The notes: a model not told the origin generated them from the letters alone. A stretch of 64,000 nucleotides of DNA from an uncultured Methanosarcinaceae archaeon (GCA_963727895.1 CAVSHT010000005.1:352001-416000), one strand, 5' to 3'. Counted from the first letter of the stretch, positions 1-64,000 are shown. Program-made: numbers and translations.

Positions 1-547
1 GTCAAAGTGCGGGCTTTATTTAGGAGATCTGGCTGGGCTTCCATTGGTTTCAAAAAACACATTTAAAAATTGTGGATACGGAGTTTATATTTATACTGAT
101 ACTTATCCAGGGCGATTGGATACGTTTACAAATAATAAATATATAAATAACAAAGTTAAGATTGGATGGGGTACTGATTATTATCTATAACGTATCCTCT
201 TCAAATTGTATGGGTAAAAGTAAACTTCATGTATTTACTGAATATTTAAAAATTTAATAAAATTAAAGAAACAACCGCATGCGATTCATTCAACTTTACA
301 ACTGTCTGATAAAATTGGTGCATGTTTTTCGAGTCGGAAAATTCTCCATTGAATTTGAAGAGAATACGATTTTATTAGCATTGGGATTTATTAATTATTG
401 GGATTTATCAGCTATTGGGATTTATTGTCTATTATTTGGAATGAGGATGCGTAAATATTTCATATCATCTCCTTCTTTTTTGGACTTATCGGTAGTTATT
501 TGAAAAGAAAAGGGTAAAGAGTTTTTATATATCTCCTCTGTCAAAGT

Positions 548-1423
548 TTATGCTTCAGTGCTGTTCTCTGCATTGTTTTTAGGCATACTTCCTGGTTCTA
601 TTGGACAATTGCCTCCATGATGCATCATATCTCCATCTCTCATTCCGGGCTCCATCCCAAACATTATATGAGAAGAGGACATTACTTTCTTAAGATCTTC
701 TAGTGAATTTGCTCCTTTGACATTTTCTAATAGATTCTTGAGTTCTGTGATCCCGCTGCTAAGGTTTTCACTCATGTTCTCATTGGTAGTGCTTTCTGCC
801 TTGGTTTCCATCTTTTCAAGATGCTCTATTTCCATTTCAATTGAATCAGTAGCTTGGGTTTGCATTTGGGTGAATACAATATTCTTTAGTTCTTCTGCGC
901 TGGAAGCTGAACTTATTTTACTGGAGAAGTTTTCAAGGTTAGTTATTTTTTCATTGAGCATCGTAGTCATATTTTCATCAGTTGTGTTATTCAGCTGACC
1001 ATTAAGCATTTCAGTCATATTTCCAATGTTACTGATCATTTCTTCCTGGACATCAGTGTAATTATCATCAGTTACGGTTTCAACCTTAGATATGTCACAT
1101 AATCCGGACATTTTACCTGCCCCCATATTCATCCCATGAGGTATGTCTGCACATCTCTGATTGGCCAGAACTTTCTGGAGTTCGGAGGCATTGGAAGCTT
1201 TGCTTACATTGCCATAGAAGCCCTGAAGGTCAGTAATTTGTTCATTAATTGAATTCAGCATTTCTTTCTGAATAGTCGCAAAGTTTTCTTTAGTTATATT
1301 TTCCCCAGGAGCAAATACAGGTTTGTTTTCCGAAGCAAAAGCCCCTGAAGGTAGAATACATAATACTACCATTACCGTTGCAAAACGGCAAATTGAGTTT
1401 AATACTGTTGTTTTTATTCTCAT
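548..1423 (-). CDS. Secreted hypothetical protein with internally repeated helical segments
   Basis: 291-aa ORF with an N-terminal signal-peptide-like stretch ending AFA and repeated motifs (ITKENFATIQKEML / VTDDNYTDVQEEMI; ASNASEL / ASSAEEL / ANSLEDL). Confidence 0.75.
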   Translation of the reverse strand: MRIKTTVLNSICRFATVMVVLCILPSGAFASENKPVFAPGENITKENFATIQKEMLNSINEQITDLQGFYGNVSKASNASELQKVLANQRCADIPHGMNMGAGKMSGLCDISKVETVTDDNYTDVQEEMISNIGNMTEMLNGQLNNTTDENMTTMLNEKITNLENFSSKISSASSAEELKNIVFTQMQTQATDSIEMEIEHLEKMETKAESTTNENMSENLSSGITELKNLLENVKGANSLEDLKKVMSSSHIMFGMEPGMRDGDMMHHGGNCPIEPGSMPKNNAENSTEA

Positions 1424-1761
1424 AGTTTCTTCCTTTCCTGATTTTTATTTCTGTTTTTCTTTTATTTCATTAGAGTGATCTTTTGTTTTTTACAAAATTT
1501 TTCAGTTTGTATTGTTTCTCTGTCTTTCTTCTGCCTAGTTTTTTCAATATTTTATTTAGTTTATTTTTTTGTTTTTCTTTTTGTCTTCAGAAAATTAACT
1601 GTTGATATTCGTAACATGAGCTGGGAAAAATATATATTTACTTTTCAAAACAAAGGGTATAAGTGAATTTAATTTTAAAAAAAAGCTTTATAAATGCTTT
1701 TAATTCTTAACAAACCTTAAAAAGATAATAGATACTTATCAGAATCCTTAAATGTCATATA

Positions 1762-1990
1762 GGTTTTGTTGCAAAAAATCCTAATATTGAAGCAAAATTT
1801 GAGTTTCTTATCAAAGAATCTAAAAAAGCAGAATATTTCTCAGATCACATCTTGATTTAGGCAGTTACTCCGAATAACTTGTTTATAATATTGACTTCAG
1901 CATGAACACATCGATTTAGAGTATCAACCTGTCCTTTTTCATGATATACATGCTTTCAATTCCTTTTAAAGTCTTGATAGCAGTATAAAA
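1762..1990 (-). mobile_element. Degenerate IS6-family remnant
   Basis: Begins with IS6-type IR GGTTTTGTTGCAAAAAATC; 1925-1990 resembles the transposase 3' end of the intact IS6 at 4380-4445; paralogous to 2970-3080. Confidence 0.6.
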
Positions 1991-2403
1991 AGAAGTCTAT
2001 ATTTTAACTTGACTATGTCACATTACAAGGTAAAACGTTATCATTAGATCTCATATCCCAAGTATATTGTTCGTAGTGAAATCGATAACTGCAATTGGAA
2101 TAACTGTCTAATCTGACATAGTCGAGATATATGCCATTTCTTTTTGGTTCTGGAAGCTGTTTCTGCGTAATGTTATGTACTTTGAAATAATTCTGTGGCA
2201 ATATCAATACCCAGACATATCAATCCGAAAATTAAAATAAGTAATGACATTTTTTCAAATGCATATAGCATTGAATAAATACCGATAATCATTAAAGCAG
2301 TAAAAACAAAGATAGTTTTACATATTTTACCCAAACTTTTCACCATTATATCACATATTACGTTACTCTTCTACTTTATTTATACAATTCTTTAATTTAA
2401 TTA

Positions 2404-2533
2404 TAAGCCTATCCCAAAACTCAAAATTACTTCTCTGATGCTCAAAGTTGGAATAATCAGTCAAACTTTGGATCACGAAAACAATTCTAAAAATCTATTG
2501 ATTTGGGAACTAAAATTGGTTGGGGGATAGCTT
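2404..2533. mobile_element. MITE-like element (~130 bp)
   Basis: Imperfect TIR AAGCCTATCCCAAAAC ... GTTGGGGGATAGCTT; a related left-end fragment recurs at ~40897-40940. Confidence 0.5.
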
Positions 2534-2660
2534 CGGTATATATGCGTGGCTATGTATATGCAGATTTATAATATATAAAATAAAGATAAGTTTATTAACA
2601 GTTGATAGTTATTGAGGCTGAAATCACTTATAGAGAATAGCCGCCTATGAAATAATACAA

Positions 2661-2942
2661 ATGGATGCAATGGATAAAATATTTGGAAAAACCGCACAGA
2701 TGACAGTCCTTAAGAACCTGATCGAAAAACAGAATGAACCAACCTACCTTTCAGGAATAGCTGAAGAAACCGGTCTGTCCCACGCGAGCGTATCAAGGGT
2801 TATCACCCCTCTGATCGCGTCAGGTATTGCCATAGAAAAACCACTAGGAAAACATATCAGAACTTTCCAGCTAAACATGGAAAGTGAAGCAACAAATGCT
2901 ATAGTTGATTTTTACAGCAAAATCAACGAAATACTAAATTAA
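2661..2942 (+). CDS. Winged-helix (ArsR-like) DNA-binding protein
   Basis: 93 aa with HTH segment YLSGIAEETGLSHASVSRVITPLIASG followed by a beta-wing. Confidence 0.8.
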   Translation: MDAMDKIFGKTAQMTVLKNLIEKQNEPTYLSGIAEETGLSHASVSRVITPLIASGIAIEKPLGKHIRTFQLNMESEATNAIVDFYSKINEILN

Positions 2943-3080
2943 GAGCCTATCCGAAAAGTGGTTATCTGCGGTTCTGTTGCAAAAAAATCATAATTTTGAA
3001 GCAAAAATTCAGTTTCACAACAAAGAACATAATAAAGCAGAATATTTTTCATATAACATCTAGATTTAAGCACTATCAAG
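2940..3080. mobile_element. Nested IS stubs: IS5-type left IR followed by an IS6-type end
   Basis: TAAGAGCCTATCCGAAAA matches the IS5 end at 52341; GGTTCTGTTGCAAAAAAATC at 2970 is an IS6 IR. Confidence 0.6.
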
Positions 3081-3435
3081 ACCAGTTTACTTTTTCTCAC
3101 TTGGCTGGTTTACTGTAAAAAACCTAAAAGTTTTTACCATGTTCAGGTTTTATTGTAAAACCGGTGTTAAAACTCTAATTTTGCAGGATGGTTTGAGATA
3201 CGAACTTTTTGAGATACAAAGTTCGGATTTGAACAGAACGGAAAAGAATTTAATCTATTTCAATTAATGATGTCTTGCAGGTCGGCAACCTATGTCACCT
3301 CGTTAAATTGTGTTCGTTGGCCTGTTACAACTATACAGTTTTGAGGTAAGTCACGGTATACTGAAAAAAGTTGTTTTAAGGTCATGTTGCCTAACTTAGT
3401 TTTCTAGGGTAAAAATTGAAAAAGAAAATTTTTAT

Positions 3436-3729
3436 TTACTCTATTGTTTCGATTTTCTCTTTCTTGACAAAGGGCTTATCTATTTTCTCAGGCATCCAGC
3501 TAGGCCTATTTTCGGGAGCTTTTACAGTTTCTTTCCATCCCTTGAAAACGTGTACTTTCTTTGTTCCGCGTTCTCTAAGACGAATAATCTCCGGTTTGGA
3601 TTTTGTCCCAGCACCCCGATTTGCAGCTTTCAAAGCAGCCTGTCGAGGCTGTTTCCCTGTGAAGACTCCATGCTCATTGCCATTCTCATCTCGTAAAACA
3701 AAATTTCTCGCATCGGCTATAATAGTCAC
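3436..3729 (-). CDS. Non-histone chromosomal protein MC1
   Basis: RNFVLRDENGNEHGVFTGKQPRQAALKAANRG...IRLRERGTKKVHVF...WMPEKI is the MC1 signature. Confidence 0.95.
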   Translation of the reverse strand: MTIIADARNFVLRDENGNEHGVFTGKQPRQAALKAANRGAGTKSKPEIIRLRERGTKKVHVFKGWKETVKAPENRPSWMPEKIDKPFVKKEKIETIE

Positions 3730-3824
3730 CTCGAAAATTAATCGCTAGATACTGTATAAATTTCTAACTATATAAAGCACTTCCACAAATGCTGGCGATA
3801 GCCATTGGTTTTTGCAACGGAACC

Positions 3825-3972
3825 GTATAGTTATAGCCACAATCAGAGCATTTGTACCGTTGACGCCCGCCAACTATACCATTCTTATTGTAATTAGAAC
3901 TATTGCATCTTAGGCAGTTCATGCAGAAATATAGGTTCTCATAATAAATAACTATAGTTAATTATCAAAGCC
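3825..3972 (-). mobile_element. IS1-family 5' remnant truncated by an IS6 IR
   Basis: Encodes MNCLRCNSSNYNKNGIVGGRQRYKCSDCGYNY, like InsA at 11876, then abuts GGTTCCGTTGCAAAAA (3809-3824 on the minus strand). Confidence 0.75.
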
Positions 3973-4220
3973 AATTTAAAATAGTCTCTATAAATCAGTG
4001 TATTTGTTCATCAAAAAATAAATGTAGAAATTGAATTAAGCAAAGAGAAAAATAAGACGAATATGGTATTAAAGCCATTTAGAAAGATTAAATTCCTCAC
4101 CAGTAATTTTACACAAATTTGCATATCCAATTTCAATCCCTACGCTTGTTAAGAATATATGATTTAATATGGACATATTAAATTTATCAAAGAAAGGTTT
4201 GATTCTAAAATCTTCTTTCT

Positions 4221-5077
4221 GGTTCCGTTGCAAAAAATCTCAGAATAAGCATGTAAATCCATAATCAATAAACAAAAGTACAAATATTCAAAAAGATGTG
4301 TCAATATTATAGAACTATTCCAAATAATTGATTAATATATTTAGCTTCATTAAAGCCAGAGTAATTTAGGTTTTTGATTTGTCCTTTTTTAATCATATTC
4401 ATAGCTTCAATTCCTTTTAAAGTCTTAATAGCTGTGTTAAAAGACTGAAATCCTAACATTGGATTAACTATTCGTTTAATGGATCTATGATCTTGTTCTA
4501 TAATGTTATTCAAATACTTGATTTGTCGAATGCCTACGTTTATAGGTAGTATTTTATCATTTTTCAGTTTATCTATAGCAGGTGGATAAGCTGGATTTTT
4601 ATCAACTGTGATTACTCTTGGAATTTGATTATGATTAGAATTCAAAGCTTTCTTAAAGAAACGTTTTGCTGCTTTTTGATCTCGTTTTGCACTTAACATG
4701 AAATCAATTGTATCTCCATTTGAGTCAACTGCTCGGTAAAAATATTTCCATTTACCTTTAACTCTGATGTAAGTTTCATCAACTCTCCAAGAGTCGTTTG
4801 TTGGTCTTAAATGCCTTCTTACCTTCTTTTCGATTTCAGGAGAGTATTGATGTACCCATCTCATGATAGTACTATGATCAACTTCTACTCCCCTCTCTGC
4901 CATCATTTCCTCTAAATTTCTATAACTTACTGGATATTTTAGGTACCATCTGACGTTTAATAAAATGATTTCTCCTTCGTAATGTTTCCACTTAAAGGAA
5001 TTAGATAGCATATTATCGTTCTATTGATTTTCTTCTTATTCAATTGAATCCTTATTATGATTTTTTGCAACAGAACC
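4221..5077 (-). mobile_element. IS6-family insertion sequence, 857 bp
   Basis: TIRs GGTTCCGTTGCAAAAAATC / GGTTCTGTTGCAAAAAATC; matching inverted copy at 53613-54469. Confidence 0.95.
4307..5011 (-). CDS. IS6-family DDE transposase
   Basis: WRVDETY, RAVDSNGDTIDF, ITVDKNPAY, NNIIEQDHR motifs. Confidence 0.95.
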   Translation of the reverse strand: MLSNSFKWKHYEGEIILLNVRWYLKYPVSYRNLEEMMAERGVEVDHSTIMRWVHQYSPEIEKKVRRHLRPTNDSWRVDETYIRVKGKWKYFYRAVDSNGDTIDFMLSAKRDQKAAKRFFKKALNSNHNQIPRVITVDKNPAYPPAIDKLKNDKILPINVGIRQIKYLNNIIEQDHRSIKRIVNPMLGFQSFNTAIKTLKGIEAMNMIKKGQIKNLNYSGFNEAKYINQLFGIVL

Positions 5078-7843
5078 TATTAATTTTAATTCGTAGCTCT
5101 CATTGATACCCTTCAACCTCTTTTCCAGCTTTTGTTTGATGATATTCTTGTCTTCTTCACTAATGAAGTCACATATCGATCTGTCAATACTTTCTTCTTT
5201 GTTGTAGCCAAGCATATCCACCATTTTTTTATTAACGTAAGTGACTATGCCTTCATCGTCAATTATGTATATGCCTTCGTTTGCGGTCTCCACGATATTG
5301 CGGTACTTTTCCTCACTTTCCCGAAGTTTTTCTTCTGCTTCTTTACTCTCGGTAATATCTCTGTAAATAACTGAGATAGCAGTCAGCTTTCCATAAATAT
5401 CAAAAATCGGAGAAATAGTTATTGAAACATTTATTATTGTACCATCCTTTCTTAATCGCAAAGTCTTATATTGCTGGACTTTTTCTCCTTGTTTAATCAG
5501 TTCAGCTAATTTATTTGTTTCTTCAAATAATGTACTTGGCTCCAAGATGGATATCGGCTTTCCGAGAATTTCCTTAGCTGAATAACCATAAACTTCCTCC
5601 GCTCCTTTACTCCAGCTTGTAATAATACCATAAAGAGATTCAGTTATAATAGCATCATTTGACGATTCCACAACATTTGCCAGGTTCCGGATTTTTTCCT
5701 CTGCTTTCTTAAACTCAGTAATGTCCTGAATTGTCCCCTTTATTTGAATAGGGATATTTTTTTCATCAAAAACAACTTCTCCTTGTTCATGGGCTATACG
5801 TTCTTTTCCATCGACTGAGATAATCCGAAAATCAATGCTATACGGCTTTCCTTTAAAAGCTTCCTTGGTGGCATTATCTATATAGTCTCTGTCATCGGGA
5901 TGTACATAGCTCAAAAACATATCATAAGTTACTTCGAATTCTTGAGGCTTAAGTCCAAAAATACGATAAACTTCATCAGACCAATATTTTTTAACAGTTG
6001 CAATATTCCATTTCCAGTTTCCAATATGAGCCATTTCTTGAGCTTCATCAAGATTTTTTTCACTCTGTTTCAATGAATCATAAGCCTTTTGAAGCTCTTC
6101 TGTACGTTCTTTAACTAATTTATCTAAATTGTCAAGAGTATCTTTCAGTTTAGCTTCTGCCTTCTTACGTTCAGTAATATCACGTGCAGCTGCAAAAACC
6201 CCAATAACTTCGCCATTCTCGTCTCTATAAACTGAAGCATTGTACAAAACAGGAGTTATATGTCCATCTTTATGATGAATCCATAGAGGATAATCTCTAA
6301 CTTCACCATCTCTAAACACCTGTTGATATCCTTTTCTGGCTTTCTTAGACTCAGTGAAGTAATCTGAAAAATCAGTCCCAATCAACTCATTTCTGGAATA
6401 TCCAGTAACCTGTTCTGTAGCACCATTTACATCCATAATTTTGCCGTCAGGTCCAATGGTTACTAAAGGATCCAAGCTGGTTTCAATAAGGCTACGGTTA
6501 TAAATATTTGATAATCTAAGAGCTTCTTCTGCTTTTTTGCATTCGGTGATGTCCTGCGTTGTGCCAAAACCACCGAGCAGTAAGCCGTCGTTGTCAAATT
6601 CAATGTATGCCTTTTCACGCACCCACTTGATCTTACCATCCGCGATGATGCGGTGCTCAACGTCATATGATTCTCCCACCAACTCAGCTTTCCATTTTGT
6701 ATCAACATCTTTCCTGTCATTTGGATAGATCGTTGAAAGAAAGATCTCATAGGTCAAAGGGACACCTTTTGGGATGTCAAAGATACAGTAAGTTTCGTCT
6801 GACCATGTCAATTCATTTTTACGCACATCCAAACGCCAGCTTCCGAGATTTCCTACGGCCTGGGCGCGGGCAAAGTCCTCTCGGATCTCTCGGAGCGTAT
6901 CCACTAGAGCATCGCGTTCCGCCAGCGATTTGACCAGCTTGATATTGCTATAACCTAGCTGTGAGACCATGTTGGCAAACGTCATAAGGAAGGACATACT
7001 TGTGTCCACAGCATCCCTGCTCAACCGCGGAACTTTTTCAAGCGCTGCTATATATTCTTCTTCATTGAAGCCGTACCTTCTAGCCCGGGATCGGAAAAGC
7101 TCATAATCTATTGGCTCGTCCTCGTAAAAGAACTGCCCTGCAATAATATTACCGACGTGCTGATCATTTACTATGATGGGAGTCACTATATCCCACATAT
7201 TGTTCATGCACTTGTATCGTTTAATCTCTCCTGGAAAAATTACCGAGGACAGTATTTTGTTGCTTTCAAGGCATTGCTTGCAGGTATCTGGATGAACTCT
7301 CTGGAATTTTGTACATATATCCTGCCATCCGATGCCTACTAGAGTCTTGCCATTGATATCGTCTAGAGCCATGGAAATATGAGAAAGCTTATAAAAGTCA
7401 TTCATAAGTGACTGGATTACATGGATATCAATGATATCGATAAGTTCCAAGTTTGCCATCTCCCCAGCTTCACTTTTCTGAAGTTTTCCTTCAAGCTTTT
7501 TCTGGTCACTTATATCGAATCCATAGATGGTTACACATTCTTTTTCTGATGAAGGGTAAAATGTAAGCAAGTATACTATTTTTCCTACTTTAATTTCCAT
7601 CTTTTTGAGGTTGTTTTGGTAAATTACCCTTTGAACGAAATCTCCGATATATGAAGGTAATTTTTCTCCGACTTTCACGTCCCATTCGTGTAATAAGGGC
7701 TCACTTGCTCCATTTGAGTAAAAAATTGTCCCATCATTTCCCACATTAAGCACAGGATTTTGGTTCTTTGCTGGAAATTGCTCAATTTTCTTCATTTTTT
7801 CCCTTAAGGATCTTTTTCTTTGATGGTATTTCTTTAACGGCAA
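5078..7843 (-). pseudogene. N-terminal part of a PocR/multi-PAS sensor histidine kinase, truncated by IS6
   Basis: PocR-like Cys-containing domain (WQDICTKF...CKQC...YKCMNNMWDIVTPI), several PAS/PAC repeats; no kinase core; the ORF runs into the IS6 IR after ...YELKLI. Confidence 0.9.
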
Positions 7844-8107
7844 TATGTCTTATTTAAAAGCAGTGAAAATAGATTAACACTTTAATTGTTAGATTATTAT
7901 TTATTTCACTATATTATATATCATAGAATTATATCTAGGGTTAAATCTCAAGTTATTAAATGGTTAAATTTATTCTTAGACAGTTAAACTTTTGGTACAA
8001 TTGATTTTTCAGTTCAATCCCTTAAGTCCTAATGTAATAATTTTCTCGAGATTACTTTATCTTAAAATTTATACAATGTTAGTTATTACCTGATTGCTCG
8101 ATTTTTT

Positions 8108-8632
8108 ATGGGAATCGATTGGTATAAATATTATATCATCCACAGATGCATCATTTACCGATATATCGCTAGACGATATTTTGGGGTGAGAATTACGGAA
8201 AAAAAGATGTGTACAGAGGCCAGGCGAGCTTTTCTCAAGTATATCGTGCTGAAACTTATTAAAGAGAAACCTACTCATGGCTATGATATCATCAAGACGA
8301 TAGAACTTCGTTCAAATGGGCGCTGGACTCCGAGTGCAGGTTCTATCTACCCAATCCTGGAGAAACTTGAATCAAAAGGTTTTATTCAGAGTGAGGGGAT
8401 TGAACGCAAGAAGGTATACACAATTACCCCCAAAGGAGTGACAGGGTTGGATCGTATGACACAGGAAAAGCTGGAACTTCTGAACGAAATGTCCCGGATC
8501 GTTAACAATGTGATTGAAGGTAATGATAATAGTGATGCCGACGAGAAGGCCGGCGATATCCAGGATGTTATACAGAAATTTGAGACGGCACACGACTGTG
8601 ATTTCCATAATCAAAAAAACGAAACTGATTAA
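8108..8632 (+). CDS. PadR-family transcriptional regulator (true start probably ~8207)
   Basis: [15 protein letters not shown]...[16 protein letters not shown]...[11 protein letters not shown]. Confidence 0.9.
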
Positions 8633-8648
8633 AATAGAAGGTACTAAA

Positions 8649-10460
8649 TTGACTAAATATATTAATTTGACAGATAAAGTAGCCGCGGGCAGATCTGGGA
8701 AGAATATTGCTTATAAATGGGTTGCACTGTTCAATGTTACCCTGGCATCATTAATGGGCTCTGTCAACGGCAGTATCATCCTGATTTCTCTGCCCGCGAT
8801 ATTCAAAGGCATTCAAATGGACCCAACGGATCCTGGTGCATTTCAGTACCTTCTGTGGCTCCTTATGGGCTTTGGTTTGATCACGTCTACACTGCTACTC
8901 ACTATCGGTCGGCTGGCAGACATGTATGGCCGAATAAAACTCTTTCGGCTGGGCTTCCTGATATTCGCCATCGGTTCAACCCTGCTTTACCTGACGCCTG
9001 GTACAGGCAACACTGGTGCACTGGAACTAATTATTTTTAGGCTCATACAGGCCGTGGGAAGTGCATTCACCATAGCAAACGGTTCAGCCATTATTACGGA
9101 TGCGTTTCCAGCCAGTGAAAGGGGCAAGGCACTCGGAATAAACATGGTTGCCTTTATGTCCGGCCAGTTCATTGGCTTGCTGCTGGGTGGCATACTGGCG
9201 ACATACAACTGGCGCTATGTGTTCCTGGTCAATATCCCCTTTGCCGTCCTTGGAACGATGTGGTCTTACTGGAAGATGAAGGATATCTCATTTCGGGCTT
9301 CCAAGACCAGTCTCGATATTGTGGGCAATTTACTATTTGTCGGTGGACTGACCTCACTTTTAGTCGGCGTCACTTATGGCCTGATGCCGTACAAACATGA
9401 TGGTATCACCGATGCCATGGGCTGGAGCAACCCTTTGGTAATAGCGGCTTTAGGTATCGGAATAGTGTTGTTGATAACTTTCCCATTCGTCGAGAGCAAG
9501 GTGAAGAACCCGATGTTTAAGCTGGAGTTCTTTAGGATCAGGGCCTTTGCCTACGGATGTCTCGCCAGCTTCACTGCAGCTATTGCTCGAGGCGGTGCCA
9601 TGTTTATGCTTATTCTTCTGCTGCAAGGGATTTGGCTGCCACTTCACGGTTACCGCTTTGAGGACACGCCTTTATGGGCAGGTATCTACATGCTTCCCAT
9701 GACTCTAGGTTTTATGATCATGGGACCAATTTCCGGGATGCTCTCAGACAAGTATGGGCCTCGGTGGATAGCTACTGCCGGGATGACTATTGTGGCACTG
9801 GTCTTCGTCGGGCTCTCGCTGCTTCCATATAACTTCGATTATTGGGAGTTGGGAGTACTGATCTTCTTCATGGGTATTGGCAATGGTATGTTCGCTTCTC
9901 CTAACAGCTCATCGATAATGAATTCTGTACCTCCTCAGAATCGGGGTGTAGCTTCGGGCATGCTGTCCACACTGGGGAACTCGGCCAGTACGCTGAGTAT
10001 GTCCGTGTTCTTCACCATCGTAATAGTGGGCATTCAGAAAGCTTTCCCGGGTGCGGTACACAACTCGTTTGCTAGCCTTGGATCTGCACAGGTTGCACCT
10101 GCTTTGCAACAGCTTGCGAATCAACTAGCAACAATGTCGCCTACAAATGCGTTGTTCTCTGCTTTTCTGGGTTATAATCCAATGAGCTCTATTCTGAAAT
10201 CTATGGATTCGAGTATCGTCAGTTCAATACCGCAACAAATCGTGACCACACTGACAAGCAACTATTGGTTTCCACAGACACTTCAACAGGCGTTTATGCC
10301 AGCGCTGCGGATTTCGTTCATAATCGGAGCTGTACTCTGCGGCATAGCTGCGGTACTGTCCGCGATGAGGGGACAACGGTATGTGTACGAGACTCACGAT
10401 TCAGGCAACGATATTAGCAAAGTTGATCTTGCAGTAGAAAGAGAAGAAATGCGGATTTGA
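8649..10460 (+). CDS. MFS drug/H+ antiporter (DHA2, 14-TMS type)
   Basis: GRLADMYGR motif [12 protein letters not shown], many TM helices; ORF is open from 8514, TTG at 8649 is the likely start after padR. Confidence 0.9.
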
Positions 10461-11186
10461 TATTTGAAAACTGGGCAAGAGTCATTGCAACACAGCACGC
10501 ATGAGAAACTGGAAATACGGAAGACAAACACAGAAACAAAGCTCGGTATCTTTTGAAAAATGGTTCCTGTAAGGAACCAGAAAATGTAAAAAGAATGGCG
10601 CAAAATTTGAATTTTTTGAACCTTGAATGGTTAAAATTATGTGGCCGGGAAAATATGCAATATTCAGGACAAAAGAGGAATTTGAAAGAATACAAAAAAC
10701 TACTTCTCTAAATCCTCCTTTTGATTATTTTTAGAAATAATGATATATTGTGTTCCTGTAATTGCTGGAAAATTGAAGGAGTTAAAAAACAATGGTAGAT
10801 GACTAATTTGAGGATTCTAAGCCTCTAGATCCTAATACTCTCAACTATATAAGAATAAAAATGTTACAAAGAATAAGGCATGCAGTTGATGAAGGACTTG
10901 TAAATACTTCTGATTTTCATTTAACCGAAGTTATGATTGATCTCAAAACTTTGCTTAAAGATGTAGAAACGGAAATAACTAACAGGGGATTAGAGTTTAA
11001 AAAATGAATTCAAAACCTTCACTTGATATGTGTTTTTTTATATGTTTCAGAAATTCCATGAGCTCTATAGGTTCCATACGTCAAATAACAGCAATTTTTA
11101 AAGATAAAACAGGGGTTCCGTTGCAAAAAATCTGGCGATTTTACAAAACAAATGAAAACCTTTACAATTAGGGAAGTTAATTATTT

Positions 11187-11924
11187 GATATTGTTATCTA
11201 AATATATCTAGTTATTTATTTCTGTATTTCATCAATAGAATAACCGAGTACTTTAGCATTTCAAGACTCTTCGTATAACACTTTGTCTTTCTTCTCAATC
11301 TTGCCAGAAAGTGCCTCAATATGCTGTTATATCCCTCAACTGTAAATGTTTCTGCTTTTGATTGAGTATGACTCTTTTCTGGAAGAAACTCTGCATATGC
11401 TCTCCAGTGATCTGTCATTACTTCTCCAATCTCTTTTTTCTTCACTTTTTCCCAGAGTAGTTTTCCAGTTTCTGTTCCTCTGCTACCAAAAGAGCAGTTG
11501 ATGAACTTTTTCCCAACTCTATCAACAGCAATCCAGATCCAGCAATATTTTTTTTGTTACCGATGTAAGTGTGCATTTCATCCATTTCAACAATAGATAT
11601 CTCATTTTCACTTTTTAGGTCCTCTAACTCCTGACCAAATTTCTTTATCCATCTTTGGACAGAAACATGACTCACCCCTAAAAATCGTCCTATTGAACGA
11701 AAGCCCAATCCTTCAAGATAGAGTTGTAAAGCCTGTCTTTTTACAAAAGCGGAAAAAGCAGTTGATTTTAGCTCTACTGTATAGTTATAGCCACAATCAG
11801 AGCATTTGTACCGTTGACGCCCGCCAACTATACCGTTCTTTTTGTGACTGGAACTATTGCATCTGGGGCAGTTCATAAAGAAATATATGTTATAAGCATA
11901 TGTATCTATTTTTTTACCAATGCC
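11187..11924 (-). mobile_element. IS1-family element (InsA 11442-11876 / InsB region 11212-11445, -1 frameshift type)
   Basis: Zn-finger CPRC...CSDC, HTH, EMDEMHTY, A8 slippery run AACAAAAAAAATAT, TDHWRAY and VEGYN motifs; TIRs GATATTGTTA / TACCAATGCC. Confidence 0.9.
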
Positions 11925-12289
11925 AGATGTTTTACTCTAAAAAGGGCAAATTTTGTCTGTCTGTCTGGTCCTCTCAGACGCATGTCTAGCTAATAATAGA
12001 TAACAATACATGTTTTTCTACTGATGCTGATTTTGGCAGAGCAGACACTAAAATGAGATAATAAGTATAAATGTATAAAATAAGTAGACGCATATTGTTT
12101 ATACAGCCATAACAGGTTAAAGGCTGTCTGAGATACAGAGTTGTATTTACGTATCCTCTTCAAATTTGATGGGTTTTCAATCACAGAAAAAATGTATTAG
12201 TTGTTCCATTTACCCATATTCATATTTTGGAGAACAAAAATGGATCTTAGAGCTCTTGAACAATTGCTGTTATCACTGAACATCTATCC

Positions 12290-12415
12290 GGTTCCGTTGC
12301 AAAAAATATCTGCTAGGAATATAATAAAATAAAAAGGAAATTAAAGATCGCGACATACTATCTAATTCCTTTTTATTTTATTATATTCCTAGCAGATATT
12401 TTTTGCAACGGAACC
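12290..12415. mobile_element. Near-perfect palindromic IS6-derived MITE
   Basis: ~49-bp perfect inverted arms starting GGTTCCGTTGCAAAAAATATCTGCTAGGAATATAAT. Confidence 0.85.
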
Positions 12416-13020
12416 GTTATAACTATACAGTAGAGCTAAAATCAACTGCTTTTTCCACTTCTGTAAAAAGACAGGCTTTACAACTTTACCTTGAAGGATT
12501 GGGCTTTCGCTCAATAGGGCAGTTTTTAGGGGTAAGTCATGTTTCTGTCCAAAAATGGATAAAGAAATTTGGTCAGGAGTTAGAGGCTCTAAAAAGCGAA
12601 AATGAGATATCTATTGTTGAAATGGATGAAATGCACACTTACATCGGTAACAAAAAAAATATTGCTGGATCTGGATTGCTGTTGATAGAGTTGGGAAAAA
12701 GTTTATCAACTGCTCTTTTGGTAGCAGAGGAACAGAAACTGGAAAACTACTCTGGGAAAAAGTGAAGAAAAAAGAGATTGGAGAAGTGATGACAGATCAC
12801 TGGAGGGCATATGCAGAGTTTATTCCAGAAAAGATCCATACTCAATCAAAAGCAGAAACATTTACAGTTGAGGGATATAACAGCATATTGAGGCATTTCC
12901 TGGCAAGATTGAGAAGAAAGACAAAGTGTTATACAAAAAGTCTTGAAATGCTAAAGTACTCGGTTATTATATTGATGAAATACAGAAATAAAGAACTAGA
13001 TATATTTAGTTACCAATACC
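12416..13020 (+). mobile_element. 5'-truncated IS1-family element
   Basis: Starts at YNYTVELKST (Zn finger lost), ends with TTACCAATACC; ORFs 12403-12765 and 12762-13097. Confidence 0.85.
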
Positions 13021-13303
13021 GAAAATTGCTCATTGAATTTGATAGGACTTATGCAGTTGCCTACTTTACAGGCAACTTTCGAGTTTTTACTTTTTAAGCT
13101 AATTTATATATTTCTAATAACTCGATTTATAGTATTTTTTGTATTTCTCAATTTTAGGTCGTGCACTAACTAGGTGGTTGATATTTATCTTTGAGCATCT
13201 TTGATTTAGAGCCTCCGAAAAGCGTTGTAAACTACGATCTCAAAAATTGACAGTTCAATCAGAACTGATTCTGGGTGTTACAAATTTATTGTAACAATGA
13301 CTA

Positions 13304-13663
13304 TTATTCACTTACCCACACTTTTGCTTTATCAATTTCACTATTACTAAAAACTTTCACTTGAACAGGAATGATAAATTTGAATACGTTAACAGAATCA
13401 TTTATCCAGTGAACATCAGAAACAACTACAACTTTTTCAAATGAAAGTGTATGCCACGAGACTTTTGCATCTTCTAAGTAAGCATCGGGTGCATAATGTA
13501 CAAAGTCCTTTTTCAATTGATAGAGCATGCGAATCTTTTTGTGTCTTTGCAGTTTGTCTTTCATTGCAGGAATTAGTACAGTGTCATAGTCTTCTCCTGT
13601 TATTGTTCCACTACCCACAATACCCAGAACATTGTCGGGCAAACCTTGAATAAGTTCCATCAT
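13304..13663 (-). CDS. STAS/SEC14 (SpoIIAA-like) domain protein
   Basis: NVLGIVGSGTITGEDY...FEKVVVVSDVHWI...VKVFS..EIDKAKVWV pattern. Confidence 0.8.
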   Translation of the reverse strand: MMELIQGLPDNVLGIVGSGTITGEDYDTVLIPAMKDKLQRHKKIRMLYQLKKDFVHYAPDAYLEDAKVSWHTLSFEKVVVVSDVHWINDSVNVFKFIIPVQVKVFSNSEIDKAKVWVSE

Positions 13664-14077
13664 ACTATTATCTCCAAATTAAAGTTAAATATTCCTGCTC
13701 ATTGATCCAAACCTTTTCCTTGTAAGTTCATCTTGCTAAAAAGGCTTACATGAATATAAACCATAAGTTAGATCATCCATCATTACAAAGTTTATGCTTT
13801 GAGGATTAAGTTTCCAGCGAGACTAAAGTTTGTATTTTCATGCATCTAAACAGGTTTGCTATAGCTTCACATAATTACAGAAAAAAAGTATGAATATAAC
13901 ATTAAAAGCTTTTTGAAAATAGCTTTGACCAATTAATAGAAGAAGATTAGATAGTTAAAGGCAAGATAAAAGTTTTATTCTTTTATCTATGACTTTCTTT
14001 TCAGAATATTCGGCTGAGGTCACTGTTTATCCAGCATCTTTGATATCAGCGACCTGCAGCTCTATACTTAAGATATC

Positions 14078-14188
14078 TTACTTTCCTTTCTTTCCAGGCT
14101 TTTTTAGTTTATGTTCTGATGCTTTATTTGATGCGGCTTTCGTGCAATTACCTGGATTTATTACCGGTTTGGTTGCTTTCTCAGTCAT
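14078..14188 (-). CDS. Small basic peptide, 36 aa (MTEKATKPVINPGNCTKAASNKASEHKLKKPGKKGK)
   Basis: Read by hand; SD-like GTAGGAGA just upstream of the ATG; below the ORF track cutoff. Confidence 0.45.
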   Translation of the reverse strand: MTEKATKPVINPGNCTKAASNKASEHKLKKPGKKGK

Positions 14189-15030
14189 GTTTATCTCCTA
14201 CATTTATTGGTTGATTAAAGTCCGGTAATGGGCGTGAGTTGTTGAAAAAAGTAAGCGCAAGAATACTTCTCCACTTTTTTGAAATATGGGGAGAATACTC
14301 TCTTTTTTGTAAGTGATCAATAACCCCCGCACACGACCAAAACTTCTATACTCAATATATTGAATGTACTTTAACAGATATATAAATTTGTGTATGTTGG
14401 GGGTTATGAGATTTGGACTTACTGGGTTTCATTGACTCATAATTACAGTTACAATTTAAAATAAGTAGTCCCACCTCAGAACAGTATAACTCTTATTTAT
14501 TTTCAATATTGTCCCTGTATGCAGACCTAATCAGCTGGGTCTTACTTCACACGCCCATTCTCTTACTATTATAGTTCTTTCCATCCTCCATTTTCTCTCC
14601 CTGACCATCTTCTTCTCTAATTGCACTTCGACAACCTCTTGTAACCTGAAATAGTCCTGATTTGTTTGTAAGTGAGAAATTTCAGAAAGAATTGAGTAGG
14701 CGCTTGAAAGTCCTGAGAGTCACCCAGGGTTCACTTAATATAATAGTATTGAAAATAATAATTAAGTAACTAAAAAGAATTTTGTGTCCATAAGTGATAA
14801 AAAGTTAGCGAGTCTCTTTCTAAAAACAGTAGCTAATTAAACAAAAAAGAAATTTATTTCATGATATTATGAGCGATGTTCCAAACAAAAAAATCAAAAT
14901 CGTAGATAAAATACTTTAAAGATTAAGGTATTATTTCATTAGATATCAGTAAAAAAATAATCAAAGGGAGACGAGTTAGCTGGATATTTATGACGGATTA
15001 ATCGCCAGTCGCTGGAAAATCGGAGCAGCC

Positions 15031-16035
15031 TTGGCTGTAGCGTTGCTTCTGTACTTTTCTTTTCTAATTCTGCTGCCCCTGGCAGACGGAATTGTACTTG
15101 GCATAGTCTTTGCTTACATTGCCAGACCCATCAAGATGAGATTCAAAAAGCATAAAAAAACTGGGGCACTTGCGGCCAGTATGTGTATATTCATCCCAAT
15201 AGTATTCATTGTCGGGGCAGGAATTGTTGAAATTATTAATCAGGTCTCCTGGATTATTAGTAATCAGACCGCAGTCGCGGCAGCCGTTCTGAATTTCATA
15301 AATTCTCTGAACATTCCAGATAAAGTTATAGAAAATGTTAATTCCGCCATCTGGGATCTATTTACCTCGCTGCTCCCTGCAGTAGGACGCATAGGGGTTT
15401 TTTCATATGCTCGAGGAATTGGTCTTTTTGTCGTTAATTTCATAGTTTCGATCATTTTTTGTTTTTATATACTTGCGGATGGTGACAGGCTTTACTTTGC
15501 TTTTCTTGGTGTGATTCCAAAAGAGTATAAGGGAGTTGTAAACCGTTATGCATGTCATCTGGATCTAATTCTTAGAGGAATTTTCATAGGTACTGCTTAC
15601 TCTTCACTTATAGTAAGTGTGACTTCAGTTTTTGTATTCTATGCATTTGGGTTTCCACATGCACTGGCACTTGCAACTCTTATCTTCATAGCCTCGGTAA
15701 TTCCTCTTTTTGCCGGATACATGGTGCTTGTGCCTCTAGCTTTAATGCGTTATATAGAATCAGGGTTTGAAAGTGCAGCATTTTTCTTTGTGGTCTCTTC
15801 TCTCATTATTTATGGGCCTCCCGAACTTATACTCAAACCTTACCTTGCTGGCATGAAATCTAAAATTCATCCGATGCCGCTCATTCTTGCCTTCCTGGGT
15901 GGAGCTTTTGTCGGAGGAATTGCTGGCTTTTTTGCAGCTCCAATTCTTTTGGGAGCCCTGGTTGCAGCTTACAGGGTTTATCAAGAACAAACAATAGCGG
16001 ATGACGAGTTTATACAAAAATTACAAATATCTTGA
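15031..16035 (+). CDS. AI-2E family transporter; C-terminus replaced by element-derived sequence
   Basis: Multi-TM with IHPMPLILAFLGG...GFFAAPILL motif; attL lies in the codons for RVYQEQ. Confidence 0.85.
   Translation: MAVALLLYFSFLILLPLADGIVLGIVFAYIARPIKMRFKKHKKTGALAASMCIFIPIVFIVGAGIVEIINQVSWIISNQTAVAAAVLNFINSLNIPDKVIENVNSAIWDLFTSLLPAVGRIGVFSYARGIGLFVVNFIVSIIFCFYILADGDRLYFAFLGVIPKEYKGVVNRYACHLDLILRGIFIGTAYSSLIVSVTSVFVFYAFGFPHALALATLIFIASVIPLFAGYMVLVPLALMRYIESGFESAAFFFVVSSLIIYGPPELILKPYLAGMKSKIHPMPLILAFLGGAFVGGIAGFFAAPILLGALVAAYRVYQEQTIADDEFIQKLQIS
15972..15991 (+). repeat. attL core CAGGGTTTATCAAGAACAAA
   Basis: Identical to 45294-45313. Confidence 0.9.
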
Positions 16036-16063
16036 GCCCCACTATATAACCGGAGGTTATATT

Positions 16064-17269
16064 TTGAGGGACGAAAAATTCTTATTTAGCTTTTTTGAAA
16101 AGAACAACACTTCCAAAAGAAACCAAGAAATTGCTTGGCGATACATTGACAAATATTTTAGAGATCCAGGTAGTGGACTATCTGAAGCGACTGTACAAAA
16201 TAATATTGACATTTTGTCTGTGATTCTTAAATTTGTTGATACTGATCTTGATAATTTAACGCAAGATGATGTTGACACGTTTAAAATAGGCATCAGTAAA
16301 TACAAAAAGAATAATGGTCAGCCAATTGCAAAAGCCTCAATGAAACACTATTATGTCGGGTTCAAGCAGTTTCTCAAATGGGCAGCAAGAGAATATCACA
16401 AGCCTGAGTATCGGGATCTGAGCGAGAACTTTTCGACAAAGTTAAAAACAAAAAAGAAAAATGCTTCTGATCTTTTGACTGAGCAAGAGATTGACAAAAT
16501 TTTTGCAGCAGCAATACATCCCAGAGACAGAGCAATTCTTTCAGTCTTGTCTGAGAGTGGCTGCCGAGCAGGTGAGCTTGTCAGTATGCAGATCAAGCAT
16601 GTGAAGTTCACAAATGAATTCGTCTGGGTTACATTCCCGCAAAGTAAAACAACACCTCGGGCTGTGCCATTAAAAGAGTCGATGATATATCTGTCAGCTT
16701 GGCTTACACATCATCCATTGAAATATGACGAGGAAGCACCTCTTTGGGTTTCACTGAACCCAATATCTGCCACAAAGGGCGGTGGTGATCGTGCCTATCA
16801 ACCGATGCCGAGGTCAGCTGTACTTGAGCTTGTTCATAGACTTGCAAATAAAGCGGGGATAAAGAAGCGATGCTATACTCATCTGTTCAGACATTGTGCA
16901 GCCACAAAAATGTCAAAAGAATGGACTGAGCCACGAATGCGGAACTTTTTTGGCTGGTCAACTCACTCAGCAATGCCTTCGGTCTACTCACATTTGGGAG
17001 CTGGGGATTTCGAAGAAGCAATGAGAAAACTGTGCGGCACAGCAGAAGAAAGAAAACCCGAACCTAAATTCCAAAAATGTCCCAGATGCAAGCGTGAATT
17101 GCCAAAAAGGGCTGAGTACTGTGATGTTTGCGGCACAAAGCTTGGGAAGCAGCAGGTTCAAAAAGCTGATGATGATCTTGCAAGTCAAATGCGTCGTATA
17201 CTCTTAGAAGAGCATCCAGAGATCTTACAAAAAATTGTTCTCGCGATGACAAAATCACAAAATCAATAA
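16064..17269 (+). CDS. Tyrosine recombinase/integrase with C-terminal Zn ribbon
   Basis: Catalytic motifs SGCRAGE, SKT, HLFRH, GWS, VYSH; CPRC..CDVC; TTG start after GGAGG (ORF is open from 16001). Confidence 0.92.
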   Translation: MRDEKFLFSFFEKNNTSKRNQEIAWRYIDKYFRDPGSGLSEATVQNNIDILSVILKFVDTDLDNLTQDDVDTFKIGISKYKKNNGQPIAKASMKHYYVGFKQFLKWAAREYHKPEYRDLSENFSTKLKTKKKNASDLLTEQEIDKIFAAAIHPRDRAILSVLSESGCRAGELVSMQIKHVKFTNEFVWVTFPQSKTTPRAVPLKESMIYLSAWLTHHPLKYDEEAPLWVSLNPISATKGGGDRAYQPMPRSAVLELVHRLANKAGIKKRCYTHLFRHCAATKMSKEWTEPRMRNFFGWSTHSAMPSVYSHLGAGDFEEAMRKLCGTAEERKPEPKFQKCPRCKRELPKRAEYCDVCGTKLGKQQVQKADDDLASQMRRILLEEHPEILQKIVLAMTKSQNQ

Positions 17270-17384
17270 CGGTAAAAGATTACATATATGTTGAAACAAT
17301 AATTATTATTGAAAGTGACTTACTTCGGCGAGATTGCCTCGATGAAAGCATATCACTCTTTTAAATGAATATCGAGGCAATATT

Positions 17385-17537
17385 ATGACCCAAACATTTG
17401 AAGAACAGGCTGCTGAGCTTGTCCGCCAAAATACTGACAGTGTAAAGAGGATTACACAGTATCATTCTGACGCTTTCACTAGAGCAATGGCTCAAGTGTT
17501 TCTTGAGACAGCGGGTGAGCAGCCATGTCAGACCTAA
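17385..17537 (+). CDS. Small hypothetical protein, 50 aa (MTQTFEEQAAELVRQ...)
   Basis: Read by hand; overlaps the next start, first gene of an operon-like run. Confidence 0.5.
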   Translation: MTQTFEEQAAELVRQNTDSVKRITQYHSDAFTRAMAQVFLETAGEQPCQT

Positions 17538-17830
17538 AAATGGTCAAAGCCTGCCCGAATTGCGATAGTACGCACCTCCACTATCGAAAACGAACAAATG
17601 ACTATCACTGCATTCATTGCAAATCGGTATTTAGTGAGCCCATAGAACGACCTGCAAAGCCCAAAGGTCATGAGCTCGGCATGTGTGGCAAATCTCGTCA
17701 GTGTCCAGAATGTGGCAGTCGAAAGACGAGATATAGTAGCCCTCGACTCAATGGCCCTAAGCATTGGGTCTGTACATATTGTTATAATACTTTTGATGTG
17801 AACCGAGACTGCCAAGCCCGCAATGCCTAA
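17525..17830 (+). CDS. Double Zn-ribbon protein
   Basis: CPNC..CIHC and CPEC..CTYC. Confidence 0.7.
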   Translation: MSDLKMVKACPNCDSTHLHYRKRTNDYHCIHCKSVFSEPIERPAKPKGHELGMCGKSRQCPECGSRKTRYSSPRLNGPKHWVCTYCYNTFDVNRDCQARNA

Positions 17831-18032
17831 ATTAGATCCGGGCCTACTTCGAGCTTGCCCAAATTGCGACAGCGCTAATATCTATCATGCAAAGCATGAT
17901 TGGCGATGTCATTCTTGCAATAGTGTTTTTGAGCAACCTATCCAGCGGGCAAAGAAAACGTGGCGTTGCAATACCGATTCAGCATATAGACCATTGCCTA
18001 AATTTTTGAAAATTATAAAGAGGGATAATTGA
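17823..18032 (+). CDS. Zn-ribbon protein, paralog of the preceding gene
   Basis: ACPNCDS...WRCHSCNSVFEQPI. Confidence 0.65.
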   Translation: MPKLDPGLLRACPNCDSANIYHAKHDWRCHSCNSVFEQPIQRAKKTWRCNTDSAYRPLPKFLKIIKRDN

Positions 18033-18181
18033 TGGTCAGAGCTATCAATCCCAATAAAAAAATTAATACTTCGCTTTCATTTGACCTTGAGGTCATAGCA
18101 ATTATTGATAGAGAGCGAGGCATTGACAGTCGTAGCGGGTGGCTCAACGACCTAATTTTAGAGATGTTCGAGGGCGAGTGA
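18032..18181 (+). CDS. Ribbon-helix-helix (CopG-like) protein, 49 aa
   Basis: Read by hand: MVRAINPNKKINTSLSFDLEVIAIIDRERGIDSRSGWLNDLILEMFEGE; paralog of 33094-33291. Confidence 0.65.
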   Translation: MVRAINPNKKINTSLSFDLEVIAIIDRERGIDSRSGWLNDLILEMFEGE

Positions 18182-18183
18182 CG

Positions 18184-19149
18184 ATGAAGATTCCGACAAC
18201 GACATCGATCACGGCCTGTCCACACTGTGGCAGCTATCACATTATAAAAAGGATATTTTACTATTATTGTTCAAAGTGCAAAAATACATTTGAACAGCCT
18301 GAAATACAGCTATTTTCAGGGCCAGTCATCGATGAGAAATATAAAGTAAAACAACGTGAGAAAAACATTAAGGCAGGACTAAAGCTGCTATGGGAGTACA
18401 AAAAACAAGTAATACCTCCTACACAAGTAATACCACATATACAAGTAGCAAAGTCCCACGAAGATGTTCTTAAAAATATCAACCAAAAATTAGACCAGCA
18501 GCAAAAACACGAACTCACAGATGAGCAAAGAGAGTGTTTTGCGCAGCTGGTGGCGTTCAACACACTAATAAAAAATATATCAACCTCTCTAAAAGACGAT
18601 CTGCAGCTGGCGTCGCCAATTCCACCAGAGCCAAAACCGAGGCAGGCCACAAACTACGTTCCTATATGCCCAACCTGTGGCAGCACCCAACTAAATCCGC
18701 CGCGTGGTGACCGGTGGGAGTGGTACTGCCCGAAATGTATGAAGATGTTCGATAAGCCTGAAACCCGTGAAAAACAGCCTGTAAAAAGCGATAGACTTGA
18801 GATCGAAATAGAGAAAAGAGCGATTCTTCGGGATATTAAAGTGGGTTTGAGGCTACTATGGAAGCAACAAGAGGTTGTAAAGCCTAGAAAGCCTGTAAAA
18901 AGCAATAAAATTCCGAGAGTAAAAATACCCGAGATACAAATGCCAGAACAGTTGTTTGAAGTTGTTGACAAAAAGCCAAAACCAAAGTCTAGAAAAGCCC
19001 AAGTTCCAAGATCAGAACCCATAATATCCCTCGATCCAGCAGAACAACGAAGAATAGAGGTTCTTAGGGATATTAAGGTTGCCTGCAAGCGCACTAAAGG
19101 TCAAGTACGAGCTCTTCAGCCTGTTTTTATGGCTAAAAAAGCAAAATAG
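18184..19149 (+). CDS. Repeat protein with two Zn ribbons and a thrice-repeated (R/K)(D/N)IK(V/A)(G/A) helix
   Basis: CPHC..CSKC, CPTC..CPKC; NIKAGLKLLW / DIKVGLRLLW / DIKVACK. Confidence 0.7.
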   Translation: MKIPTTTSITACPHCGSYHIIKRIFYYYCSKCKNTFEQPEIQLFSGPVIDEKYKVKQREKNIKAGLKLLWEYKKQVIPPTQVIPHIQVAKSHEDVLKNINQKLDQQQKHELTDEQRECFAQLVAFNTLIKNISTSLKDDLQLASPIPPEPKPRQATNYVPICPTCGSTQLNPPRGDRWEWYCPKCMKMFDKPETREKQPVKSDRLEIEIEKRAILRDIKVGLRLLWKQQEVVKPRKPVKSNKIPRVKIPEIQMPEQLFEVVDKKPKPKSRKAQVPRSEPIISLDPAEQRRIEVLRDIKVACKRTKGQVRALQPVFMAKKAK

Positions 19150-19229
19150 GAAGCAAAATTGCTGCCAAACTAAGAGCTAAAACGTTAATGAATATCTTTG
19201 AAATTGTGGATGAAATTCATAAATTCTAA

Positions 19230-19589
19230 TTATGACCTATTAACTGGAGTTCCTGCTGGTGGAGTTGCTCCTCTGGGAGGAATGGTACCGTTGGCTGACA
19301 TATTATCTGGGTGCATTGTTGAATTAGGTGGCATGTTCCCCATTTTTCCTTCTGGAGGCATTGTCGCATTATTTGGCACATTTCTTGATTTTCCTCCAGA
19401 GGGCATGTTATTAGGTGACATGTTACCGGGGTTTCTTTCAGCAGGTCTCGTATTATTGTTTGACATATTGCCTGCGTTCTTTTCTGTAGGTGTAGCGTTG
19501 TTAGATGTTTTATTGTCAGTACATCCTGACATCGCTAATACTAACATAAGTAGCAAACCAATCACTAAAAAACTAACTTTTCTCATCAT
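19230..19589 (-). CDS. Putative lipoprotein, Asn/Met/Pro-rich low complexity
   Basis: Signal peptide with lipobox-like AMSGC followed by GNM/PP repeats. Confidence 0.7.
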   Translation of the reverse strand: MMRKVSFLVIGLLLMLVLAMSGCTDNKTSNNATPTEKNAGNMSNNNTRPAERNPGNMSPNNMPSGGKSRNVPNNATMPPEGKMGNMPPNSTMHPDNMSANGTIPPRGATPPAGTPVNRS

Positions 19590-20114
19590 ATTACCTCAAT
19601 AGATTGGACTTTATAAAATAAAGTCACTTAATCACTAAAAACTTTTGCATGATATTCAATCAATATTCTCAAAATCTTTTTTCAAAAAAGCTTGCAGAAA
19701 TGAAAAGTTTGGGTCGAAAACGATGAAGTGAGCCAGCTTTCCCGACAAAATACATTAGAGAACTTTCAAGCCTTGGCTATGATGTTCACTATACTAGTTC
19801 TGAAGAAGAACAGCTTGAAAATCTTAGGCAGCTTGCTGAAGCTAAAAATGACGAAGTGCTGAAAAGCACTTACTAATTTTCTTTTTTGATATTTATATCG
19901 GGATATTTAGGAAAAGTAGTATCGGGCAACCTATATATCCCTCCTCAAAACGGTATAACTAAATTGTTAAAAACCTTTATATACTTTACATAGTTATTTA
20001 CTTATATATACAAAGTAGTAAATTATAAACAGAAGTTGTCCTCCGGCGGCTGGATCAGCCGATGTATAATTACGAAAACTGCTTTTTTAATCGAATAAAC
20101 AGGAGGAACAATAA

Positions 20115-20339
20115 ATGGGCAATGTGAGAAATTTTGCATTTAGTGCAGATCCACGAGAATTCATGTCAGTACAGAACAAAACCGATGAAATTGCGAAGCA
20201 ATATCCTGGTTTTTCAAGGTCACTTGTCTGGAAAACCCTATTAATTGAAGTGCTTGGTGTCGAGCCTTTAGATCCTGATATGCATAAGGTCTATCTCAAT
20301 CGTATAAACAAAGCGCTTGGAAAGCAGGAGAACAAATAA
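20115..20339 (+). CDS. Small putative DNA-binding (RHH-like) protein upstream of rep
   Basis: SD AGGAGG; beta-strand RNFAFS then helices with SRSLVW. Confidence 0.55.
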   Translation: MGNVRNFAFSADPREFMSVQNKTDEIAKQYPGFSRSLVWKTLLIEVLGVEPLDPDMHKVYLNRINKALGKQENK

Positions 20340-20503
20340 GCTCAAAAGAAGGTGTGTCAAGGGCGCCCGAAATCGCCCCTGAGATCGGTTGAGAACATGA
20401 GTAAATTGGTCACAAAACCCATATAATAAAAGGGTTTGAACCTATTTACATATTATGTCTGCCGATATCGTTTTTGACGCACCTCTTTTAGGAGGTCATA
20501 AAC

Positions 20504-22887
20504 ATGAGTGAAGCAAATAATTCACAGGATAATATGCAGTCACCCGAAAAGGTTGAGGGAGAGCCCGAGGCAGTTTATGTTCAGGCACCCGTCGATGAAG
20601 TGCAAGCGAGAATTGAAAAACTTGCAAAAAAGACTGGTAAAAGTGCTGATATTATACAGGCAGAACTTGATAAGATCATGCAAAACATGCGCGGTGATGG
20701 AGTTAATAATGCAACTCAAGCTGACAAATTGCGAGGAGCACTTATATTTTTAGAATCGCAAGTGTCCAACTACACAAAAAGTGTATTACCTGCTGATGAA
20801 TGTGAAAGTTCTAGTATAATGTCACAAACACGAGCTGACAAGTTTTATGGTTTAAAGCGAAATCCAAATATAGTGCACATCGATTCAAAAACTTACATTT
20901 TGCCATATGATGAGGAGAAAGGCGTATACTATGAATTCGATTCCAATCCTGAGACATCTGGCAAGCGTGGTGAGATTGTTAAAATCACTGCAAAACGAAA
21001 TAAAGACGAGTCATATTTCTGGATCAGAGAGAGAATATGTAACTGTATGACCATGGTTACAAGCTATCATCACTCGTTGGAGTCAACACATTGTTTTGTT
21101 GAAATTGCATATACTGACTACAGTGACAGAACTGCAATATGGAAACAAAAAACAATTCCAGCTGAAGCAATAGCAACAAAAGATGGACTTAAAAGAGTTG
21201 TTGTGCCAGAAGGCATAGCCATTATTGAATCGCAGTTTCAAGATATGATTGAATTCTATAGCTTGTGTATTGCACATAATGATCATCAGAAAAATACAGA
21301 TTTCACTTGTGGTAGTGTGACTGAAACCACTGGCTGGAAAAAAATCAACAAAACTGATATGACATCTAACATATTTGTTGTTGGGAATTATGCATATTAT
21401 CTCAAAAATAACAATATCGAGCGACGCTGTTCACTATTCAACGATACTAAAAATGCTGACGTTGAATCTAAGCTTCAACAAAAAGGCACATTGGAAGGCT
21501 GGATTGATGCGGTACGACCACTTATCGGCCACAATATCGTTAGAGTAGTTTGTTATGCCGCAATGGCATCAACATTAATCAAAGTTCTAGGAAGTCCACA
21601 ATTTACACTTGGTATAGTAGGCGAGAGTTCGATCGGTAAAACACTTTCGACGCAAGTTGCAGCAAGTCTCATCGGAAATCCAAATGATAAAGATGGTGGA
21701 CTATTAGATAGTGGTGATGTCTCAATTACTGGTTTGAGTGCAATTGTCACAACATTTAATGATCTCCCATGTTTCTTTGATGAAACAACAACAATGAAAG
21801 AAGACGTGAAAAAATATCTGGGTTATTTGATTGCAAATGGTCAAGAACCAAAGAGAGGAACAAAAGATGGAAAACTACGTGACAAACATCCAATTAGATC
21901 TAATGTGATACTGACTGGTGAAACCGATTTTATCTCAAGAGTTGCAAATGATGGTGCACAAACGAGAGTTATAGTGATTAGAGATCGACCAATTCCAAAG
22001 CTTGACTACCCGAGCATACTATGGCAGTCGAGGGATAAAATGCTGGAAAATTTTGGTCATGTAACACCACTATTTCTCAAGCAAATCGATATGCTAGGTA
22101 GACAGCAACTTATCAATGCATATCATGTACTTAGAGAATATTATGCGAAGACAACAACCGATGAAAAACAACAAAGAAAAGCACAGTGTTTTGCTTTGAT
22201 GGAAATTGCCGGGATATTGCTCGAAAAAGTATTTGTGAACATTGGAATTGAATATAAGGATCCTCATAAGGTCACTCAGTCACTTTGGGAACGCTGTGTT
22301 ATAGAGAAACCTGATGTATCACTTGCTGTACGAATCGCACAATCAATAGATGAATATATCGAATCAAATAAACTAAATAATTTCATCGTCAATAATAATA
22401 AAGATGCCAAAATAAGTGGTGATGGACTATATGGCTATATTAAAATAAAAAACGACGAATACAACGCTTGTTTGTACCCAGATAAGCTCAATGCACATCT
22501 CAGAAAACATGACTATAGTATGACCCCAGTGTTTGTTACAGGGATTTGAAAGTAAAGGGTATAATCAAAGTCGATCCAAAGAGACGCGATTTTACAAACA
22601 ATGTTCACCGTGGTGGAAATAGACTTCAGCTAATCAACATTGACATGCTTAAGTTGCAGGAATATATAGGTATGAAATCAGAGCCAGATTACAATACTGA
22701 TGACATCACTGATGTACTCGGGGATGTGATAGCATATTCAACTCCTATAATATCACCTGTGACTGGCGAGCCAATACGGACATGGAGTGATTTAAATAAG
22801 CCTTGTAAGAAACTCGAACCAAAAAAACAAATCGATGAATCCGAGTTTCCACAAAATCCCTACGATTCTATTGATGATGAATGGTAA
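20504..22887 (+). CDS. DUF927-type P-loop replication helicase; C-terminal domain (22546-22887) separated by an apparent frameshift
   Basis: TGW motif, Walker A GESSIGKT, Walker B PCFFDE, ILTGE; the downstream ORF continues as DLKVKGII... one base out of frame at ~22540. Confidence 0.75.
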
Positions 22888-23002
22888 ATTCCTAAAAAAA
22901 TATCTGAACTAATCTTCTTTTTTGAGCCGCGTCTGGACTCTACAGTATAATTTTATTGTAAGTGTAAACCTTTTTTTGATATTTTTACCATTTTTTTGAT
23001 CA

Positions 23003-23402
23003 AAGTCCATAAAAAATCGGTTGCAATATGGACTTTTTTATGGACTCTTTTCGGTATTGGTAGACAACTTGAAAAAAGCTTTATGGACTTTTATGGACTC
23101 TCAAAACGATATCCCAATACCGAAAAATCAAGAAGTCCATAAAATTTGGTCAAATTACACGTATATACGTAAATATATTCATACGCACGCATGAGTAAAT
23201 ATTAATTAATTTATGAAGTTCTAACATTATAAATTTGTTTATATGCGAATTCTTCCTATAAGGGTGTAGATTCTTTACGGACTTTATGGACTTTTATTAC
23301 TATATATACTTAGATGTATTCATACACTTATACCAATACCGAAAAGAGTCAAAAAAAAGGTCCATAAAAAAGTCCATAAAGGTCCATAAAATTATGGACT
23401 CT
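23003..23402. repeat. Iteron-like cluster (TATGGACT/AGTCCATA), putative replication origin
   Basis: About 12 exact or near copies in both orientations plus inverted TTTTCGGTATTGG/CCAATACCGAAAA around an AT-rich centre, directly after rep. Confidence 0.7.
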
Positions 23403-24082
23403 GATTGGGTGCCATAGAATTTTTCTTTATTAGTATAACATCGTTATTATTTATTTGACCATTAAATTTCAGGTCAGCCTATAGATAGTTAAATTTTTAA
23501 CGCTATTAAAATTTTTGTTCGAGGATATTTTGGAAGCGAGCCTTCGTACCTGGGCTAAGCCAAATATCCCCTAGGCTTGAACAATTATAGCTACGCAAGT
23601 AAGCAAGATCGTTATGCGAAGGCTACGAGGCTCCATAGAGGCTCTACGAGGATGAAAAGGTACAAATAAGAGGGATAGATGATTCACTCAAAGTATATTT
23701 ATCTTAAATAAGATCTAACAGCCCGAAAGATTCACTTCCAAAATATCCTCCAAATCCACTATAGCGGCTCTATATCTCGTATAAATGAAAATTAATAAAG
23801 CCTATGACTATTTTTATTACAAAGAATCTTATTAACTATTCCTATATTCTCTAAAATTTCGCAGTCTATTTTTTGAGATATTTAGGAAGGTTTAACAAAT
23901 CACCTAATCCACCTTTTTAAATTCAGACTTCACCTCTTTGTTACTTAATTCCCTAATAACTAATTCTAAATTTCTTAATTTTTATAAAGTTCATATCCAA
24001 AAGAAAAGTTTTAAGAATTTATCTGATATCTGATTATTAATATTTTAAAATAAAATCAAATATTATCAGAGGATTAAATATA

Positions 24083-25639
24083 ATGAAAAGTCATAACAAA
24101 ATTAAGTACAGAGATTTAATATCTGTAGTTCTAATTTTAGTTTTATTATTGGTATCATCTGTGGCATCTTTGGCCACTGCACAGACTGGTTCTTCCGGAA
24201 ATACTGCATATGTTACTAATGATGACGGAACTATTTCTATCATAAATACTGCATCAGACACTGTTATAGCCACAGTGCCTGTGGGAAATGATCCTTATGG
24301 AACTACAATTACTCCAGATGGAACAATAGTTTATGTGACAGATTACAAAGCTAACAAAGTTTATGGAATTGACACAGCTACAAATACTGTTACAGCCACA
24401 ATACCTGTAGGCGATGTCCCTTATGGCATTGCAGTTACGCCAGATGGAAAAAAGATCTATGTAGCAAATAATGGAGATAAGACAGTTTCGGTAATTGACA
24501 CAGCGTCAAATAGTGTTATAAAAACAGTTTCTGTGGATAGTAATCCTTATGGAGTAGCAGTTAACCCATCGGGAACGAAAGCATATGTAACAACCTCAGG
24601 TAGTAATTCTGTATATGTAATTGACACTTCAACAGATACTGTTACAGATAAAGTAACTGGATTAAGTGGTGCCTATGGAATTGCCTTTAATCCAGATGGT
24701 TCACAATATTACATAACAGAGAGGGGAACTAACAGTGTTTCTGTCATTGACAGTGAATCAGATAAGGTTGAGACGAGTGTACCTGTAGAAAAAGACCCAC
24801 ATGGAGTTGCAGTAAGTCCGGATGGAACAAAAGTATATGTGGCAAACAATGGAGATAACACCGTTTCTGTAATTGACACAGCCACAAATACCGTTACGGC
24901 TACAGTAAATGTTGGAAATGCTCCTTTTGGGGTTGGAGTTACATCAGATGGAACAAAAGTATATGTAGCTAACCGTGGACAAGATAATCGTCAATTAAAA
25001 ACTGTATCGGTAATTGACGCATCAAGCAATAATGTTATAAGTACGATAAATGTAGGAACCAATCCAAAGGCTTTTGGGTTATTTATAAGCAGTTATTCAT
25101 CAGCCACTGAATCTAATACAGGAACTTCTACTAATACAGGAACTTCTACTAATACAGGAACTTCTACTAATACAGGAACTTCTACTAATACAGGAACTTC
25201 TACTAATACAGGAACTTCTACTAATACAGGAACTTCTACTAATACAGGAACTTCTACTAATACAGGAAATTCGACTCTTTCTAAAGTTATTAACAATTAT
25301 AATAATATTACCATATATAATAAAACTAGTAATAATAATAACAATAATATAAATAGTGGAAATAATATTACAGGCAATAATATCAATATAGGAAATACTA
25401 CAAACAGTGGTAATAATATTAGTCATAGTAACATCGATAATAAAAATAATACGAGTAATAATAACATAAATGGCAATAATAATATAAATGGCAATAATAA
25501 TATAAATGGCAATAATAACATAAATGGCAATAATAACATAAATGGCAATAATAACAACTCTACAGAACATGGGTCTAGTTGGTTAGATGTTATTTATGAA
25601 GGTGTTATAGCCAAGCTGTTTGAGTTAATAAAATTGTAA
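24083..25639 (+). CDS. Secreted YVTN beta-propeller surface protein with Ser/Thr/Asn-rich tail
   Basis: Signal peptide, seven ~42-aa YVTN/PDG repeats, NTGTST and NNNING repeats. Confidence 0.9.
   Translation: MKSHNKIKYRDLISVVLILVLLLVSSVASLATAQTGSSGNTAYVTNDDGTISIINTASDTVIATVPVGNDPYGTTITPDGTIVYVTDYKANKVYGIDTATNTVTATIPVGDVPYGIAVTPDGKKIYVANNGDKTVSVIDTASNSVIKTVSVDSNPYGVAVNPSGTKAYVTTSGSNSVYVIDTSTDTVTDKVTGLSGAYGIAFNPDGSQYYITERGTNSVSVIDSESDKVETSVPVEKDPHGVAVSPDGTKVYVANNGDNTVSVIDTATNTVTATVNVGNAPFGVGVTSDGTKVYVANRGQDNRQLKTVSVIDASSNNVISTINVGTNPKAFGLFISSYSSATESNTGTSTNTGTSTNTGTSTNTGTSTNTGTSTNTGTSTNTGTSTNTGTSTNTGNSTLSKVINNYNNITIYNKTSNNNNNNINSGNNITGNNINIGNTTNSGNNISHSNIDNKNNTSNNNINGNNNINGNNNINGNNNINGNNNINGNNNNSTEHGSSWLDVIYEGVIAKLFELIKL
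25113..25270 (+). repeat. Coding 18-bp tandem repeat (CTAATACAGGAACTTCTA x8 plus partial)
   Basis: Direct reading; encodes NTGTST. Confidence 0.9.
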
Positions 25640-25646
25640 AGAAAAA

Positions 25647-25768
25647 GGCTCTGTAGAAAACTTATCTAAATCAGTTACTATAAGCTAAAAACCAATTTGC
25701 AAAAATATATCAATTAATTCAGTTAATATTAATTGGGACTTTTCGTATAAGAGGATATCTACAGAGCC
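25647..25768. mobile_element. MITE with GGCTCTGTAGA TIRs
   Basis: GGCTCTGTAGA ... TCTACAGAGCC. Confidence 0.65.
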
Positions 25769-25984
25769 AAAAAAGTATATTTAAATGTAAGAATTAAAGT
25801 ATATCCGAAAAGTTAGTAGTTATATTGAAAACGTTAAAATTTGAATTGGCTTTTATCCACAAGCTAATCAATTTTATAAATATAAGGATTCTGGATAATA
25901 ACCTTTATAGATGAACTCATCTAAATCAATAAAGATCATTGTGGTATTTCTTTAAACAGCTCTGGTAAATATGTTTAAATTCTT

Positions 25985-26116
25985 GGCTCTGTATAAATCT
26001 TTAATATTCAGGCGAAAATCAAAGTTAACAATAATTCAAAAAGTAATATCACTTATTGGATAGATTTGCCAGTTTCAATCTGCTGACAGTGGATTTGATA
26101 GGTTTTCTACAGAGCC
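25985..26116. mobile_element. Second MITE of the same family, opposite orientation
   Basis: GGCTCTGTAT ... GTTTTCTACAGAGCC; flanks AAATTCTT / AAATTCTG resemble an 8-bp TSD. Confidence 0.65.
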
Positions 26117-27211
26117 AAATTCTGATATCTCTGGTCTTTACCTTATTATGAATAAGGTCAATTCAATTTTAACCTTATTTTGACTTTTTTTCGCGATTTT
26201 TCGATGATGACTCGAAGCAGCCATTTAAGGTTAAAAGAATCTTAACTTTAGTAAGGGATATTTGAGTCGATTGTCGTTAGAAATTACCAAATAGCCCTTG
26301 GCTTGAACAATTATGGCTACTGAAGCCAGCAAACCCGCTATAGAGGAGCTACGAAGCTCCAGGATATGTCTACGTGGCTGAGATGGATAGATGAGGCTGA
26401 TTCGAGAGACCCGAAAGTCAGGCTGCTAATTTCCAAATATCCTAAAGCCTGCATATTTTGGGAATAGTTTAACTACATAATAACTCATTTTGTGATGGGT
26501 CTAGCAATAAGGTTTAGTCTTGGGCAAATAATATCCCTGCATCTATAAATTATGCTTAAGTCATTGACGCTTATGATAACGATTTTTATCTTAATCACGA
26601 GTTCTATGAATTACAAACGTTGCTCTGTAGAAATAGTAGGGGCAAAGCATATGAAATACCCTAGTTATTTGATAAATCCAAACTCCTAAAGTACATTATT
26701 TTTGTGAAGATTACGGCCTTCTTTTCTAGATATAATACACCTCTCTCCTTTTAGTGGAATAAAAGACCTTAATAGCTTAGTTCTACAGGAAAAAACTTCA
26801 CATGTGTGGTAGGAGTGGATATAAAGGACTGTCGGAAGACATAGAAGGGATCTCTCGTCTCAAATGTTTTAAACTCAATTTTAAACGGATATGTGATGAG
26901 GGTTAAAAAATTGTTATTTTTAGAATCTACCTATTTTGAAGATCAAGTGTTATAAAGCTTTAAACTCGCTTTTTGATTTTTATTTAAGATCCTAAAAATA
27001 AGTATGTTTATATGCAAAAATTAACTAGTTGATTTCGATTGTAAGTACCATCAGATCAAATGTAACCTAATAAGATAAAAAAAAGTAATGTCTATTTAAT
27101 AAAAAACATTAGTTCTCTAAAACCCATAGAAATTCCCTAAAATTCTATTAGGTTTCGATTGTTGGTATTTTTAGATCAAATTAAACCCAAGATTAATACG
27201 GAGGAAACGTA

Positions 27212-27604
27212 ATGCGAAAAAATATGTTTAAAACAGTATGTATTTTTACATTGGTCTTTTTAGTTCTGTCAATGACAGGAGCAGCATGCAGTAACAGTTG
27301 TAAAACAAAAACAGATGCAAGAAACGATGTTTTTACATGTAGCTGTAAATCTTGTTGCCATAATGTTCTGAGTAACGACAAAGGATGCAGCCTTAAAGTT
27401 ACAAACACAGGAACTATCAAGACCAAACTCGGCGGCACAGTAAAGATGTCCAGCAACGGTAAGTTCTGTTACACAAAACCAGCAAGCTGCAAATCTTGCA
27501 CTGACAGTTTCAAATACTGTGTAAAAGGTAAAAATGGATCTGATTGTGCAACCGTTACAATTAAAAACAGTTGCTCAAGCTGTTCAAGCTGCTCAACCTG
27601 CTGA
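27212..27604 (+). CDS. Secreted Cys-rich protein with cadherin/Ig-like repeat features
   Basis: Signal peptide; ARNDVFT, NVLSND, GTVKMSSNGKFCYT, DSFKY, ATVTI; many Cys in CxxC clusters. Confidence 0.7.
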   Translation: MRKNMFKTVCIFTLVFLVLSMTGAACSNSCKTKTDARNDVFTCSCKSCCHNVLSNDKGCSLKVTNTGTIKTKLGGTVKMSSNGKFCYTKPASCKSCTDSFKYCVKGKNGSDCATVTIKNSCSSCSSCSTC

Positions 27605-28433
27605 AAGTACCTTCAGTACTTGATTCGGTAGGAATACTTTTGCAATCAAACACATTAAAGGGAAAAGGAAGGGTTGATCTTCCGGGGTTTAAACCCTAAA
27701 TCCCTTAATGCTTTTACTTAATTACTATCTATTTTTACCCGTTCTTGATGTTGATAGAACTGAATTCTATTTTGCTGGGATATTTTATCCTCAGCGTGGC
27801 AATATTACCACTTCTTCAATCCTAGCTTAAGGATATTGGCTTGCCAATCACACTTATTACACTAATATCCCCTAAACCCACTACAGCGGCTCTATATATC
27901 TTACAGTAGCCAGCCTGCCCGATGCGTTGTTACCCACACATCGGAGTGCTGAGATGGGATGTTAGTGTTGATCCTTTTACCCAATACAGCTATGTTTTGG
28001 AAAGAGTTAAGACTTGGAAAAACTTGGTTTCTGGGGCTGGTAAAAGCTCAAGTAGATTCCTTTATGGTTTGTAATCAGTTAAAACAGAATTATCTTTAGG
28101 AAATGAAAATATTTGAAATTATATTTTTCTCATTCCTTAGTATATCCCTAGCAGATATTTTTTGCAACAAAACTCTGTGTAGTCTATGTCTGTGATAAAC
28201 TTTCAACATTTAATTACATTTGTCTGGAGGCAAAAATGCTATCGTTTAATTTTCACCAAATAATACAAGAACCAAAATTACTTGCATCTGTTTTAAAAAC
28301 GCTATCAAGAAAAATATTAGTTTAAAAAATAATGTGGGATCTTGAATATACATAAACAAATATAAAATTATTATCCCCTATGAATCAATAAAAAAGAAAG
28401 TTTTAATAATTATACTTTATTTTAAGTATTCAG

Positions 28434-30004
28434 ATGATTACAAAGGAAGATATAGAAATATCAATTGATAAAAAAGTATATTTGTCTCTTTTAATTATAT
28501 TTTTATTTCTTCTTTCATTAACGGCATCGATAGCTGCTGCACAAACTGCATATATCACTAATGATGATGGAACGGTTTCTGTCATAAATACTGCATCAGA
28601 CATTGTTATAGCCACAGTGCCTGTGGGAAATGATCCTTATGGAACTACAATTACTCCAGATGGAACAATAGTTTATGTGACAGATTACAAAGCTAACAAA
28701 GTTTATGGAATTGACACAGCTACAAATACTGTTACAGCCACAATACCTGTAGGCGATGTCCCTTATGGCATTGCAGTTACGCCAGATGGAAAAAGATCTA
28801 TGTAGCAAATAATGGAGATAAGACAGTTTCGGTAATTGACACAGCGTCAAATAGTGTTATAAAAACAGTTTCTGTGGATAGTAATCCTTATGGAGTAGCA
28901 GTTAACCCATCGGGAACAAAAGCATATGTAACAACCTCAGGTAGTAATTCTGTATATGTAATTGACACTTCAACAGATACTGTTACAGATAAAGTAACTG
29001 GATTAAGTGGTGCCTATGGAATTGCCTTTAATCCAGATGGTTCACAATATTACATAACAGAGAGGGGAACTAACAGTGTTTCTGTCATTGACAGTGAATC
29101 AGATAAGGTTGAGACGAGTGTACCTGTAGAAAAAGACCCACATGGAGTTGCAGTAAGTCCGGATGGAACAAAAGTATATGTAGCTAACCGTGGACAAGAT
29201 AATCGTCAATTAAAAACTGTATCGGTAATTGACGCATCAAGCAATAATGTTATAAGTACGATAAATGTAGGAACCAATCCAAAGGCTTTTGGGCTATTTA
29301 TAAGCAGTTATTCATCAGCCACTGAATCTAATACAGGAACTTCTACTAATACAGGAAATTCAAATAATAATAATAATAATAATTATAATAATAATAATAA
29401 TAATTATAATAATAATCTTGATGTAACTGATATATATCTTGAAAATAATAAACAAAAAGCAAAACTTGCATTCAATCCTACTCCACAAATGATATTTGGT
29501 AAATCAAAAAAAGTTGATGCATACATTACTACGAATCTATCAAAGAATATTTCTCAAGAATACGGATTAAATGGAACACTTCAATCTAAGAATATTAATG
29601 CAACACCAACAGTGAGAGTTACATTAACAGGTGAAACTGGAGCTTTTAACATAGAGACAATCCCTCCGAATTCGAATGGAATTCAGAACATAACAAACGA
29701 TATTGTATATTGGAATTGGCAAGTAACACCACTAGAATCGGGAAAGCATAAACTTTTCTTATCTGTTGAATATGTAATACCTCTAAATGATTATGACTCT
29801 CAAAATTACAAGACTCTCAAAGACATAGAGGAAGAAATAAATGTAAAATCAAACTACGATTATTGGTTTTCAAAATATTTGTGGGAAATACTTGGTGCTA
29901 TAGTTGGAATAGTTGGTATGATAAGTAGTATACTAACTATACTGGAGTTTATACGAAAATTTATACAAGAGTTCCTTAACAAGCATAAAAAAGAGAATAG
30001 TTAA
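28434..30004 (+). pseudogene. Second YVTN beta-propeller gene, frameshifted, with poly-Asn linker, beta-rich domain and C-terminal TM anchor
   Basis: Near-identical to ~24240-25140; one A missing at ~28790 (GGAAAAAGATC vs GGAAAAAAGATC); one 126-bp repeat absent. Confidence 0.85.
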
Positions 30005-30349
30005 GATGATATTGATTAATAGTACTATACTCTAAAGTGTTGGCTACGACAATTTTACATTTGGCATTTTATGAGTATAACTTAAATGAATGATGATTCT
30101 ATTTTTTCCTGCCTGAACTCTATTTTTTCATTAAGGGTTCTCTAGGTATAAGTATTAATGGGCTATCTTTCAGGGTATATATTAAATTTCAAAGTTACTG
30201 CAACGTTTCATTAATTTTTTCAAATTTACTTTCCACTTTATAGACATTTTACCAAATAGACCTAAATATTACATCCAATACTCCACAATAAACGTAGGAA
30301 GGCTACGAGATTGTAGGGGGCTAAAAAGAGGGTTGTGGGAATTTGGTGC

Positions 30350-30766
30350 TTATTTCCGCTCTGCCAACTCATATCCCTGCTCAATCACGTTTACCAACCA
30401 ATCGTTCAAAAACTCATTAAGCTCCTTCTTGAGCTTTGGGCTATACTTTCCTGGCTCTGGATATACCTCTTGATAAATGCCCAGATAGTCGTTTTGAAAA
30501 GTAAGAGCCTCGGCGGATTTTGAAGCTGGGTATATCTTGACTTGCACATCTGGGTCCGCCATCACATCACCGTTCTGGATGCCATTATGAGCTAGAGCAA
30601 TAATATCATTCAAGAGGTTATCTACACTAAGATCCATAAGGCCCGAAGCCTTGAATTTCATATACTCGGCTTGCATAACCCCGGTTTCGTCCAATATCCC
30701 CAGTTCTTGTAGGTTTCTATAAATCGATTCATATATTGTCTGTTTTATTTTACCCACCCACTTCAT
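30350..30766 (-). CDS. Conserved MGE hypothetical protein (DUF1249/DUF6908-like)
   Basis: MDLSVD...ALAHNGIQNGDVMADPD...AEALTFQND...LNEFLNDWL.N..EQGY pattern. Confidence 0.65.
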   Translation of the reverse strand: MKWVGKIKQTIYESIYRNLQELGILDETGVMQAEYMKFKASGLMDLSVDNLLNDIIALAHNGIQNGDVMADPDVQVKIYPASKSAEALTFQNDYLGIYQEVYPEPGKYSPKLKKELNEFLNDWLVNVIEQGYELAERK

Positions 30767-30917
30767 ATTATTTTATAATGTATATATAATTCCTTCCTCA
30801 TGTATTTTTGGTAATTTTCGATATAGTGAGCCAGTCGTTGGGGATATTTTGGTCGCAGAACTTCGAAGTCACTCGCTACCAAATATTACATAAAGTTTGA
30901 ACTTTATATATAATTAC

Positions 30918-31154
30918 ATGGAGAAAAGTTTATCAACCGAGCCACCAGTTCAAGTTACGAATAAACACAAGACTTTAGTTGATGTCTGTTTTTCTATTGC
31001 TGCATGCATTGGGTACACACAAGGTGTGTTCACAATATCTGATCTAATACTATTTTTCTGTTTGGTGATCATTCTAAACTTTGTAAGTATTTATATCGAA
31101 ATTGACGCCACGAGAATAGGAAAAATCAAACAGTTGATTAGAGAATGTAAATAA
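30918..31154 (+). CDS. Small two-TM membrane protein
   Basis: Hydrophobic hairpin; ATG at 30918. Confidence 0.5.
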   Translation: MEKSLSTEPPVQVTNKHKTLVDVCFSIAACIGYTQGVFTISDLILFFCLVIILNFVSIYIEIDATRIGKIKQLIRECK

Positions 31155-31234
31155 GTTACCGATCGGGGCTTTAAATAGTCGGCCCCGAATGTATATATTG
31201 TTAAACGGATATAGCGACAAAAAACGAAAATAAA

Positions 31235-31426
31235 TCACGATTCACAGGTTCCAGCTGTGAGTTGTGAAAGACGTAGAAGCATAATTTATCAGTATTTTTT
31301 TGAAGTGATTATCGAGAAGGATTAATATCCAGCCAGACAAAAATGCTAGCGTTGGAATGATTGGAAAATTTATTTCAATCATTCTAAAAAAAATCACAAC
31401 TCACAGCAGGTAACTGCGAATTGTGA
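31235..31426. repeat. Pair of 33-bp palindromic sites (13-7-13) in inverted orientation
   Basis: TCACGATTCACAG-GTTCCAG-CTGTGAGTTGTGA (31235-31267) and TCACAACTCACAG-CAGGTAA-CTGCGAATTGTGA (31394-31426). Confidence 0.8.
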
Positions 31427-31603
31427 AGTCAATTGTTAAGCGTATAGAGTGATGCAGTATCACCAAATTCATCTTATTTTTCTATTTTAGTTTTGTTTAA
31501 TCTAATATCGTGTCGCTTGTTGCTGATTCCCAAACAATATATATTTATACATTTAGTACTATAATAATTTTTGTCTAAAAATAATTAAGTTGGAGGATCA
31601 ATA

Positions 31604-32008
31604 ATGACAAACACACAGAAATTAGATGTGGAATCATATTTCGAAGCAAATAGCAAATTTTTTGAAAGTGGGGATAGTAATGGCAAGAAGGCGTTTTTCT
31701 TATTGGGCCAATACACTAGAAAGGTCATGGAATGCCAAGAGAAAGTCATAGCCGAGAATGGTGGCGAGGATAAATATCAAAAGAGATTGACAAGCCTGGT
31801 GCGAAGCAATATGACCTATAGGGTCTTCGCAGAGCTTAACAAATTGCTTGATGATATAGCACTAAAATGTGACGCAAAGCTGTTTTACACCCACAACGGC
31901 CTGTCAAAACAATATATGATAAACGCAGAGCTACCCAATGACAAAAAGGCTTTGCCTGTAGAAGATAGTAACACAGCTTTTTCGTTGGGACTTTGCCAGA
32001 AATTTTAA
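31604..32008 (+). CDS. Stand-alone Cas11b-like protein (similar to the C-terminal domain of type I-B Cas8b/TM1802)
   Basis: Own SD (GGAGG); pattern ESYFE..SKFF...KKAFFLLG....VM..Q ... SKQYMINA ... VEDSNTAFSLGL resembles the Cas8b C-terminal helical bundle as recalled; no HMM run. Confidence 0.7.
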   Translation: MTNTQKLDVESYFEANSKFFESGDSNGKKAFFLLGQYTRKVMECQEKVIAENGGEDKYQKRLTSLVRSNMTYRVFAELNKLLDDIALKCDAKLFYTHNGLSKQYMINAELPNDKKALPVEDSNTAFSLGLCQKF

Positions 32009-32114
32009 GCCTCTAGAAGCATCGGTATATTTGGGTGGAACAATTAATCCACCCAATATCCTTAAACATCGCCTAGAGGTTGTATGTATCTTAAGGGGTC
32101 TAGCGTTACTTGGG

Positions 32115-32495
32115 TTATATTCTTGGTTTTATTCTTTGTATCGCAATGGTTCGATCATCAGAAACAGCGATGTCTAAATACCACAGCCAATTAACTGCCT
32201 GACCAGTGCTAAAATTGTTATCATGAAAAATGTTTTCAAAAATTTTTTTCACGCCAAAATGTTGCTTACTATATTCTTTTCGCCACAATTCTGATTCATT
32301 TGATTCTTCAGTTGGATATATGGCATATATCCCGCGATAGTTTTTTGAGCGGTGTCCCTCTTTCTCAGCGCCATCAGCACCAAGAGCGTTCATAGCCTTA
32401 ATGACATCATATCTACTTACCCATATAGGCTCGTGTGTTTTCGTGCTTATGAGTATCTTTTTTACTCCATTCTCATACTTTTCTTTTATTCTCAT
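32115..32495 (-). CDS. Hypothetical protein
   Basis: 126-aa ORF with upstream TATA-like TTTATA. Confidence 0.55.
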   Translation of the reverse strand: MRIKEKYENGVKKILISTKTHEPIWVSRYDVIKAMNALGADGAEKEGHRSKNYRGIYAIYPTEESNESELWRKEYSKQHFGVKKIFENIFHDNNFSTGQAVNWLWYLDIAVSDDRTIAIQRIKPRI

Positions 32496-33093
32496 TTTGT
32501 GTGCCCCATTTAATAGATATGGGACTAAAACAGTATAAAGTTTATTTAAAATTAGAAAGAAATATATTAAAATAAAAATCAGATCAATAATTTTCTAGAT
32601 CCATTGTCCAAATAGGGATATAAGTCAAGAATAGACATAAGAATTATTAGCCGCCGTTGAGGTAATAATATGACAATAGTAAATGGTAGCAAGATTTACC
32701 GGTGGCGAACGAATGACAATATATAAAAGCAGTTCAAACTTTATGTATTTTTTTAAGTCGATATGGGTAACTGGCGAGCCGCTGAGGAGTATTATTATTT
32801 CGGCCCGCCTATTGGGAAATGTTTCTTTATTTCACTTTTTTACAATTCCATATTATACAACTGAACCTATATAAATTTTTATACCGTTAAATGCGATAGC
32901 GTGTGGCACCATAATATCCCTGTGAACTCTTCTTTTTTGTAGGCTTCTGTTGAGAAAGAAAATTTTAATTATTTTAATAATGTAAATCAATTTAAAACAT
33001 TTTGCTGATGCCGATTATTTAATAGTATATATACCGTACCGTAAAATAATTTATATATGTTGATGTCGTAATGATTACATTGGGAGTGGCAAT

Positions 33094-33291
33094 ATGAAAG
33101 GTCGTAAAAGAGTAACGATGAGATATGCACCTGACAGTCCTTGTATCAAAACAAGTCTAGTAATAACTCCAGAAGCACTTGAGATTCTTGATATTGAAAG
33201 AGGAAAAACATCAAGAAGTGAATTCATAGAGTCACTTATCATGGGAATATTCGTTGAACAATGTGAACTTGAAGGAATAAAAGTCGAATAA
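33094..33291 (+). CDS. Ribbon-helix-helix protein
   Basis: KTSLVITPEALEILDIERGKTSRSEFIESLI. Confidence 0.7.
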   Translation: MKGRKRVTMRYAPDSPCIKTSLVITPEALEILDIERGKTSRSEFIESLIMGIFVEQCELEGIKVE

Positions 33292-33435
33292 AAAATTATG
33301 GTGAAGAACACGTGACAGGGCCGTAAAACCTGTCACGATAGAACTAAGATAAACAATAAGTAATAGGGTTTCCTATTATAAATATCTTTTTCTGCCGTAA
33401 GTCGCGTGTTTTCACCTAAATAGAAGGTGAAGAAC

Positions 33436-33615
33436 ATGATAGACGAAGTTGTCAACAAATTAGAAAGAAAAGCGGTTCAAGAAATAATTGAGCCAACAAA
33501 AAGTAAAAAGTTCAAATTCCCGTCATTTGATCAAATTGCTAACGATATCATCGAGATCTACCGGAGAAACCCTTGGATCTTTAGTCCAAGGGAGGAACCG
33601 GCACTAAATACATAG
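33436..33615 (+). pseudogene. Small gene probably interrupted by the TnpB element
   Basis: SD AGGTGA; the 3' part of the ORF reads through the IS left-end hairpin; an open frame (KSAKKVPKSPIPKLFEEFEL...) follows the right end at ~34710. Confidence 0.45.
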
Positions 33616-34709
33616 TTTTGATTTATTATATACATCGAACCGAGTACCTAATTGGATTGAAAATAATGTATATAGTATGCAAGTAACCGTAAAATCGAAA
33701 TTGGTTGTAACAGAAGAACAAAAACAAAAATTCTTACAGACCATGATAAGATTTAACGATGCTTGCAATTATGTTTCGCAAATTGCTTTTGAAAGCAAGA
33801 CATATAACAAATTCAAACTCCAAAAACTTGTGTATTATGATATACGAGAAAGATTTGAGCTGTCAGCTGATTTTTCACTGCTTCAGATTTATCAAAAACT
33901 AATCAGCTATCGATTCTAACACTTAATGGTAGAATCAAAGTTGGTATACAGTACAGTGATTACAGACAAATTGATACTAAAACGATGTTCTATAATCAAG
34001 CTGATCTGTTATATAAGAAAGGCGATTTCTATTTGATGTTAACAATAGATATGCCTGAACCAGAACCAATAGAGACAACTGGATTTCTAGGTGTTGATTT
34101 GGGGATTGTCAATTTAGCGACGACTTCAGATGGTAAAACATATTCTGGTGAGAAATGTACTGAAGTTCGAAAAAGATATGCTAAATTGAAAGCAGCTTTG
34201 CAATCAAAGGGAACATATTCTGCCAAGAAGCATTTGAAGAAAATGAGTGGTAGAGAACGTCACTTTAAGCAAAATACTAATCATTATATTTCTAAAGATA
34301 TCGTTGAGATAGCTAAAGACACAAATCGCTCTATTGTATTAGAAGAGTTAGTAGGCATTAGAGCGAGGACAACAGCTTCTAGAAAGCTTAACGATATTCT
34401 AGGTAAATGGGCATTTGGAGAATTAAGAAGCTATATCGAATATAAGGCTAAAGAAGTTGGAGTACCTATTGTAATAGTAGATCCACGTTACACATCACAA
34501 CAATGTTCAGTTTGTGGACATACTGAAAAAGATAATAGAAAGCATCAAGCCCATTTTGAATGTAAACATTGTGGGCATACTGAAAATGCTGATATTAATG
34601 CGGCAAAAAATATAGTTTCTAGGGCAGCCATCAACCTGCCTATTGTGTTCTACCTGTCTCAGGAATTTGAAACGCAAGCCATTGGGTCTTTAGCCCAATG
34701 GTAGTTGAA
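33558..34709 (+). mobile_element. Non-autonomous IS200/IS605-family (TnpB-only) element; left boundary approximate
   Basis: Related subterminal hairpins CCCTTGGATCTTTAGTCCAAGGG (33570-33592) and CCATTGGGTCTTTAGCCCAATGG (34679-34701); no tnpA. Confidence 0.75.
33677..34704 (+). pseudogene. tnpB: TnpB RNA-guided nuclease, frameshifted/internally deleted near 33880
   Basis: N-terminal FNDACNY; RuvC GVDLG, IVLEEL, NADINAA; Zn finger TSQQCSVCGH...CKHCG; split into two frames. Confidence 0.85.
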
Positions 34710-35135
34710 AAAAGTGCCAAAAAGGTGCCAAAGAGCCCCATTCCTAAACTTTTTGAGGAATTTGAGCTAAATATCCTCGATAATATATTTTTCTCTTTTC
34801 GTGCAAACTATTCGAGACTTTAAATACTACGCCTCCTATTTTTATATACAGACAAAATATATTATTATTTAAATACTAATATAAAAATCAAGAAGAGGAA
34901 GCACGAAAATGAAAACATATCGGGCAAAATGTATGGGTAAAAACTGTAGAATGGACTCAATGATGAAAGCATCAGCTAAAAGGCACTGCTTTCACCTAAA
35001 GAGGCGGTATAATGGTCGTAAGGCAGACTAAACGACTTCGCAAATATATCCCAGAAAAATCAAGGTATGTAAAATCAGCTAATGGGATAATGAGTCAAGC
35101 ATTCAAGCTGATAAAAGCAATGAGGCGGTGATATT

Positions 35136-35447
35136 GTGGCAACGAAGTTCATCATGGGATATCCTGTAGATGTTAATGATGATCCAGAGGACGAATCTCT
35201 AATTCACAAAGTCAAGCAGTTCAAGCCTAGCAATATGATGGGTCACACCTTCACTAAGCCACCCACTAGACTGAATTTGATAGAAACCAGCGGCTTACCA
35301 AAGTCAAAAAACTTGAGTCAACGACGCGGGGATATATTAACGCAGTATGAGCCTCGTAGAAGGAGAAAGAAAGCTATTCCGGAGTTTGAATCGCAGTTTA
35401 TAGGGGATCAAAATCCCTATGGTGACGATATGGTACAATGGCGGTGA
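35136..35447 (+). CDS. Hypothetical soluble protein with basic patch RRRRKK
   Basis: SD GGTGA, GTG start, coupled to downstream genes. Confidence 0.55.
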   Translation: MATKFIMGYPVDVNDDPEDESLIHKVKQFKPSNMMGHTFTKPPTRLNLIETSGLPKSKNLSQRRGDILTQYEPRRRRKKAIPEFESQFIGDQNPYGDDMVQWR

Positions 35448-35452
35448 ATTAA

Positions 35453-35743
35453 ATGATTGAAGGAATTAAAGTCCTTATAATGCGAATTATTGTATCATTA
35501 TGCATTGTCATTGGTGCCATGCCGCTATACAGGTTTATTTACGCATTTGCAGTAGGAACAAATCCAAGCTATTGCCTAGAAGCGATGTACACCGTTAATT
35601 CGAGCGTAAACATGATTTATCCTATTGCAATGATCGGAATTGCAATCGCGGTATTTCACATTTACTACCGCTGTGTTAGAAAGAGAGTTTATGAAAGCAC
35701 ATATTCGGAGACAGGATATTATGACCCCTACACGCGAACGTAA
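35453..35743 (+). CDS. Small two-TM hairpin protein (candidate virion protein)
   Basis: Two hydrophobic helices with basic RKR after TM2. Confidence 0.6.
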   Translation: MIEGIKVLIMRIIVSLCIVIGAMPLYRFIYAFAVGTNPSYCLEAMYTVNSSVNMIYPIAMIGIAIAVFHIYYRCVRKRVYESTYSETGYYDPYTRT

Positions 35744-36035
35744 GCTTCTAAAGCGGCTAAATGATTATATCCATGAGTCTGAGCCTGCGTTGGTAGTCTG
35801 CTGGTTCGACATAGTAAAAACTTTGATATTCGTAGCCGCGATTTGGGTTTGTCTGTCCCCATTGCTTGATGCTTTTTATCTCTACGTGAATGCAAATTCA
35901 TCGGGCTTTTACGCAAATACAGACATTGAGTTCACTTCTAGTGTATACAATTTTTGGCGGTACATACCGATCATAACAGTTGGTTTTGTACTTTTCTATG
36001 CAATCAACTACTCGAACTGGAAGAGGAACGAGTAA
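35721..36035 (+). CDS. Small two-TM hairpin protein (candidate virion protein)
   Basis: LIFVAAIWVCLSPLL...NSS sequon...WRYIPIITVGFVLFYAI. Confidence 0.6.
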   Translation: MTPTRERKLLKRLNDYIHESEPALVVCWFDIVKTLIFVAAIWVCLSPLLDAFYLYVNANSSGFYANTDIEFTSSVYNFWRYIPIITVGFVLFYAINYSNWKRNE

Positions 36036-36123
36036 TTTTCTTTCTTTTTTGCTGCTCACTATATCGAAAACACCAAAAAATATATGTGGCCGGCACTGTA
36101 TTAATTAATTGAGGTGATAGAAG

Positions 36124-36288
36124 ATGAGTGATGTTATACAGTGGTTTATAGGTGTTGGAACAAATATGCTTTGGATGATGGCAATCGTTTTTATAATGTT
36201 TACTGTCATGCTGATTATTTGTCATTTCTTACCAGAGCGACCAGCGGAGCCAGAACAAGCTGATGAGCAGCCAGAAGCCATAAACTAA
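36124..36288 (+). CDS. Single-TM small protein, 54 aa
   Basis: Read by hand: MSDVIQWFIGVGTNMLWMMAIVFIMFTVMLIICHFLPERP...; SD GAGGTGA; T-rich tract after the stop. Confidence 0.55.
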   Translation: MSDVIQWFIGVGTNMLWMMAIVFIMFTVMLIICHFLPERPAEPEQADEQPEAIN

Positions 36289-36649
36289 TTCTCTTCTTTT
36301 CTTCTTTTTCTTTTTTTGCGTCTTCTTCTACCGATTACTAATTCGAGGGTATATATATTCGGCACCGAATTATTATATACAGACGAAATATAATATTATT
36401 TACATATTAATATAAAAAAATCAGTAAGAGGAGACTTAAAATGAGTAAAATTGTAATCGGGATGACAGCCGACGTGGCTGAGACACTTGGCAATATAATC
36501 AATAGCGGGGTAAATTCAAGCTCGAACAACATGACGATGCATTCATCATTTTGAATGGTGCAAAAATCTATCGAAAGTATTCATCAATAACGTGGGCTGC
36601 GAAGAAGTATGATCGGCTCACTTCAATTTTTACAAAGGAGTGAGGGCAA

Positions 36650-38217
36650 ATGCATAAAAATATCCCAAGAATAATATTATTCACTTTACTATTTAGCTTG
36701 TTCACTGGTGCAGCTGGTGCATTGATAGCTATTCATTTGAAATATACGGATCTGGTAATTCTTCAGTTCGCGGTACAATCTATCAAACAATGAATTTTAC
36801 CAATGGTAGCTATTATACTATTGGTGCTTGGATGAAAACATCACCTGGTGCAGTAGGATTTTTAAAGGTGAATATCTTTAATAGCACTGGGAGTTATGAT
36901 TCCGCAGCAGCTGCGATGGGAACAGCTACAACAACGTGGACGTGGGTTTCGACTCGAGTCTTGGTCACAGTTCCACAAGCGCATGTTCGTATATTTCTAG
37001 CACTATATCAGACACAAAGAATGTATATTGTCACAGTTCCACAAGCGCATGTTCGTATATACGCAGATGCTACACCAAATGGTAACTTCTATGTAGATGG
37101 TATCATTGTATCACCTGATTCTTCATATTCAGCGAATGAATCAAATGATTCAACACACCTCTATCAGTCGTTTATATATACGCCTGCTACGGTCTATTCG
37201 AGTTCAGTATTTGCAACCAGTTTCGCGACTGAAACCCCTTCTAAGTATTCAAATAATGTTGCAACAGCAAAAATTGATGGTGCAACTGTTTCAGCTTGGA
37301 TTGCAAATAATCTAATATATGTCGATACCTCAGGTTTAACAGCCGGTGCACATACAATTCAGGTAACTGTAACACACGATGCACTTGTGTATGTAACTGC
37401 GGCTTTCAGCGCAAATACAACAAGTGGTCAGATACCACTCACTGTTGCTTTTACTGATACATCTACTGGCTCACCAACAAGCTGGGCTTGGAATTTCGGC
37501 GATGGCAGTACATCTACATCTCAAAATCCAACACACACATATAGCACATCTGGCACATATTCAGTCAGTTTGACTGCAACAAGTGCAAATGGTGCAGATA
37601 CCGAGACTAAAAATGCATATATCACAACGTCATCGACAATACCCACCGCAGCATTTTCGGGCTCGCCAATAATGGGTACTGCACCATTAACAGTGCAATT
37701 TACTGATAAAAGTGCTGGTGCGTCACCAATAACATATTTGTGGAATTTTGGTGACGGTAATACATCGACATATCAAAATCCATCACACATATATATCGCA
37801 AATGGCAACTACACGGTGAATTTGACTATCACAAATTCATACGGCACCAATAGTACATCTAAAACAGCATATATCGTCGTAGGCACATCTGACGCTGCAA
37901 ATAATACATTCAGAAACTATAGCCAATATAAAGATGTATTATTTCAGTCAAACATGTCAGCGTGGGACTTTGTGAAAAATACAAAGAATTTCTACGTAAG
38001 TTTCATGCCTGAATGGTTCTTCTGGCTGATCATATTGATCATCCCATATATTGGAATGTATAATAGACAGGGTGGTATTGAACTTGTTGCAGTGCTATAC
38101 TTGTTTACTGGTGGAATTGTTGCCCTTGTAATGCCAACTGTCATAGCACCCTTTGCAAAATGGTTCCTGATCTTGGGTGCCGGTGGCGTAATATATAAGA
38201 TGTTTGTTCCCGATTAA
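36650..38217 (+). pseudogene. Membrane-anchored adhesin (CBM-like + 2 PKD + 3 C-terminal TMs), signal peptide out of frame
   Basis: WNFGDG PKD motifs twice; YTIGAWMKT CBM-like strand; signal peptide at 36650 is in another frame; internal ~30-bp duplication (VTVPQAHVRI x2). Confidence 0.75.
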
Positions 38218-38343
38218 GGCTATTACGCTTCCTCTTCTTCGTTTTCATCGACTTCCGAGGCTTTTTATACTTTGTAACCTTTTTATAAACATAAAATATA
38301 TATTAATATTTAAATATAAATATATAAATCAGTGGTGAGAAGC

Positions 38344-38577
38344 ATGAACTCCTCTCATGACATGTTTAGCTTTGCCTTCGTGGCAATAATGATATTGGGC
38401 GGCATAGCAATGCTGTCTAGCGTTGTCTATATTGGTGGGCTGACTAATGCAACAGCTCCATTACATAGCACATTTACAACGATGACAGGGCTAATGAACA
38501 GCGGGATTGGGCTGGCAGCTATTGGTGTTATAGCATTGGGCGCTGGTATAGTGTTAAGAGTGTTCGATTATATTTGA
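38344..38577 (+). CDS. Small Gly/Ala-rich helical-hairpin protein, candidate major capsid protein of spindle-shaped virus type
   Basis: 77 aa, two long hydrophobic helices joined by an LTNATAP loop carrying an N-glycosylation sequon; has its own copy of the repeated promoter. Confidence 0.5.
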   Translation: MNSSHDMFSFAFVAIMILGGIAMLSSVVYIGGLTNATAPLHSTFTTMTGLMNSGIGLAAIGVIALGAGIVLRVFDYI

Positions 38578-38588
38578 GGGATATTATA

Positions 38589-38909
38589 ATGGTGCTACCT
38601 ATAAATGCTTGGCTAATGATCGTGATAATAGCGATTGCTTGTTCAGCGATTTCAATTTTTATAAAAGACTGGCAAAATTATATAGACGCCATTTGTGGTG
38701 TGCTTGCAGCAATATTATGGCTTATTTCAGGGCTTGCTTGGCTGTCAGGTATTGCTACAGACAATGCAACTTATATAGCGCCTTATTTGTTTTGGGTGTT
38801 CTTAGCGATCGCAGTAATTCAGGCTATACTAGCAATTGTTAGAATTTTGGACATATTGACTGAGAGAAAGAAAGAACAGCACACGTCATTTGCACCTATT
38901 CATCTATAA
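38589..38909 (+). CDS. Three-TM small membrane protein
   Basis: Hydrophobicity; closely coupled to the previous gene. Confidence 0.6.
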   Translation: MVLPINAWLMIVIIAIACSAISIFIKDWQNYIDAICGVLAAILWLISGLAWLSGIATDNATYIAPYLFWVFLAIAVIQAILAIVRILDILTERKKEQHTSFAPIHL

Positions 38910-39160
38910 GAAGGCAGTTTTAGTCCTCTATTATGTTATTTTTGGACTTCCTATTTTACCTAATACATTTACATCAGGCATAGACAATCGCTTAAAATAT
39001 CCCCTCTACGAAGGCTAGATAAGTCTGTATTTTGGCACTTTGAGTCGATTTTTCGAGGTTATTTATATCTTGAAGCGCTATTTCTATTTACAATAAAAAA
39101 TCTATTAATATTTACTAATTAATATATAAGTACACCACAAATTGAGGCTGTGAGCAAAAT

Positions 39161-39553
39161 ATGCCACGAGATGTGCTTAATATAAGCAAGTTAACTGATA
39201 AAGAACAGCAGATATTAAACAATGTACTCGAAGACAAATATGATCAAAAAGGATTAATGACGTACGGAGACTCAAATACTCGATGGTTCGAGAACAATAT
39301 ATGGCTTAACAAATTATATGTTTCATTAATAATTGTCATGATCAGCGCCGTGATTGATAGTATAATATCTCCGCATGCAATGAGTGATATTTATACACTG
39401 TTTGCTACTGGCTTTCCTGCAATTGATGATCACCTACGCGTTTTTGGAAATACAGGTTTAGCAATAGCGATTTTAATCGATATAATTACAGCATACATCA
39501 TAATATCGCTACTAGACGTATTTAAATTAGTCAAAAATCATTTTAGTAAGTAA
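39161..39553 (+). CDS. Two-TM membrane protein
   Basis: Hydrophobic segments; preceded by the repeated promoter cassette. Confidence 0.6.
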   Translation: MPRDVLNISKLTDKEQQILNNVLEDKYDQKGLMTYGDSNTRWFENNIWLNKLYVSLIIVMISAVIDSIISPHAMSDIYTLFATGFPAIDDHLRVFGNTGLAIAILIDIITAYIIISLLDVFKLVKNHFSK

Positions 39554-39873
39554 TATATTAATACTCACTTTTTCTTTTCACATGTAGTTTACTTCTAACG
39601 GCAAATAGAGAAACCGTAATCGATATTCGAACCTTTTTATATATTGAATCCCTATTTCTATTTACAGAAAAAATATATTACTATTTATATACAATTATAA
39701 AAGTCAAATATAACTGGCAGGTAGTATCGAATCGGAAAGGCTTAAACAACCTTCGTGGTAGCCACGTATACCTCGCAATTTTATCGCAGGCTGGATGGTT
39801 GGAATATTTAGAACTTCAGATACGATATCATCTCAAAAAGTCCACAACACATTGCAACAAATGAGGTGAAATT

Positions 39874-40395
39874 TTGGCCAGAGGGATCTACCACAAGACA
39901 AATGTTTTAAAGTTTAGGATTATGCACGCGGTATTCAATGCAGGTGAACCACTAACATGTAGAGAAATAGCATCCCGCCTTGATGTACCGCTTGTAAATG
40001 TAAGCGCCATAATGAATCATTATCAAAAGCAACCTGAGCATAAGTATTTTCGGTGACTAAAGCCAATAAAAGGCAAAGCATATCGATATAAACTCACAAA
40101 AAGCGGTGCGAAATACCTTGCAAAATATTGTTGGCGGCTGCATGAGGGCTTCAGTCTATCACTATATAAAGTAAAAAAGATGCCAAAGCGAGATAAAGTC
40201 ATAGCTGAGCGCAATGCTGAAGCTGAGTTGAGAGATGCTATATTTGAAAAAACAGGTGTTGAAATGCCTAGAAAGCCAAAACCAACAATAAAAGAACTAT
40301 TAAACTTTGATCCCGCTGAGTTAACCGATTACATGGGCATTACAAAAATGGGAGCGCTTGAAATGGGAATTACAGGATTCGACTTTGAGGTTTAA
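39874..40395 (+). pseudogene. Winged-helix protein interrupted by an in-frame TGA at 40054-40056
   Basis: LTCREIASRLDVPLVNVSAIM...YFR*LKPIKGKAYRYKLTKSG continues in frame into ORF 40180-40395. Confidence 0.7.
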
Positions 40396-41116
40396 TTCTC
40401 ATTCTTTAACCTCATACCACAATCAAAATAAACGTATTGATTTGGGATATTTGATAGTTGAGCCAATTCCGACCTTTAATTTTTGTCTCAATTTTAAATA
40501 TTTACACTCCATGTAGCTGCCTCCACGAAAACTGCCTTATATTATATTCTTGAGCGGCTTTGAGCGGTCCGTTCGCTGAATCTCGAACCGGTAGGCATTT
40601 TTGGACTTTTTGTCGATTTTATTAGGCTAAACGTAATTAGCTGCTCTGTATTTGTAGACTTATTTCGGAATCACAGTAATTATTAATGACACTCTAAACA
40701 CTGGTTAACATTTTGTATATCTATCTCAGTAGCCTCACCTCTAAGCTTTCTATAGATCCCACAATAACGCTTATCACAAGCTTTTTTACATGTATATGAA
40801 TTATTTCGATATGCAGAACATCTTAAAGCGTATTCGCATTTGATATCAAACATATCCAGCCCCTTTTAAACTTCAGTTGTTTCCACTTCATTTTCGAGCC
40901 TACCCCAAAGCTCAAAATCACTTCTCTAATGCTCAAATATTAAAAAAGAAAACAGCACAACTGGCTAATGTAGGTACTTAAACACCAGCCAGTTAGGATT
41001 TATTTTAGTTATTTAACTTTCAAGTATAGTTATACGTTTTTATTTCTAGTATCAATATTCAGGGTGTAAGTATACTAAAACATCAGTAACTTAGGGTTAT
41101 TGTCTTTCCATATGCT

Positions 41117-41545
41117 TCATCGGTAGTATTTATTATAATTGTTATAAAAGTTGTTATAATTGCCATACCAGCTGTGATAATTGCCGTACCAGCTGTTATA
41201 TTTTAACAACCACGCCATGTACATTTTATACCAATTATTGTAATATTTGTCGTGCTTCTTGTGGTTCCACTCATTCTTTTGGCGGTTCCAATTATTCCTT
41301 TGTTGGTCCCAATTATTCTTTTGGCGATTCCAATCATTCTTTTGGCGATCCCAATTATTCCTTTGTTGGTTCCAATTATTTCTATCCCCAATATTCTTTT
41401 GCTGGTTCAAATTATTTCTATCCCCAGTATTCTTCCCACCATTATTATATGCATTATTCGGAGCTGCACTTACTGCTGCAACTGTCACTGACATTACAAA
41501 ACAAAATGCCAGCAAAATTCCTAGTATCTTTCTCATTTTCAGCAT
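41117..41545 (-). CDS. Secreted Asn/Trp/Tyr heptad-repeat protein
   Basis: Signal peptide; NNWNQQR/NNWDRQK x6 and YNSWYGN-type heptads. Confidence 0.75.
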   Translation of the reverse strand: MLKMRKILGILLAFCFVMSVTVAAVSAAPNNAYNNGGKNTGDRNNLNQQKNIGDRNNWNQQRNNWDRQKNDWNRQKNNWDQQRNNWNRQKNEWNHKKHDKYYNNWYKMYMAWLLKYNSWYGNYHSWYGNYNNFYNNYNKYYR

Positions 41546-41944
41546 TTTATTTACCCCATATATTTGCTGTTTAGATAGCCTTCCTTTATTGTCTTAAGTA
41601 TCTCGCTGATTATTCACAGCTTGACAATCCTAAAATAAGCCAGCTAAAATATAAACATACTTATAAATAATAATTTATAAAAGGGGACTAATTATATAAA
41701 TAATGGTTTCTAAAGGATTAAATATGAAAATATCCTTTTATAAGTGATATAACTATGAAACCACGTCCCAAATGAATTAATTTCTTAAAAAAAGGTTTAG
41801 AAATTTTTATTTATCCATAACACAAATAACATTCTGTTGTGAAAATGTCCAAATAAGTATGTGAATGTATGATGAACAAAAGTCAAAATATCCAAGGAAA
41901 ATATATGGATATTAAAGAAATGGTCCAACTAGTTGATTAATATT

Positions 41945-42065
41945 GAAATATTCAGAAGACTGCTGATAAGATAGGAAACGAAAATTGAGAATTACCTTGC
42001 TATGCTTCATTTAGGATGTGCATGTATAACATTCAGGGCAGCAGGACTTTTCGGAAGGCTCTTAA
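41945..42065 (+). mobile_element. IS5-family 3' remnant
   Basis: Matches 53100-53217 (KIENYLAMLHL..AAGLFG region and right IR). Confidence 0.7.
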
Positions 42066-42182
42066 TGAGTATGATTATTGTACCTATGTATCGATTCCAC
42101 AAAAAACCTCTCTATTTTATATTTGCGAGAGGCGCCGTTCAGATCGTTCCGCGGTTCTGACAGTGTAACATAAGTTCTGTAA

Positions 42183-44315
42183 GTGCGACAAGATGTTATG
42201 TCATAAATTGCCTTGTGCTACTCTTTCCATTTAGAGTAATCCTATTATGAGGTGCATCAGCAGTAATGCAGTTGTACTAAGCTCGTAAGACAATGTGGAA
42301 AAGCCTGAAAGTCTAACTTGGGTCATCTGCTAGGGTAAAAATGCTATGAAGAAACATATGTTGAATCATTGTACGGGTCGTGACTCATGACAAGCGAAAC
42401 TAGACTGATACGCTTGAACCAAACGGTATGAAAGCAGGCTGCGATGGTGTTACAGACGTCGCAGAAAATGGACATACGACTTTCCGGTCTATAGATGGCT
42501 TCTAAAGCATTTACATTATTTGTGACATAAAACTTGGTAAGCCCTATATGCTCCTTTTAATAAAAAAAAAAAGAGGTAGAGACTCTGTGAAGGGAATTAA
42601 TTGCATAGAGGGTAGAGGATTCAGTAAAAAGCGAATGTCAATCTGTAATGGAATTGGATAGGGGTTCAAACTTTGCCTTGATCCGAAAGGGTGCAGACTT
42701 ACTGATTGGTGTTCTATTGTATGAAAGGAGGCAAACTTCTGAATGTAAGTATTTCAACGATATCCCTTCAGGATAAGAAGCTTACAGACGCTCATCTCTC
42801 CCAGAAATGGAAAAGTATCAACTGGCATCAAGTAGAGAAGAGTGTTAATAAGTTGCAAACCCGAATTACAAAAGCAGTCTTACAAAACAAATGGAACCTT
42901 GTCAAGAGATTACAGTATTTACTGACTCATTCCTATTCCGCCAAACTTTTGGCAGTAAGAAGAGTTACTCAAAATAAAGGAAAAAGGACATCTGGAATCG
43001 ATGGTGAGAAATGGTTAACACCTGACTCCAAAATGAAAGCTGTTCTTAGTCTCACTGGTAAAAGATACAAAGCTAAACCCCTTAAAAGAGTCTTCATCAA
43101 TAAACCTGGTAAGAAGAAGAAACGTCCTTTAGGTATCCCTACAATGTATGACAGAGCTATGCAGTCTTTATACGCATTAGCTCTTGAACCCATAGCTGAA
43201 ACTATGTCTGACATCAGGTCCTTTGGATTTAGAAAACACCGAAGTACTAAGGATGCATGTCAGCAAATCTTTCTATGTTTAAGCAAGAAAAATTCAGCCC
43301 AATGGATCTTAGAAGGCGATATTAAAGGATGTTTTGATAATATAAATCATCAGTGGTTGCTGGCTAATATTCCAATGGAAAAGTCAATACTAACTCAATT
43401 TCTCAAAGCAGGTTTTATTTACAAACGTCATCTGAATCCAACAAAAGCAGGCACGCCACAAGGCGGGATGATCTCCCCTATTTTGGCTAATATGACATTG
43501 GACGGTCATCGAGAAGTTACTTTTGGCTGAATACCCAAAAAGAAAAGAATTCAACCAAGGTTAACTTCATCAGATACTGCGATGATTTCATAGTAACTGC
43601 TAATTCAGAAGAAACTGCCAGAGAAATCAAGGATATGATTGCTGTTTTTCTTAAAGAAAGAGGTCTTGAACTATCTGATGATAAAACTCTTATCACAAAT
43701 ATTAATGAAGGCTTTGACTTTCTGGGCTGGAATTTCCGCAAGTACAAAGGCAAGCTTCTGATCAAACCTTCCAAGAAGTCCATTAAAAGATTCACTGAAA
43801 CAATTAGTCAAACCTTAAGAAAAGGGATAGCATGGTCCCAAGATAACTTAATTTCCAAACTAAATCCAATAATAAGAGGTTGGACTAACTATCATAATTC
43901 AGTGGTCTCTTCGGAAACATTCCAGACACTTGACCATCGAATCTGGGAAATGTTATGGAGATGGGCTAAAAGAAGACATCCAAACAAATCCAAAGATTGG
44001 ATTGTCAACAAATATTGGAAGCAAAGTACTACACGAAAATGGAACTTCAGAACAGAAAGAAACAGTTTATTGCTTTTATCCAAAACCAGAATCTATAGAC
44101 ACATTCCTTTAAAACTGCAAATGAATCCATTTCTTGATATCGACTACTTCCATGAACGTCATAATAAATTAAGTTCCCGGAAAAGTCAATCCGTTTGAAA
44201 AAAAACTGCTGCCTGATACAGAAAGGGTTATAGAACGCTTGAGCCGGATGAAGGGAAACTTTCAAGTCCGGTTCTTAGAAGAGGGAGAGCGAGTAATCGC
44301 TCTTTCTTATTCAAC
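42183..44315 (+). mobile_element. Group II intron
   Basis: 5' GTGCG; domain V GAGCCGGATGAAGGGAAACTTTCAAGTCCGGTTC, domain VI hairpin, 3' end ...TTCAAC. Confidence 0.9.
42721..44198 (+). pseudogene. ltrA: Group II intron reverse transcriptase/maturase, frameshifted near 43505-43550, no HNH endonuclease domain
   Basis: RVT_N, RPLGIPT, EGDIKGCFD, PQGG, YCDD (out of the first frame), GFDFLG, NPIIRGW maturase motif. Confidence 0.85.
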
Positions 44316-44675
44316 AATTACAAATTTTAAAAAGTTTTTGAGCCATAAATTCCATATCCGAAGATCAATTTTCCCATAATACACAAAAACTTGACTTCAA
44401 ATTTACAGCAAATTTGCGACACTGCCGCGGTTCTGGAAAACGGCGATGATTTTTGAAGATTTTGAGGATATTTTGAGCGTTTTCCAGCGATATTTATGTA
44501 TATCCAAGATCCTGATATCATGTTGTGGAGGCTCTACGAAAGCTCCAGTAACAAGCGTATCCTCGATAAGTGCCGAATTTTCATCTTGGTTCTGAGCTAT
44601 AAAGAACTATGGTTTAACTATATTATATTTAGATCCAACCAGATATATATATTTGATCAGACCCTATATACTTAC

Positions 44676-45137
44676 ATGTCAACAATTATCATAAATCGAA
44701 CCAAATACATCAATGTAAACATCCTTCCTAAAATAGATTCACTGGCTCAAGAGCGTTCTTGCACAAGATCTGATGTACTAAGAGACGTATTCTATTCAAG
44801 TTTTAAATATCCAAAACAAGAAAGAACACCTGAGCAAATTGAAGCCGACCATGAACTTGAAGCATATGATAAGCGAGAGAGAGGACGCAAGTATATAGTT
44901 GTGGCAGTTGAAGATGCTTTCCATGAAGCACTTTTTAGATATTGCATCACAAGGCGTGGTTGCAATAATAAAGCAATCGAGTATATCCTAGCTAAATATC
45001 TTCACATACCAGTAGAAGACAAAGGTTTTAGAGACGATTTTATTCGGCTGCTTTGTATTTATAGCGTCGCACAGGACAAAGGCACTGGCAAGGGCATTGT
45101 GCGGGTTAAGAAAGTATCTACTATAACTTCTTTATGA
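44676..45137 (+). CDS. Putative tandem RHH DNA-binding protein near attR
   Basis: KYINVNILPKIDSLAQERSCTRSDVLRD and a second similar unit. Confidence 0.55.
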   Translation: MSTIIINRTKYINVNILPKIDSLAQERSCTRSDVLRDVFYSSFKYPKQERTPEQIEADHELEAYDKRERGRKYIVVAVEDAFHEALFRYCITRRGCNNKAIEYILAKYLHIPVEDKGFRDDFIRLLCIYSVAQDKGTGKGIVRVKKVSTITSL

Positions 45138-45293
45138 AGCCTCTAGTCAAGCTGGCTGTTGAGCGAGGAGTAAAATACCCAACATCTTAAAAATGTTTTG
45201 ATAAATAAACTCGTTAACTTTAATCATTTTGACGCAGCTTCAAAAAACAATTGACTCCATAAAACTTATTATACAAATAAACTCAATAAGCGG

Positions 45294-45313
45294 CAGGGTT
45301 TATCAAGAACAAA
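45294..45313 (+). repeat. attR core CAGGGTTTATCAAGAACAAA
   Basis: Identical to 15972-15991. Confidence 0.9.
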
Positions 45314-45390
45314 ACCACTCAGAATTTACAGAGACAAACCTGGACCTTAGAAGCATTGGACTCTCTCGTAAGGTCAACTCAGAAAAGTAA
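45294..45390 (+). pseudogene. Displaced native 3' end of the AI-2E transporter gene
   Basis: In the transporter frame it reads RVYQEQNHSEFTETNLDLRSIGLSRKVNSEK*. Confidence 0.75.
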
Positions 45391-45666
45391 TTTCCAGAAT
45401 TAAGTGCCAGAAAGTTAGCTGAAAATTGTCGGATATCTTAGAGCTTTTCAGATAGTATCAATCGAAAGGGATTGTTTTATATCGTTGAACGATATTAGGA
45501 CTGTCATATATTCTTCTTTAATTCCTTTAATCAAGATATATTGACGATAAAGATAGCATACAATTTTATATAAATCAACCATTTGATTCAACCGAAACTG
45601 ATTCGGAATAAATTTCAAGCCGAAGTAATTCGGAACAAATTCTAGTGTGCGAACACAGGTGATAGA

Positions 45667-47574
45667 ATGCAGTTATTGCTCATTCACTCTGACTATATTG
45701 AATATGAAACCAAAAAACAAACTCCAGTTGCTGAAAAAATCGAAGAATCCTTGAAGTCTGGTAGGCTTGAAGAGGCGCTCACCGCTTTTATGGCTGTGGA
45801 AAGTGTAGATGAGGCAAATCCTGAGGAAACTATAGAAAAGACGATTTCTGAAATTGAAAAGGTAGCTTCCCAGGTCAAAACCAACCGTATAATGCTCTAT
45901 CCTTATGCTCATTTAAGTTCTGACCTTTCTTCTCCTAAAGTTGCAGTACAAGTACTGAAAGGAATAGAAACTGCCCTCTCAGGTAAATATGAAGTCAAAC
46001 GTGCTCCTTTTGGATGGTATAAGGCTTTTAGTATAAGCTGTAAGGGACATCCGCTTTCTGAACTTTCAAGGAGCATACGTCCTGAAGGAACTTCAAAGGC
46101 AGCAGGCAAAATAGAAACGTGTGGAGAAAAAGTAGAGGTTGTTTCCGAAGCTCTCAAAGCCGAAGATACTGCAAAGTCTTACTGGCGTATCCTCACACCT
46201 GATGGAGAACTTCATGAAATTGAGAATTTTGACCTTGCACCGTATCCCAAGCTTCAGCAGTTTGTAGACTATGAGATTTCCAAAAGCAGAGCTGTTGAAC
46301 GTGCTCCACCGCATGTGGAACTTATGCGGAGGCTTGAGCTTGCAGATTACGAACCAGGGTCGGACTCAGGAAACATGCGTTATTACCCAAAAGGAAGACT
46401 TGTAAAGGCTCTCCTTGAAAATTATGTTCTTGATGTCGCAACTGATTTTGGGGCAATGGAAGTTGAAACCCCTATCATGTACGACATGAACCATCCGACT
46501 CTAAAGAAATATCTGGATAGATTCCCTGCAAGACAGTATTCTATAGAATCTGACAAACGGCAGATGTTTTTACGTTTTGCAGCCTGCTTTGGGCAGTTCC
46601 TTATGAACCACGACATGACAATTTCTTATAAGAATCTGCCTCTTCGGATGATAGAAATGACTCGCTACAGTTTCAGGAGGGAACAGCGGGGAGAACTTGT
46701 AGGTTTGAGAAGGCTTCGAGCTTTTACCATGCCTGATATGCACAGTCTGTGTGAGGATATGAACCAGGCTGTGGACCAGTTCAAAAAACAGTATGACCTC
46801 TGCATTAATGTGCTTGAAAATATAGGAATTCATATTAAAGATTACGAGGTTGCTATTCGTTTTACCAGGGACTTTTACGAGTCGAATAAAGAACTTGTAG
46901 TCAACATGGCAAAGACCGTGAACAAACCTGTGCTTGTGGAGATGTGGGACACCCGTTTCTTCTACTTTGTACTCAAGTTCGAATTTAATTTTGTAGATGC
47001 CCTTGAAAAAGCCAGTGCACTTTCCACGGTTCAGATTGATGTCGAAAACGCCGAAAGATATGATATTTCTTATGTAAATCCTGACGGCAAACTGGAACGC
47101 CCAACTGTGCTTCACTGTTCTCCAAGCGGAGCAATTGAACGCTGTATTTATGCCCTTCTCGAAAAAGCTGCAATGGAAACCGAAGAAGGAAAGGTTCCAA
47201 TGCTGCCAGTGTGGCTTTCCCCTACTCAGGTCAGAATTGTGCCAATATCAGAAAAACACATCGCCTTTGCTGAAGAAGTTTCACAGAAACTGGACTGCAG
47301 AGTTGATATCGATGACCGCGATCTTTCGATAGGAAAGAAAGTAAGAGAAGCAGGAAGAGAATGGGTTCCTTACGTGGTGGTTATTGGAGATAAAGAAATC
47401 GAAGATGGTACCATCAATGTAACCATCAGAGAAGAATCTGAGCAGAATAAGCCGAAAAAAGTTCAAATCACTCCTGAAGAGCTTAATACTCGCGTTAGAA
47501 GTGAGATAACAGGAAAACCGTATAGAAAATTGCCACTCGCAAAATACCTTTCTATAAGGCCAAAGTTCTTGTAA
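45667..47574 (+). CDS. thrS: Threonine--tRNA ligase, archaeal type with N-terminal editing domain
   Basis: [64 protein letters not shown]. Confidence 0.97.
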
Positions 47575-48003
47575 ACCTTTCAGCCTTCAAAAATATTTCA
47601 AATAAGAGTTGTTGAAAACCGCCAGAAGAAACGAAATTCATTATCTACCTGTTTCTTCTGGTTTTTTACATAACAGATAACTTTTTAGCATAACATATAT
47701 ATTGACGTAATTCTTATTATTGAAAAAAGATTCCTTTTCAATAAAAGCAATTCTAGGTTTTTTCTTATCCGCTTCTGGATGAAAAGATCCTGATTTATGT
47801 ATTTTGGCATATAAAGTTTTTACTAAATGAAATTTTTATTAATCGTTTGTAAATTATGGGGATTCACTTCTTATTAAATTTACAATTACATAAAGCATTT
47901 TCTTTTATATGGCTATACCAGTTACCCAGAAACCTCTTGTAAGGCACTTTCTGGTTTTGATATATCTAAATTTTACAGTGATAAGTATAAGGACAGCGTA
48001 TTA

Positions 48004-50190
48004 ATGACAAATTTAAATGAGATAGCGGTCGATATGGAAACTGTCGAGCTTGAGCCCTTGAGAGAAGATAAAAAGGAAATCTTTGAGAATATTATCAAGT
48101 ATCTTGAGACCAATCAAAGAGGCTATATTAAGGTTCCTACAGGCTGGGGTAAGACTTTTCTTTCGAAACACATAATGAAAAAGTACTATGCCGAAGGAAA
48201 AATTGTGCTTTTCCTTGTCTCGAAAAATAACCCCCTTCTTAGCCAGACTTTTCATGACAGGAAGAAAAATAGACCCCTTTTTCCCAATAGCACGCTTCTC
48301 TCTTCCGAACATAAGATAAACAAAAAAGAAATTGCTGAAGCTTTGAAGGCTTTCGGCAAGAGAAAGAATGAAGGTTTTGTACTTTTTGCCTCTCTGCAGA
48401 CCTTACTTGGAAAACAGAGCTCTGAGATCAAAGATCTAGTTCTTGAACTTACTGATCTTGCTATCGTGGATGAAATCCACAATTTCATTAACAATCGAGG
48501 GAACGATTTCCTCAACGAATTCGGAGAAAGGACAAAAGTCCTGGGAATGACTGCAACTCCATTCCAGGGTGTTGTCGGAAATGTCAAGTTTGTGGATGAA
48601 ATTTCAGGGGACATGAGGGAAGTCTACGCAAAAACCCTTCCTGAATGCATTCTGGACGATGAGCTTGCACACCTTAAATATACTATTACTGAAAGCTCAG
48701 AAGATATTTTTGAGATATTTGATTTTGAAAAAGGGCTTGATGAGCTTGATAAACAGGATCTTTTCCTTGACTGCAGCACGCCTGATAGATTGAAAAAAGT
48801 AATTCGAAGAACCCAGCTTGCAAAAGATGTCTATGACTCAATGATAAAACATAAGTATGCAAAAACACTCGTTTTTTGTGCTCCAGTGAGAAAGCGTGTT
48901 TATGGCATAGGGGCAGATGACGAAGAAATTAATGCTTTTCATGCAAAACTTACCTCTTCTGTCTTCAATGGAGAAATTTCAGTCCCGAAATCCGAAAAGA
49001 ACTTTGAGCCTGTTTTACCCACCAGTTTTGAGAATTATACCCCTGAAGGGGATTTTCGAGATACGGTTTATATAAGCTCTGAACTGCGCAAGGATGAACA
49101 AAATGCTATTCTCACAGCTTTCAGAGAAATGGGAAAACCTCCTTATGTCCTTTGTACTGTAGGCATGTTAATTGAGGGTTTTGACTTTCCGGGACTTGAA
49201 GCCCTTATTTTGCTGCGTCCAACCTTAAGTATGCGGCTCTTTGAACAGCAGGTTGGAAGAGTTACCAGGCTTTCGCCTGTTTCAGGAAAACAAAATGGAA
49301 ATATCTTTGAGATATCAGACAATATCGACTCTCTCTACCAGCGCTTTGGAGAAGGTGTTTTTTCAGGAGAAAAAGTCGACCAGGTTCAAATGCTCCAGCC
49401 TGAGATTCGTCTTGAAGAGTTGTTCTCAGAAGGAGGTGCAGCCCGGGCAATTGAAGAAGGAAAGATCGAAATTAAGAAAGTGGAACTTGGACCTCGCAGA
49501 AGAGGAAGAGGAAAAGGTGCTCAAATAAGGGAGATTCCGGTAAGGATTCCTCCTACTTCTATCAGGGCAAAATATTTCTCACGCCTGCTTGAACTTACTG
49601 AGGAGAAGGATATCGGAGCTTTTGAGCGAGAAAAACGGGAACTTATGCAGGCTACCTCGAGATTCAGGGTTAGAGAAAATAGAGATGCAGAAGATCTTGC
49701 AGATCTTTCAGGCAATATAAATAGACTTAAGCGAGAAGCTTATGAAGATCACAGACTAGGAGACGTTTCAAGACGACACAAACCCAAGGTTTTCGGCGAG
49801 GTTGAATGGTTGCTAAAACTTCAAGCTTTGAATTCCCTCAAGTATGAAGGCGGACATCTCTCAATGCCTGAGAAAAACAGGATCTTAAGAACTCTTGGTT
49901 TTGAACCAGATTTCCGGAAGATAGACAACCACAGGCTTAAATGTCTGAAACTAGGCTCAGCCCAGAAGACTATTCCCGAACTTGTAAAAGTGCTTGGGTT
50001 TGTAAGCCGCCTTTCATCTTCGGAAACCTACCAGTTCCTTGACAAAAAGAAAAAAGAACAATGGAAAAGAGAATTTCTACCTGCGGTTTACTGGGGTTTC
50101 TGTTTTATCAAAGATTCTCCCGAATTGCAGGAGCTTTTTGAGTCTACAGAATGGGACAGACGGGTCAAAAACATAATAAGACAGAAATAA
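48004..50190 (+). CDS. Superfamily 2 DEAD/DEAH-box helicase
   Basis: PTGWGKT, DEIH, GMTATP, EGFDFP, QQVGRVTR. Confidence 0.9.
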   Translation: MTNLNEIAVDMETVELEPLREDKKEIFENIIKYLETNQRGYIKVPTGWGKTFLSKHIMKKYYAEGKIVLFLVSKNNPLLSQTFHDRKKNRPLFPNSTLLSSEHKINKKEIAEALKAFGKRKNEGFVLFASLQTLLGKQSSEIKDLVLELTDLAIVDEIHNFINNRGNDFLNEFGERTKVLGMTATPFQGVVGNVKFVDEISGDMREVYAKTLPECILDDELAHLKYTITESSEDIFEIFDFEKGLDELDKQDLFLDCSTPDRLKKVIRRTQLAKDVYDSMIKHKYAKTLVFCAPVRKRVYGIGADDEEINAFHAKLTSSVFNGEISVPKSEKNFEPVLPTSFENYTPEGDFRDTVYISSELRKDEQNAILTAFREMGKPPYVLCTVGMLIEGFDFPGLEALILLRPTLSMRLFEQQVGRVTRLSPVSGKQNGNIFEISDNIDSLYQRFGEGVFSGEKVDQVQMLQPEIRLEELFSEGGAARAIEEGKIEIKKVELGPRRRGRGKGAQIREIPVRIPPTSIRAKYFSRLLELTEEKDIGAFEREKRELMQATSRFRVRENRDAEDLADLSGNINRLKREAYEDHRLGDVSRRHKPKVFGEVEWLLKLQALNSLKYEGGHLSMPEKNRILRTLGFEPDFRKIDNHRLKCLKLGSAQKTIPELVKVLGFVSRLSSSETYQFLDKKKKEQWKREFLPAVYWGFCFIKDSPELQELFESTEWDRRVKNIIRQK

Positions 50191-50380
50191 TTTCGTAAAA
50201 AATGAATTTTGGGAGATTAGTTCTCTCTCATTTTATATTTGTTTTTAATATTTAATTAACTTTAACTCATTTTTTAAAGAAGAATCTGAAAAGAACCTCA
50301 CGTTTTCTCAGAAAATGATAATTAGGTGAGAAACAAAAATGTGTAAACTAGACTTTTATACGTATAAGCAATCCTATAAA

Positions 50381-51415
50381 TTATTTTACCCTATATACAC
50401 CACCAGTTCCTTTTTCGTTTGTTGTATAAAGTTCTCCTTCCAGTATATTGTTTGTACTGTTTAAATCATAGACTACTTTAATTTCAGTATTAGGATCTGC
50501 AGTGTTACCTTTTAAAGTATTATTTTGAGAATGAGCAAGTGCGACTGAAAACGAGTATCCACGTTTCACAATAGTATTATTTAAAACTTTATTATTATTT
50601 GAATTTTCAAGAATAAGGCTGAAATAGTTATCTAAAATAGAGTTATTATTTAGCTCATTGTTAGAAGAATTATTAAGGTTTAAACCTTCCCATAATCCTG
50701 ATATGGAATTACTCATCAATTTGTTGTCATTTGAATTTTCTAAATAAATTCCCCATGCTCCATTATTAAATCCAACAAATATTCCAACACCTGAAACATT
50801 ATTACTACGTAGTTGATTATTATTAGAAGCCTTTAGATAAATTCCAAATGAATTGTTATTCACTTCATTATTATCTAGAGTATTCCTAGTTGAATTATTG
50901 ATGAAAACGCCATTCATGTTATAGCCTAATTTATTTCCTGTTATGTTGCTATCAGAACCACTACAATAGATACCAGATTTATTCTGTGATCCCGTAATAT
51001 TGAATCCGCTGATTGTTACGTTGTTTGCGGTTATATGAAATACATCTTCTTCTGGATTTGCAGCCTGAATCACAGTATCTGCAGATTTACCTTGTTTCGA
51101 GACTATAGATAAAGGCTTATCTACTATCAAATTTTCCTTATATACCCTTGGGTAAACCAAAACAGTACCATAAGAATTAACATTGTTGATTTTTTGTTGA
51201 ATTGAATCTTCTGGGTAAACAATAACAGTATCACCATAACTAGCATTACTGACGTTCTTTTGTATTAAATCTCCAGAGTGTATATTGGCATCAGTTGAGT
51301 TATTACAAAAATTACCGATACTGTAGGGATATTGTCCATTGCTTTCGAAATAAAAAATAAAAATTAGTGAAATGGCAAAAATAAACAACAATATAACTAT
51401 TTTTACATATTCCAT
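50381..51415 (-). CDS. NosD/CASH parallel beta-helix surface protein
   Basis: N-terminal TM, DSIQ..IN, YKENLIVDK, GIYL..SNNN repeats. Confidence 0.85.
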   Translation of the reverse strand: MEYVKIVILLFIFAISLIFIFYFESNGQYPYSIGNFCNNSTDANIHSGDLIQKNVSNASYGDTVIVYPEDSIQQKINNVNSYGTVLVYPRVYKENLIVDKPLSIVSKQGKSADTVIQAANPEEDVFHITANNVTISGFNITGSQNKSGIYCSGSDSNITGNKLGYNMNGVFINNSTRNTLDNNEVNNNSFGIYLKASNNNQLRSNNVSGVGIFVGFNNGAWGIYLENSNDNKLMSNSISGLWEGLNLNNSSNNELNNNSILDNYFSLILENSNNNKVLNNTIVKRGYSFSVALAHSQNNTLKGNTADPNTEIKVVYDLNSTNNILEGELYTTNEKGTGGVYRVK

Positions 51416-51636
51416 ATAACTCTAATACTTAATATAAATTAGTTAATTGTTTAAAAATTTTATGTGTTAAATCTCAAAACCATTTTATCAATAAAAATTT
51501 AAAGGATTGAAATTCTTAATTGAAAGACAGTAAAAAGTTATAACAAAATTAAGTAGAAATGTATGGAGCAATCTATTATTATTCAAACATGTATCTTCAC
51601 TACTAAACTAGTATTCAAAAAAGTAGGATTTTATTT

Positions 51637-52206
51637 TTACTGGTCTTTAAGATATTCAAAAGTCCAAATAGGAATTCCTTTTACATCTCCTTTTTCAAGA
51701 TGCTCCATCTCATGAGCTGTGCTATATGCCAGCGTACCTTTCAGTTGTATGCGTTTTTTCTTTAGCTCCTTGACAGTTATTTTCCTGAGCTCCGGGTTTA
51801 CTTCTGCAAATATGATATTTTTAGCCTGCACGGTTATTAAGTAGGGTCTTTCAACTAAATCTCTTTCCTCTTTTGTCCCACATTTATCGAGCCTGCGGAT
51901 TACTCCTTCTTCCGCGATGATTTCAGGATCGATAAAAAGGTATATCTTTTCCAGAGTATAGCCAGTCCTGTTTTCCTCATTATAATAAGTAATCACATCC
52001 TTTACTGCAATGCTTTTTGCCTCTTCAGTGGCATAACTCCATGAGCCTCCAGATTTCAATGAAAGCAGAAAAGGAAGAAACAGATCTCCCTGAATTCCAA
52101 AACTTGAGGTCATATTTTTTTCTAGGGCTGAAAACCTGAAGATTGCTCTAATTTCTTCGGCATCCATATTTATACTCTCGTTATCCATATTCTCATTTCC
52201 TTCCAT
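51637..52206 (-). CDS. Peptide-deformylase-like metalloprotein
   Basis: DKCG and AHEMEHL..G recall the PDF EGC and HExDH motifs; the first PDF motif is not evident. Confidence 0.5.
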   Translation of the reverse strand: MEGNENMDNESINMDAEEIRAIFRFSALEKNMTSSFGIQGDLFLPFLLSLKSGGSWSYATEEAKSIAVKDVITYYNEENRTGYTLEKIYLFIDPEIIAEEGVIRRLDKCGTKEERDLVERPYLITVQAKNIIFAEVNPELRKITVKELKKKRIQLKGTLAYSTAHEMEHLEKGDVKGIPIWTFEYLKDQ

Positions 52207-52340
52207 AATAGCTTGAGTCTAGAAGCCTATTTAATTTTACTTTCTAGCCTAAACATGTCAAAGTTTCTCGCCAAAGCTCTGCATTTTGGCAGAATACAAA
52301 GAAAATTCTATCCAATTAGATATCCTATTCGATATTATAC

Positions 52341-53217
52341 TAAGAGCCTATCCGAAAATTATTTTGATTCCTATGAATTGAATGTTTGGTAGTGACAAAA
52401 CGAAAAACGGTACAGGACTACAAGATACCTTTTGAATTCTGGAATAAAATCAAACCATTATTACCCCTGTCCAAATCTAAAAAGAAGCCTGGAAGACCTC
52501 TTGCAGATGATTGGAAAATCTGTATCGGTATTTTTTATGTCCTTCGTACTGGCTGCCAATGGAAAGCACTGCCAAGAAGTTATGGAGTCCCAAGTACCGT
52601 GCATGATCGATTCCAAGAGTGGCAGAAAGATGGCTTATTTGAAAGAATGTGGCAAGCTGGTCTGCTGGATTATGATAATGAAAAAGGGATAGATTGGGAA
52701 TGGCAAGCAATTGATGGAGCTATGACAAAAGCACCATTAGGTGGAGCTGGAACAGGTGCTAATCCTACTGATCGAGGCAAAAAAGGTACAAAAAGAAGTT
52801 TATCAACTGATGCAAAAGGCATACCTCTTTCTATTGTAACGGATGGAGTTAATCATCAAGATAAAATGCTTGTAAAAAAGACATTAGGCGCCATAATTTT
52901 AGAAAGATCTTCTCTATACGAGGGAATCCAAAATATATGTATGGATAAGGGATATGATTATCCTGATACCAGAGAGTTGGTTAAAGATTATGGTTATACT
53001 GCCCATATAAAGAGCCGGGGAGACGAAAAAATAAGAATAGATATTCCAGGGTTTAGAGCAAGAAGATAGGTTGTAGAAAGGACACATTCTTGGATAAACA
53101 GATTCAGAAGACTCCTTCTCATATGGGAAAAGAAAATTGAGAATTACCTTGCTATGCTACATTTAGCATGTGCATGCATAACTTTCAGAGCAGCAGGACT
53201 TTTCGGATAGGATCTTA
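52341..53217 (+). mobile_element. IS5-family element; transposase 52386-53210 with in-frame TAG at 53067-53069
   Basis: IRs TAAGAGCCTATCCGAAAA / TTTTCGGATAGGATCTTA; LRTGCQW, AIDG, MDKGYD, RR*VVERTHSW. Confidence 0.88.
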
Positions 53218-53612
53218 TAATAAACTGTTATCGTAAATAGGCTTAAGATGGAAGGACGAAAAGAAGAAATGAGAGAGAAATGACGGAAAAATATTAGCAA
53301 AACTCGTCACATTTACCAGAATTTTCTTAGCAATACGCAGCACACTGATTACAATTTTAGTTTTTTCAAATAATTATTGATTTTGTTTTCTCTTTTTATA
53401 ATGTCAGTTTTTAGCCTAAAAACTTACAAGGGATAAGAACATTTTAGCATAGAAAATTCGTATTTTACCTATGCGAATGCAAACTCAAATATTGCATATG
53501 GTCTAAATAAACTTGTTTCTTTCCATAACCAACATTCAACGCAAAAATCCTATAAGAAACACATTAGGCACTTTTCTCAGGTTTTGAGGATATCGATTTA
53601 AATAGGTGTTAC

Positions 53613-54469
53613 GGTTCTGTTGCAAAAAATCATAATAAGGATTCAATTGAATAAGAAGAAAATCAATAGAACGATAATATGCTATCTAATTCCTTTAAGT
53701 GGAAACATTACGAAGGAGAAATCATTTTATTAAACGTCAGATGGTACCTAAAATATCCAGTAAGTTATAGAAATTTAGAGGAAATGATGGCAGAGAGGGG
53801 AGTAGAAGTTGATCATAGTACTATCATGAGATGGGTACATCAATACTCTCCTGAAATCGAAAAGAAGGTAAGAAGGCATTTAAGACCAACAAACGACTCT
53901 TGGAGAGTTGATGAAACTTACATCAGAGTTAAAGGTAAATGGAAATATTTTTACCGAGCAGTTGACTCAAATGGAGATACAATTGATTTCATGTTAAGTG
54001 CAAAACGAGATCAAAAAGCAGCAAAACGTTTCTTTAAGAAAGCTTTGAATTCTAATCATAATCAAATTCCAAGAGTAATCACAGTTGATAAAAATCCAGC
54101 TTATCCACCTGCTATAGATAAACTGAAAAATGATAAAATACTACCTATAAACGTAGGCATTCGACAAATCAAGTATTTGAATAACATTATAGAACAAGAT
54201 CATAGATCCATTAAACGAATAGTTAATCCAATGTTAGGATTTCAGTCTTTTAACACAGCTATTAAGACTTTAAAAGGAATTGAAGCTATGAATATGATTA
54301 AAAAAGGACAAATCAAAAACCTAAATTACTCTGGCTTTAATGAAGCTAAATATATTAATCAATTATTTGGAATAGTTCTATAATATTGACACATCTTTTT
54401 GAATATTTGTACTTTTGTTTATTGATTATGGATTTACATGCTTATTCTGAGATTTTTTGCAACGGAACC
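53613..54469 (+). mobile_element. IS6-family insertion sequence matching 4221-5077
   Basis: Same TIRs and length; identical 234-aa transposase. Confidence 0.95.
53679..54383 (+). CDS. IS6-family DDE transposase
   Basis: Protein identical to 4307-5011. Confidence 0.95.
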   Translation: MLSNSFKWKHYEGEIILLNVRWYLKYPVSYRNLEEMMAERGVEVDHSTIMRWVHQYSPEIEKKVRRHLRPTNDSWRVDETYIRVKGKWKYFYRAVDSNGDTIDFMLSAKRDQKAAKRFFKKALNSNHNQIPRVITVDKNPAYPPAIDKLKNDKILPINVGIRQIKYLNNIIEQDHRSIKRIVNPMLGFQSFNTAIKTLKGIEAMNMIKKGQIKNLNYSGFNEAKYINQLFGIVL

Positions 54470-55260
54470 AATTAATATGTAAGGATGGATCATTCCTATG
54501 GACGCGTGTAAATGCTAAATCCCTTTTTGATAAGGATGGAAAGTTTATGGGCGTTATGAGCATGCTCACTGATATTACTGAACGTAAAAAAGCTGAAAAA
54601 GCTATGGCAAATTTTGAGATTGCACGCAAACAGGAAATTCACCACAGAATCAAAAATAACCTCCAGGTAATATCCTCGCTTCTCGACCTTCAGGCTGAGA
54701 AGTTCGATAATCCAAAAGTTATTGAGGCTTTCAGGGAAAGCCAGAACCGGATTATATCTATGGCTCTTATCCACGAAGAGCTTTATAAAGGTGAAGAAAC
54801 CGATACATTGGACTTTTCCACATACATTATCGAGTTAGCTGAAAACCTTTTCCAGACATATAGATTTAGTAGCAAAAATATCCATCTGAGCATGGATCTG
54901 GAAGAGAATGCGTTTTTTGATATGGATACTGCTGTCCCATTAGGGATAATTGTTAATGAACTTGTTTCTAATTCTCTCAAACATGCATTTCCCGGCAGAG
55001 ATGAAGGAGTAATCCAAATCAAACTCCGTAGAGAAGAAAATGAAGAACGCAAAAAGGAAAGCAATGAAAGTACTAGTCTTACTCTGACCGTTTCAGACAA
55101 TGGCGTGGGCATTTCAGAAAACCTTTATTTGGAAAATCCCAACAGTCTTGGGATACAGCTGATAACCACCCTTGTAGATCAATTAGATGGGAAACTTGAA
55201 CTGAAAAGAAATAATGGAACTGAATTCGCTATAAGGTTCACAGTAACAAAAGAAAAATAA
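54470..55260 (+). pseudogene. C-terminal part (PAC + HisKA_2 + HATPase) of the kinase split by IS6
   Basis: EIHHRIKNNLQ, NELVSNSLKHAF, DNGVG, SLGIQL; starts with the AATTAATA duplication. Confidence 0.9.
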
Positions 55261-55262
55261 AC

Positions 55263-56002
55263 GGCATTGTTATCTAAATATATCTAGTTCTTTATTTCTG
55301 TATTTCATCAATAGAATAACCGAGTACTTTAGTATTTCAAGACTCTTCGTATAACACTTTGTCTTTCTTCTCAACCTTGCCAGAAAGTGCCTCAATATAC
55401 TGTTATATCCCTCAACTGTAAATGTTTCTGCTTTTGATTGAGTATGACTCTTTTCAGGAAGAAACTCTGCATATGCCCTCCAGTGATCGGTCATTACTTC
55501 TCCAATGTCTTTTTTCTTCAATTTTTCCCAGAGTAGTTTTCCAGTTTCTGTTCCTCTGCTACCAAAAGAGCAGTTGATGAACTTTTTCCTAACTCTATCA
55601 ACAGCAATTCAGATCCAGCAATATTTTTTTTTGTTACCGATGTAAGTGTGCATCTCATCCATTTCAACAATAGATATCTCATTTTCACTTTTTAGAGCCT
55701 CTAACTCCTTACCAAATTTCTTGATCCATCTTTGGACAGAAACATGACTCACCCCTAAAAATCTTCCTATTGAGCGAAAGCCCAATCCTTCAAGATAGAG
55801 TTGTAAAGCCTGTTTTTTAACAGAGGCGGAAAAAGCAGTTGATTTTAGCTCTACTGTATAGTTATATCCACAATCATGGCATTTGCACCGTTGACGCCCG
55901 CCAACTATACCGTTCTTTTTGTGACTGGAACTATTGCATCTGGGGCAGTTAATGAAGAAATATACTTTCTAATAGTATATAACTATGTTTAAGTATCAAT
56001 GA
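55263..56002 (-). mobile_element. IS1-family element, inactivated
   Basis: Homologous to 11187-11924; start codon ATT, A9 run and a TGA in the InsB frame. Confidence 0.85.
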
Positions 56003-56546
56003 CAAAAAGGAAAATGGAAATACCTTTATCGTGCAGTTGACTCAAATGAAGATACAATCGATTTCATGTTAAGTGCAAAACGAAATCAAAAAGTAGCGAA
56101 GATATTTCTTTAAGAAAGCTTTGAATTCTAATCATAATCAAATTCCAAGAGTAATAACAGTTGATAAAAATCCAGCTTATCCACCTGCTATAGATAAACT
56201 GAAAAATGATAAAATACTACCTATAAACGTAGGCATTAGACAAATCAAGTATTTGAATAACATTATAGAACAAGATCATAGATCCATTAAATGAATAGTT
56301 AATCCAATGTTAGGATTTCAATCTATTCAATCTGCTAATAAGACTTCAGAAGAAACTGAAGCTATGAATATGATTGAAAAAGGATAAATCAAGAATCTAA
56401 ATTACTCTGTTCTTAATGAAGTCAAATACATTAATAAATTGTTTTGGCATATTTTTATAATGTTAGTGCATTTTCCTTGAATATTTTTATTTTTATTCAT
56501 TATCCATAGGTCTACATGCTTATTATGAGATTTTTGCAACGGGACC
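56003..56546 (+). mobile_element. Degenerate IS6 3' part with right IR
   Basis: Similar to 53930-54469 with stops and indels; ends TTTTTGCAACGGGACC. Confidence 0.85.
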
Positions 56547-56732
56547 GCAATCAGAGTTGCTTCTCTTTTTGTGGAATAAAAAATAAAGGGTAATTTTTTA
56601 ATGAAATTTTGATAAATTTTTTAAGTAAACAGAATTTTGAGGATTGTTATAAATCCATCGATAATTAAACCAGAGTTTCAGAAAACCTTGCTACCTTTTT
56701 TCATATTAAACTCCTTTAAAAAATGCTTCATA

Positions 56733-59318
56733 TTAAACTCCCATAAAATAATGCCCTGTAGTATATTCAACACCTCTTGAAGGTTTTAACCTGTTTTCCT
56801 TTCCTGCAAGAGCTTTTTTGTAGGCCGTTATAATTTCTTTTATCTCGGCTTCAGTATTAAACGATAAATCAAGCCGTATTACGTCAACTCCGTATTCTTT
56901 CAGGTTTTTGACATATTTCAGCATATCAAGAACTTTTGAGTTATAAATCAGGGTTCGGGTACCCAGGCGTTTTACCGGAAACTCCGACCCTTCCTTATCA
57001 ACGAGAAGTACATCACTATCCTTTCTTACGATCCTTCTATCAATAAGAGGCTTCAAAAGGTCATTTTCCGTAATGAGCATAAGTTCTCTGCCATAGACAA
57101 AAATTTCAGTTTGTCCCGAAGCATTACAGGTCTGAAGGAACTCACAAATATTTTTTATCTCGCTTAAATTCAGTTCACTTGATAAGGCTACTCTATATGC
57201 TCCTGCCTGGTAGAGCGTACTAGCTGTAAAAGCATTGAAAATATTGAATTCTTTTCCTGCAGTAAAAGGTATGGAAAGCTTTTTTGCAAGCTGTACAGCA
57301 CCAAACTCATAACAAGCTATCCCAAAACCTGCAGCTTTTACTTTTTCCAGCAAAGGCTTGAGGTTATTCAGTTCATTTTCATGGTTTATTAAGGGAACCT
57401 TGAAGACGAGTTCCACTCTTTCGGCTTTCAAGTCTTCAAGTTTTTCTGCGTTTTCGGGTGCTGTAAGCTCTTCAAACTCTGAAACTGGAATGTATATTAT
57501 ATCTGCACCGGCAAATGCAGCTTCAAAGAGAGAAGAGTTATCATTTACCTCAACGCTCAAAAGGATCTGCTTTGAAGAGATATTTTTGTTCCAGGTCTTA
57601 CTGAAAGTATCACCGGCAGTTGCAGCGTTTTCGTTTTTATTGTCCGTTTCACTGCTGCCAGATTCAGAATCACACAGATAATTAAAATCTGCGAAATCAG
57701 GATGCTTTTGTTCTTTTCTATTTGCACTGAGAATTTTTTCCAGCAAGAGATCTGCAGCTTTTCGCCTTGTATTCTTCAGCACGCCTACTGGAATAAAGAT
57801 ATCTTCATTAGCTCCGATTTCAACAGAGACAGCCTCAAAAGAAGTGTCTCCAAGACTTTCCATTGCCTTTCTGATTTGTTCAATTGTAGTTGGGGCTTTC
57901 TTTGCTTCCTGGACAATGTAATCATCTGCAAATTCTATAACAGGAGCTTCCTCTTGAACCTCTCTGGGATTTTCACTTTCTTCTTTAATTAAAACCGAAA
58001 ACTTGTCTCCTTTCCTGGCTTTTACTTTAAGGCTCACAGAAATCGTTTTCAACTTTGTTTTTTGAAGAGAACCGAGGAGCTGCGTGTCTGTTGTGAGATA
58101 AAGTTTGTCTCCTCTCTGGACTGCTTTTCCGGTCTTTGAGCTGATTTCAAGCCCTACCTTTTCACCTTTTTTTGCACTTTTTATACGTTCTCCTGAAATA
58201 GTAATTATACCTGTAACTGCTGAGCCAAGCATTCTCTCTCGCGTGAAAATGCTTATACCATCTTTTACCTGGATATTTTCATTCAGTCGAACTGTAAGTT
58301 TCGTGTTTCCTTTTGAACGGGAAATATCGAGGACCTTTCCAAGAAATGCACCGTAGTTTGAGCTGTATTTTGGATGAGAAACACTCTTTTCCTCAAGTAT
58401 AAAACCCTTCGTAAAACCCCTGTAAAAGAGTTTTGCAAGCTCGTTTTCCTTCGATTCAAGTTCTTCCTTTGTCGGATTTTCTCCTGGACCACAGATTCCT
58501 TTAACTACGGATTTATAGGCAGCCGCACTAGCAGTTACATATTCAGGTTTTTTCATCCTTCCTTCTATTTTAAGGCTTACAACCCCTGTTTTTACAATTT
58601 CTTCAAGTCCCGTTAGAGTGGAAAGTTCGGCACAACTTATGGGATAACTGCCGCCAACATGCCTTTCATCAACGTCTCTGCCATTTACCACGAACCTGTA
58701 TCGACGTCTACAAGGCTGGGCACAAGCTCCACGATTCGCACTCCTGCCATGCAAAAAACTGCTGAAAAGGCATTTGCCAGAATAGGAATAGCAAAGAGCT
58801 CCGTGAACAAAGACTTCAATTTCCGTATTGGAATTGTCTACTATGTCCTTTACCTCAGCGGCAGTAAGTTCTCTTGAAACTATAACCCTTTTTGCTCCAA
58901 GATCTGCTAAAAAATCAACTCCACCTTTATTGTGAACAGTCATCTGAGTGCTTGCGTGAAGCTGCAGGTCTGGATAAATTTCCTTTAAAAGCCTTAGAAG
59001 CCCCAGATCCTGAAAGATAATAGCATCGATTCCTGCTGCATATGCATGATCCACTATCTCAAGTGCGTGCTGAAGCTCTTTTTGTTTTATTGGAATATTA
59101 AGAGCCAGATAAACTAAAATTCCGTGTGAATGAGCCAGTTTTACAGATGAATCAAGGTCATCAAGAGTGAAATTCTCTGCACCCTGACGGGCGTTGAATT
59201 CGCCAACTCCTAGATATACAGCATCAGCTCCTCCTCGAATTGCAGCGAGCAGGGCTTCTTCGTCACCCACAGGAGCCAGGATTTCAGGAGGAATACAGGT
59301 GAAGTTTTTAGTAGACAT
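56733..59318 (-). CDS. U32 peptidase family protein (long, DUF3656-type; RNA hydroxylation family)
   Basis: PEILAPVG, GADAVYLG, HASTQ, FVHGALCYSYSGKC, SANRGACAQPCR, SLKIEGRMK, TTGHY. Confidence 0.9.
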   Translation of the reverse strand: MSTKNFTCIPPEILAPVGDEEALLAAIRGGADAVYLGVGEFNARQGAENFTLDDLDSSVKLAHSHGILVYLALNIPIKQKELQHALEIVDHAYAAGIDAIIFQDLGLLRLLKEIYPDLQLHASTQMTVHNKGGVDFLADLGAKRVIVSRELTAAEVKDIVDNSNTEIEVFVHGALCYSYSGKCLFSSFLHGRSANRGACAQPCRRRYRFVVNGRDVDERHVGGSYPISCAELSTLTGLEEIVKTGVVSLKIEGRMKKPEYVTASAAAYKSVVKGICGPGENPTKEELESKENELAKLFYRGFTKGFILEEKSVSHPKYSSNYGAFLGKVLDISRSKGNTKLTVRLNENIQVKDGISIFTRERMLGSAVTGIITISGERIKSAKKGEKVGLEISSKTGKAVQRGDKLYLTTDTQLLGSLQKTKLKTISVSLKVKARKGDKFSVLIKEESENPREVQEEAPVIEFADDYIVQEAKKAPTTIEQIRKAMESLGDTSFEAVSVEIGANEDIFIPVGVLKNTRRKAADLLLEKILSANRKEQKHPDFADFNYLCDSESGSSETDNKNENAATAGDTFSKTWNKNISSKQILLSVEVNDNSSLFEAAFAGADIIYIPVSEFEELTAPENAEKLEDLKAERVELVFKVPLINHENELNNLKPLLEKVKAAGFGIACYEFGAVQLAKKLSIPFTAGKEFNIFNAFTASTLYQAGAYRVALSSELNLSEIKNICEFLQTCNASGQTEIFVYGRELMLITENDLLKPLIDRRIVRKDSDVLLVDKEGSEFPVKRLGTRTLIYNSKVLDMLKYVKNLKEYGVDVIRLDLSFNTEAEIKEIITAYKKALAGKENRLKPSRGVEYTTGHYFMGV

Positions 59319-60339
59319 TTTGATCAGTTTTTCCGGTAACTAGAATGTTTTTGTAATTATAAAGGAGCTATGAAAACGATTTACATCAATAGATTAGCAG
59401 TATGCAGGTAAATGAATAAAGACAAGTAAGATGAGTAAAGACATTACGTTCAATTTAAGACGTAAAGGTGTTTCTTGCATAAAAATGGATGGGTCAGCCC
59501 TGAATATTTTCCTGATAGAAAATACTTATTGTAAACCTGAAAACTTTACACTTAAAACTTTAACTTAGTATTATAGTAAATACGACTTATTTTAGATAAC
59601 CTTTCGATTTCAGGCTTATTTCTGCTTATTATTTCTGTTTATTTACAAATTTAAGGATCTATGAATAAATCTAAAGTTTTTCCAGGGTTTTAGCTGAAAT
59701 CAAACTGTTTTATTCACTTTTTTAGTTATATACTAATTAATATCTATTTTTGATTAAAATAAGACTGGTTTATCCCCTTAAATGCCCCATTAATACAAAA
59801 CTAATTTACTTGTTGAAATAAAAACAAGTGTAAATCTATATATAGATATATAAATAATTCTCATTTATATAAAACTTAGCTGTGACTAAATAACTATCTG
59901 AACATGGTTTTTCGCTTTGTTGTATGATTGTACAGGATTCTAACTCGTTTGAATCCTTTTACTCTCTAATAAATGATGAAGCTTCGTAAAACGAATAAGT
60001 GCTGCATTAATGCACACCACAAGATTATATGCAGTTACCAGTCCGGCATAGGCAAGCTAATTAATTTTGCAACAAGGCAACTATACTCGAATCTGCATAT
60101 TTTCAGAAGCTTCATAGGATGAATTATGATGCCATTTGAACTATTTGAGAGGGTCGAAGCTTACTGCCATGATCTCTCAAAAATAGGTAAAATTATAAAA
60201 AAATATCAATTTTTACAGAAACATAATACAACCTTTTTCTCTTTGAACAGGTTCTTACACCTGGCAATAGCAAAAGTAGTTCCGGAGTTTCAAAACCAGA
60301 CCTCCAAAAAGATAGCTTTACCGCTTAAGGAGATCCGGT

Positions 60340-61761
60340 ATGGTAAATGATGAAGAAATGAAATCCGGGAATATAGTGAATCTGTTCTTCAAATTTGCAT
60401 TTCCTGCAGTTGTAGGAGTTGTTGTTGCTGGGATCCAGGGAATAATTGATGGCTTATTTATAGGAAATGCTATAGGAAGCCAGGGACTTGCAGCAATAAC
60501 CCTTGCTTACCCTGCTTATTTGGTTATAGTTTCCATGGGCGTAATCATTGGGATGGGTGCATCCAGTCTGACAGCGTTGCAACTTGGAAAGGGAAATATC
60601 AGCGGAGCTCTAGATATAATACACAATGTTTTTTTCCTTTGCCTTCTTACAGGAGCAGTTTTTACTGTAGTCGGAATAATTTTTTGTGAAACTTCAATTA
60701 CTCTCCTTGGAGCCAGTGGGCATACCCTTGATTTTGCCCGCGAGTATTTAAGGATCATCTCCATTGGCTCAGTTTTTATGATCATTTCAATTGCTCTTGA
60801 TCCTCTGGTAAGAAACGATGGAAAACCCAGACTTTCTATGAATATCATGATTGCAGGAGTTATTGTAAATCTTGTACTTGACTATATTTTTATCATGCGC
60901 ATGGGTCTGGGAATATCAGGAGCTGCCTTTGCCACAATAATTTCCTTTGCTCTTCCAGCGGTACTATTTATGTATTATCTTTTTAGCAGCAAGGCAAAAT
61001 TAAGACTCCGATTTAAAGCTATGAAATTAAAATTTGGAACCCTACTCCAGATTCTTAAAGCCGGTCTTCCGTCTTTTGCGATGCAATTTTCACTGGCTCT
61101 CGTATTATTTGCGCATAATTACATGCTGCTTAGATACGGATCCGAAATTGCAGTCTCAGCTTATGGTATTATAGGATATGTTTTTTCAATTTTTTATATG
61201 CTTTTTGAAGGAATAGCCCTTGGAGTACAGCCAATAATAGGCTTCAATTACGGAGCTGGCTACTATAAAAGAGTTTCACAGATTCTGAAACTGACAATGC
61301 TTTCATGTATCCTTATAGGAGCCTTAGGATTTGTGCTAATCTATACTTTTCCAGAAAGAGTGGTGCGAATCTTTAGCCAGAATGAATCAGAACTTCTTAA
61401 AGTTACACTGCAAGGTATGAAGATCTGCATGTTATCTTTGTTCGTTGAAGGTACTGTACTTCTCACTGTTATTTATTATCAGTCAATAAACAGAGTTAAA
61501 GAAGCACTCTTTATATATTTAGGGAAAATTTTTATTTTCCTTTTACCCCTGCTTTTTATCCTGCCTGTATTCTTTGGTTTGGCTGGAGTATGGTTTGCAT
61601 CTCCTGCTACAGAATATATAATGGCAGTGATAACGTTAGTCATGCTTTATAGGGAATTTAAGTTCCTCAGCCAGAATTCACAATTAGAAGATAAAAATAA
61701 AAATTATACAAAAAAAGAATTAAAGGTAGTTATAGACGCTGGAAAAACCAAAGCTGAGTAG
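60340..61761 (+). CDS. MATE-family efflux transporter
   Basis: IDGLFIG..GSQGLAA, RNDGKP, NLVLDYIFI, GISGAAFAT, QPIIGFNYGA. Confidence 0.92.
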   Translation: MVNDEEMKSGNIVNLFFKFAFPAVVGVVVAGIQGIIDGLFIGNAIGSQGLAAITLAYPAYLVIVSMGVIIGMGASSLTALQLGKGNISGALDIIHNVFFLCLLTGAVFTVVGIIFCETSITLLGASGHTLDFAREYLRIISIGSVFMIISIALDPLVRNDGKPRLSMNIMIAGVIVNLVLDYIFIMRMGLGISGAAFATIISFALPAVLFMYYLFSSKAKLRLRFKAMKLKFGTLLQILKAGLPSFAMQFSLALVLFAHNYMLLRYGSEIAVSAYGIIGYVFSIFYMLFEGIALGVQPIIGFNYGAGYYKRVSQILKLTMLSCILIGALGFVLIYTFPERVVRIFSQNESELLKVTLQGMKICMLSLFVEGTVLLTVIYYQSINRVKEALFIYLGKIFIFLLPLLFILPVFFGLAGVWFASPATEYIMAVITLVMLYREFKFLSQNSQLEDKNKNYTKKELKVVIDAGKTKAE

Positions 61762-61816
61762 ACTCTATAGTCCAGTTTACATAAAAATTAGTCAAATCAA
61801 AATATTAAAATTGTTT

Positions 61817-61970
61817 TTCTTAGTGACAGATTCTTAGTGACAGATTCTTAGTGACAGATTCTTAGTGACAGATTCTTAGTGACAGATTCTTAGTGACAGA
61901 TTCTTAGTGACAGATTCTTAGTGACAGATTCTTAGTGACAGATTCTTAGTGATAGATTCTTAGTGATAGA
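61817..61970 (+). repeat. Intergenic 14-bp tandem repeat TTCTTAGTGACAGA x11
   Basis: Nine perfect copies plus two with C>T. Confidence 0.95.
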
Positions 61971-62078
61971 TGATTTATACCGTTTGGAGCCAAAAATTAA
62001 AAGCCTGCAAGACAATTTATGATAAGATTAAATTTGGAAATTGTTTCAGTTTGGATTTTAGCCAACTGTTAGATTCGG

Positions 62079-62978
62079 TTGTCAAAAATTAGCTTTAAAG
62101 GTGTCTATATAAGAAGTTGGGGGAATATTCTGGTTACACTTGACAGCACAACAATTAGCCTTTGGGATTTGATGTCAGTTCTATTTGTAATTCTGTTTCT
62201 CTATGCAGTGATCTACCCACAGTCGCAGATAAAACAAATCCGACTGCGACGCATGACAAAACTGAAAGCTATGGAAAAAAGACACAACTGCAAGGTACTT
62301 ACTATGATTCACAGGCGGGAGGCGTTTTCTCTTTTCGAGCTGCCTGCTTATCAGTACATAGATGAGGAAGATGCCGAGCAGATCCTGCGCTGGATAAGAA
62401 AATATAAGGATTACCCGCTTGAGCTGATTCTGCACACGCCTGGCGGGCAGCTTCATTCTAGCATTCAGATTGCACGCGCCCTCAGGAGACACCCAAAAAA
62501 CACAAAAGTTGTTATCCCGCACTATTCAATGTCAGGAGGCACAATTATTGCTCTTGCAGCAAATGAAATCGTGATGGATAAAGATGCAGTCATCGGGCCA
62601 ATTGATCCCCAGATAGGAGATTTCCTTCATGGAACCTATCCCGCCCCCTCCTGGATTTACGCCGCAGAAACAAAAAAAGAAAAAGCCGATGATACTACTC
62701 TTGTTATGAGCGATATCTCAAGAAAAGCTCTCAACCTCACTCGAAATGTCGTAAAAGAACTTCTCGAAGGCAAAATTCAACCAGACCCTACAGGAGAAAG
62801 CAGGCTTGATGAAGTTGTTGAAAAACTAGTCAGCGGAGAAATGATTCACAGCGCACCTCTCTCAGCTAGCGAAGCGAAAGAAATAGGGCTTTCCGTAAAT
62901 ACGGATTTTCCGGAAGACGTGCACGAGTTTATGAAGCTCTTCAAGCCTGTAAAAAAGAGTGTGGAATATCCAGAATAA
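62079..62978 (+). CDS. SDH-family ClpP-fold serine protease (start probably further downstream)
   Basis: LHTPGG, PHYSMSGGTIIALAA, GPIDPQ. Confidence 0.85.
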   Translation: MSKISFKGVYIRSWGNILVTLDSTTISLWDLMSVLFVILFLYAVIYPQSQIKQIRLRRMTKLKAMEKRHNCKVLTMIHRREAFSLFELPAYQYIDEEDAEQILRWIRKYKDYPLELILHTPGGQLHSSIQIARALRRHPKNTKVVIPHYSMSGGTIIALAANEIVMDKDAVIGPIDPQIGDFLHGTYPAPSWIYAAETKKEKADDTTLVMSDISRKALNLTRNVVKELLEGKIQPDPTGESRLDEVVEKLVSGEMIHSAPLSASEAKEIGLSVNTDFPEDVHEFMKLFKPVKKSVEYPE

Positions 62979-63023
62979 ATTAGACTGAAGGTTTATTAGT
63001 GCAGAAAGCTCAGTAATAGTTAT

Positions 63024-64000
63024 TTAATCAGATATCTCATTCTCTTCAATCCATTTTTTCATCAATGGAACTTTAAATTTATAGGCGTTTCCATCTTTAT
63101 CAAGAATTTCTCTTCTTAAAAGAGAATCAATTTCCTTTTTATTTTCTCCTGTATAGTTATTTTCAATCATTTGGTGCAGGAACTCTCTTTCGCTATCTGT
63201 ACATTCTATATTCCAGATATAATCAAAATAAGCGTTAGCAGAGGTCAATACTTTTTCTGCCGCTAAATTGACATCCTCAACAGAAGCTTCTTTACGATAC
63301 TGTGAATTCAGGTAGTTAACTAGCTCAAAACACACTGCTTGAATTAAGTAAGGCTGGCAATTTGTCAAATTTATTATTTGATTGACAGCCTCTCCGTATC
63401 GCCCACCCTCATAGTTTAAGGTGAAATCGTCAATTGGATTTGTAATCAAGGTTCTTGCATCATCTTTTGATAAATAACCGATTTTTATCATTTTACGAGT
63501 ACTTATGAGATATCCTGACCAACCGAGTTGAAGTTCTCTTAATTCGTTGCTTCCAGATATTAATATAACAAAACATTCGCGATGCTGGATAATATTTCTC
63601 AGCTGATCGAGTACAGCCGTAGTGAGCAAGCCGTTTAATATGCACTCTTCTATTTTTTCGTATTCATCAAAACAAATTAGGACTAACTTATTTTCTTTTT
63701 TGAGCAATTCCTCGGCTTTATCTAACCAGCTTCCAAAAGCTGTAAATGGGCTGTTTTGGAAAGAGCTCAGAGTTGGGTAGTCAAAAGAAAATCCTTTATC
63801 ATTTAGTGCTTCGCAAATTACCTTTGATAAATGGTAGCAAAAAGAAGATTGGCTTTCTCCATATCTTGGATCTTGAAAATCAATGTACACAGAAATGTAT
63901 TGTTTTTCTAATAATTTAGGGAGATTAATCAGAACAGAAGACTTTCCAACTCGTCTCCTTCCATATAAAAATAATGAGGGTTTTTGAGAAACATTAGATG
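63024..64000 (-). CDS. AAA/STAND-like P-loop ATPase, 5' end outside the window
   Basis: Frame is open to the window edge with Walker A LYGRRRVGKSS, Walker B ICFDEYE, and TNCQPYLIQ. Confidence 0.8.
   Translation of the reverse strand, partial: SNVSQKPSLFLYGRRRVGKSSVLINLPKLLEKQYISVYIDFQDPRYGESQSSFCYHLSKVICEALNDKGFSFDYPTLSSFQNSPFTAFGSWLDKAEELLKKENKLVLICFDEYEKIEECILNGLLTTAVLDQLRNIIQHRECFVILISGSNELRELQLGWSGYLISTRKMIKIGYLSKDDARTLITNPIDDFTLNYEGGRYGEAVNQIINLTNCQPYLIQAVCFELVNYLNSQYRKEASVEDVNLAAEKVLTSANAYFDYIWNIECTDSEREFLHQMIENNYTGENKKEIDSLLRREILDKDGNAYKFKVPLMKKWIEENEISD

Follow-up and report, generated by a model that had tools for sequence, protein, structure and literature searches.

Integration into the 3' parts of archaeal protein genes has been described before, and is also mentioned in a review (PMC8371274). 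In the study of thaumarchaeal elements by Krupovic et al. (2019, PMC6563490), 14 of the 68 elements are integrated in the 3'-distal parts of protein genes, stop codon replacement included, and the systems described there combine a tyrosine recombinase and short att cores (13 bp in the illustrated case) with a protein-gene 3' end as target, a stop codon supplied by the element and empty sites in relatives. For AvPV1, an isolated pleomorphic virus of Archaeoglobi, the integration site is given as tRNA-Gly (PMC10919331). Related systems of another kind are those of the SCCmec Cch1 type, integrative elements with a helicase placed next to a site-specific recombinase, Cch1 belonging to the same family (PF06048) as the primase-helicases of staphylococcal and Bacillota phages.

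The locus considered here lies in a window of 64,000 nucleotides, the whole stretch of DNA that was analysed, from an uncultured Methanosarcinaceae archaeon (GCA_963727895.1); positions are counted from its first letter. Very probably this Methanosarcina chromosome carries an integrated mobile element of 29,322 bp, put in by its own Xer-like tyrosine integrase. The insertion is clear and of an ordinary, already published kind, with all the thaumarchaeal traits listed above; it departs from the elements described in that account in the phylum and the target genes, with no known overlap in gene content, and in the addition here of 14 codons and the stranding of 25.

Borders of the insertion and the empty site

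The element is bracketed by a perfect 20-bp direct repeat (CAGGGTTTATCAAGAACAAA; 15972-15991 and 45294-45313), as the preliminary description had it. Only these two copies occur in the window, even with 2 mismatches allowed, and such a repeat was found in 0 of 100 shuffles, while in the 3,668,200-base assembly (3.67 Mb) the 20-mer has 2 exact copies and its next best matches contain 3 mismatches. The AI-2E transporter gene is host-derived up to 15991, the alignment of its relatives running as far as 15989-15991, and continues with 14 element-encoded codons and a TGA (16033-16035), its C-terminus reading ...YRVYQEQ-TIADDEFIQKLQIS before the stop. Beyond the right-hand repeat the same frame reads NHSEFTETNLDLRSIGLSRKVNSEK and stops at 45388-45390. 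Both tails, translated in frame, are those first reported.

Comparison with relatives reveals the empty site directly. At all 11 same-genus loci fetched the two flanks are directly joined, overlapping by ~18 nt, and the transporter continues into ...HPE...SEK and a stop codon. Likewise, at all 15 named loci from Methanosarcina or Methanosarcinales, which may partly represent the same genomes as the 11, the transporter is uninterrupted through the repeat into the native tail and on to thrS. The native tail is moderately conserved: it has an HPE-like motif, and in all 15 loci ...EK stands at the stop or shortly ahead of it, in 10 of them as SEK immediately before it. In each of four public metagenome runs, contigs 90-99% alike depart from the window exactly at 15991, continuing in two runs (X2 and X3) with the same 30 nt as lie behind attR in the window and in the other two (X1 and X5) with a variant of the attR flank. 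From X2 there is also a 133-nt contig spanning 15958-16090, the occupied junction, and this run thus holds both states. Since the metagenome contigs are independent, an assembly artefact is already an unlikely source of the repeat and the junctions. It had been stipulated beforehand that element-free relatives should have the transporter joined to the 45314-45390 tail upstream of thrS, and both sets of loci and the metagenomes bear this out. They agree, too, with the earlier statements that the insertion lies in the 3' end of the transporter gene and not in a tRNA (there is no tRNA gene within the window), and that the transmembrane part is kept, with the native tail left behind attR.

The integrase, whose intact and unsplit state was also correctly noted, probably starts at a TTG (16064) preceded by GGAGGT at 16052-16057, the longest ORF beginning at an ATG at 16001 (401-422 aa according to the start), and similarity to a second copy in the same genome begins at residue 20-22. 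Its score against PF00589 is 69.7 bits (cut-off 27.1), the catalytic R, HxxR, W and Y are kept in an alignment to XerA 4a8e (GCRAGEL, HLFRH, GW, VY), and NCBIfam places it as XerA-like, below cut-off. An element of the SSV type with a 'suicidal' integrase is ruled out, the integrase ORF being whole and the core lying outside the integrase gene. For the second copy, 82% identical and located on contig C4, no flanking repeat of at least 14 nt was found and its neighbouring ORFs look unrelated; it looks like a remnant, so that members of the family can evidently decay in this genome.

On this basis a classical, non-suicidal integrase would recombine the 20-bp core of a circular form of the element (attP) with the identical 20 bp of the host, where the RVYQEQ codons just past the last transmembrane helix would play the role that a tRNA gene plays for other elements. 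This segment presumably serves as target because it is a coding segment conserved across the genus, and because the common core is short, 25 native codons are stranded behind attR and 14 codons of the element gained. Excision would reverse the process; neither a circular form nor an attP junction was seen, and the mixed occupied and empty states in X2 are no more than suggestive of it. The integrase may be co-transcribed with the transporter gene.

Gene content and relatives of the element

The features of the element and its flanks are collected in the table. The gene order proposed at the outset, from integrase through zinc-ribbon genes, DUF927 helicase, iteron region and cargo to a membrane-protein module, agrees with the ORFs, Pfam matches and repeats, except that the RHH family supposed to be in the zinc-ribbon operon finds no Pfam counterpart among the scanned ORFs at E up to 0.01, nor among eight of them at E up to 2. 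The zinc-ribbon genes themselves can be given only a putative function.

Table. Features of the integrated element and its flanks (positions in the window; aa, amino acids; TM, transmembrane)
Feature	Position	Strand	Basis or remark
AI-2E family transporter gene, present form	15031-16035	+	Pfam PF01594 (E 1.4e-42); alignment of relatives
attL core, 20 bp	15972-15991	+	codons for RVYQEQ, end of last TM helix; relatives and metagenome contigs
Tyrosine integrase, 401 aa, C-terminal zinc ribbon	16064-17269	+	PF00589 (3.5e-19) and zinc-ribbon matches; XerA alignment
Three zinc-ribbon protein genes	17525-17830, 17823-18032, 18139-19149	+	weak zinc-ribbon Pfam matches, all below cut-offs
Small secreted protein or lipoprotein gene	19230-19589	-	signal peptide ends in Cys (translation)
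DUF927 replicative helicase (681 aa) and overlapping 113-aa ORF	20504-22887	+	PF06048 (6.6e-34); phrog_8841
Iteron cluster, probable replication origin	23004-23400	.	11 TATGGACY sites around AT-rich centre
Cargo and mosaic region	24083-34704	.	Pfam; repeats; matches elsewhere in genome
YNCE-type beta-propeller surface protein	24083-25639		Pfam
Short multi-copy repeat	25985-26120		repeat analysis
Cys-rich Big_9 protein	27212-27604		Pfam
Second propeller gene copy, split	28434-30004		
DUF6908 gene	30350-30766	-	Pfam; common to related elements
134-aa and 126-aa proteins without assigned function	within 24083-34704		134-aa protein common to related elements
TnpB, truncated	33985-34704		Pfam
Membrane-protein module, five units	34810-40395	+	each unit 3' of a ~78-nt promoter-like repeat
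2-TM and 3-TM proteins	35453-35743, 35691-36035	+	
PKD protein, C-terminal TM segments	36790-38217	+	
Helical hairpin protein, 77 aa	38344-38577	+	
Conserved 3-TM protein	38589-38909	+	
TM protein, 130 aa	39161-39553	+	
wHTH gene	39874-40395	+	in-frame TGA at 40054-40056
Stretch common to several other genome places	40543-42159	.	86-94% DNA identity to places on contigs C5, C4
N/Q/W-rich repeat protein gene	41117-41545	-	translation
Nested group II intron	42158-44426	+	Rfam RF02012 (60.6 bits), RF00029 (61.4 bits), each above the gathering threshold
Last element gene, probable start near 44664	44496-45137	+	tblastn 44% to 143-aa protein of genome G058
attR core, 20 bp	45294-45313	+	repeat search of window and assembly
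Stranded native transporter tail, 25 codons and TAA	45314-45390	+	resembles tails of relatives (11/11, 15/15)
thrS, archaeal threonyl-tRNA synthetase, host gene on right	45667-47574	+	Pfam PF08915, PF00587, PF03129

The replication module comprises a helicase that matches phrog_8841 (DNA primase/helicase) at 7.9e-54 and the NCBIfam SCCmec Cch1 helicase at 3.4e-22, the latter below cut-off. As in the Cch1-type systems it accompanies a site-specific recombinase, but it is only 21-28% identical to the bacterial Cch/DUF927 helicases, its host is an archaeon, and the recombinase belongs to the tyrosine type, whereas that of SCCmec is of the serine type. All 11 TATGGACY sites in the window, counted in both orientations, fall within 397 bp adjoining the helicase gene, against 3.43 expected over the whole window and with 0 of 100 shuffles reaching 11. 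The excised element would accordingly be pictured as a plasmid-like circle replicated by the Cch-like helicase acting on the adjacent iterons.

The element has in addition acquired a group II intron, IS debris and surface-protein genes of host-like kind, its ends remaining perfect; later insertions amount to ~4 kb. The small secreted protein or lipoprotein has no Pfam family and a 90% DNA match elsewhere in the genome. Neither does the last element gene have a Pfam family; in a related contig (G058) it is conserved as a neighbour of the wHTH gene.

The likeliest part for transfer or particle formation would be the module of small membrane proteins, with its five promoter-like copies (starting at 34810, 36341, 38251, 39052 and 39626). 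Five of five members of the hairpin family match PF04956 (VirB2/TrbC-like) weakly, the best at E 0.0039 and all below the 27.9-bit cut-off; for the 91-aa protein of genome G146 the match has E 0.013. The AF2 model of the hairpin protein is a two-helix hairpin (pLDDT 65.7) for which Foldseek returned nothing at E<=0.001, and the family profile gave 0 matches to PDB sequences. No VirB4/HerA-type transfer ATPase was found among the element ORFs in Pfam scans of 25 and then 17 ORFs (the set of 25 excludes the transporter, thrS and both intron ORFs) or in a PHROG scan of 24, and these Pfam and PHROG scans recognised no other transfer or packaging gene.

The preliminary description had suggested an uncharacterised family of methanogen proviruses or plasmids. 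That a family of such elements exists follows from the recurrence of integrase-DUF927 pairs and membrane-module parts in other genomes; for the provirus no virus hallmark was found. At E<=1e-40, 37 of 59 genomes from the genus have a relative of the integrase; for the DUF927 protein the figure is 25 of 151 genomes across the family (6 of 16 genera). The two genes lie 1-5 kb apart in 10 other genomes (G074, G047, G012, G023, G051, G057, G060, G017, G146 and G092). These Methanosarcinaceae elements resemble the present one in integrase (29-34% identity) and DUF927 protein (25-32%), no integrase of another genome exceeding 38%, the 82% copy in the genome itself excepted, and the DUF6908 proteins of G074, G023 and G017 are 53-68% identical to that of the element. 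Common to them, too, are the hairpin and three TM proteins, one of which is the 3-TM protein, but they differ in gene order and cargo. Portions of the membrane module are also present in G017, G146, G092, G161, G013 and G058; G017 has four of its proteins in common with the element (34-46% identical), the module is also common to G146, and the hairpin gene adjoins the 3-TM gene in G146, G092 and G161.

Target sites vary within the family. The elements of G074 (31.5 kb, flanking repeats of 25 bp) and G047 (26.8 kb, 23 bp) occupy an intergenic site downstream of a pyrF-like gene and that of G057 (7.4 kb) has a 58-bp repeat at or in a tRNA-like sequence, whereas here the target is a transporter gene. 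A 15-nt match is the sole flanking-repeat candidate in G060; no flanking repeats of at least 14 nt were found in G146, G092 and G017, nor in G012, G023 and G051. The virus, plasmid and metagenome collections searched contained no close relative of the element.

Alternative readings of the element

One possible, though rather doubtful, interpretation is that the element is a provirus, that of a non-lytic archaeal virus with a membrane envelope (pleomorphic or spindle-like), in whose virions the PKD protein and the small hydrophobic ones would be the membrane and spike components. Among viral integrases the closest, 28-31% identical, are those of Geoglobus acetivorans pleomorphic virus 1 (BK065156.1; 27.7% over 89%, E 8e-36) and ThalV2 (BK065158.1; 31.2% over 76%, E 4e-33), matches that extend into the C-terminal zinc-ribbon part, the integrase being the first annotated gene in both. 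Co-regulated small membrane proteins, together with a large protein bearing extracellular-type domains and C-terminal TM segments and with no packaging ATPase, would suit enveloped archaeal viruses, and the 77-aa protein has the two-helix hairpin build of spindle-virus capsid proteins. Yet the genomes of these two viruses measure 13-16 kb and encode VP3-like and VP4-like proteins and a rolling-circle Rep, none of which is matched in the element: tblastn of the element ORFs against both finds the integrase alone, with no match for the small membrane proteins and none of any ORF to the VP4-like genes. When the 3-TM family (9 sequences) was aligned with VP3-like proteins (2 sequences), hhalign gave a probability of 1.2%, and the PKD protein matched the VP4-like GacPV1 gp04 with a BLASTP E of 5.3, a comparison of sequence rather than of fold. 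The hairpin has no match at E<=5 to the fusellovirus families phrog_5402 and phrog_11172, to which the SSV1 VP3 control matched at 9.2e-42 and 5e-15, and BLASTP gave E 28. Further, no PHROG structural family was matched at E<=0.001, the hairpin and 3-TM proteins have no tblastn matches in 50,697 virus records, and IMG/VR gave none with the queries tried. An NTPase is part of the pleolipovirus core, but DUF927 is the sole ATPase family found in the Pfam scans. The proposed matching of host CRISPR spacers to the element was likewise fruitless (0 of 130).

A bolder proposal, which we consider unlikely, is that the element and its Methanosarcinaceae relatives form a new family of temperate, non-lytic, membrane-bounded viruses, or of vesicle- or pilus-transferred plasmids, of mesophilic methanogens, defined by the integrase, DUF927 helicase, DUF6908, the 77-91-aa hairpin, the 3-TM protein and two additional small membrane proteins. 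If so, the hairpin would be the major structural or pilin-like protein, and the family would have its integrase lineage in common with the pleomorphic viruses of Archaeoglobi.

The element could instead be a fixed relic, a formerly mobile island no longer able to excise, replicate or transfer, although we think this improbable on the whole. Signs of decay are plain: the wHTH gene contains a nonsense codon, TnpB is truncated, the second propeller gene is split, and the PKD gene has a possible frameshift and a 66-nt duplication, with a signal-peptide ORF out of its frame. The genome contains several fragments of related elements besides. The nested intron has a 94.8% copy at C4:152231-154492, a contig that also has an intron-free copy of the flanks, and its encoded protein is probably inactive because the reverse transcriptase/maturase frame (RVT_N, RVT_1, GIIM) is split in two, 42706-43530 and 43635-44198. 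The present copy may no longer be autonomous. Against permanent fixation, both 20-bp cores are perfect, the integrase and helicase frames are whole and the catalytic residues in place; moreover, near-identical strains without the element in four metagenomes, and both states in one sample, argue for recent gain or loss.

Within the preferred reading, that of an element inserted by its own integrase, the replacement of the transporter's C-terminus might be adaptive, altering the regulation of the transporter or coupling integrase expression to it, but this appears quite improbable. The native tail is conserved enough for its loss to matter, and the integrase gene lies 28 nt beyond the new stop, in the transporter's orientation and preceded by its GGAGGT site, making read-through transcription plausible. 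However, the new tail, known from a single element at this site and so without a comparison, consists of 14 codons of DNA ahead of the integrase start, and related integrases use intergenic and tRNA-like sites, so that the family is not characterised by protein alteration. What had been called a swap of the C-terminus stands as replacement, given the junction sequences, and is unsupported as a function; it is the by-product to be expected of a short 20-bp core (PMC6563490).

Finally, duplication of a target site by a transposase or casposase, in place of an att site, can practically be discounted, for although transposons too have flanking direct repeats, a TnpB fragment lies inside and IS copies nearby, none of the 19 inverted pairs listed joins both ends, so that terminal inverted repeats were not detected, the Pfam scans are without Cas1, PolB or a whole transposase, the TnpB is truncated and 18 kb inside, an intact tyrosine integrase starts 73 nt from the end of attL, and related elements have repeats of 23-58 bp adjoining the integrase gene.

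Target gene and borders of the insertion

The element is real, sharply bounded and integrative. The 20-mer CAGGGTTTATCAAGAACAAA stands at 15972-15991 (attL) and again at 45294-45313 (attR), with no third match in the window even when two mismatches are allowed, and two matches appear in none of 100 shuffles of the window. Across the assembly of 3,668,200 bases there are just these two exact copies, every other place differing by three mismatches or more, so that the perfect 20-bp flanking repeat claimed in the preliminary description is confirmed in both copies and is unique to these two places. The core belongs to the host gene, an AI-2E family transporter, and covers codons of its invariant AAYRVYQE motif, where the last transmembrane helix ends. 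At present this protein ends in ...AAYRVYQEQ-TIADDEFIQKLQIS-TGA, while in-frame reading beyond the right copy gives NHSEFTETNLDLRSIGLSRKVNSEK with a stop at 45388-45390. Both reading frames bear out the earlier proposal that the native tail is stranded behind attR and an element-encoded one stands in its place; likewise the target is, as had been stated, the 3' end of the transporter gene and not a tRNA, no tRNA gene being found within the 64-kb window. What is shown, then, is that the element sits precisely between two copies of a 20-bp core, and that this core belongs to the host gene. The host itself is a methanogen of the genus Methanosarcina, to judge by its nearest relatives and by an mcrA match in its own genome.

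In a draw of relatives the left flank was matched in 22 of 41 genomes (the host's included) and in 20 of 24 same-genus relatives, and nearly all of these matches reach into the repeat, ending at position 588-592 of a query of 592 bases. In all 11 loci retrieved from other genomes among those with a left-flank match, the left and right flanks are adjacent with an overlap of about 18 nt, and the transporter continues into a tail such as ...YRVYQEQIHPE...SEK-stop. A scan of species genomes gave 15 loci whose titles name Methanosarcina, Methanosarcinales or Methanosarcinaceae (one unrelated bacterial match was excluded); each of the 15 has a continuous gene with a native-type tail and then the thrS flank, and some may coincide with the 11 same-genus genomes. 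The native tail is moderately conserved, with EK at or just before the stop in all 15 and SEK-stop in ten.

The strongest evidence for insertion comes from public metagenomes. In four of four runs, contigs 90-99% like the window follow it to exactly 15991 and then diverge: those of runs X2 and X3 continue with ACCACTCAGAATTTACAGAGACAAACCTGG, which is the window sequence after attR, and those of X1 and X5 with a variant of it. Run X2 also contains a 133-nt contig spanning 15958-16090, with 34 and 99 letters on either side of the border and four differences, which is the occupied junction of a slightly different copy, alongside the empty one; depth was taken per contig and not as a share of cells. 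The preliminary description had staked its reading on relatives without the element having the transporter joined to the native tail upstream of thrS. This join is present throughout (11 of 11 loci, 15 of 15 loci and four of four runs), and the insertion reading therefore withstands the comparison with uninterrupted genes.

Integration of this kind has precedents. A review states that archaeal elements integrate into protein-coding genes (PMC8371274), and a study on Thaumarchaeota places 14 of 68 elements in 3'-distal stretches of protein genes, with empty sites as verification, and describes one example in which the element replaces the stop codon (PMC6563490). The insertion, including the changed protein tail, is what a known mechanism would be expected to produce; the native tail is lost as a side effect of the short core, and the new tail comes from the single element studied at this site.

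On the upstream side, the near-identical contigs of X2, X3 and X5 also stop matching at 14999, just before the transporter start, so the window departs from those strains here as well. At 12762-13097 there is an IS1 transposase fragment.

Integrase, replication genes and later additions

Features of the element and its flanks
Feature	Position	Remarks
AI-2E family transporter ORF	15031-16035	PF01594, E 1.4e-42; holds left repeat copy
Integrase	start (most likely) TTG 16064	behind GGAGGT 16052-16057; phage-integrase domain and C-terminal zinc ribbon
Three zinc-ribbon protein genes	17525-19149	after integrase
Small secreted protein gene		opposite strand; after zinc-ribbon genes
DUF927 helicase, 681 aa		PF06048 6.6e-34; phrog_8841 DNA primase/helicase 7.9e-54
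Mosaic middle	24-34.7 kb	YNCE-type propeller surface protein and split second copy; Cys-rich Big_9 protein; DUF6908; unknowns; short multi-copy repeat; truncated TnpB gene
Membrane module, five transcription units	34810-40395	each behind one copy of the ~78-nt promoter-like sequence
~78-nt AT-rich repeat with TATA-like boxes	34810, 36341, 38251, 39052, 39626	promoter-like
Stretch common to other genomic places	40543-42159	later addition, right end
Group II intron	42158-44426	Rfam matches over gathering; later addition, right end
Last element gene	44496-45137	conserved beside winged-helix gene in related contig
thrS	45667-47574	downstream of right repeat and stranded tail

The integrase most likely starts at its TTG codon, where similarity to the genome's second copy begins. 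Aligned to Pyrococcus XerA (4a8e), the protein keeps the catalytic R, HxxR, W and Y; its reading frame is whole and the att core lies outside the gene, which agrees with the intact, unsplit integrase of the preliminary description and, in contrast to the 'suicidal' integrases of SSV, means that it is not of that kind. A circular element carrying attP would have recombined with the host site by means of its own integrase. In attP as reconstructed, the near-repeats AATAAGCGG and CAATAGCGG would lie on either side of the core; speculatively, they may be integrase-binding sites. The integrase start, which has a ribosome-binding site, follows the transporter's new stop after only 28 nt, so once the element is integrated, read-through from the host transporter gene probably reaches the integrase; in the circle it would stand behind the element's last gene.

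The element's helicase is related to the SCCmec Cch1 helicase model, under that model's cut-off. Every one of the 64-kb window's 11 TATGGACY sites falls directly behind the helicase gene, within 23004-23400; they stand in both orientations about an AT-rich centre, an arrangement that looks like a putative iteron origin. The origin guessed earlier thereby gains an iteron-like cluster adjoining the helicase gene. The ribbon-helix-helix (RHH) part of the proposed Zn-ribbon/RHH operon is unsupported: neither the last gene nor the other small ORFs have Pfam support for such a domain at E ≤ 2.

The element's borders are exact, its 20-bp core lies in a gene segment that the genus conserves, its integrase is intact and it has a probable origin. 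This makes it a clean system for studying how archaeal elements recombine site-specifically at places other than tRNA genes, in a genus whose mobile elements are poorly catalogued; it could also serve Methanosarcina genetics as a native replicon or integration tool.

Several stretches of the mosaic middle are 80-98% identical to other places in the host genome. Of the repeat at 25985-26120, about 140 bp long, at least 14 copies (76-90% identity) are spread over many of the host's contigs; it has inverted arms at 25640-25669 and 26094-26123 and looks like a miniature transposable element. At the right end, the reverse transcriptase/maturase frame of the nested intron is split in two; an intron copy that is 94.8% identical lies on host contig C4 (152231-154492), and on the same contig a copy of the intron's flanks (about 266.6-268.1 kb) is joined without it, which represents an empty site for the intron.

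Signs of decay occur elsewhere, while the att cores, integrase and helicase are undamaged. The winged-helix gene has an in-frame TGA (40054-40056) where the homologue in a related genome, G058, has arginine, with 58% similarity running across it, and such codons are read as nonsense mutations. At 36650-38217 the PKD-protein ORF is directly preceded, in another frame, by an ORF of 47 codons whose start resembles a signal peptide, and from the sequence the two may be one frameshifted gene; within the PKD gene 22 codons of the N-terminal domain are duplicated by a perfect 31-nt repeat whose copies lie 66 nt apart. In-frame TGA codons are also found inside integrase relatives (on host contig C12 and in genome G015) and in a DUF927 relative on C4.

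The membrane module and the nature of the element

The only part with real discovery potential is the conserved membrane module, which has no known counterpart and whose role is the part worth working out. Its products are mostly small membrane proteins, together with a winged-helix protein and one of 475 aa with two PKD domains and C-terminal transmembrane segments, and the five copies of the promoter-like repeat suggest a regulator shared by the units of the module. The protein with three transmembrane segments (3-TM; 38589-38909) occurs in 8 of 151 genomes and 3 of 16 genera, and its family aligns well, with ten invariant columns. An ESM Atlas search with it gave a best score of 0.86 to unnamed clusters and no lead, and a word-indexed protein search gave only three JGI relatives, on contigs of 1.3-1.6 kb.

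Its neighbour, a 77-aa hairpin protein, has only four relatives among 1.84 billion representatives searched exhaustively; the other three matches are long low-complexity proteins and were excluded from the alignment, which sets the start at 38344. The profile nevertheless finds small neighbours of the 3-TM gene in genomes G146, G092 and G161 (E 9e-6 to 1e-4; hhalign probability 75%). All five family members and the G146 homologue give weak matches to the TrbC/VirB2 pilin family, every one under the cut-off, and the structural model is a plain two-helix hairpin of modest confidence for which a fold search finds nothing specific. At the G146 locus (C1, L093 6169-6918) a 91-aa hairpin protein, with a weak TrbC/VirB2 match, is followed by a 99-aa membrane protein weakly like type IV leader peptidase (24.8 bits, cut-off 26.5).

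Was the element, then, a virus or a plasmid? Of 50,697 virus records, those with the integrases nearest to that of the element are two pleomorphic viruses of Archaeoglobi. Membership of the pleolipoviruses was rejected, since the integrase alone matches those viruses and the rest of their genomes is unmatched; an identity of the 77-81-aa hairpin with a spindle-virus capsid was likewise rejected at the level of sequence profiles, there being no match to the fusellovirus capsid families, which a positive control hits. Pleomorphic proviruses are reported from Methanomassiliicoccales and Methanonatronarchaeia (PMC10919331), as is, from a digester, a contig of a spindle-type Methanosarcina virus (PMC9796341). 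Among the element's ORFs no family was recognised for a capsid, portal or fusogen, or for an ATPase of packaging or transfer, and IMG/VR scans with the helicase, the integrase and the 3-TM alignment (five of its nine rows, the full set being too diverse) returned no relatives. A JGI metagenome scan with the integrase gave six loci, all at 36% identity or less and on short contigs. In PLSDB the helicase finds bacterial DUF927 plasmids only and the integrase two haloarchaeal plasmids, at 25-29%. The spacer comparison suggested in the preliminary description came out empty: the host CRISPR locus (C11:159855-169499) has two repeat variants (10 and 122 repeats) and 130 spacers, none of which matches the element or the related loci retrieved, the 18 spacer matches outside the array being partial ones of 16-21 nt. 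On balance, a plasmid-like element, plain or unusual, is taken to be likelier than a virus.

Related elements in the genus and beyond

Integrase relatives (E ≤ 1e-40) are found in 37 of 59 genomes of the genus, the host's included, all at 38% identity or less except for a second copy in the host genome at 82%. At E ≤ 1e-20, 25 of the family's 151 genomes, spread over 6 of 16 genera, have DUF927 relatives, and the integrase and helicase genes lie a few kb apart in ten other genomes. Full-text search found no paper naming Methanosarcina together with DUF927, and no description of the integrase-DUF927 family in Methanosarcina was found in the full-text literature searched.

The host's contig C4 holds, at 229250-230819 and 389309-406499, the 82% integrase copy and a decayed relative with a broken integrase beside a broken DUF927 gene; the genome also carries further fragments and stretches 83-96% identical to parts of the element. 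The 82% copy appears to be a remnant in an intergenic place, because no flanking repeat of at least 14 nt was found for it and the surrounding ORFs look unrelated.

Three related elements have flanking repeats, of 25 bp around 31.5 kb (genome G074), 23 bp around 26.8 kb (G047) and 58 bp around 7.4 kb (G057). The first two sit in the spacer downstream of a pyrF-like gene and the 58-bp repeat goes with a tRNA-like sequence, and therefore the family uses varied targets, a protein gene among them. No flanking repeat of at least 14 nt was found for G012, G017, G023, G051, G092 and G146, and the att-site search in G060 gave only one 15-nt match. Nearest in gene content is the element on contig C3 of G017, which shares the helicase (32%), DUF6908 (53%), a 134-aa protein (55%) and three membrane proteins (34-46%); in G146, of another genus, the integrase, helicase, 3-TM protein and 35691-type protein lie within 10 kb.

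Around the element, IS240-type DDE transposase genes with identical Pfam scores stand at 4307-5011 on the reverse strand and 53679-54383 on the forward strand; these are probably two identical copies of one IS, oppositely oriented, that bracket the whole region at a distance of about 49 kb from each other.

Follow-up and report, generated by a model that had tools for sequence, protein, structure and literature searches.

A conserved membrane and surface gene module in a family of Methanosarcinaceae integrative elements

Introduction

Known viruses and mobile elements of methanogens are few, and the Methanosarcinaceae are key methane producers. In the Pleolipoviridae, genes for small membrane proteins are followed by one for a C-terminally anchored surface protein of about 500 aa and then by more small membrane proteins. 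Elements of the pT26-2/TKV family and pR1SE combine an integrase and a replication protein with a block of uncharacterised membrane proteins, with no recognisable capsid. Archaeal Ced/Ted pilins are two-helix hydrophobic hairpins with a leader. In the spindle-shaped virus SSV1, the capsid protein VP1 is reported to be cleaved before a conserved Glu by a protease given in that source as unknown (PMC5748691). A protein-primed polymerase is reported to be encoded on Methanosarcina contig C1697 (PMC9796341).

Here we analyze a 64,000-nucleotide stretch (the window) from an uncultured Methanosarcinaceae archaeon, in which a first-pass annotation had taken positions 35453-39553 for a candidate morphogenesis module of a spindle-shaped or enveloped virus. 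We find that this region is a coherent and conserved membrane and surface gene module of an integrated element. The best explanation we can offer for it, to which we give a probability of about 0.4, is that the module of this element family would build a membrane-derived transmissible particle.

Results

The module is harbored by a mobile element of 29.3 kb (15992-45313) integrated in the methanogen chromosome. Flanking it is a 20-bp direct repeat, whose left copy (attL, 15972-15991) sits at the 3' end of an AI-2E transporter gene and matches perfectly the right copy (attR, 45294-45313), upstream of a threonyl-tRNA synthetase gene. The element is absent from 9/9 related genomes checked; there the site is empty and has the 20-nt att sequence once. 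The element encodes a tyrosine integrase with a C-terminal zinc ribbon (16001-17269, + strand; Pfam Phage_integrase E 3.5e-19), homologues of which are found in related elements. Integrase, flanking direct repeats and the empty site in relatives identify an element that a tyrosine recombinase has integrated into this transporter gene's 3' end. A DUF927 primase-helicase (20504-22549, + strand; Pfam DUF927 E 6.6e-34; phrog_8841 DNA primase/helicase E 7.9e-54), with a Walker A motif at 21620, is the only P-loop protein of the element and, going by these domain matches, its replication protein. A DUF6908 protein (30350-30766, - strand; Pfam DUF6908 E 1.9e-27) has a 53% identical homologue in the related element L028.

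The window copy of the element is decayed and may have lost its autonomy. The HTH regulator gene (39874-40395, + strand) is a single frame with one in-frame TGA at 40054-40056, and its 154-aa homologue in L029, which is uninterrupted, aligns across 39874-40365. A group II intron reverse transcriptase/maturase within the element (42706-44198, + strand) is split into two ORFs, with Pfam matches to RVT_N (E 4.6e-35) and RVT_1 on 42706-43530 and to GIIM (E 3e-28) on 43635-44198. A TnpB-like ORF of the IS200/IS605 type (33985-34704, + strand; Pfam Cas12f1-like_TNB E 5.3e-26, OrfB_IS605 E 1.4e-9) is inserted immediately upstream of the module. The first-pass annotation had reported no terminase, portal, HK97 capsid or VirB4 and no evident packaging or extrusion ATPase. 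Both statements are borne out, the first by Pfam searches with 21 and 33 window ORFs and PHROG searches with 22, the second by a Walker-A scan of the element, in which the pattern is confined to the DUF927 helicase and a chance occurrence in the TnpB-like ORF. Its conclusion that the copy is therefore defective or a satellite does not hold: none of the four fully read relatives has such an ATPase (0/4), so the absence is a family trait and no sign of a defect in the window copy.

In the module, a 475-aa PKD-domain protein is surrounded by seven ORFs that are small and hydrophobic, all on the + strand, much as the first-pass annotation had described it. At its head stands m103 (35136-35447, + strand), a small basic soluble protein that matches no Pfam or PHROG family and has relatives by local HMM in L028, L029 and L030. 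Next come m96 (35453-35743), with 2 TM by hydropathy and homologues at 35-44% identity in L028, L029 and L030 and, by local HMM, in L032, and m104 (35721-36035), which overlaps m96, has 2 TM and a loop sequon at N59, and has homologues in four relatives. m104 is possibly a distant paralogue of m96 (hhalign Prob 23, E 9e-4). They are followed by m54 (36124-36288; 1 TM by hydropathy), for which no relatives were found, and by m47 (36650-36793), a signal-peptide-like ORF in another frame that, in a three-frame reading, shares an ATGA overlap with the start of the PKD-domain surface protein m475 (36790-38217; Pfam PKD_4 E 6.7e-39; C-terminal TM segments). Downstream lie m77 (38344-38577), a 2-TM two-helix hairpin with a loop sequon at N35; m106 (38589-38909), with 3 TM and a conserved D-x2-N-Y-T-D loop; and m130 (39161-39553), a variable cassette with 2 TM, a soluble N-terminus and a homologue in L011. 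Compared with metagenomic relatives, dN/dS is 0.045 for m104 (vs L010), 0.10 for m77 and 0.11-0.18 for m106. Because the values lie at 0.045-0.18, we regard the small ORFs as real genes, and by these estimates purifying selection acts on at least three of them.

The units of the module stand behind five copies of a promoter-like repeat of about 80 nt, found by repeat search and alignment on the + strand at 34810-34887 (with TATA-like boxes), 36341-36418, 38251-38328, 39052-39130 and 39626-39703. Their alignment has 42 invariant columns and a mean column identity of 72%. It is at these repeats that units are gained and lost. The metagenomic relative L010 aligns over 35577-36035 and then passes straight to 38313-39058; absent from it is a variable cassette (36036-38312, + strand) of m54, repeat copy 2, m47, m475 and repeat copy 3. 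Around m130, contigs of the public runs X3 and X5 have 106 other letters in place of 38923-39644.

The adhesin m475 contains two PKD domains, hydrophobic segments at aa 401-469 and 13 N-x-S/T sequons, compared with 7.5 +/- 2.3 in 2000 shuffles (at least 13 in 31/2000). It is a shortened form of adhesins of 1029-1031 aa in relatives. The L029 homologue carries a signal peptide, DUF2341 and three PKD domains, and m475 aligns to its residues 350-624 and 821-1031. The frame of m475 is open for about 30 codons upstream of its own ATG, and m47 may be its detached signal peptide. A 66-nt tandem duplication within the gene (36964/37030) is missing from one contig of public run X1. The adhesin is a swappable cassette, truncated in the window copy. 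In L045, the C-terminal end of a 781-aa adhesin copies the loop and helix 2 of the hairpin protein (hhalign Prob 80, E 1.4e-5), as would be expected of a minor subunit joining the same lattice. Nothing hairpin-like was detectable at the C-terminus of m475 or of its 1031-aa homologue, which speaks against the particle reading.

Sequence comparison places the element in a family of Methanosarcinaceae integrative elements with shared synteny across loci L028-L035. The family-wide set comprises the integrase, the DUF927 primase-helicase, the HTH regulator, an m77-family hairpin and m106; the m96/m104 pair is limited to one branch, and some relatives add large PKD/DUF2341 adhesins and a basic low-complexity protein of 1362-2186 aa. 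By the same comparison m106, modeled as three helices (pLDDT 90), is the most conserved marker of the family. It is present in 13/177 Methanosarcinaceae genomes and has 36 representatives among 1.84 billion proteins. The hairpin profile matches 20/177 of these genomes at E<=0.01, and public data contain at least 139 clusters of the family, many of them from contigs 10-40 kb long. Hairpin and m106 are tightly linked across several Methanosarcinaceae genera (codes g1, g7, g8, g12 and g13). The family is present in cultured-strain records, with titles naming Methanococcoides sp. FTZ1 and Methanolobus vulcani PL 12/M. Smaller loci retain the hairpin(s) and m106, along with an m106 partner of 231-251 aa, and nothing else of the set, and in the Methanolobus-type examples L033 and L035 a profile search found no adhesin, m96 or m104. 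Pattern scans of 2.9 million IMG/VR viral contigs found no relatives of the module, and 50,697 phage records gave no match in tblastn with m106 and m104 or in blastn with the module DNA. These absences, like the reduced gene set of L033 and L035, count against a viral particle. In the literature searched, the family is described nowhere, and none of the tools used has a name for it.

In an alternative explanation, the module is membrane cargo without a role in transfer, and the integrative plasmid carrying it spreads in some other way; the cargo could remodel the cell surface, exclude superinfection or be a small toxin/immunity-like set. The reduction of smaller loci to hairpin(s), m106 and its partner would suit such cargo, as would the dispensable adhesin and m130 cassettes, the lack of any module family with a known structural role, and a weak match of one adhesin C-terminus to a circular-bacteriocin family (E 0.13). 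Yet hairpin and m106 are under strong purifying selection and stay linked from genus to genus, and the module is accompanied by a giant protein that is not membrane-bound and by adhesins, among them one with the C-terminal half of the hairpin. The promoter-like repeat common to the units further implies co-ordinated expression of the whole set. We consider cargo an unlikely explanation.

Several traits of the hairpin protein are coat-like. Members of the m77 family are helix-loop-helix proteins of 77-96 aa with a conserved sequon in the loop (FYNLSQSV). The AlphaFold model of m77 has helices at 3-30 and 41-76 (pLDDT 70), and hhalign pairs m77 with the 91-aa hairpin of L032 at Prob 84.7 (E 6.7e-6). 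In relatives the hairpin has an N-terminal leader that ends in G ahead of an acidic residue; m77 has hardly any leader. Local HMM searches found two hairpin genes per element in L042 and L044, and L032 and L033 each appear to have two, as judged by eye from hydropathy and sequence. The first-pass annotation had described m77 and m104 together as fusellovirus-like hairpins with sequon-bearing loops. Both have two hydrophobic helices and a sequon (N35 and N59), but they belong to different families.

In language-model space, two divergent hairpin members, which share only about 25% identity, lie nearest to clusters named His1_capsid and VP1_VP3-like, with scores of 0.85-0.88 and 166-179 shared features; these matches are leads only. 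Pfam VP1_VP3 (PF06281) and His1_capsid (PF25665) gave no match at E<=10 to m77, m104, m96, m106, m130 and 15 proteins of relatives, in a search whose positive controls SSV1 VP1 and VP3 scored E 2.4e-19 and 1.8e-38. When the hairpin family was compared by hhalign with SSV1 VP1/VP3 and two true His1-like capsid proteins, E reached only 0.07-0.25, and the Foldseek matches in PDB and BFVD were generic helical hairpins throughout and never reached E<=0.001. His1_capsid exceeds its cut-off in 1/177 genomes and has no match in the genomes carrying m106 (0/13). The spindle-virus proposal thus survives in part, as a conserved membrane and surface module of a mobile element with the m77 hairpin and the language-model leads; kinship with known capsids is not supported by these profile, hhalign and unspecific fold searches. 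True His1-like virus contigs do occur in the host family: L054 and L055 encode a small capsid protein and several small multi-TM proteins, L054 also encodes one very large protein, and their general layout resembles that of the module. L055 carries an 826-aa ORF.

It is very improbable that the element belongs, as a member or a satellite, to an already named group such as the Eurekaviridae, the Pleolipoviridae or the archaeal inovirus-like proviruses and that the module is their known structural module. Such groups are present in related hosts: PQ167755 (Eurekaviridae) is described as a classified Methanosarcina spindle-shaped virus with a circular genome and two capsid gene copies (PMC12451623), an SSV1-like capsid gene is reported on a Methanosarcina-assigned contig (PMC9796341), and Methanosarcinaceae inovirus-like proviruses have been reported (PMC6813254). 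However, no Pfam capsid profile matches, and the tblastn and blastn searches of the phage collection gave no match. The element has no pleolipovirus-type NTPase, and the combination of this NTPase with family-specific spike and membrane proteins that marks the Pleolipoviridae was not found, DUF927 being the sole P-loop protein. Zot-type ATPase (PF05707) hits fall in five carrier genomes, either at a distance from the module or on separate contigs; the profile also matches in 4/14 control genomes; a pI/Zot ATPase next to small coat genes, the mark of inoviruses, was not found.

The hairpin also invites comparison with pilins. The module might build a pilus or a pilus-like transfer and adhesion organelle through which the element spreads by cell contact. 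The hairpin would then be its subunit, of VirB2/TrbC-like or prepilin-like kind; an A24 aspartyl peptidase would mature it, host secretion ATPases would help to polymerize it, and the PKD proteins would be tip or minor subunits. A match to conjugative pilins, which the first-pass annotation had named as evidence against its proposal, is indeed faintly present: three hairpin members have TrbC/VirB2 (PF04956) as their top Pfam hit, which spans the whole hairpin each time but stays below cut-off at E 0.013-0.043. A small A24 prepilin-peptidase-like gene lies inside the L032 module (E 3e-5, 24.8 bits, cut-off 26.5), and another adjoins m106 in L012 (E 9e-4, below cut-off). The hairpin leaders end in G a few residues ahead of the hydrophobic helix, though they are atypical for a class III signal peptide; in some relatives (L045:10842-11216, L068) helix 1 is fused, pilin-style, to a small globular domain, and the adhesin sharing the C-terminal half of the hairpin would fit here too. 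Thaumarchaeal integrative-conjugative elements are reported to contain prepilin peptidases and pilins (PMC6563490). Against this, neither the window element nor four relatives yielded a VirB4, VirD4, FlaI/PilB or platform protein in Pfam and Walker-A scans. All hairpin scores for TrbC, at 14.5-16.1 bits, fall far short of the 27.9 cut-off, and such matches are poor evidence because SSV1 VP1 obtains comparable ones to unrelated membrane families. An A24-like gene is missing from the window, m130 being unlike A24 (E 0.43), m77 is almost leaderless, and the language-model neighbors of the hairpin are viral capsid clusters rather than pilins. We regard a pilus-like organelle as conceivable but doubtful.

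Discussion

If the module builds a membrane-derived particle, this could be a plasmid vesicle or else a virus-like virion of spindle or pleomorphic shape. The hairpin protein, for which m77 is the candidate in the window, would sit in the cell membrane as the major coat subunit, its loop probably glycosylated. The PKD protein would bind the receptor, anchored by its C-terminal helices, and minor membrane or assembly roles would fall to m106, m96 and m104. The particles would leave the cell by budding, for which a packaging ATPase would be unnecessary. A fuller scheme, which we think improbable, is that the elements are a new family of temperate budding Methanosarcinaceae viruses with a prepilin-like hairpin coat. 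Here the leader would be cut after the glycine by an A24-type aspartyl peptidase, encoded by the element in some members and by the host in others, and the loop-glycosylated hairpin would assemble in the membrane with adhesins, some bearing its C-terminal half. If true, this would connect the maturation of spindle-virus capsids, SSV1 VP1 cleavage among them, with the type IV prepilin pathway.

If particles form, the elements would represent an additional virus family whose coat protein is missed by current capsid profiles; if pili form, they would be a transfer system without an ATPase of its own. Either reading offers concrete genes that are testable in cultivable strains.

Set beside known systems, the module resembles the Pleolipoviridae in gene order, and non-lytic budding would fit; it differs in having no NTPase gene, a surface protein of PKD/DUF2341 modules and no PHROG or Pfam link. 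The element shares with pT26-2/TKV and pR1SE the layout of integrase, replication protein and membrane-protein block without a recognisable capsid, and its hosts are Methanosarcinaceae. With VirB2/TrbC pilins and archaeal Ced/Ted pilins, the hairpin has in common two hydrophobic helices and a leader; unlike VirB2/TrbC systems, no element read contains a VirB4-type ATPase or a VirB6-like protein.

The likeness to spindle-shaped viruses extends over several features. Like SSV1 VP1/VP3 and His1-type capsid proteins, the hairpins have a size of 70-100 aa, two hydrophobic helices and a short loop with N-glycosylation sequons, and, as with these capsids, there is a paralogous second copy per genome and an N-terminal leader in most members. 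The hairpin family differs in its own conserved motifs, IIKVACILVIGVVILN, FYxLxxSV and SGYTLAALMVLALGAGAIM, and the element replicates with a DUF927 primase-helicase, whereas a DnaA-like replication protein is annotated in the SSV1 record and contig C1697 is reported to have the protein-primed polymerase (PMC9796341). Methanosarcina spindle-shaped virus 1 (accession PQ167755), likened by its description only, comes from a related host group and has two capsid-like copies (PMC12451623). As with spindle-virus capsid genes, the neighbors of the hairpin genes are small multi-TM proteins and a large surface protein, and the hairpin leader, ending in G before an acidic residue, recalls the reported cleavage of SSV1 VP1 before Glu (PMC5748691).

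A conserved set of membrane-protein and adhesin genes

On the + strand, positions 35136-40395 encode, in order, m103, m96, m104, m54, m47, m475, m77, m106, m130 and an HTH gene, the m-names giving the length of each ORF in amino acids. At the head of this module, from 35136, m103 is a small basic soluble ORF; it is followed by the overlapping m96 and m104, with two transmembrane (TM) segments each, and by m54, with one. The signal-peptide-like m47 lies upstream of m475 and overlaps its start by ATGA. m475 has two PKD domains (Pfam), hydrophobic segments at aa 401-469 (hydropathy) and 13 sequons against 7.5 +/- 2.3 expected, with 13 or more in 31 of 2000 shuffles. After this PKD adhesin come m77, a two-helix hairpin, m106, with three TM segments, m130, with two, and the HTH gene, which closes the module at 40395. 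Two candidate assignments, the m475 C-terminus as a copy of hairpin helix 2 and m130 as an A24 peptidase, were not supported. An m77 profile run against PDB sequences gave no more than a chance match (E 2.3).

An AT-rich repeat of about 80 nt with TATA-like boxes stands before transcription units in five copies (34810, 36341, 38251, 39052 and 39626), and the strict form of this promoter-like motif occurs twice in the window versus 0 times in 100 shuffles. Immediately after the first copy, a 40-aa Cys/His- and Arg-rich ORF (34909-35031, +) may encode a small zinc-binding protein. The small module ORFs are genes: in comparisons with metagenomic relatives of 72-80% DNA identity, m104 has a dN/dS of 0.045, m77 of 0.10 and m106 of 0.11-0.18. 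These results confirm the first-pass annotation's observation of a membrane-protein and adhesin gene set at 35453-39553.

The module lies within an integrated element

A 20-nt repeat occurs in two identical copies. One (15972-15991) falls in the 3' end of an AI-2E transporter gene and immediately precedes a tyrosine integrase; the other (45294-45313) is upstream of the threonyl-tRNA synthetase gene. The left flank is present in 51 of 58 same-genus genomes. At all nine of the best-matching loci from these 51, the left flank runs straight into the right one, with one repeat copy in common, so 15992-45313 is, judged from these empty sites, a 29.3-kb insertion. Its cargo beyond the module comprises zinc-ribbon ORFs, a DUF927 primase-helicase, duplicated beta-propeller surface protein genes, a DUF6908 gene, a TnpB-like ORF immediately upstream of the module, and a group II intron with a split reverse transcriptase. 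No terminase, portal, HK97 capsid, VirB4 or other morphogenetic ATPase was detected (Pfam on 54 window ORFs, PHROGs on 22), and a Walker-A scan of the element hit the DUF927 helicase and, by chance, the TnpB-like ORF. The reported absence of these proteins, packaging and extrusion ATPases included, is thus borne out.

The beta-propeller (YNCE-like) genes at 24083-25639 and 28434-30004 contain a segmental duplication of about 1.1 kb, its copies 81-100% identical, and carry long N/T/S-rich 18-nt repeats. At 41117-41545 (-), a secreted 142-aa protein has N/Q/W-rich repeats encoded by 21-nt DNA units. A paralogue of 155 aa is encoded at another locus of this genome (L111, contig C4:266500-270500), the remnant of a second related element. 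L111 also has an o71 homologue and 409 nt that match window 40086-40494 at 100% identity, and it abuts another IS240-type transposase. The window itself has two IS240-family transposase ORFs of 234 aa in inverted orientation (4307-5011, -; 53679-54383, +) with identical Pfam results. Each adjoins one apparent half of a single PAS sensor histidine kinase: a 935-aa PAS part ending in a partial PAS domain (5036-7843, -), and 267 aa that begin with a partial PAS domain and continue into HisKA_2 and HATPase (54457-55260, +). The inverted pair and the split kinase suggest that an IS-mediated event inverted about 49 kb, integrated element included.

Relatives within and beyond the Methanosarcinaceae

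By word-based searches, m106 and m77 had only 3-4 close relatives; an exhaustive profile search of 1.84 billion proteins recovered 36 m106-family representatives. The m106 profile matches 13 of 177 Methanosarcinaceae genomes, own genome counted, and 3 of 348 genomes in a phylum-wide sample outside the family, all weakly. m77 is homologous to the 91-96-aa hairpin proteins of related loci (hhalign Prob 84.7, E 6.7e-6). The hairpin family profile matches 20 of the 177 genomes at E<=0.01, and it recovers 139 clusters from a 5.8-billion-protein collection, all unnamed or 'hypothetical' and many on 10-40-kb contigs. Of the 13 m106-positive genomes, 8 have a hairpin gene no more than about 1.1 kb from m106; in another, with two loci, it lies 10.5 kb away on the same element. 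Two narrow family alignments (A11 and A12) matched 5 genome records and 0 viral contigs. By record title, related loci belong to Methanococcoides sp. FTZ1, Methanolobus vulcani PL 12/M, an uncultured Methanolobus and an uncultured Methanosarcinales archaeon.

The larger relatives (L028+L045, L029+L041+L042, L030+L044 and L032) and the window have most of the following in common: integrase, DUF927, HTH gene, m103, m96, m104 and m106. DUF6908 is common to the window and L028 only. In some of them there are, in addition, 1029-1031-aa adhesins that combine a signal peptide with DUF2341 and three PKD domains, a basic low-complexity protein of 1362-2186 aa that matches no Pfam family, or a second hairpin gene. 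Neighbors adjoining the module in two relatives, a KwaB-like protein (L030 8080-9027, -; E 7.9e-24) and a PIN-domain protein with a DUF4325 protein (L029 8137-9334, +), are by their predicted domains defence-type cargo.

A small A24 prepilin-peptidase-like gene is present in L032 (E 3e-5) and in L012, a 3.9-kb metagenome contig (E 9e-4), both below the Pfam cut-off, and three hairpin members match TrbC/VirB2 weakly. That the module builds a pilus-like organelle whose maturation depends on an A24 peptidase is rather unlikely. L012 also encodes tandem paralogous ORFs of about 70 aa at 138-578 (-), two complete and one truncated at the end of the contig, each starting MIG..R.I.G.WYEAT and neighbored by an m106 homologue (47% identical) and the A24-like gene.

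The window's copy is decayed and built of exchangeable units

Of a 1031-aa homologue, m475 covers aa 350-624 and 821-1031 only, without the signal peptide and DUF2341 domain; a signal-peptide-like ORF lies just upstream in a different frame. m475 also carries a 66-nt tandem duplication that is missing from one contig of public run X1, and its N-terminal 200 aa found no match in 176 other family genomes. The window's HTH gene has an in-frame TGA where the L029 homologue is whole, the giant protein gene of some relatives is absent, and the copy has gained an IS-type TnpB-like ORF and a broken group II intron by insertion. Together, these features indicate that the window copy is decayed. The first-pass annotation had called it defective or a satellite for want of a packaging or extrusion ATPase; the decay stands and the reason given does not, because the four relatives examined in full lack such an ATPase too.

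The module is also built of exchangeable units. The metagenomic contig L010 joins m104 directly to m77, without the 2277-nt cassette 36036-38312 (m54, m47 and m475), and contigs of two public sequencing runs carry 106 other letters in place of 38923-39644, the m130 unit. Six public DNA runs contained a low share of the sequence; among the matches listed there was no RNA run and no virome. Three 35-40-nt matches at 88-89% identity were found in other genomes in a CRISPR test, with a repeat array at 0 of the 3.

The hairpin protein partly resembles spindle-virus capsid proteins

We favor, at a probability of roughly 40%, a reading in which the module is the structural set for a membrane-derived transmissible particle. 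The hairpin would be its coat subunit and the PKD protein an exchangeable receptor-binding protein. That the module is membrane cargo with no role in transfer is considered unlikely. At its C-terminus, the 781-aa adhesin of L045 repeats the loop and helix 2 of the hairpin (Prob 80, E 1.4e-5); a complex prediction for four hairpin copies gave no verdict (score 0.00). m106 is modeled confidently as a three-helix bundle, with generic matches only (VIA-align 2, ~48,000 PDB chains, Z <=10.5) and a best E of 0.018 in BFVD, where a Nitrosopumilus spindle-shaped virus protein ranks fifth (E 0.17).

Identity with a named virus family is very improbable. No relative was found in IMG/VR or in a phage collection that lacks PQ167755, and no description of this element family in the literature searched, the 2023 methanogen virus compendium aside (background: PMC9796341, PMC12451623, PMC6563490, PMC5748691 and PMC6813254).

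His1_capsid genes exceed the cut-off in only 1 of the 177 family genomes, G043, which lacks m106. There, the contigs L054 and L055 encode tandem capsid proteins of the true His1 type (78.4 and 57.5 bits), several small multi-TM proteins and a 1460-aa protein; L055 also has an 826-aa ORF, a possible polymerase, and a P-loop ORF. Both contigs have the appearance of spindle-shaped virus genomes within this Methanosarcinaceae assembly.

The proposal that the hairpin is a spindle-virus capsid protein holds in part. Pfam capsid models, which recognized SSV1 VP1 and VP3, matched no module protein at E<=10, profile comparison by hhalign with four capsid proteins was null, and fold searches returned generic hairpins only. 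The hairpin is a candidate member of the capsid family; its resemblance in architecture is real. In the ESM Atlas, two hairpin members with a mutual identity of only about 25% have His1 capsid and VP1-like clusters as their nearest named neighbors, at 0.85-0.88, scores that, below 0.9, are leads only. Hairpin and spindle-virus capsid proteins have in common a two-helix architecture (hydropathy; AlphaFold model) and a conserved loop sequon. A second hairpin gene is present in several elements (L042 and L044 by local HMM; L032 and L033, as candidates, by eye). Hairpin relatives further share with SSV1 VP1 (...KLTKG/EATNIG...), cleaved before a conserved Glu by a protease described as unknown (PMC5748691), a leader that ends in Gly before an acidic residue.
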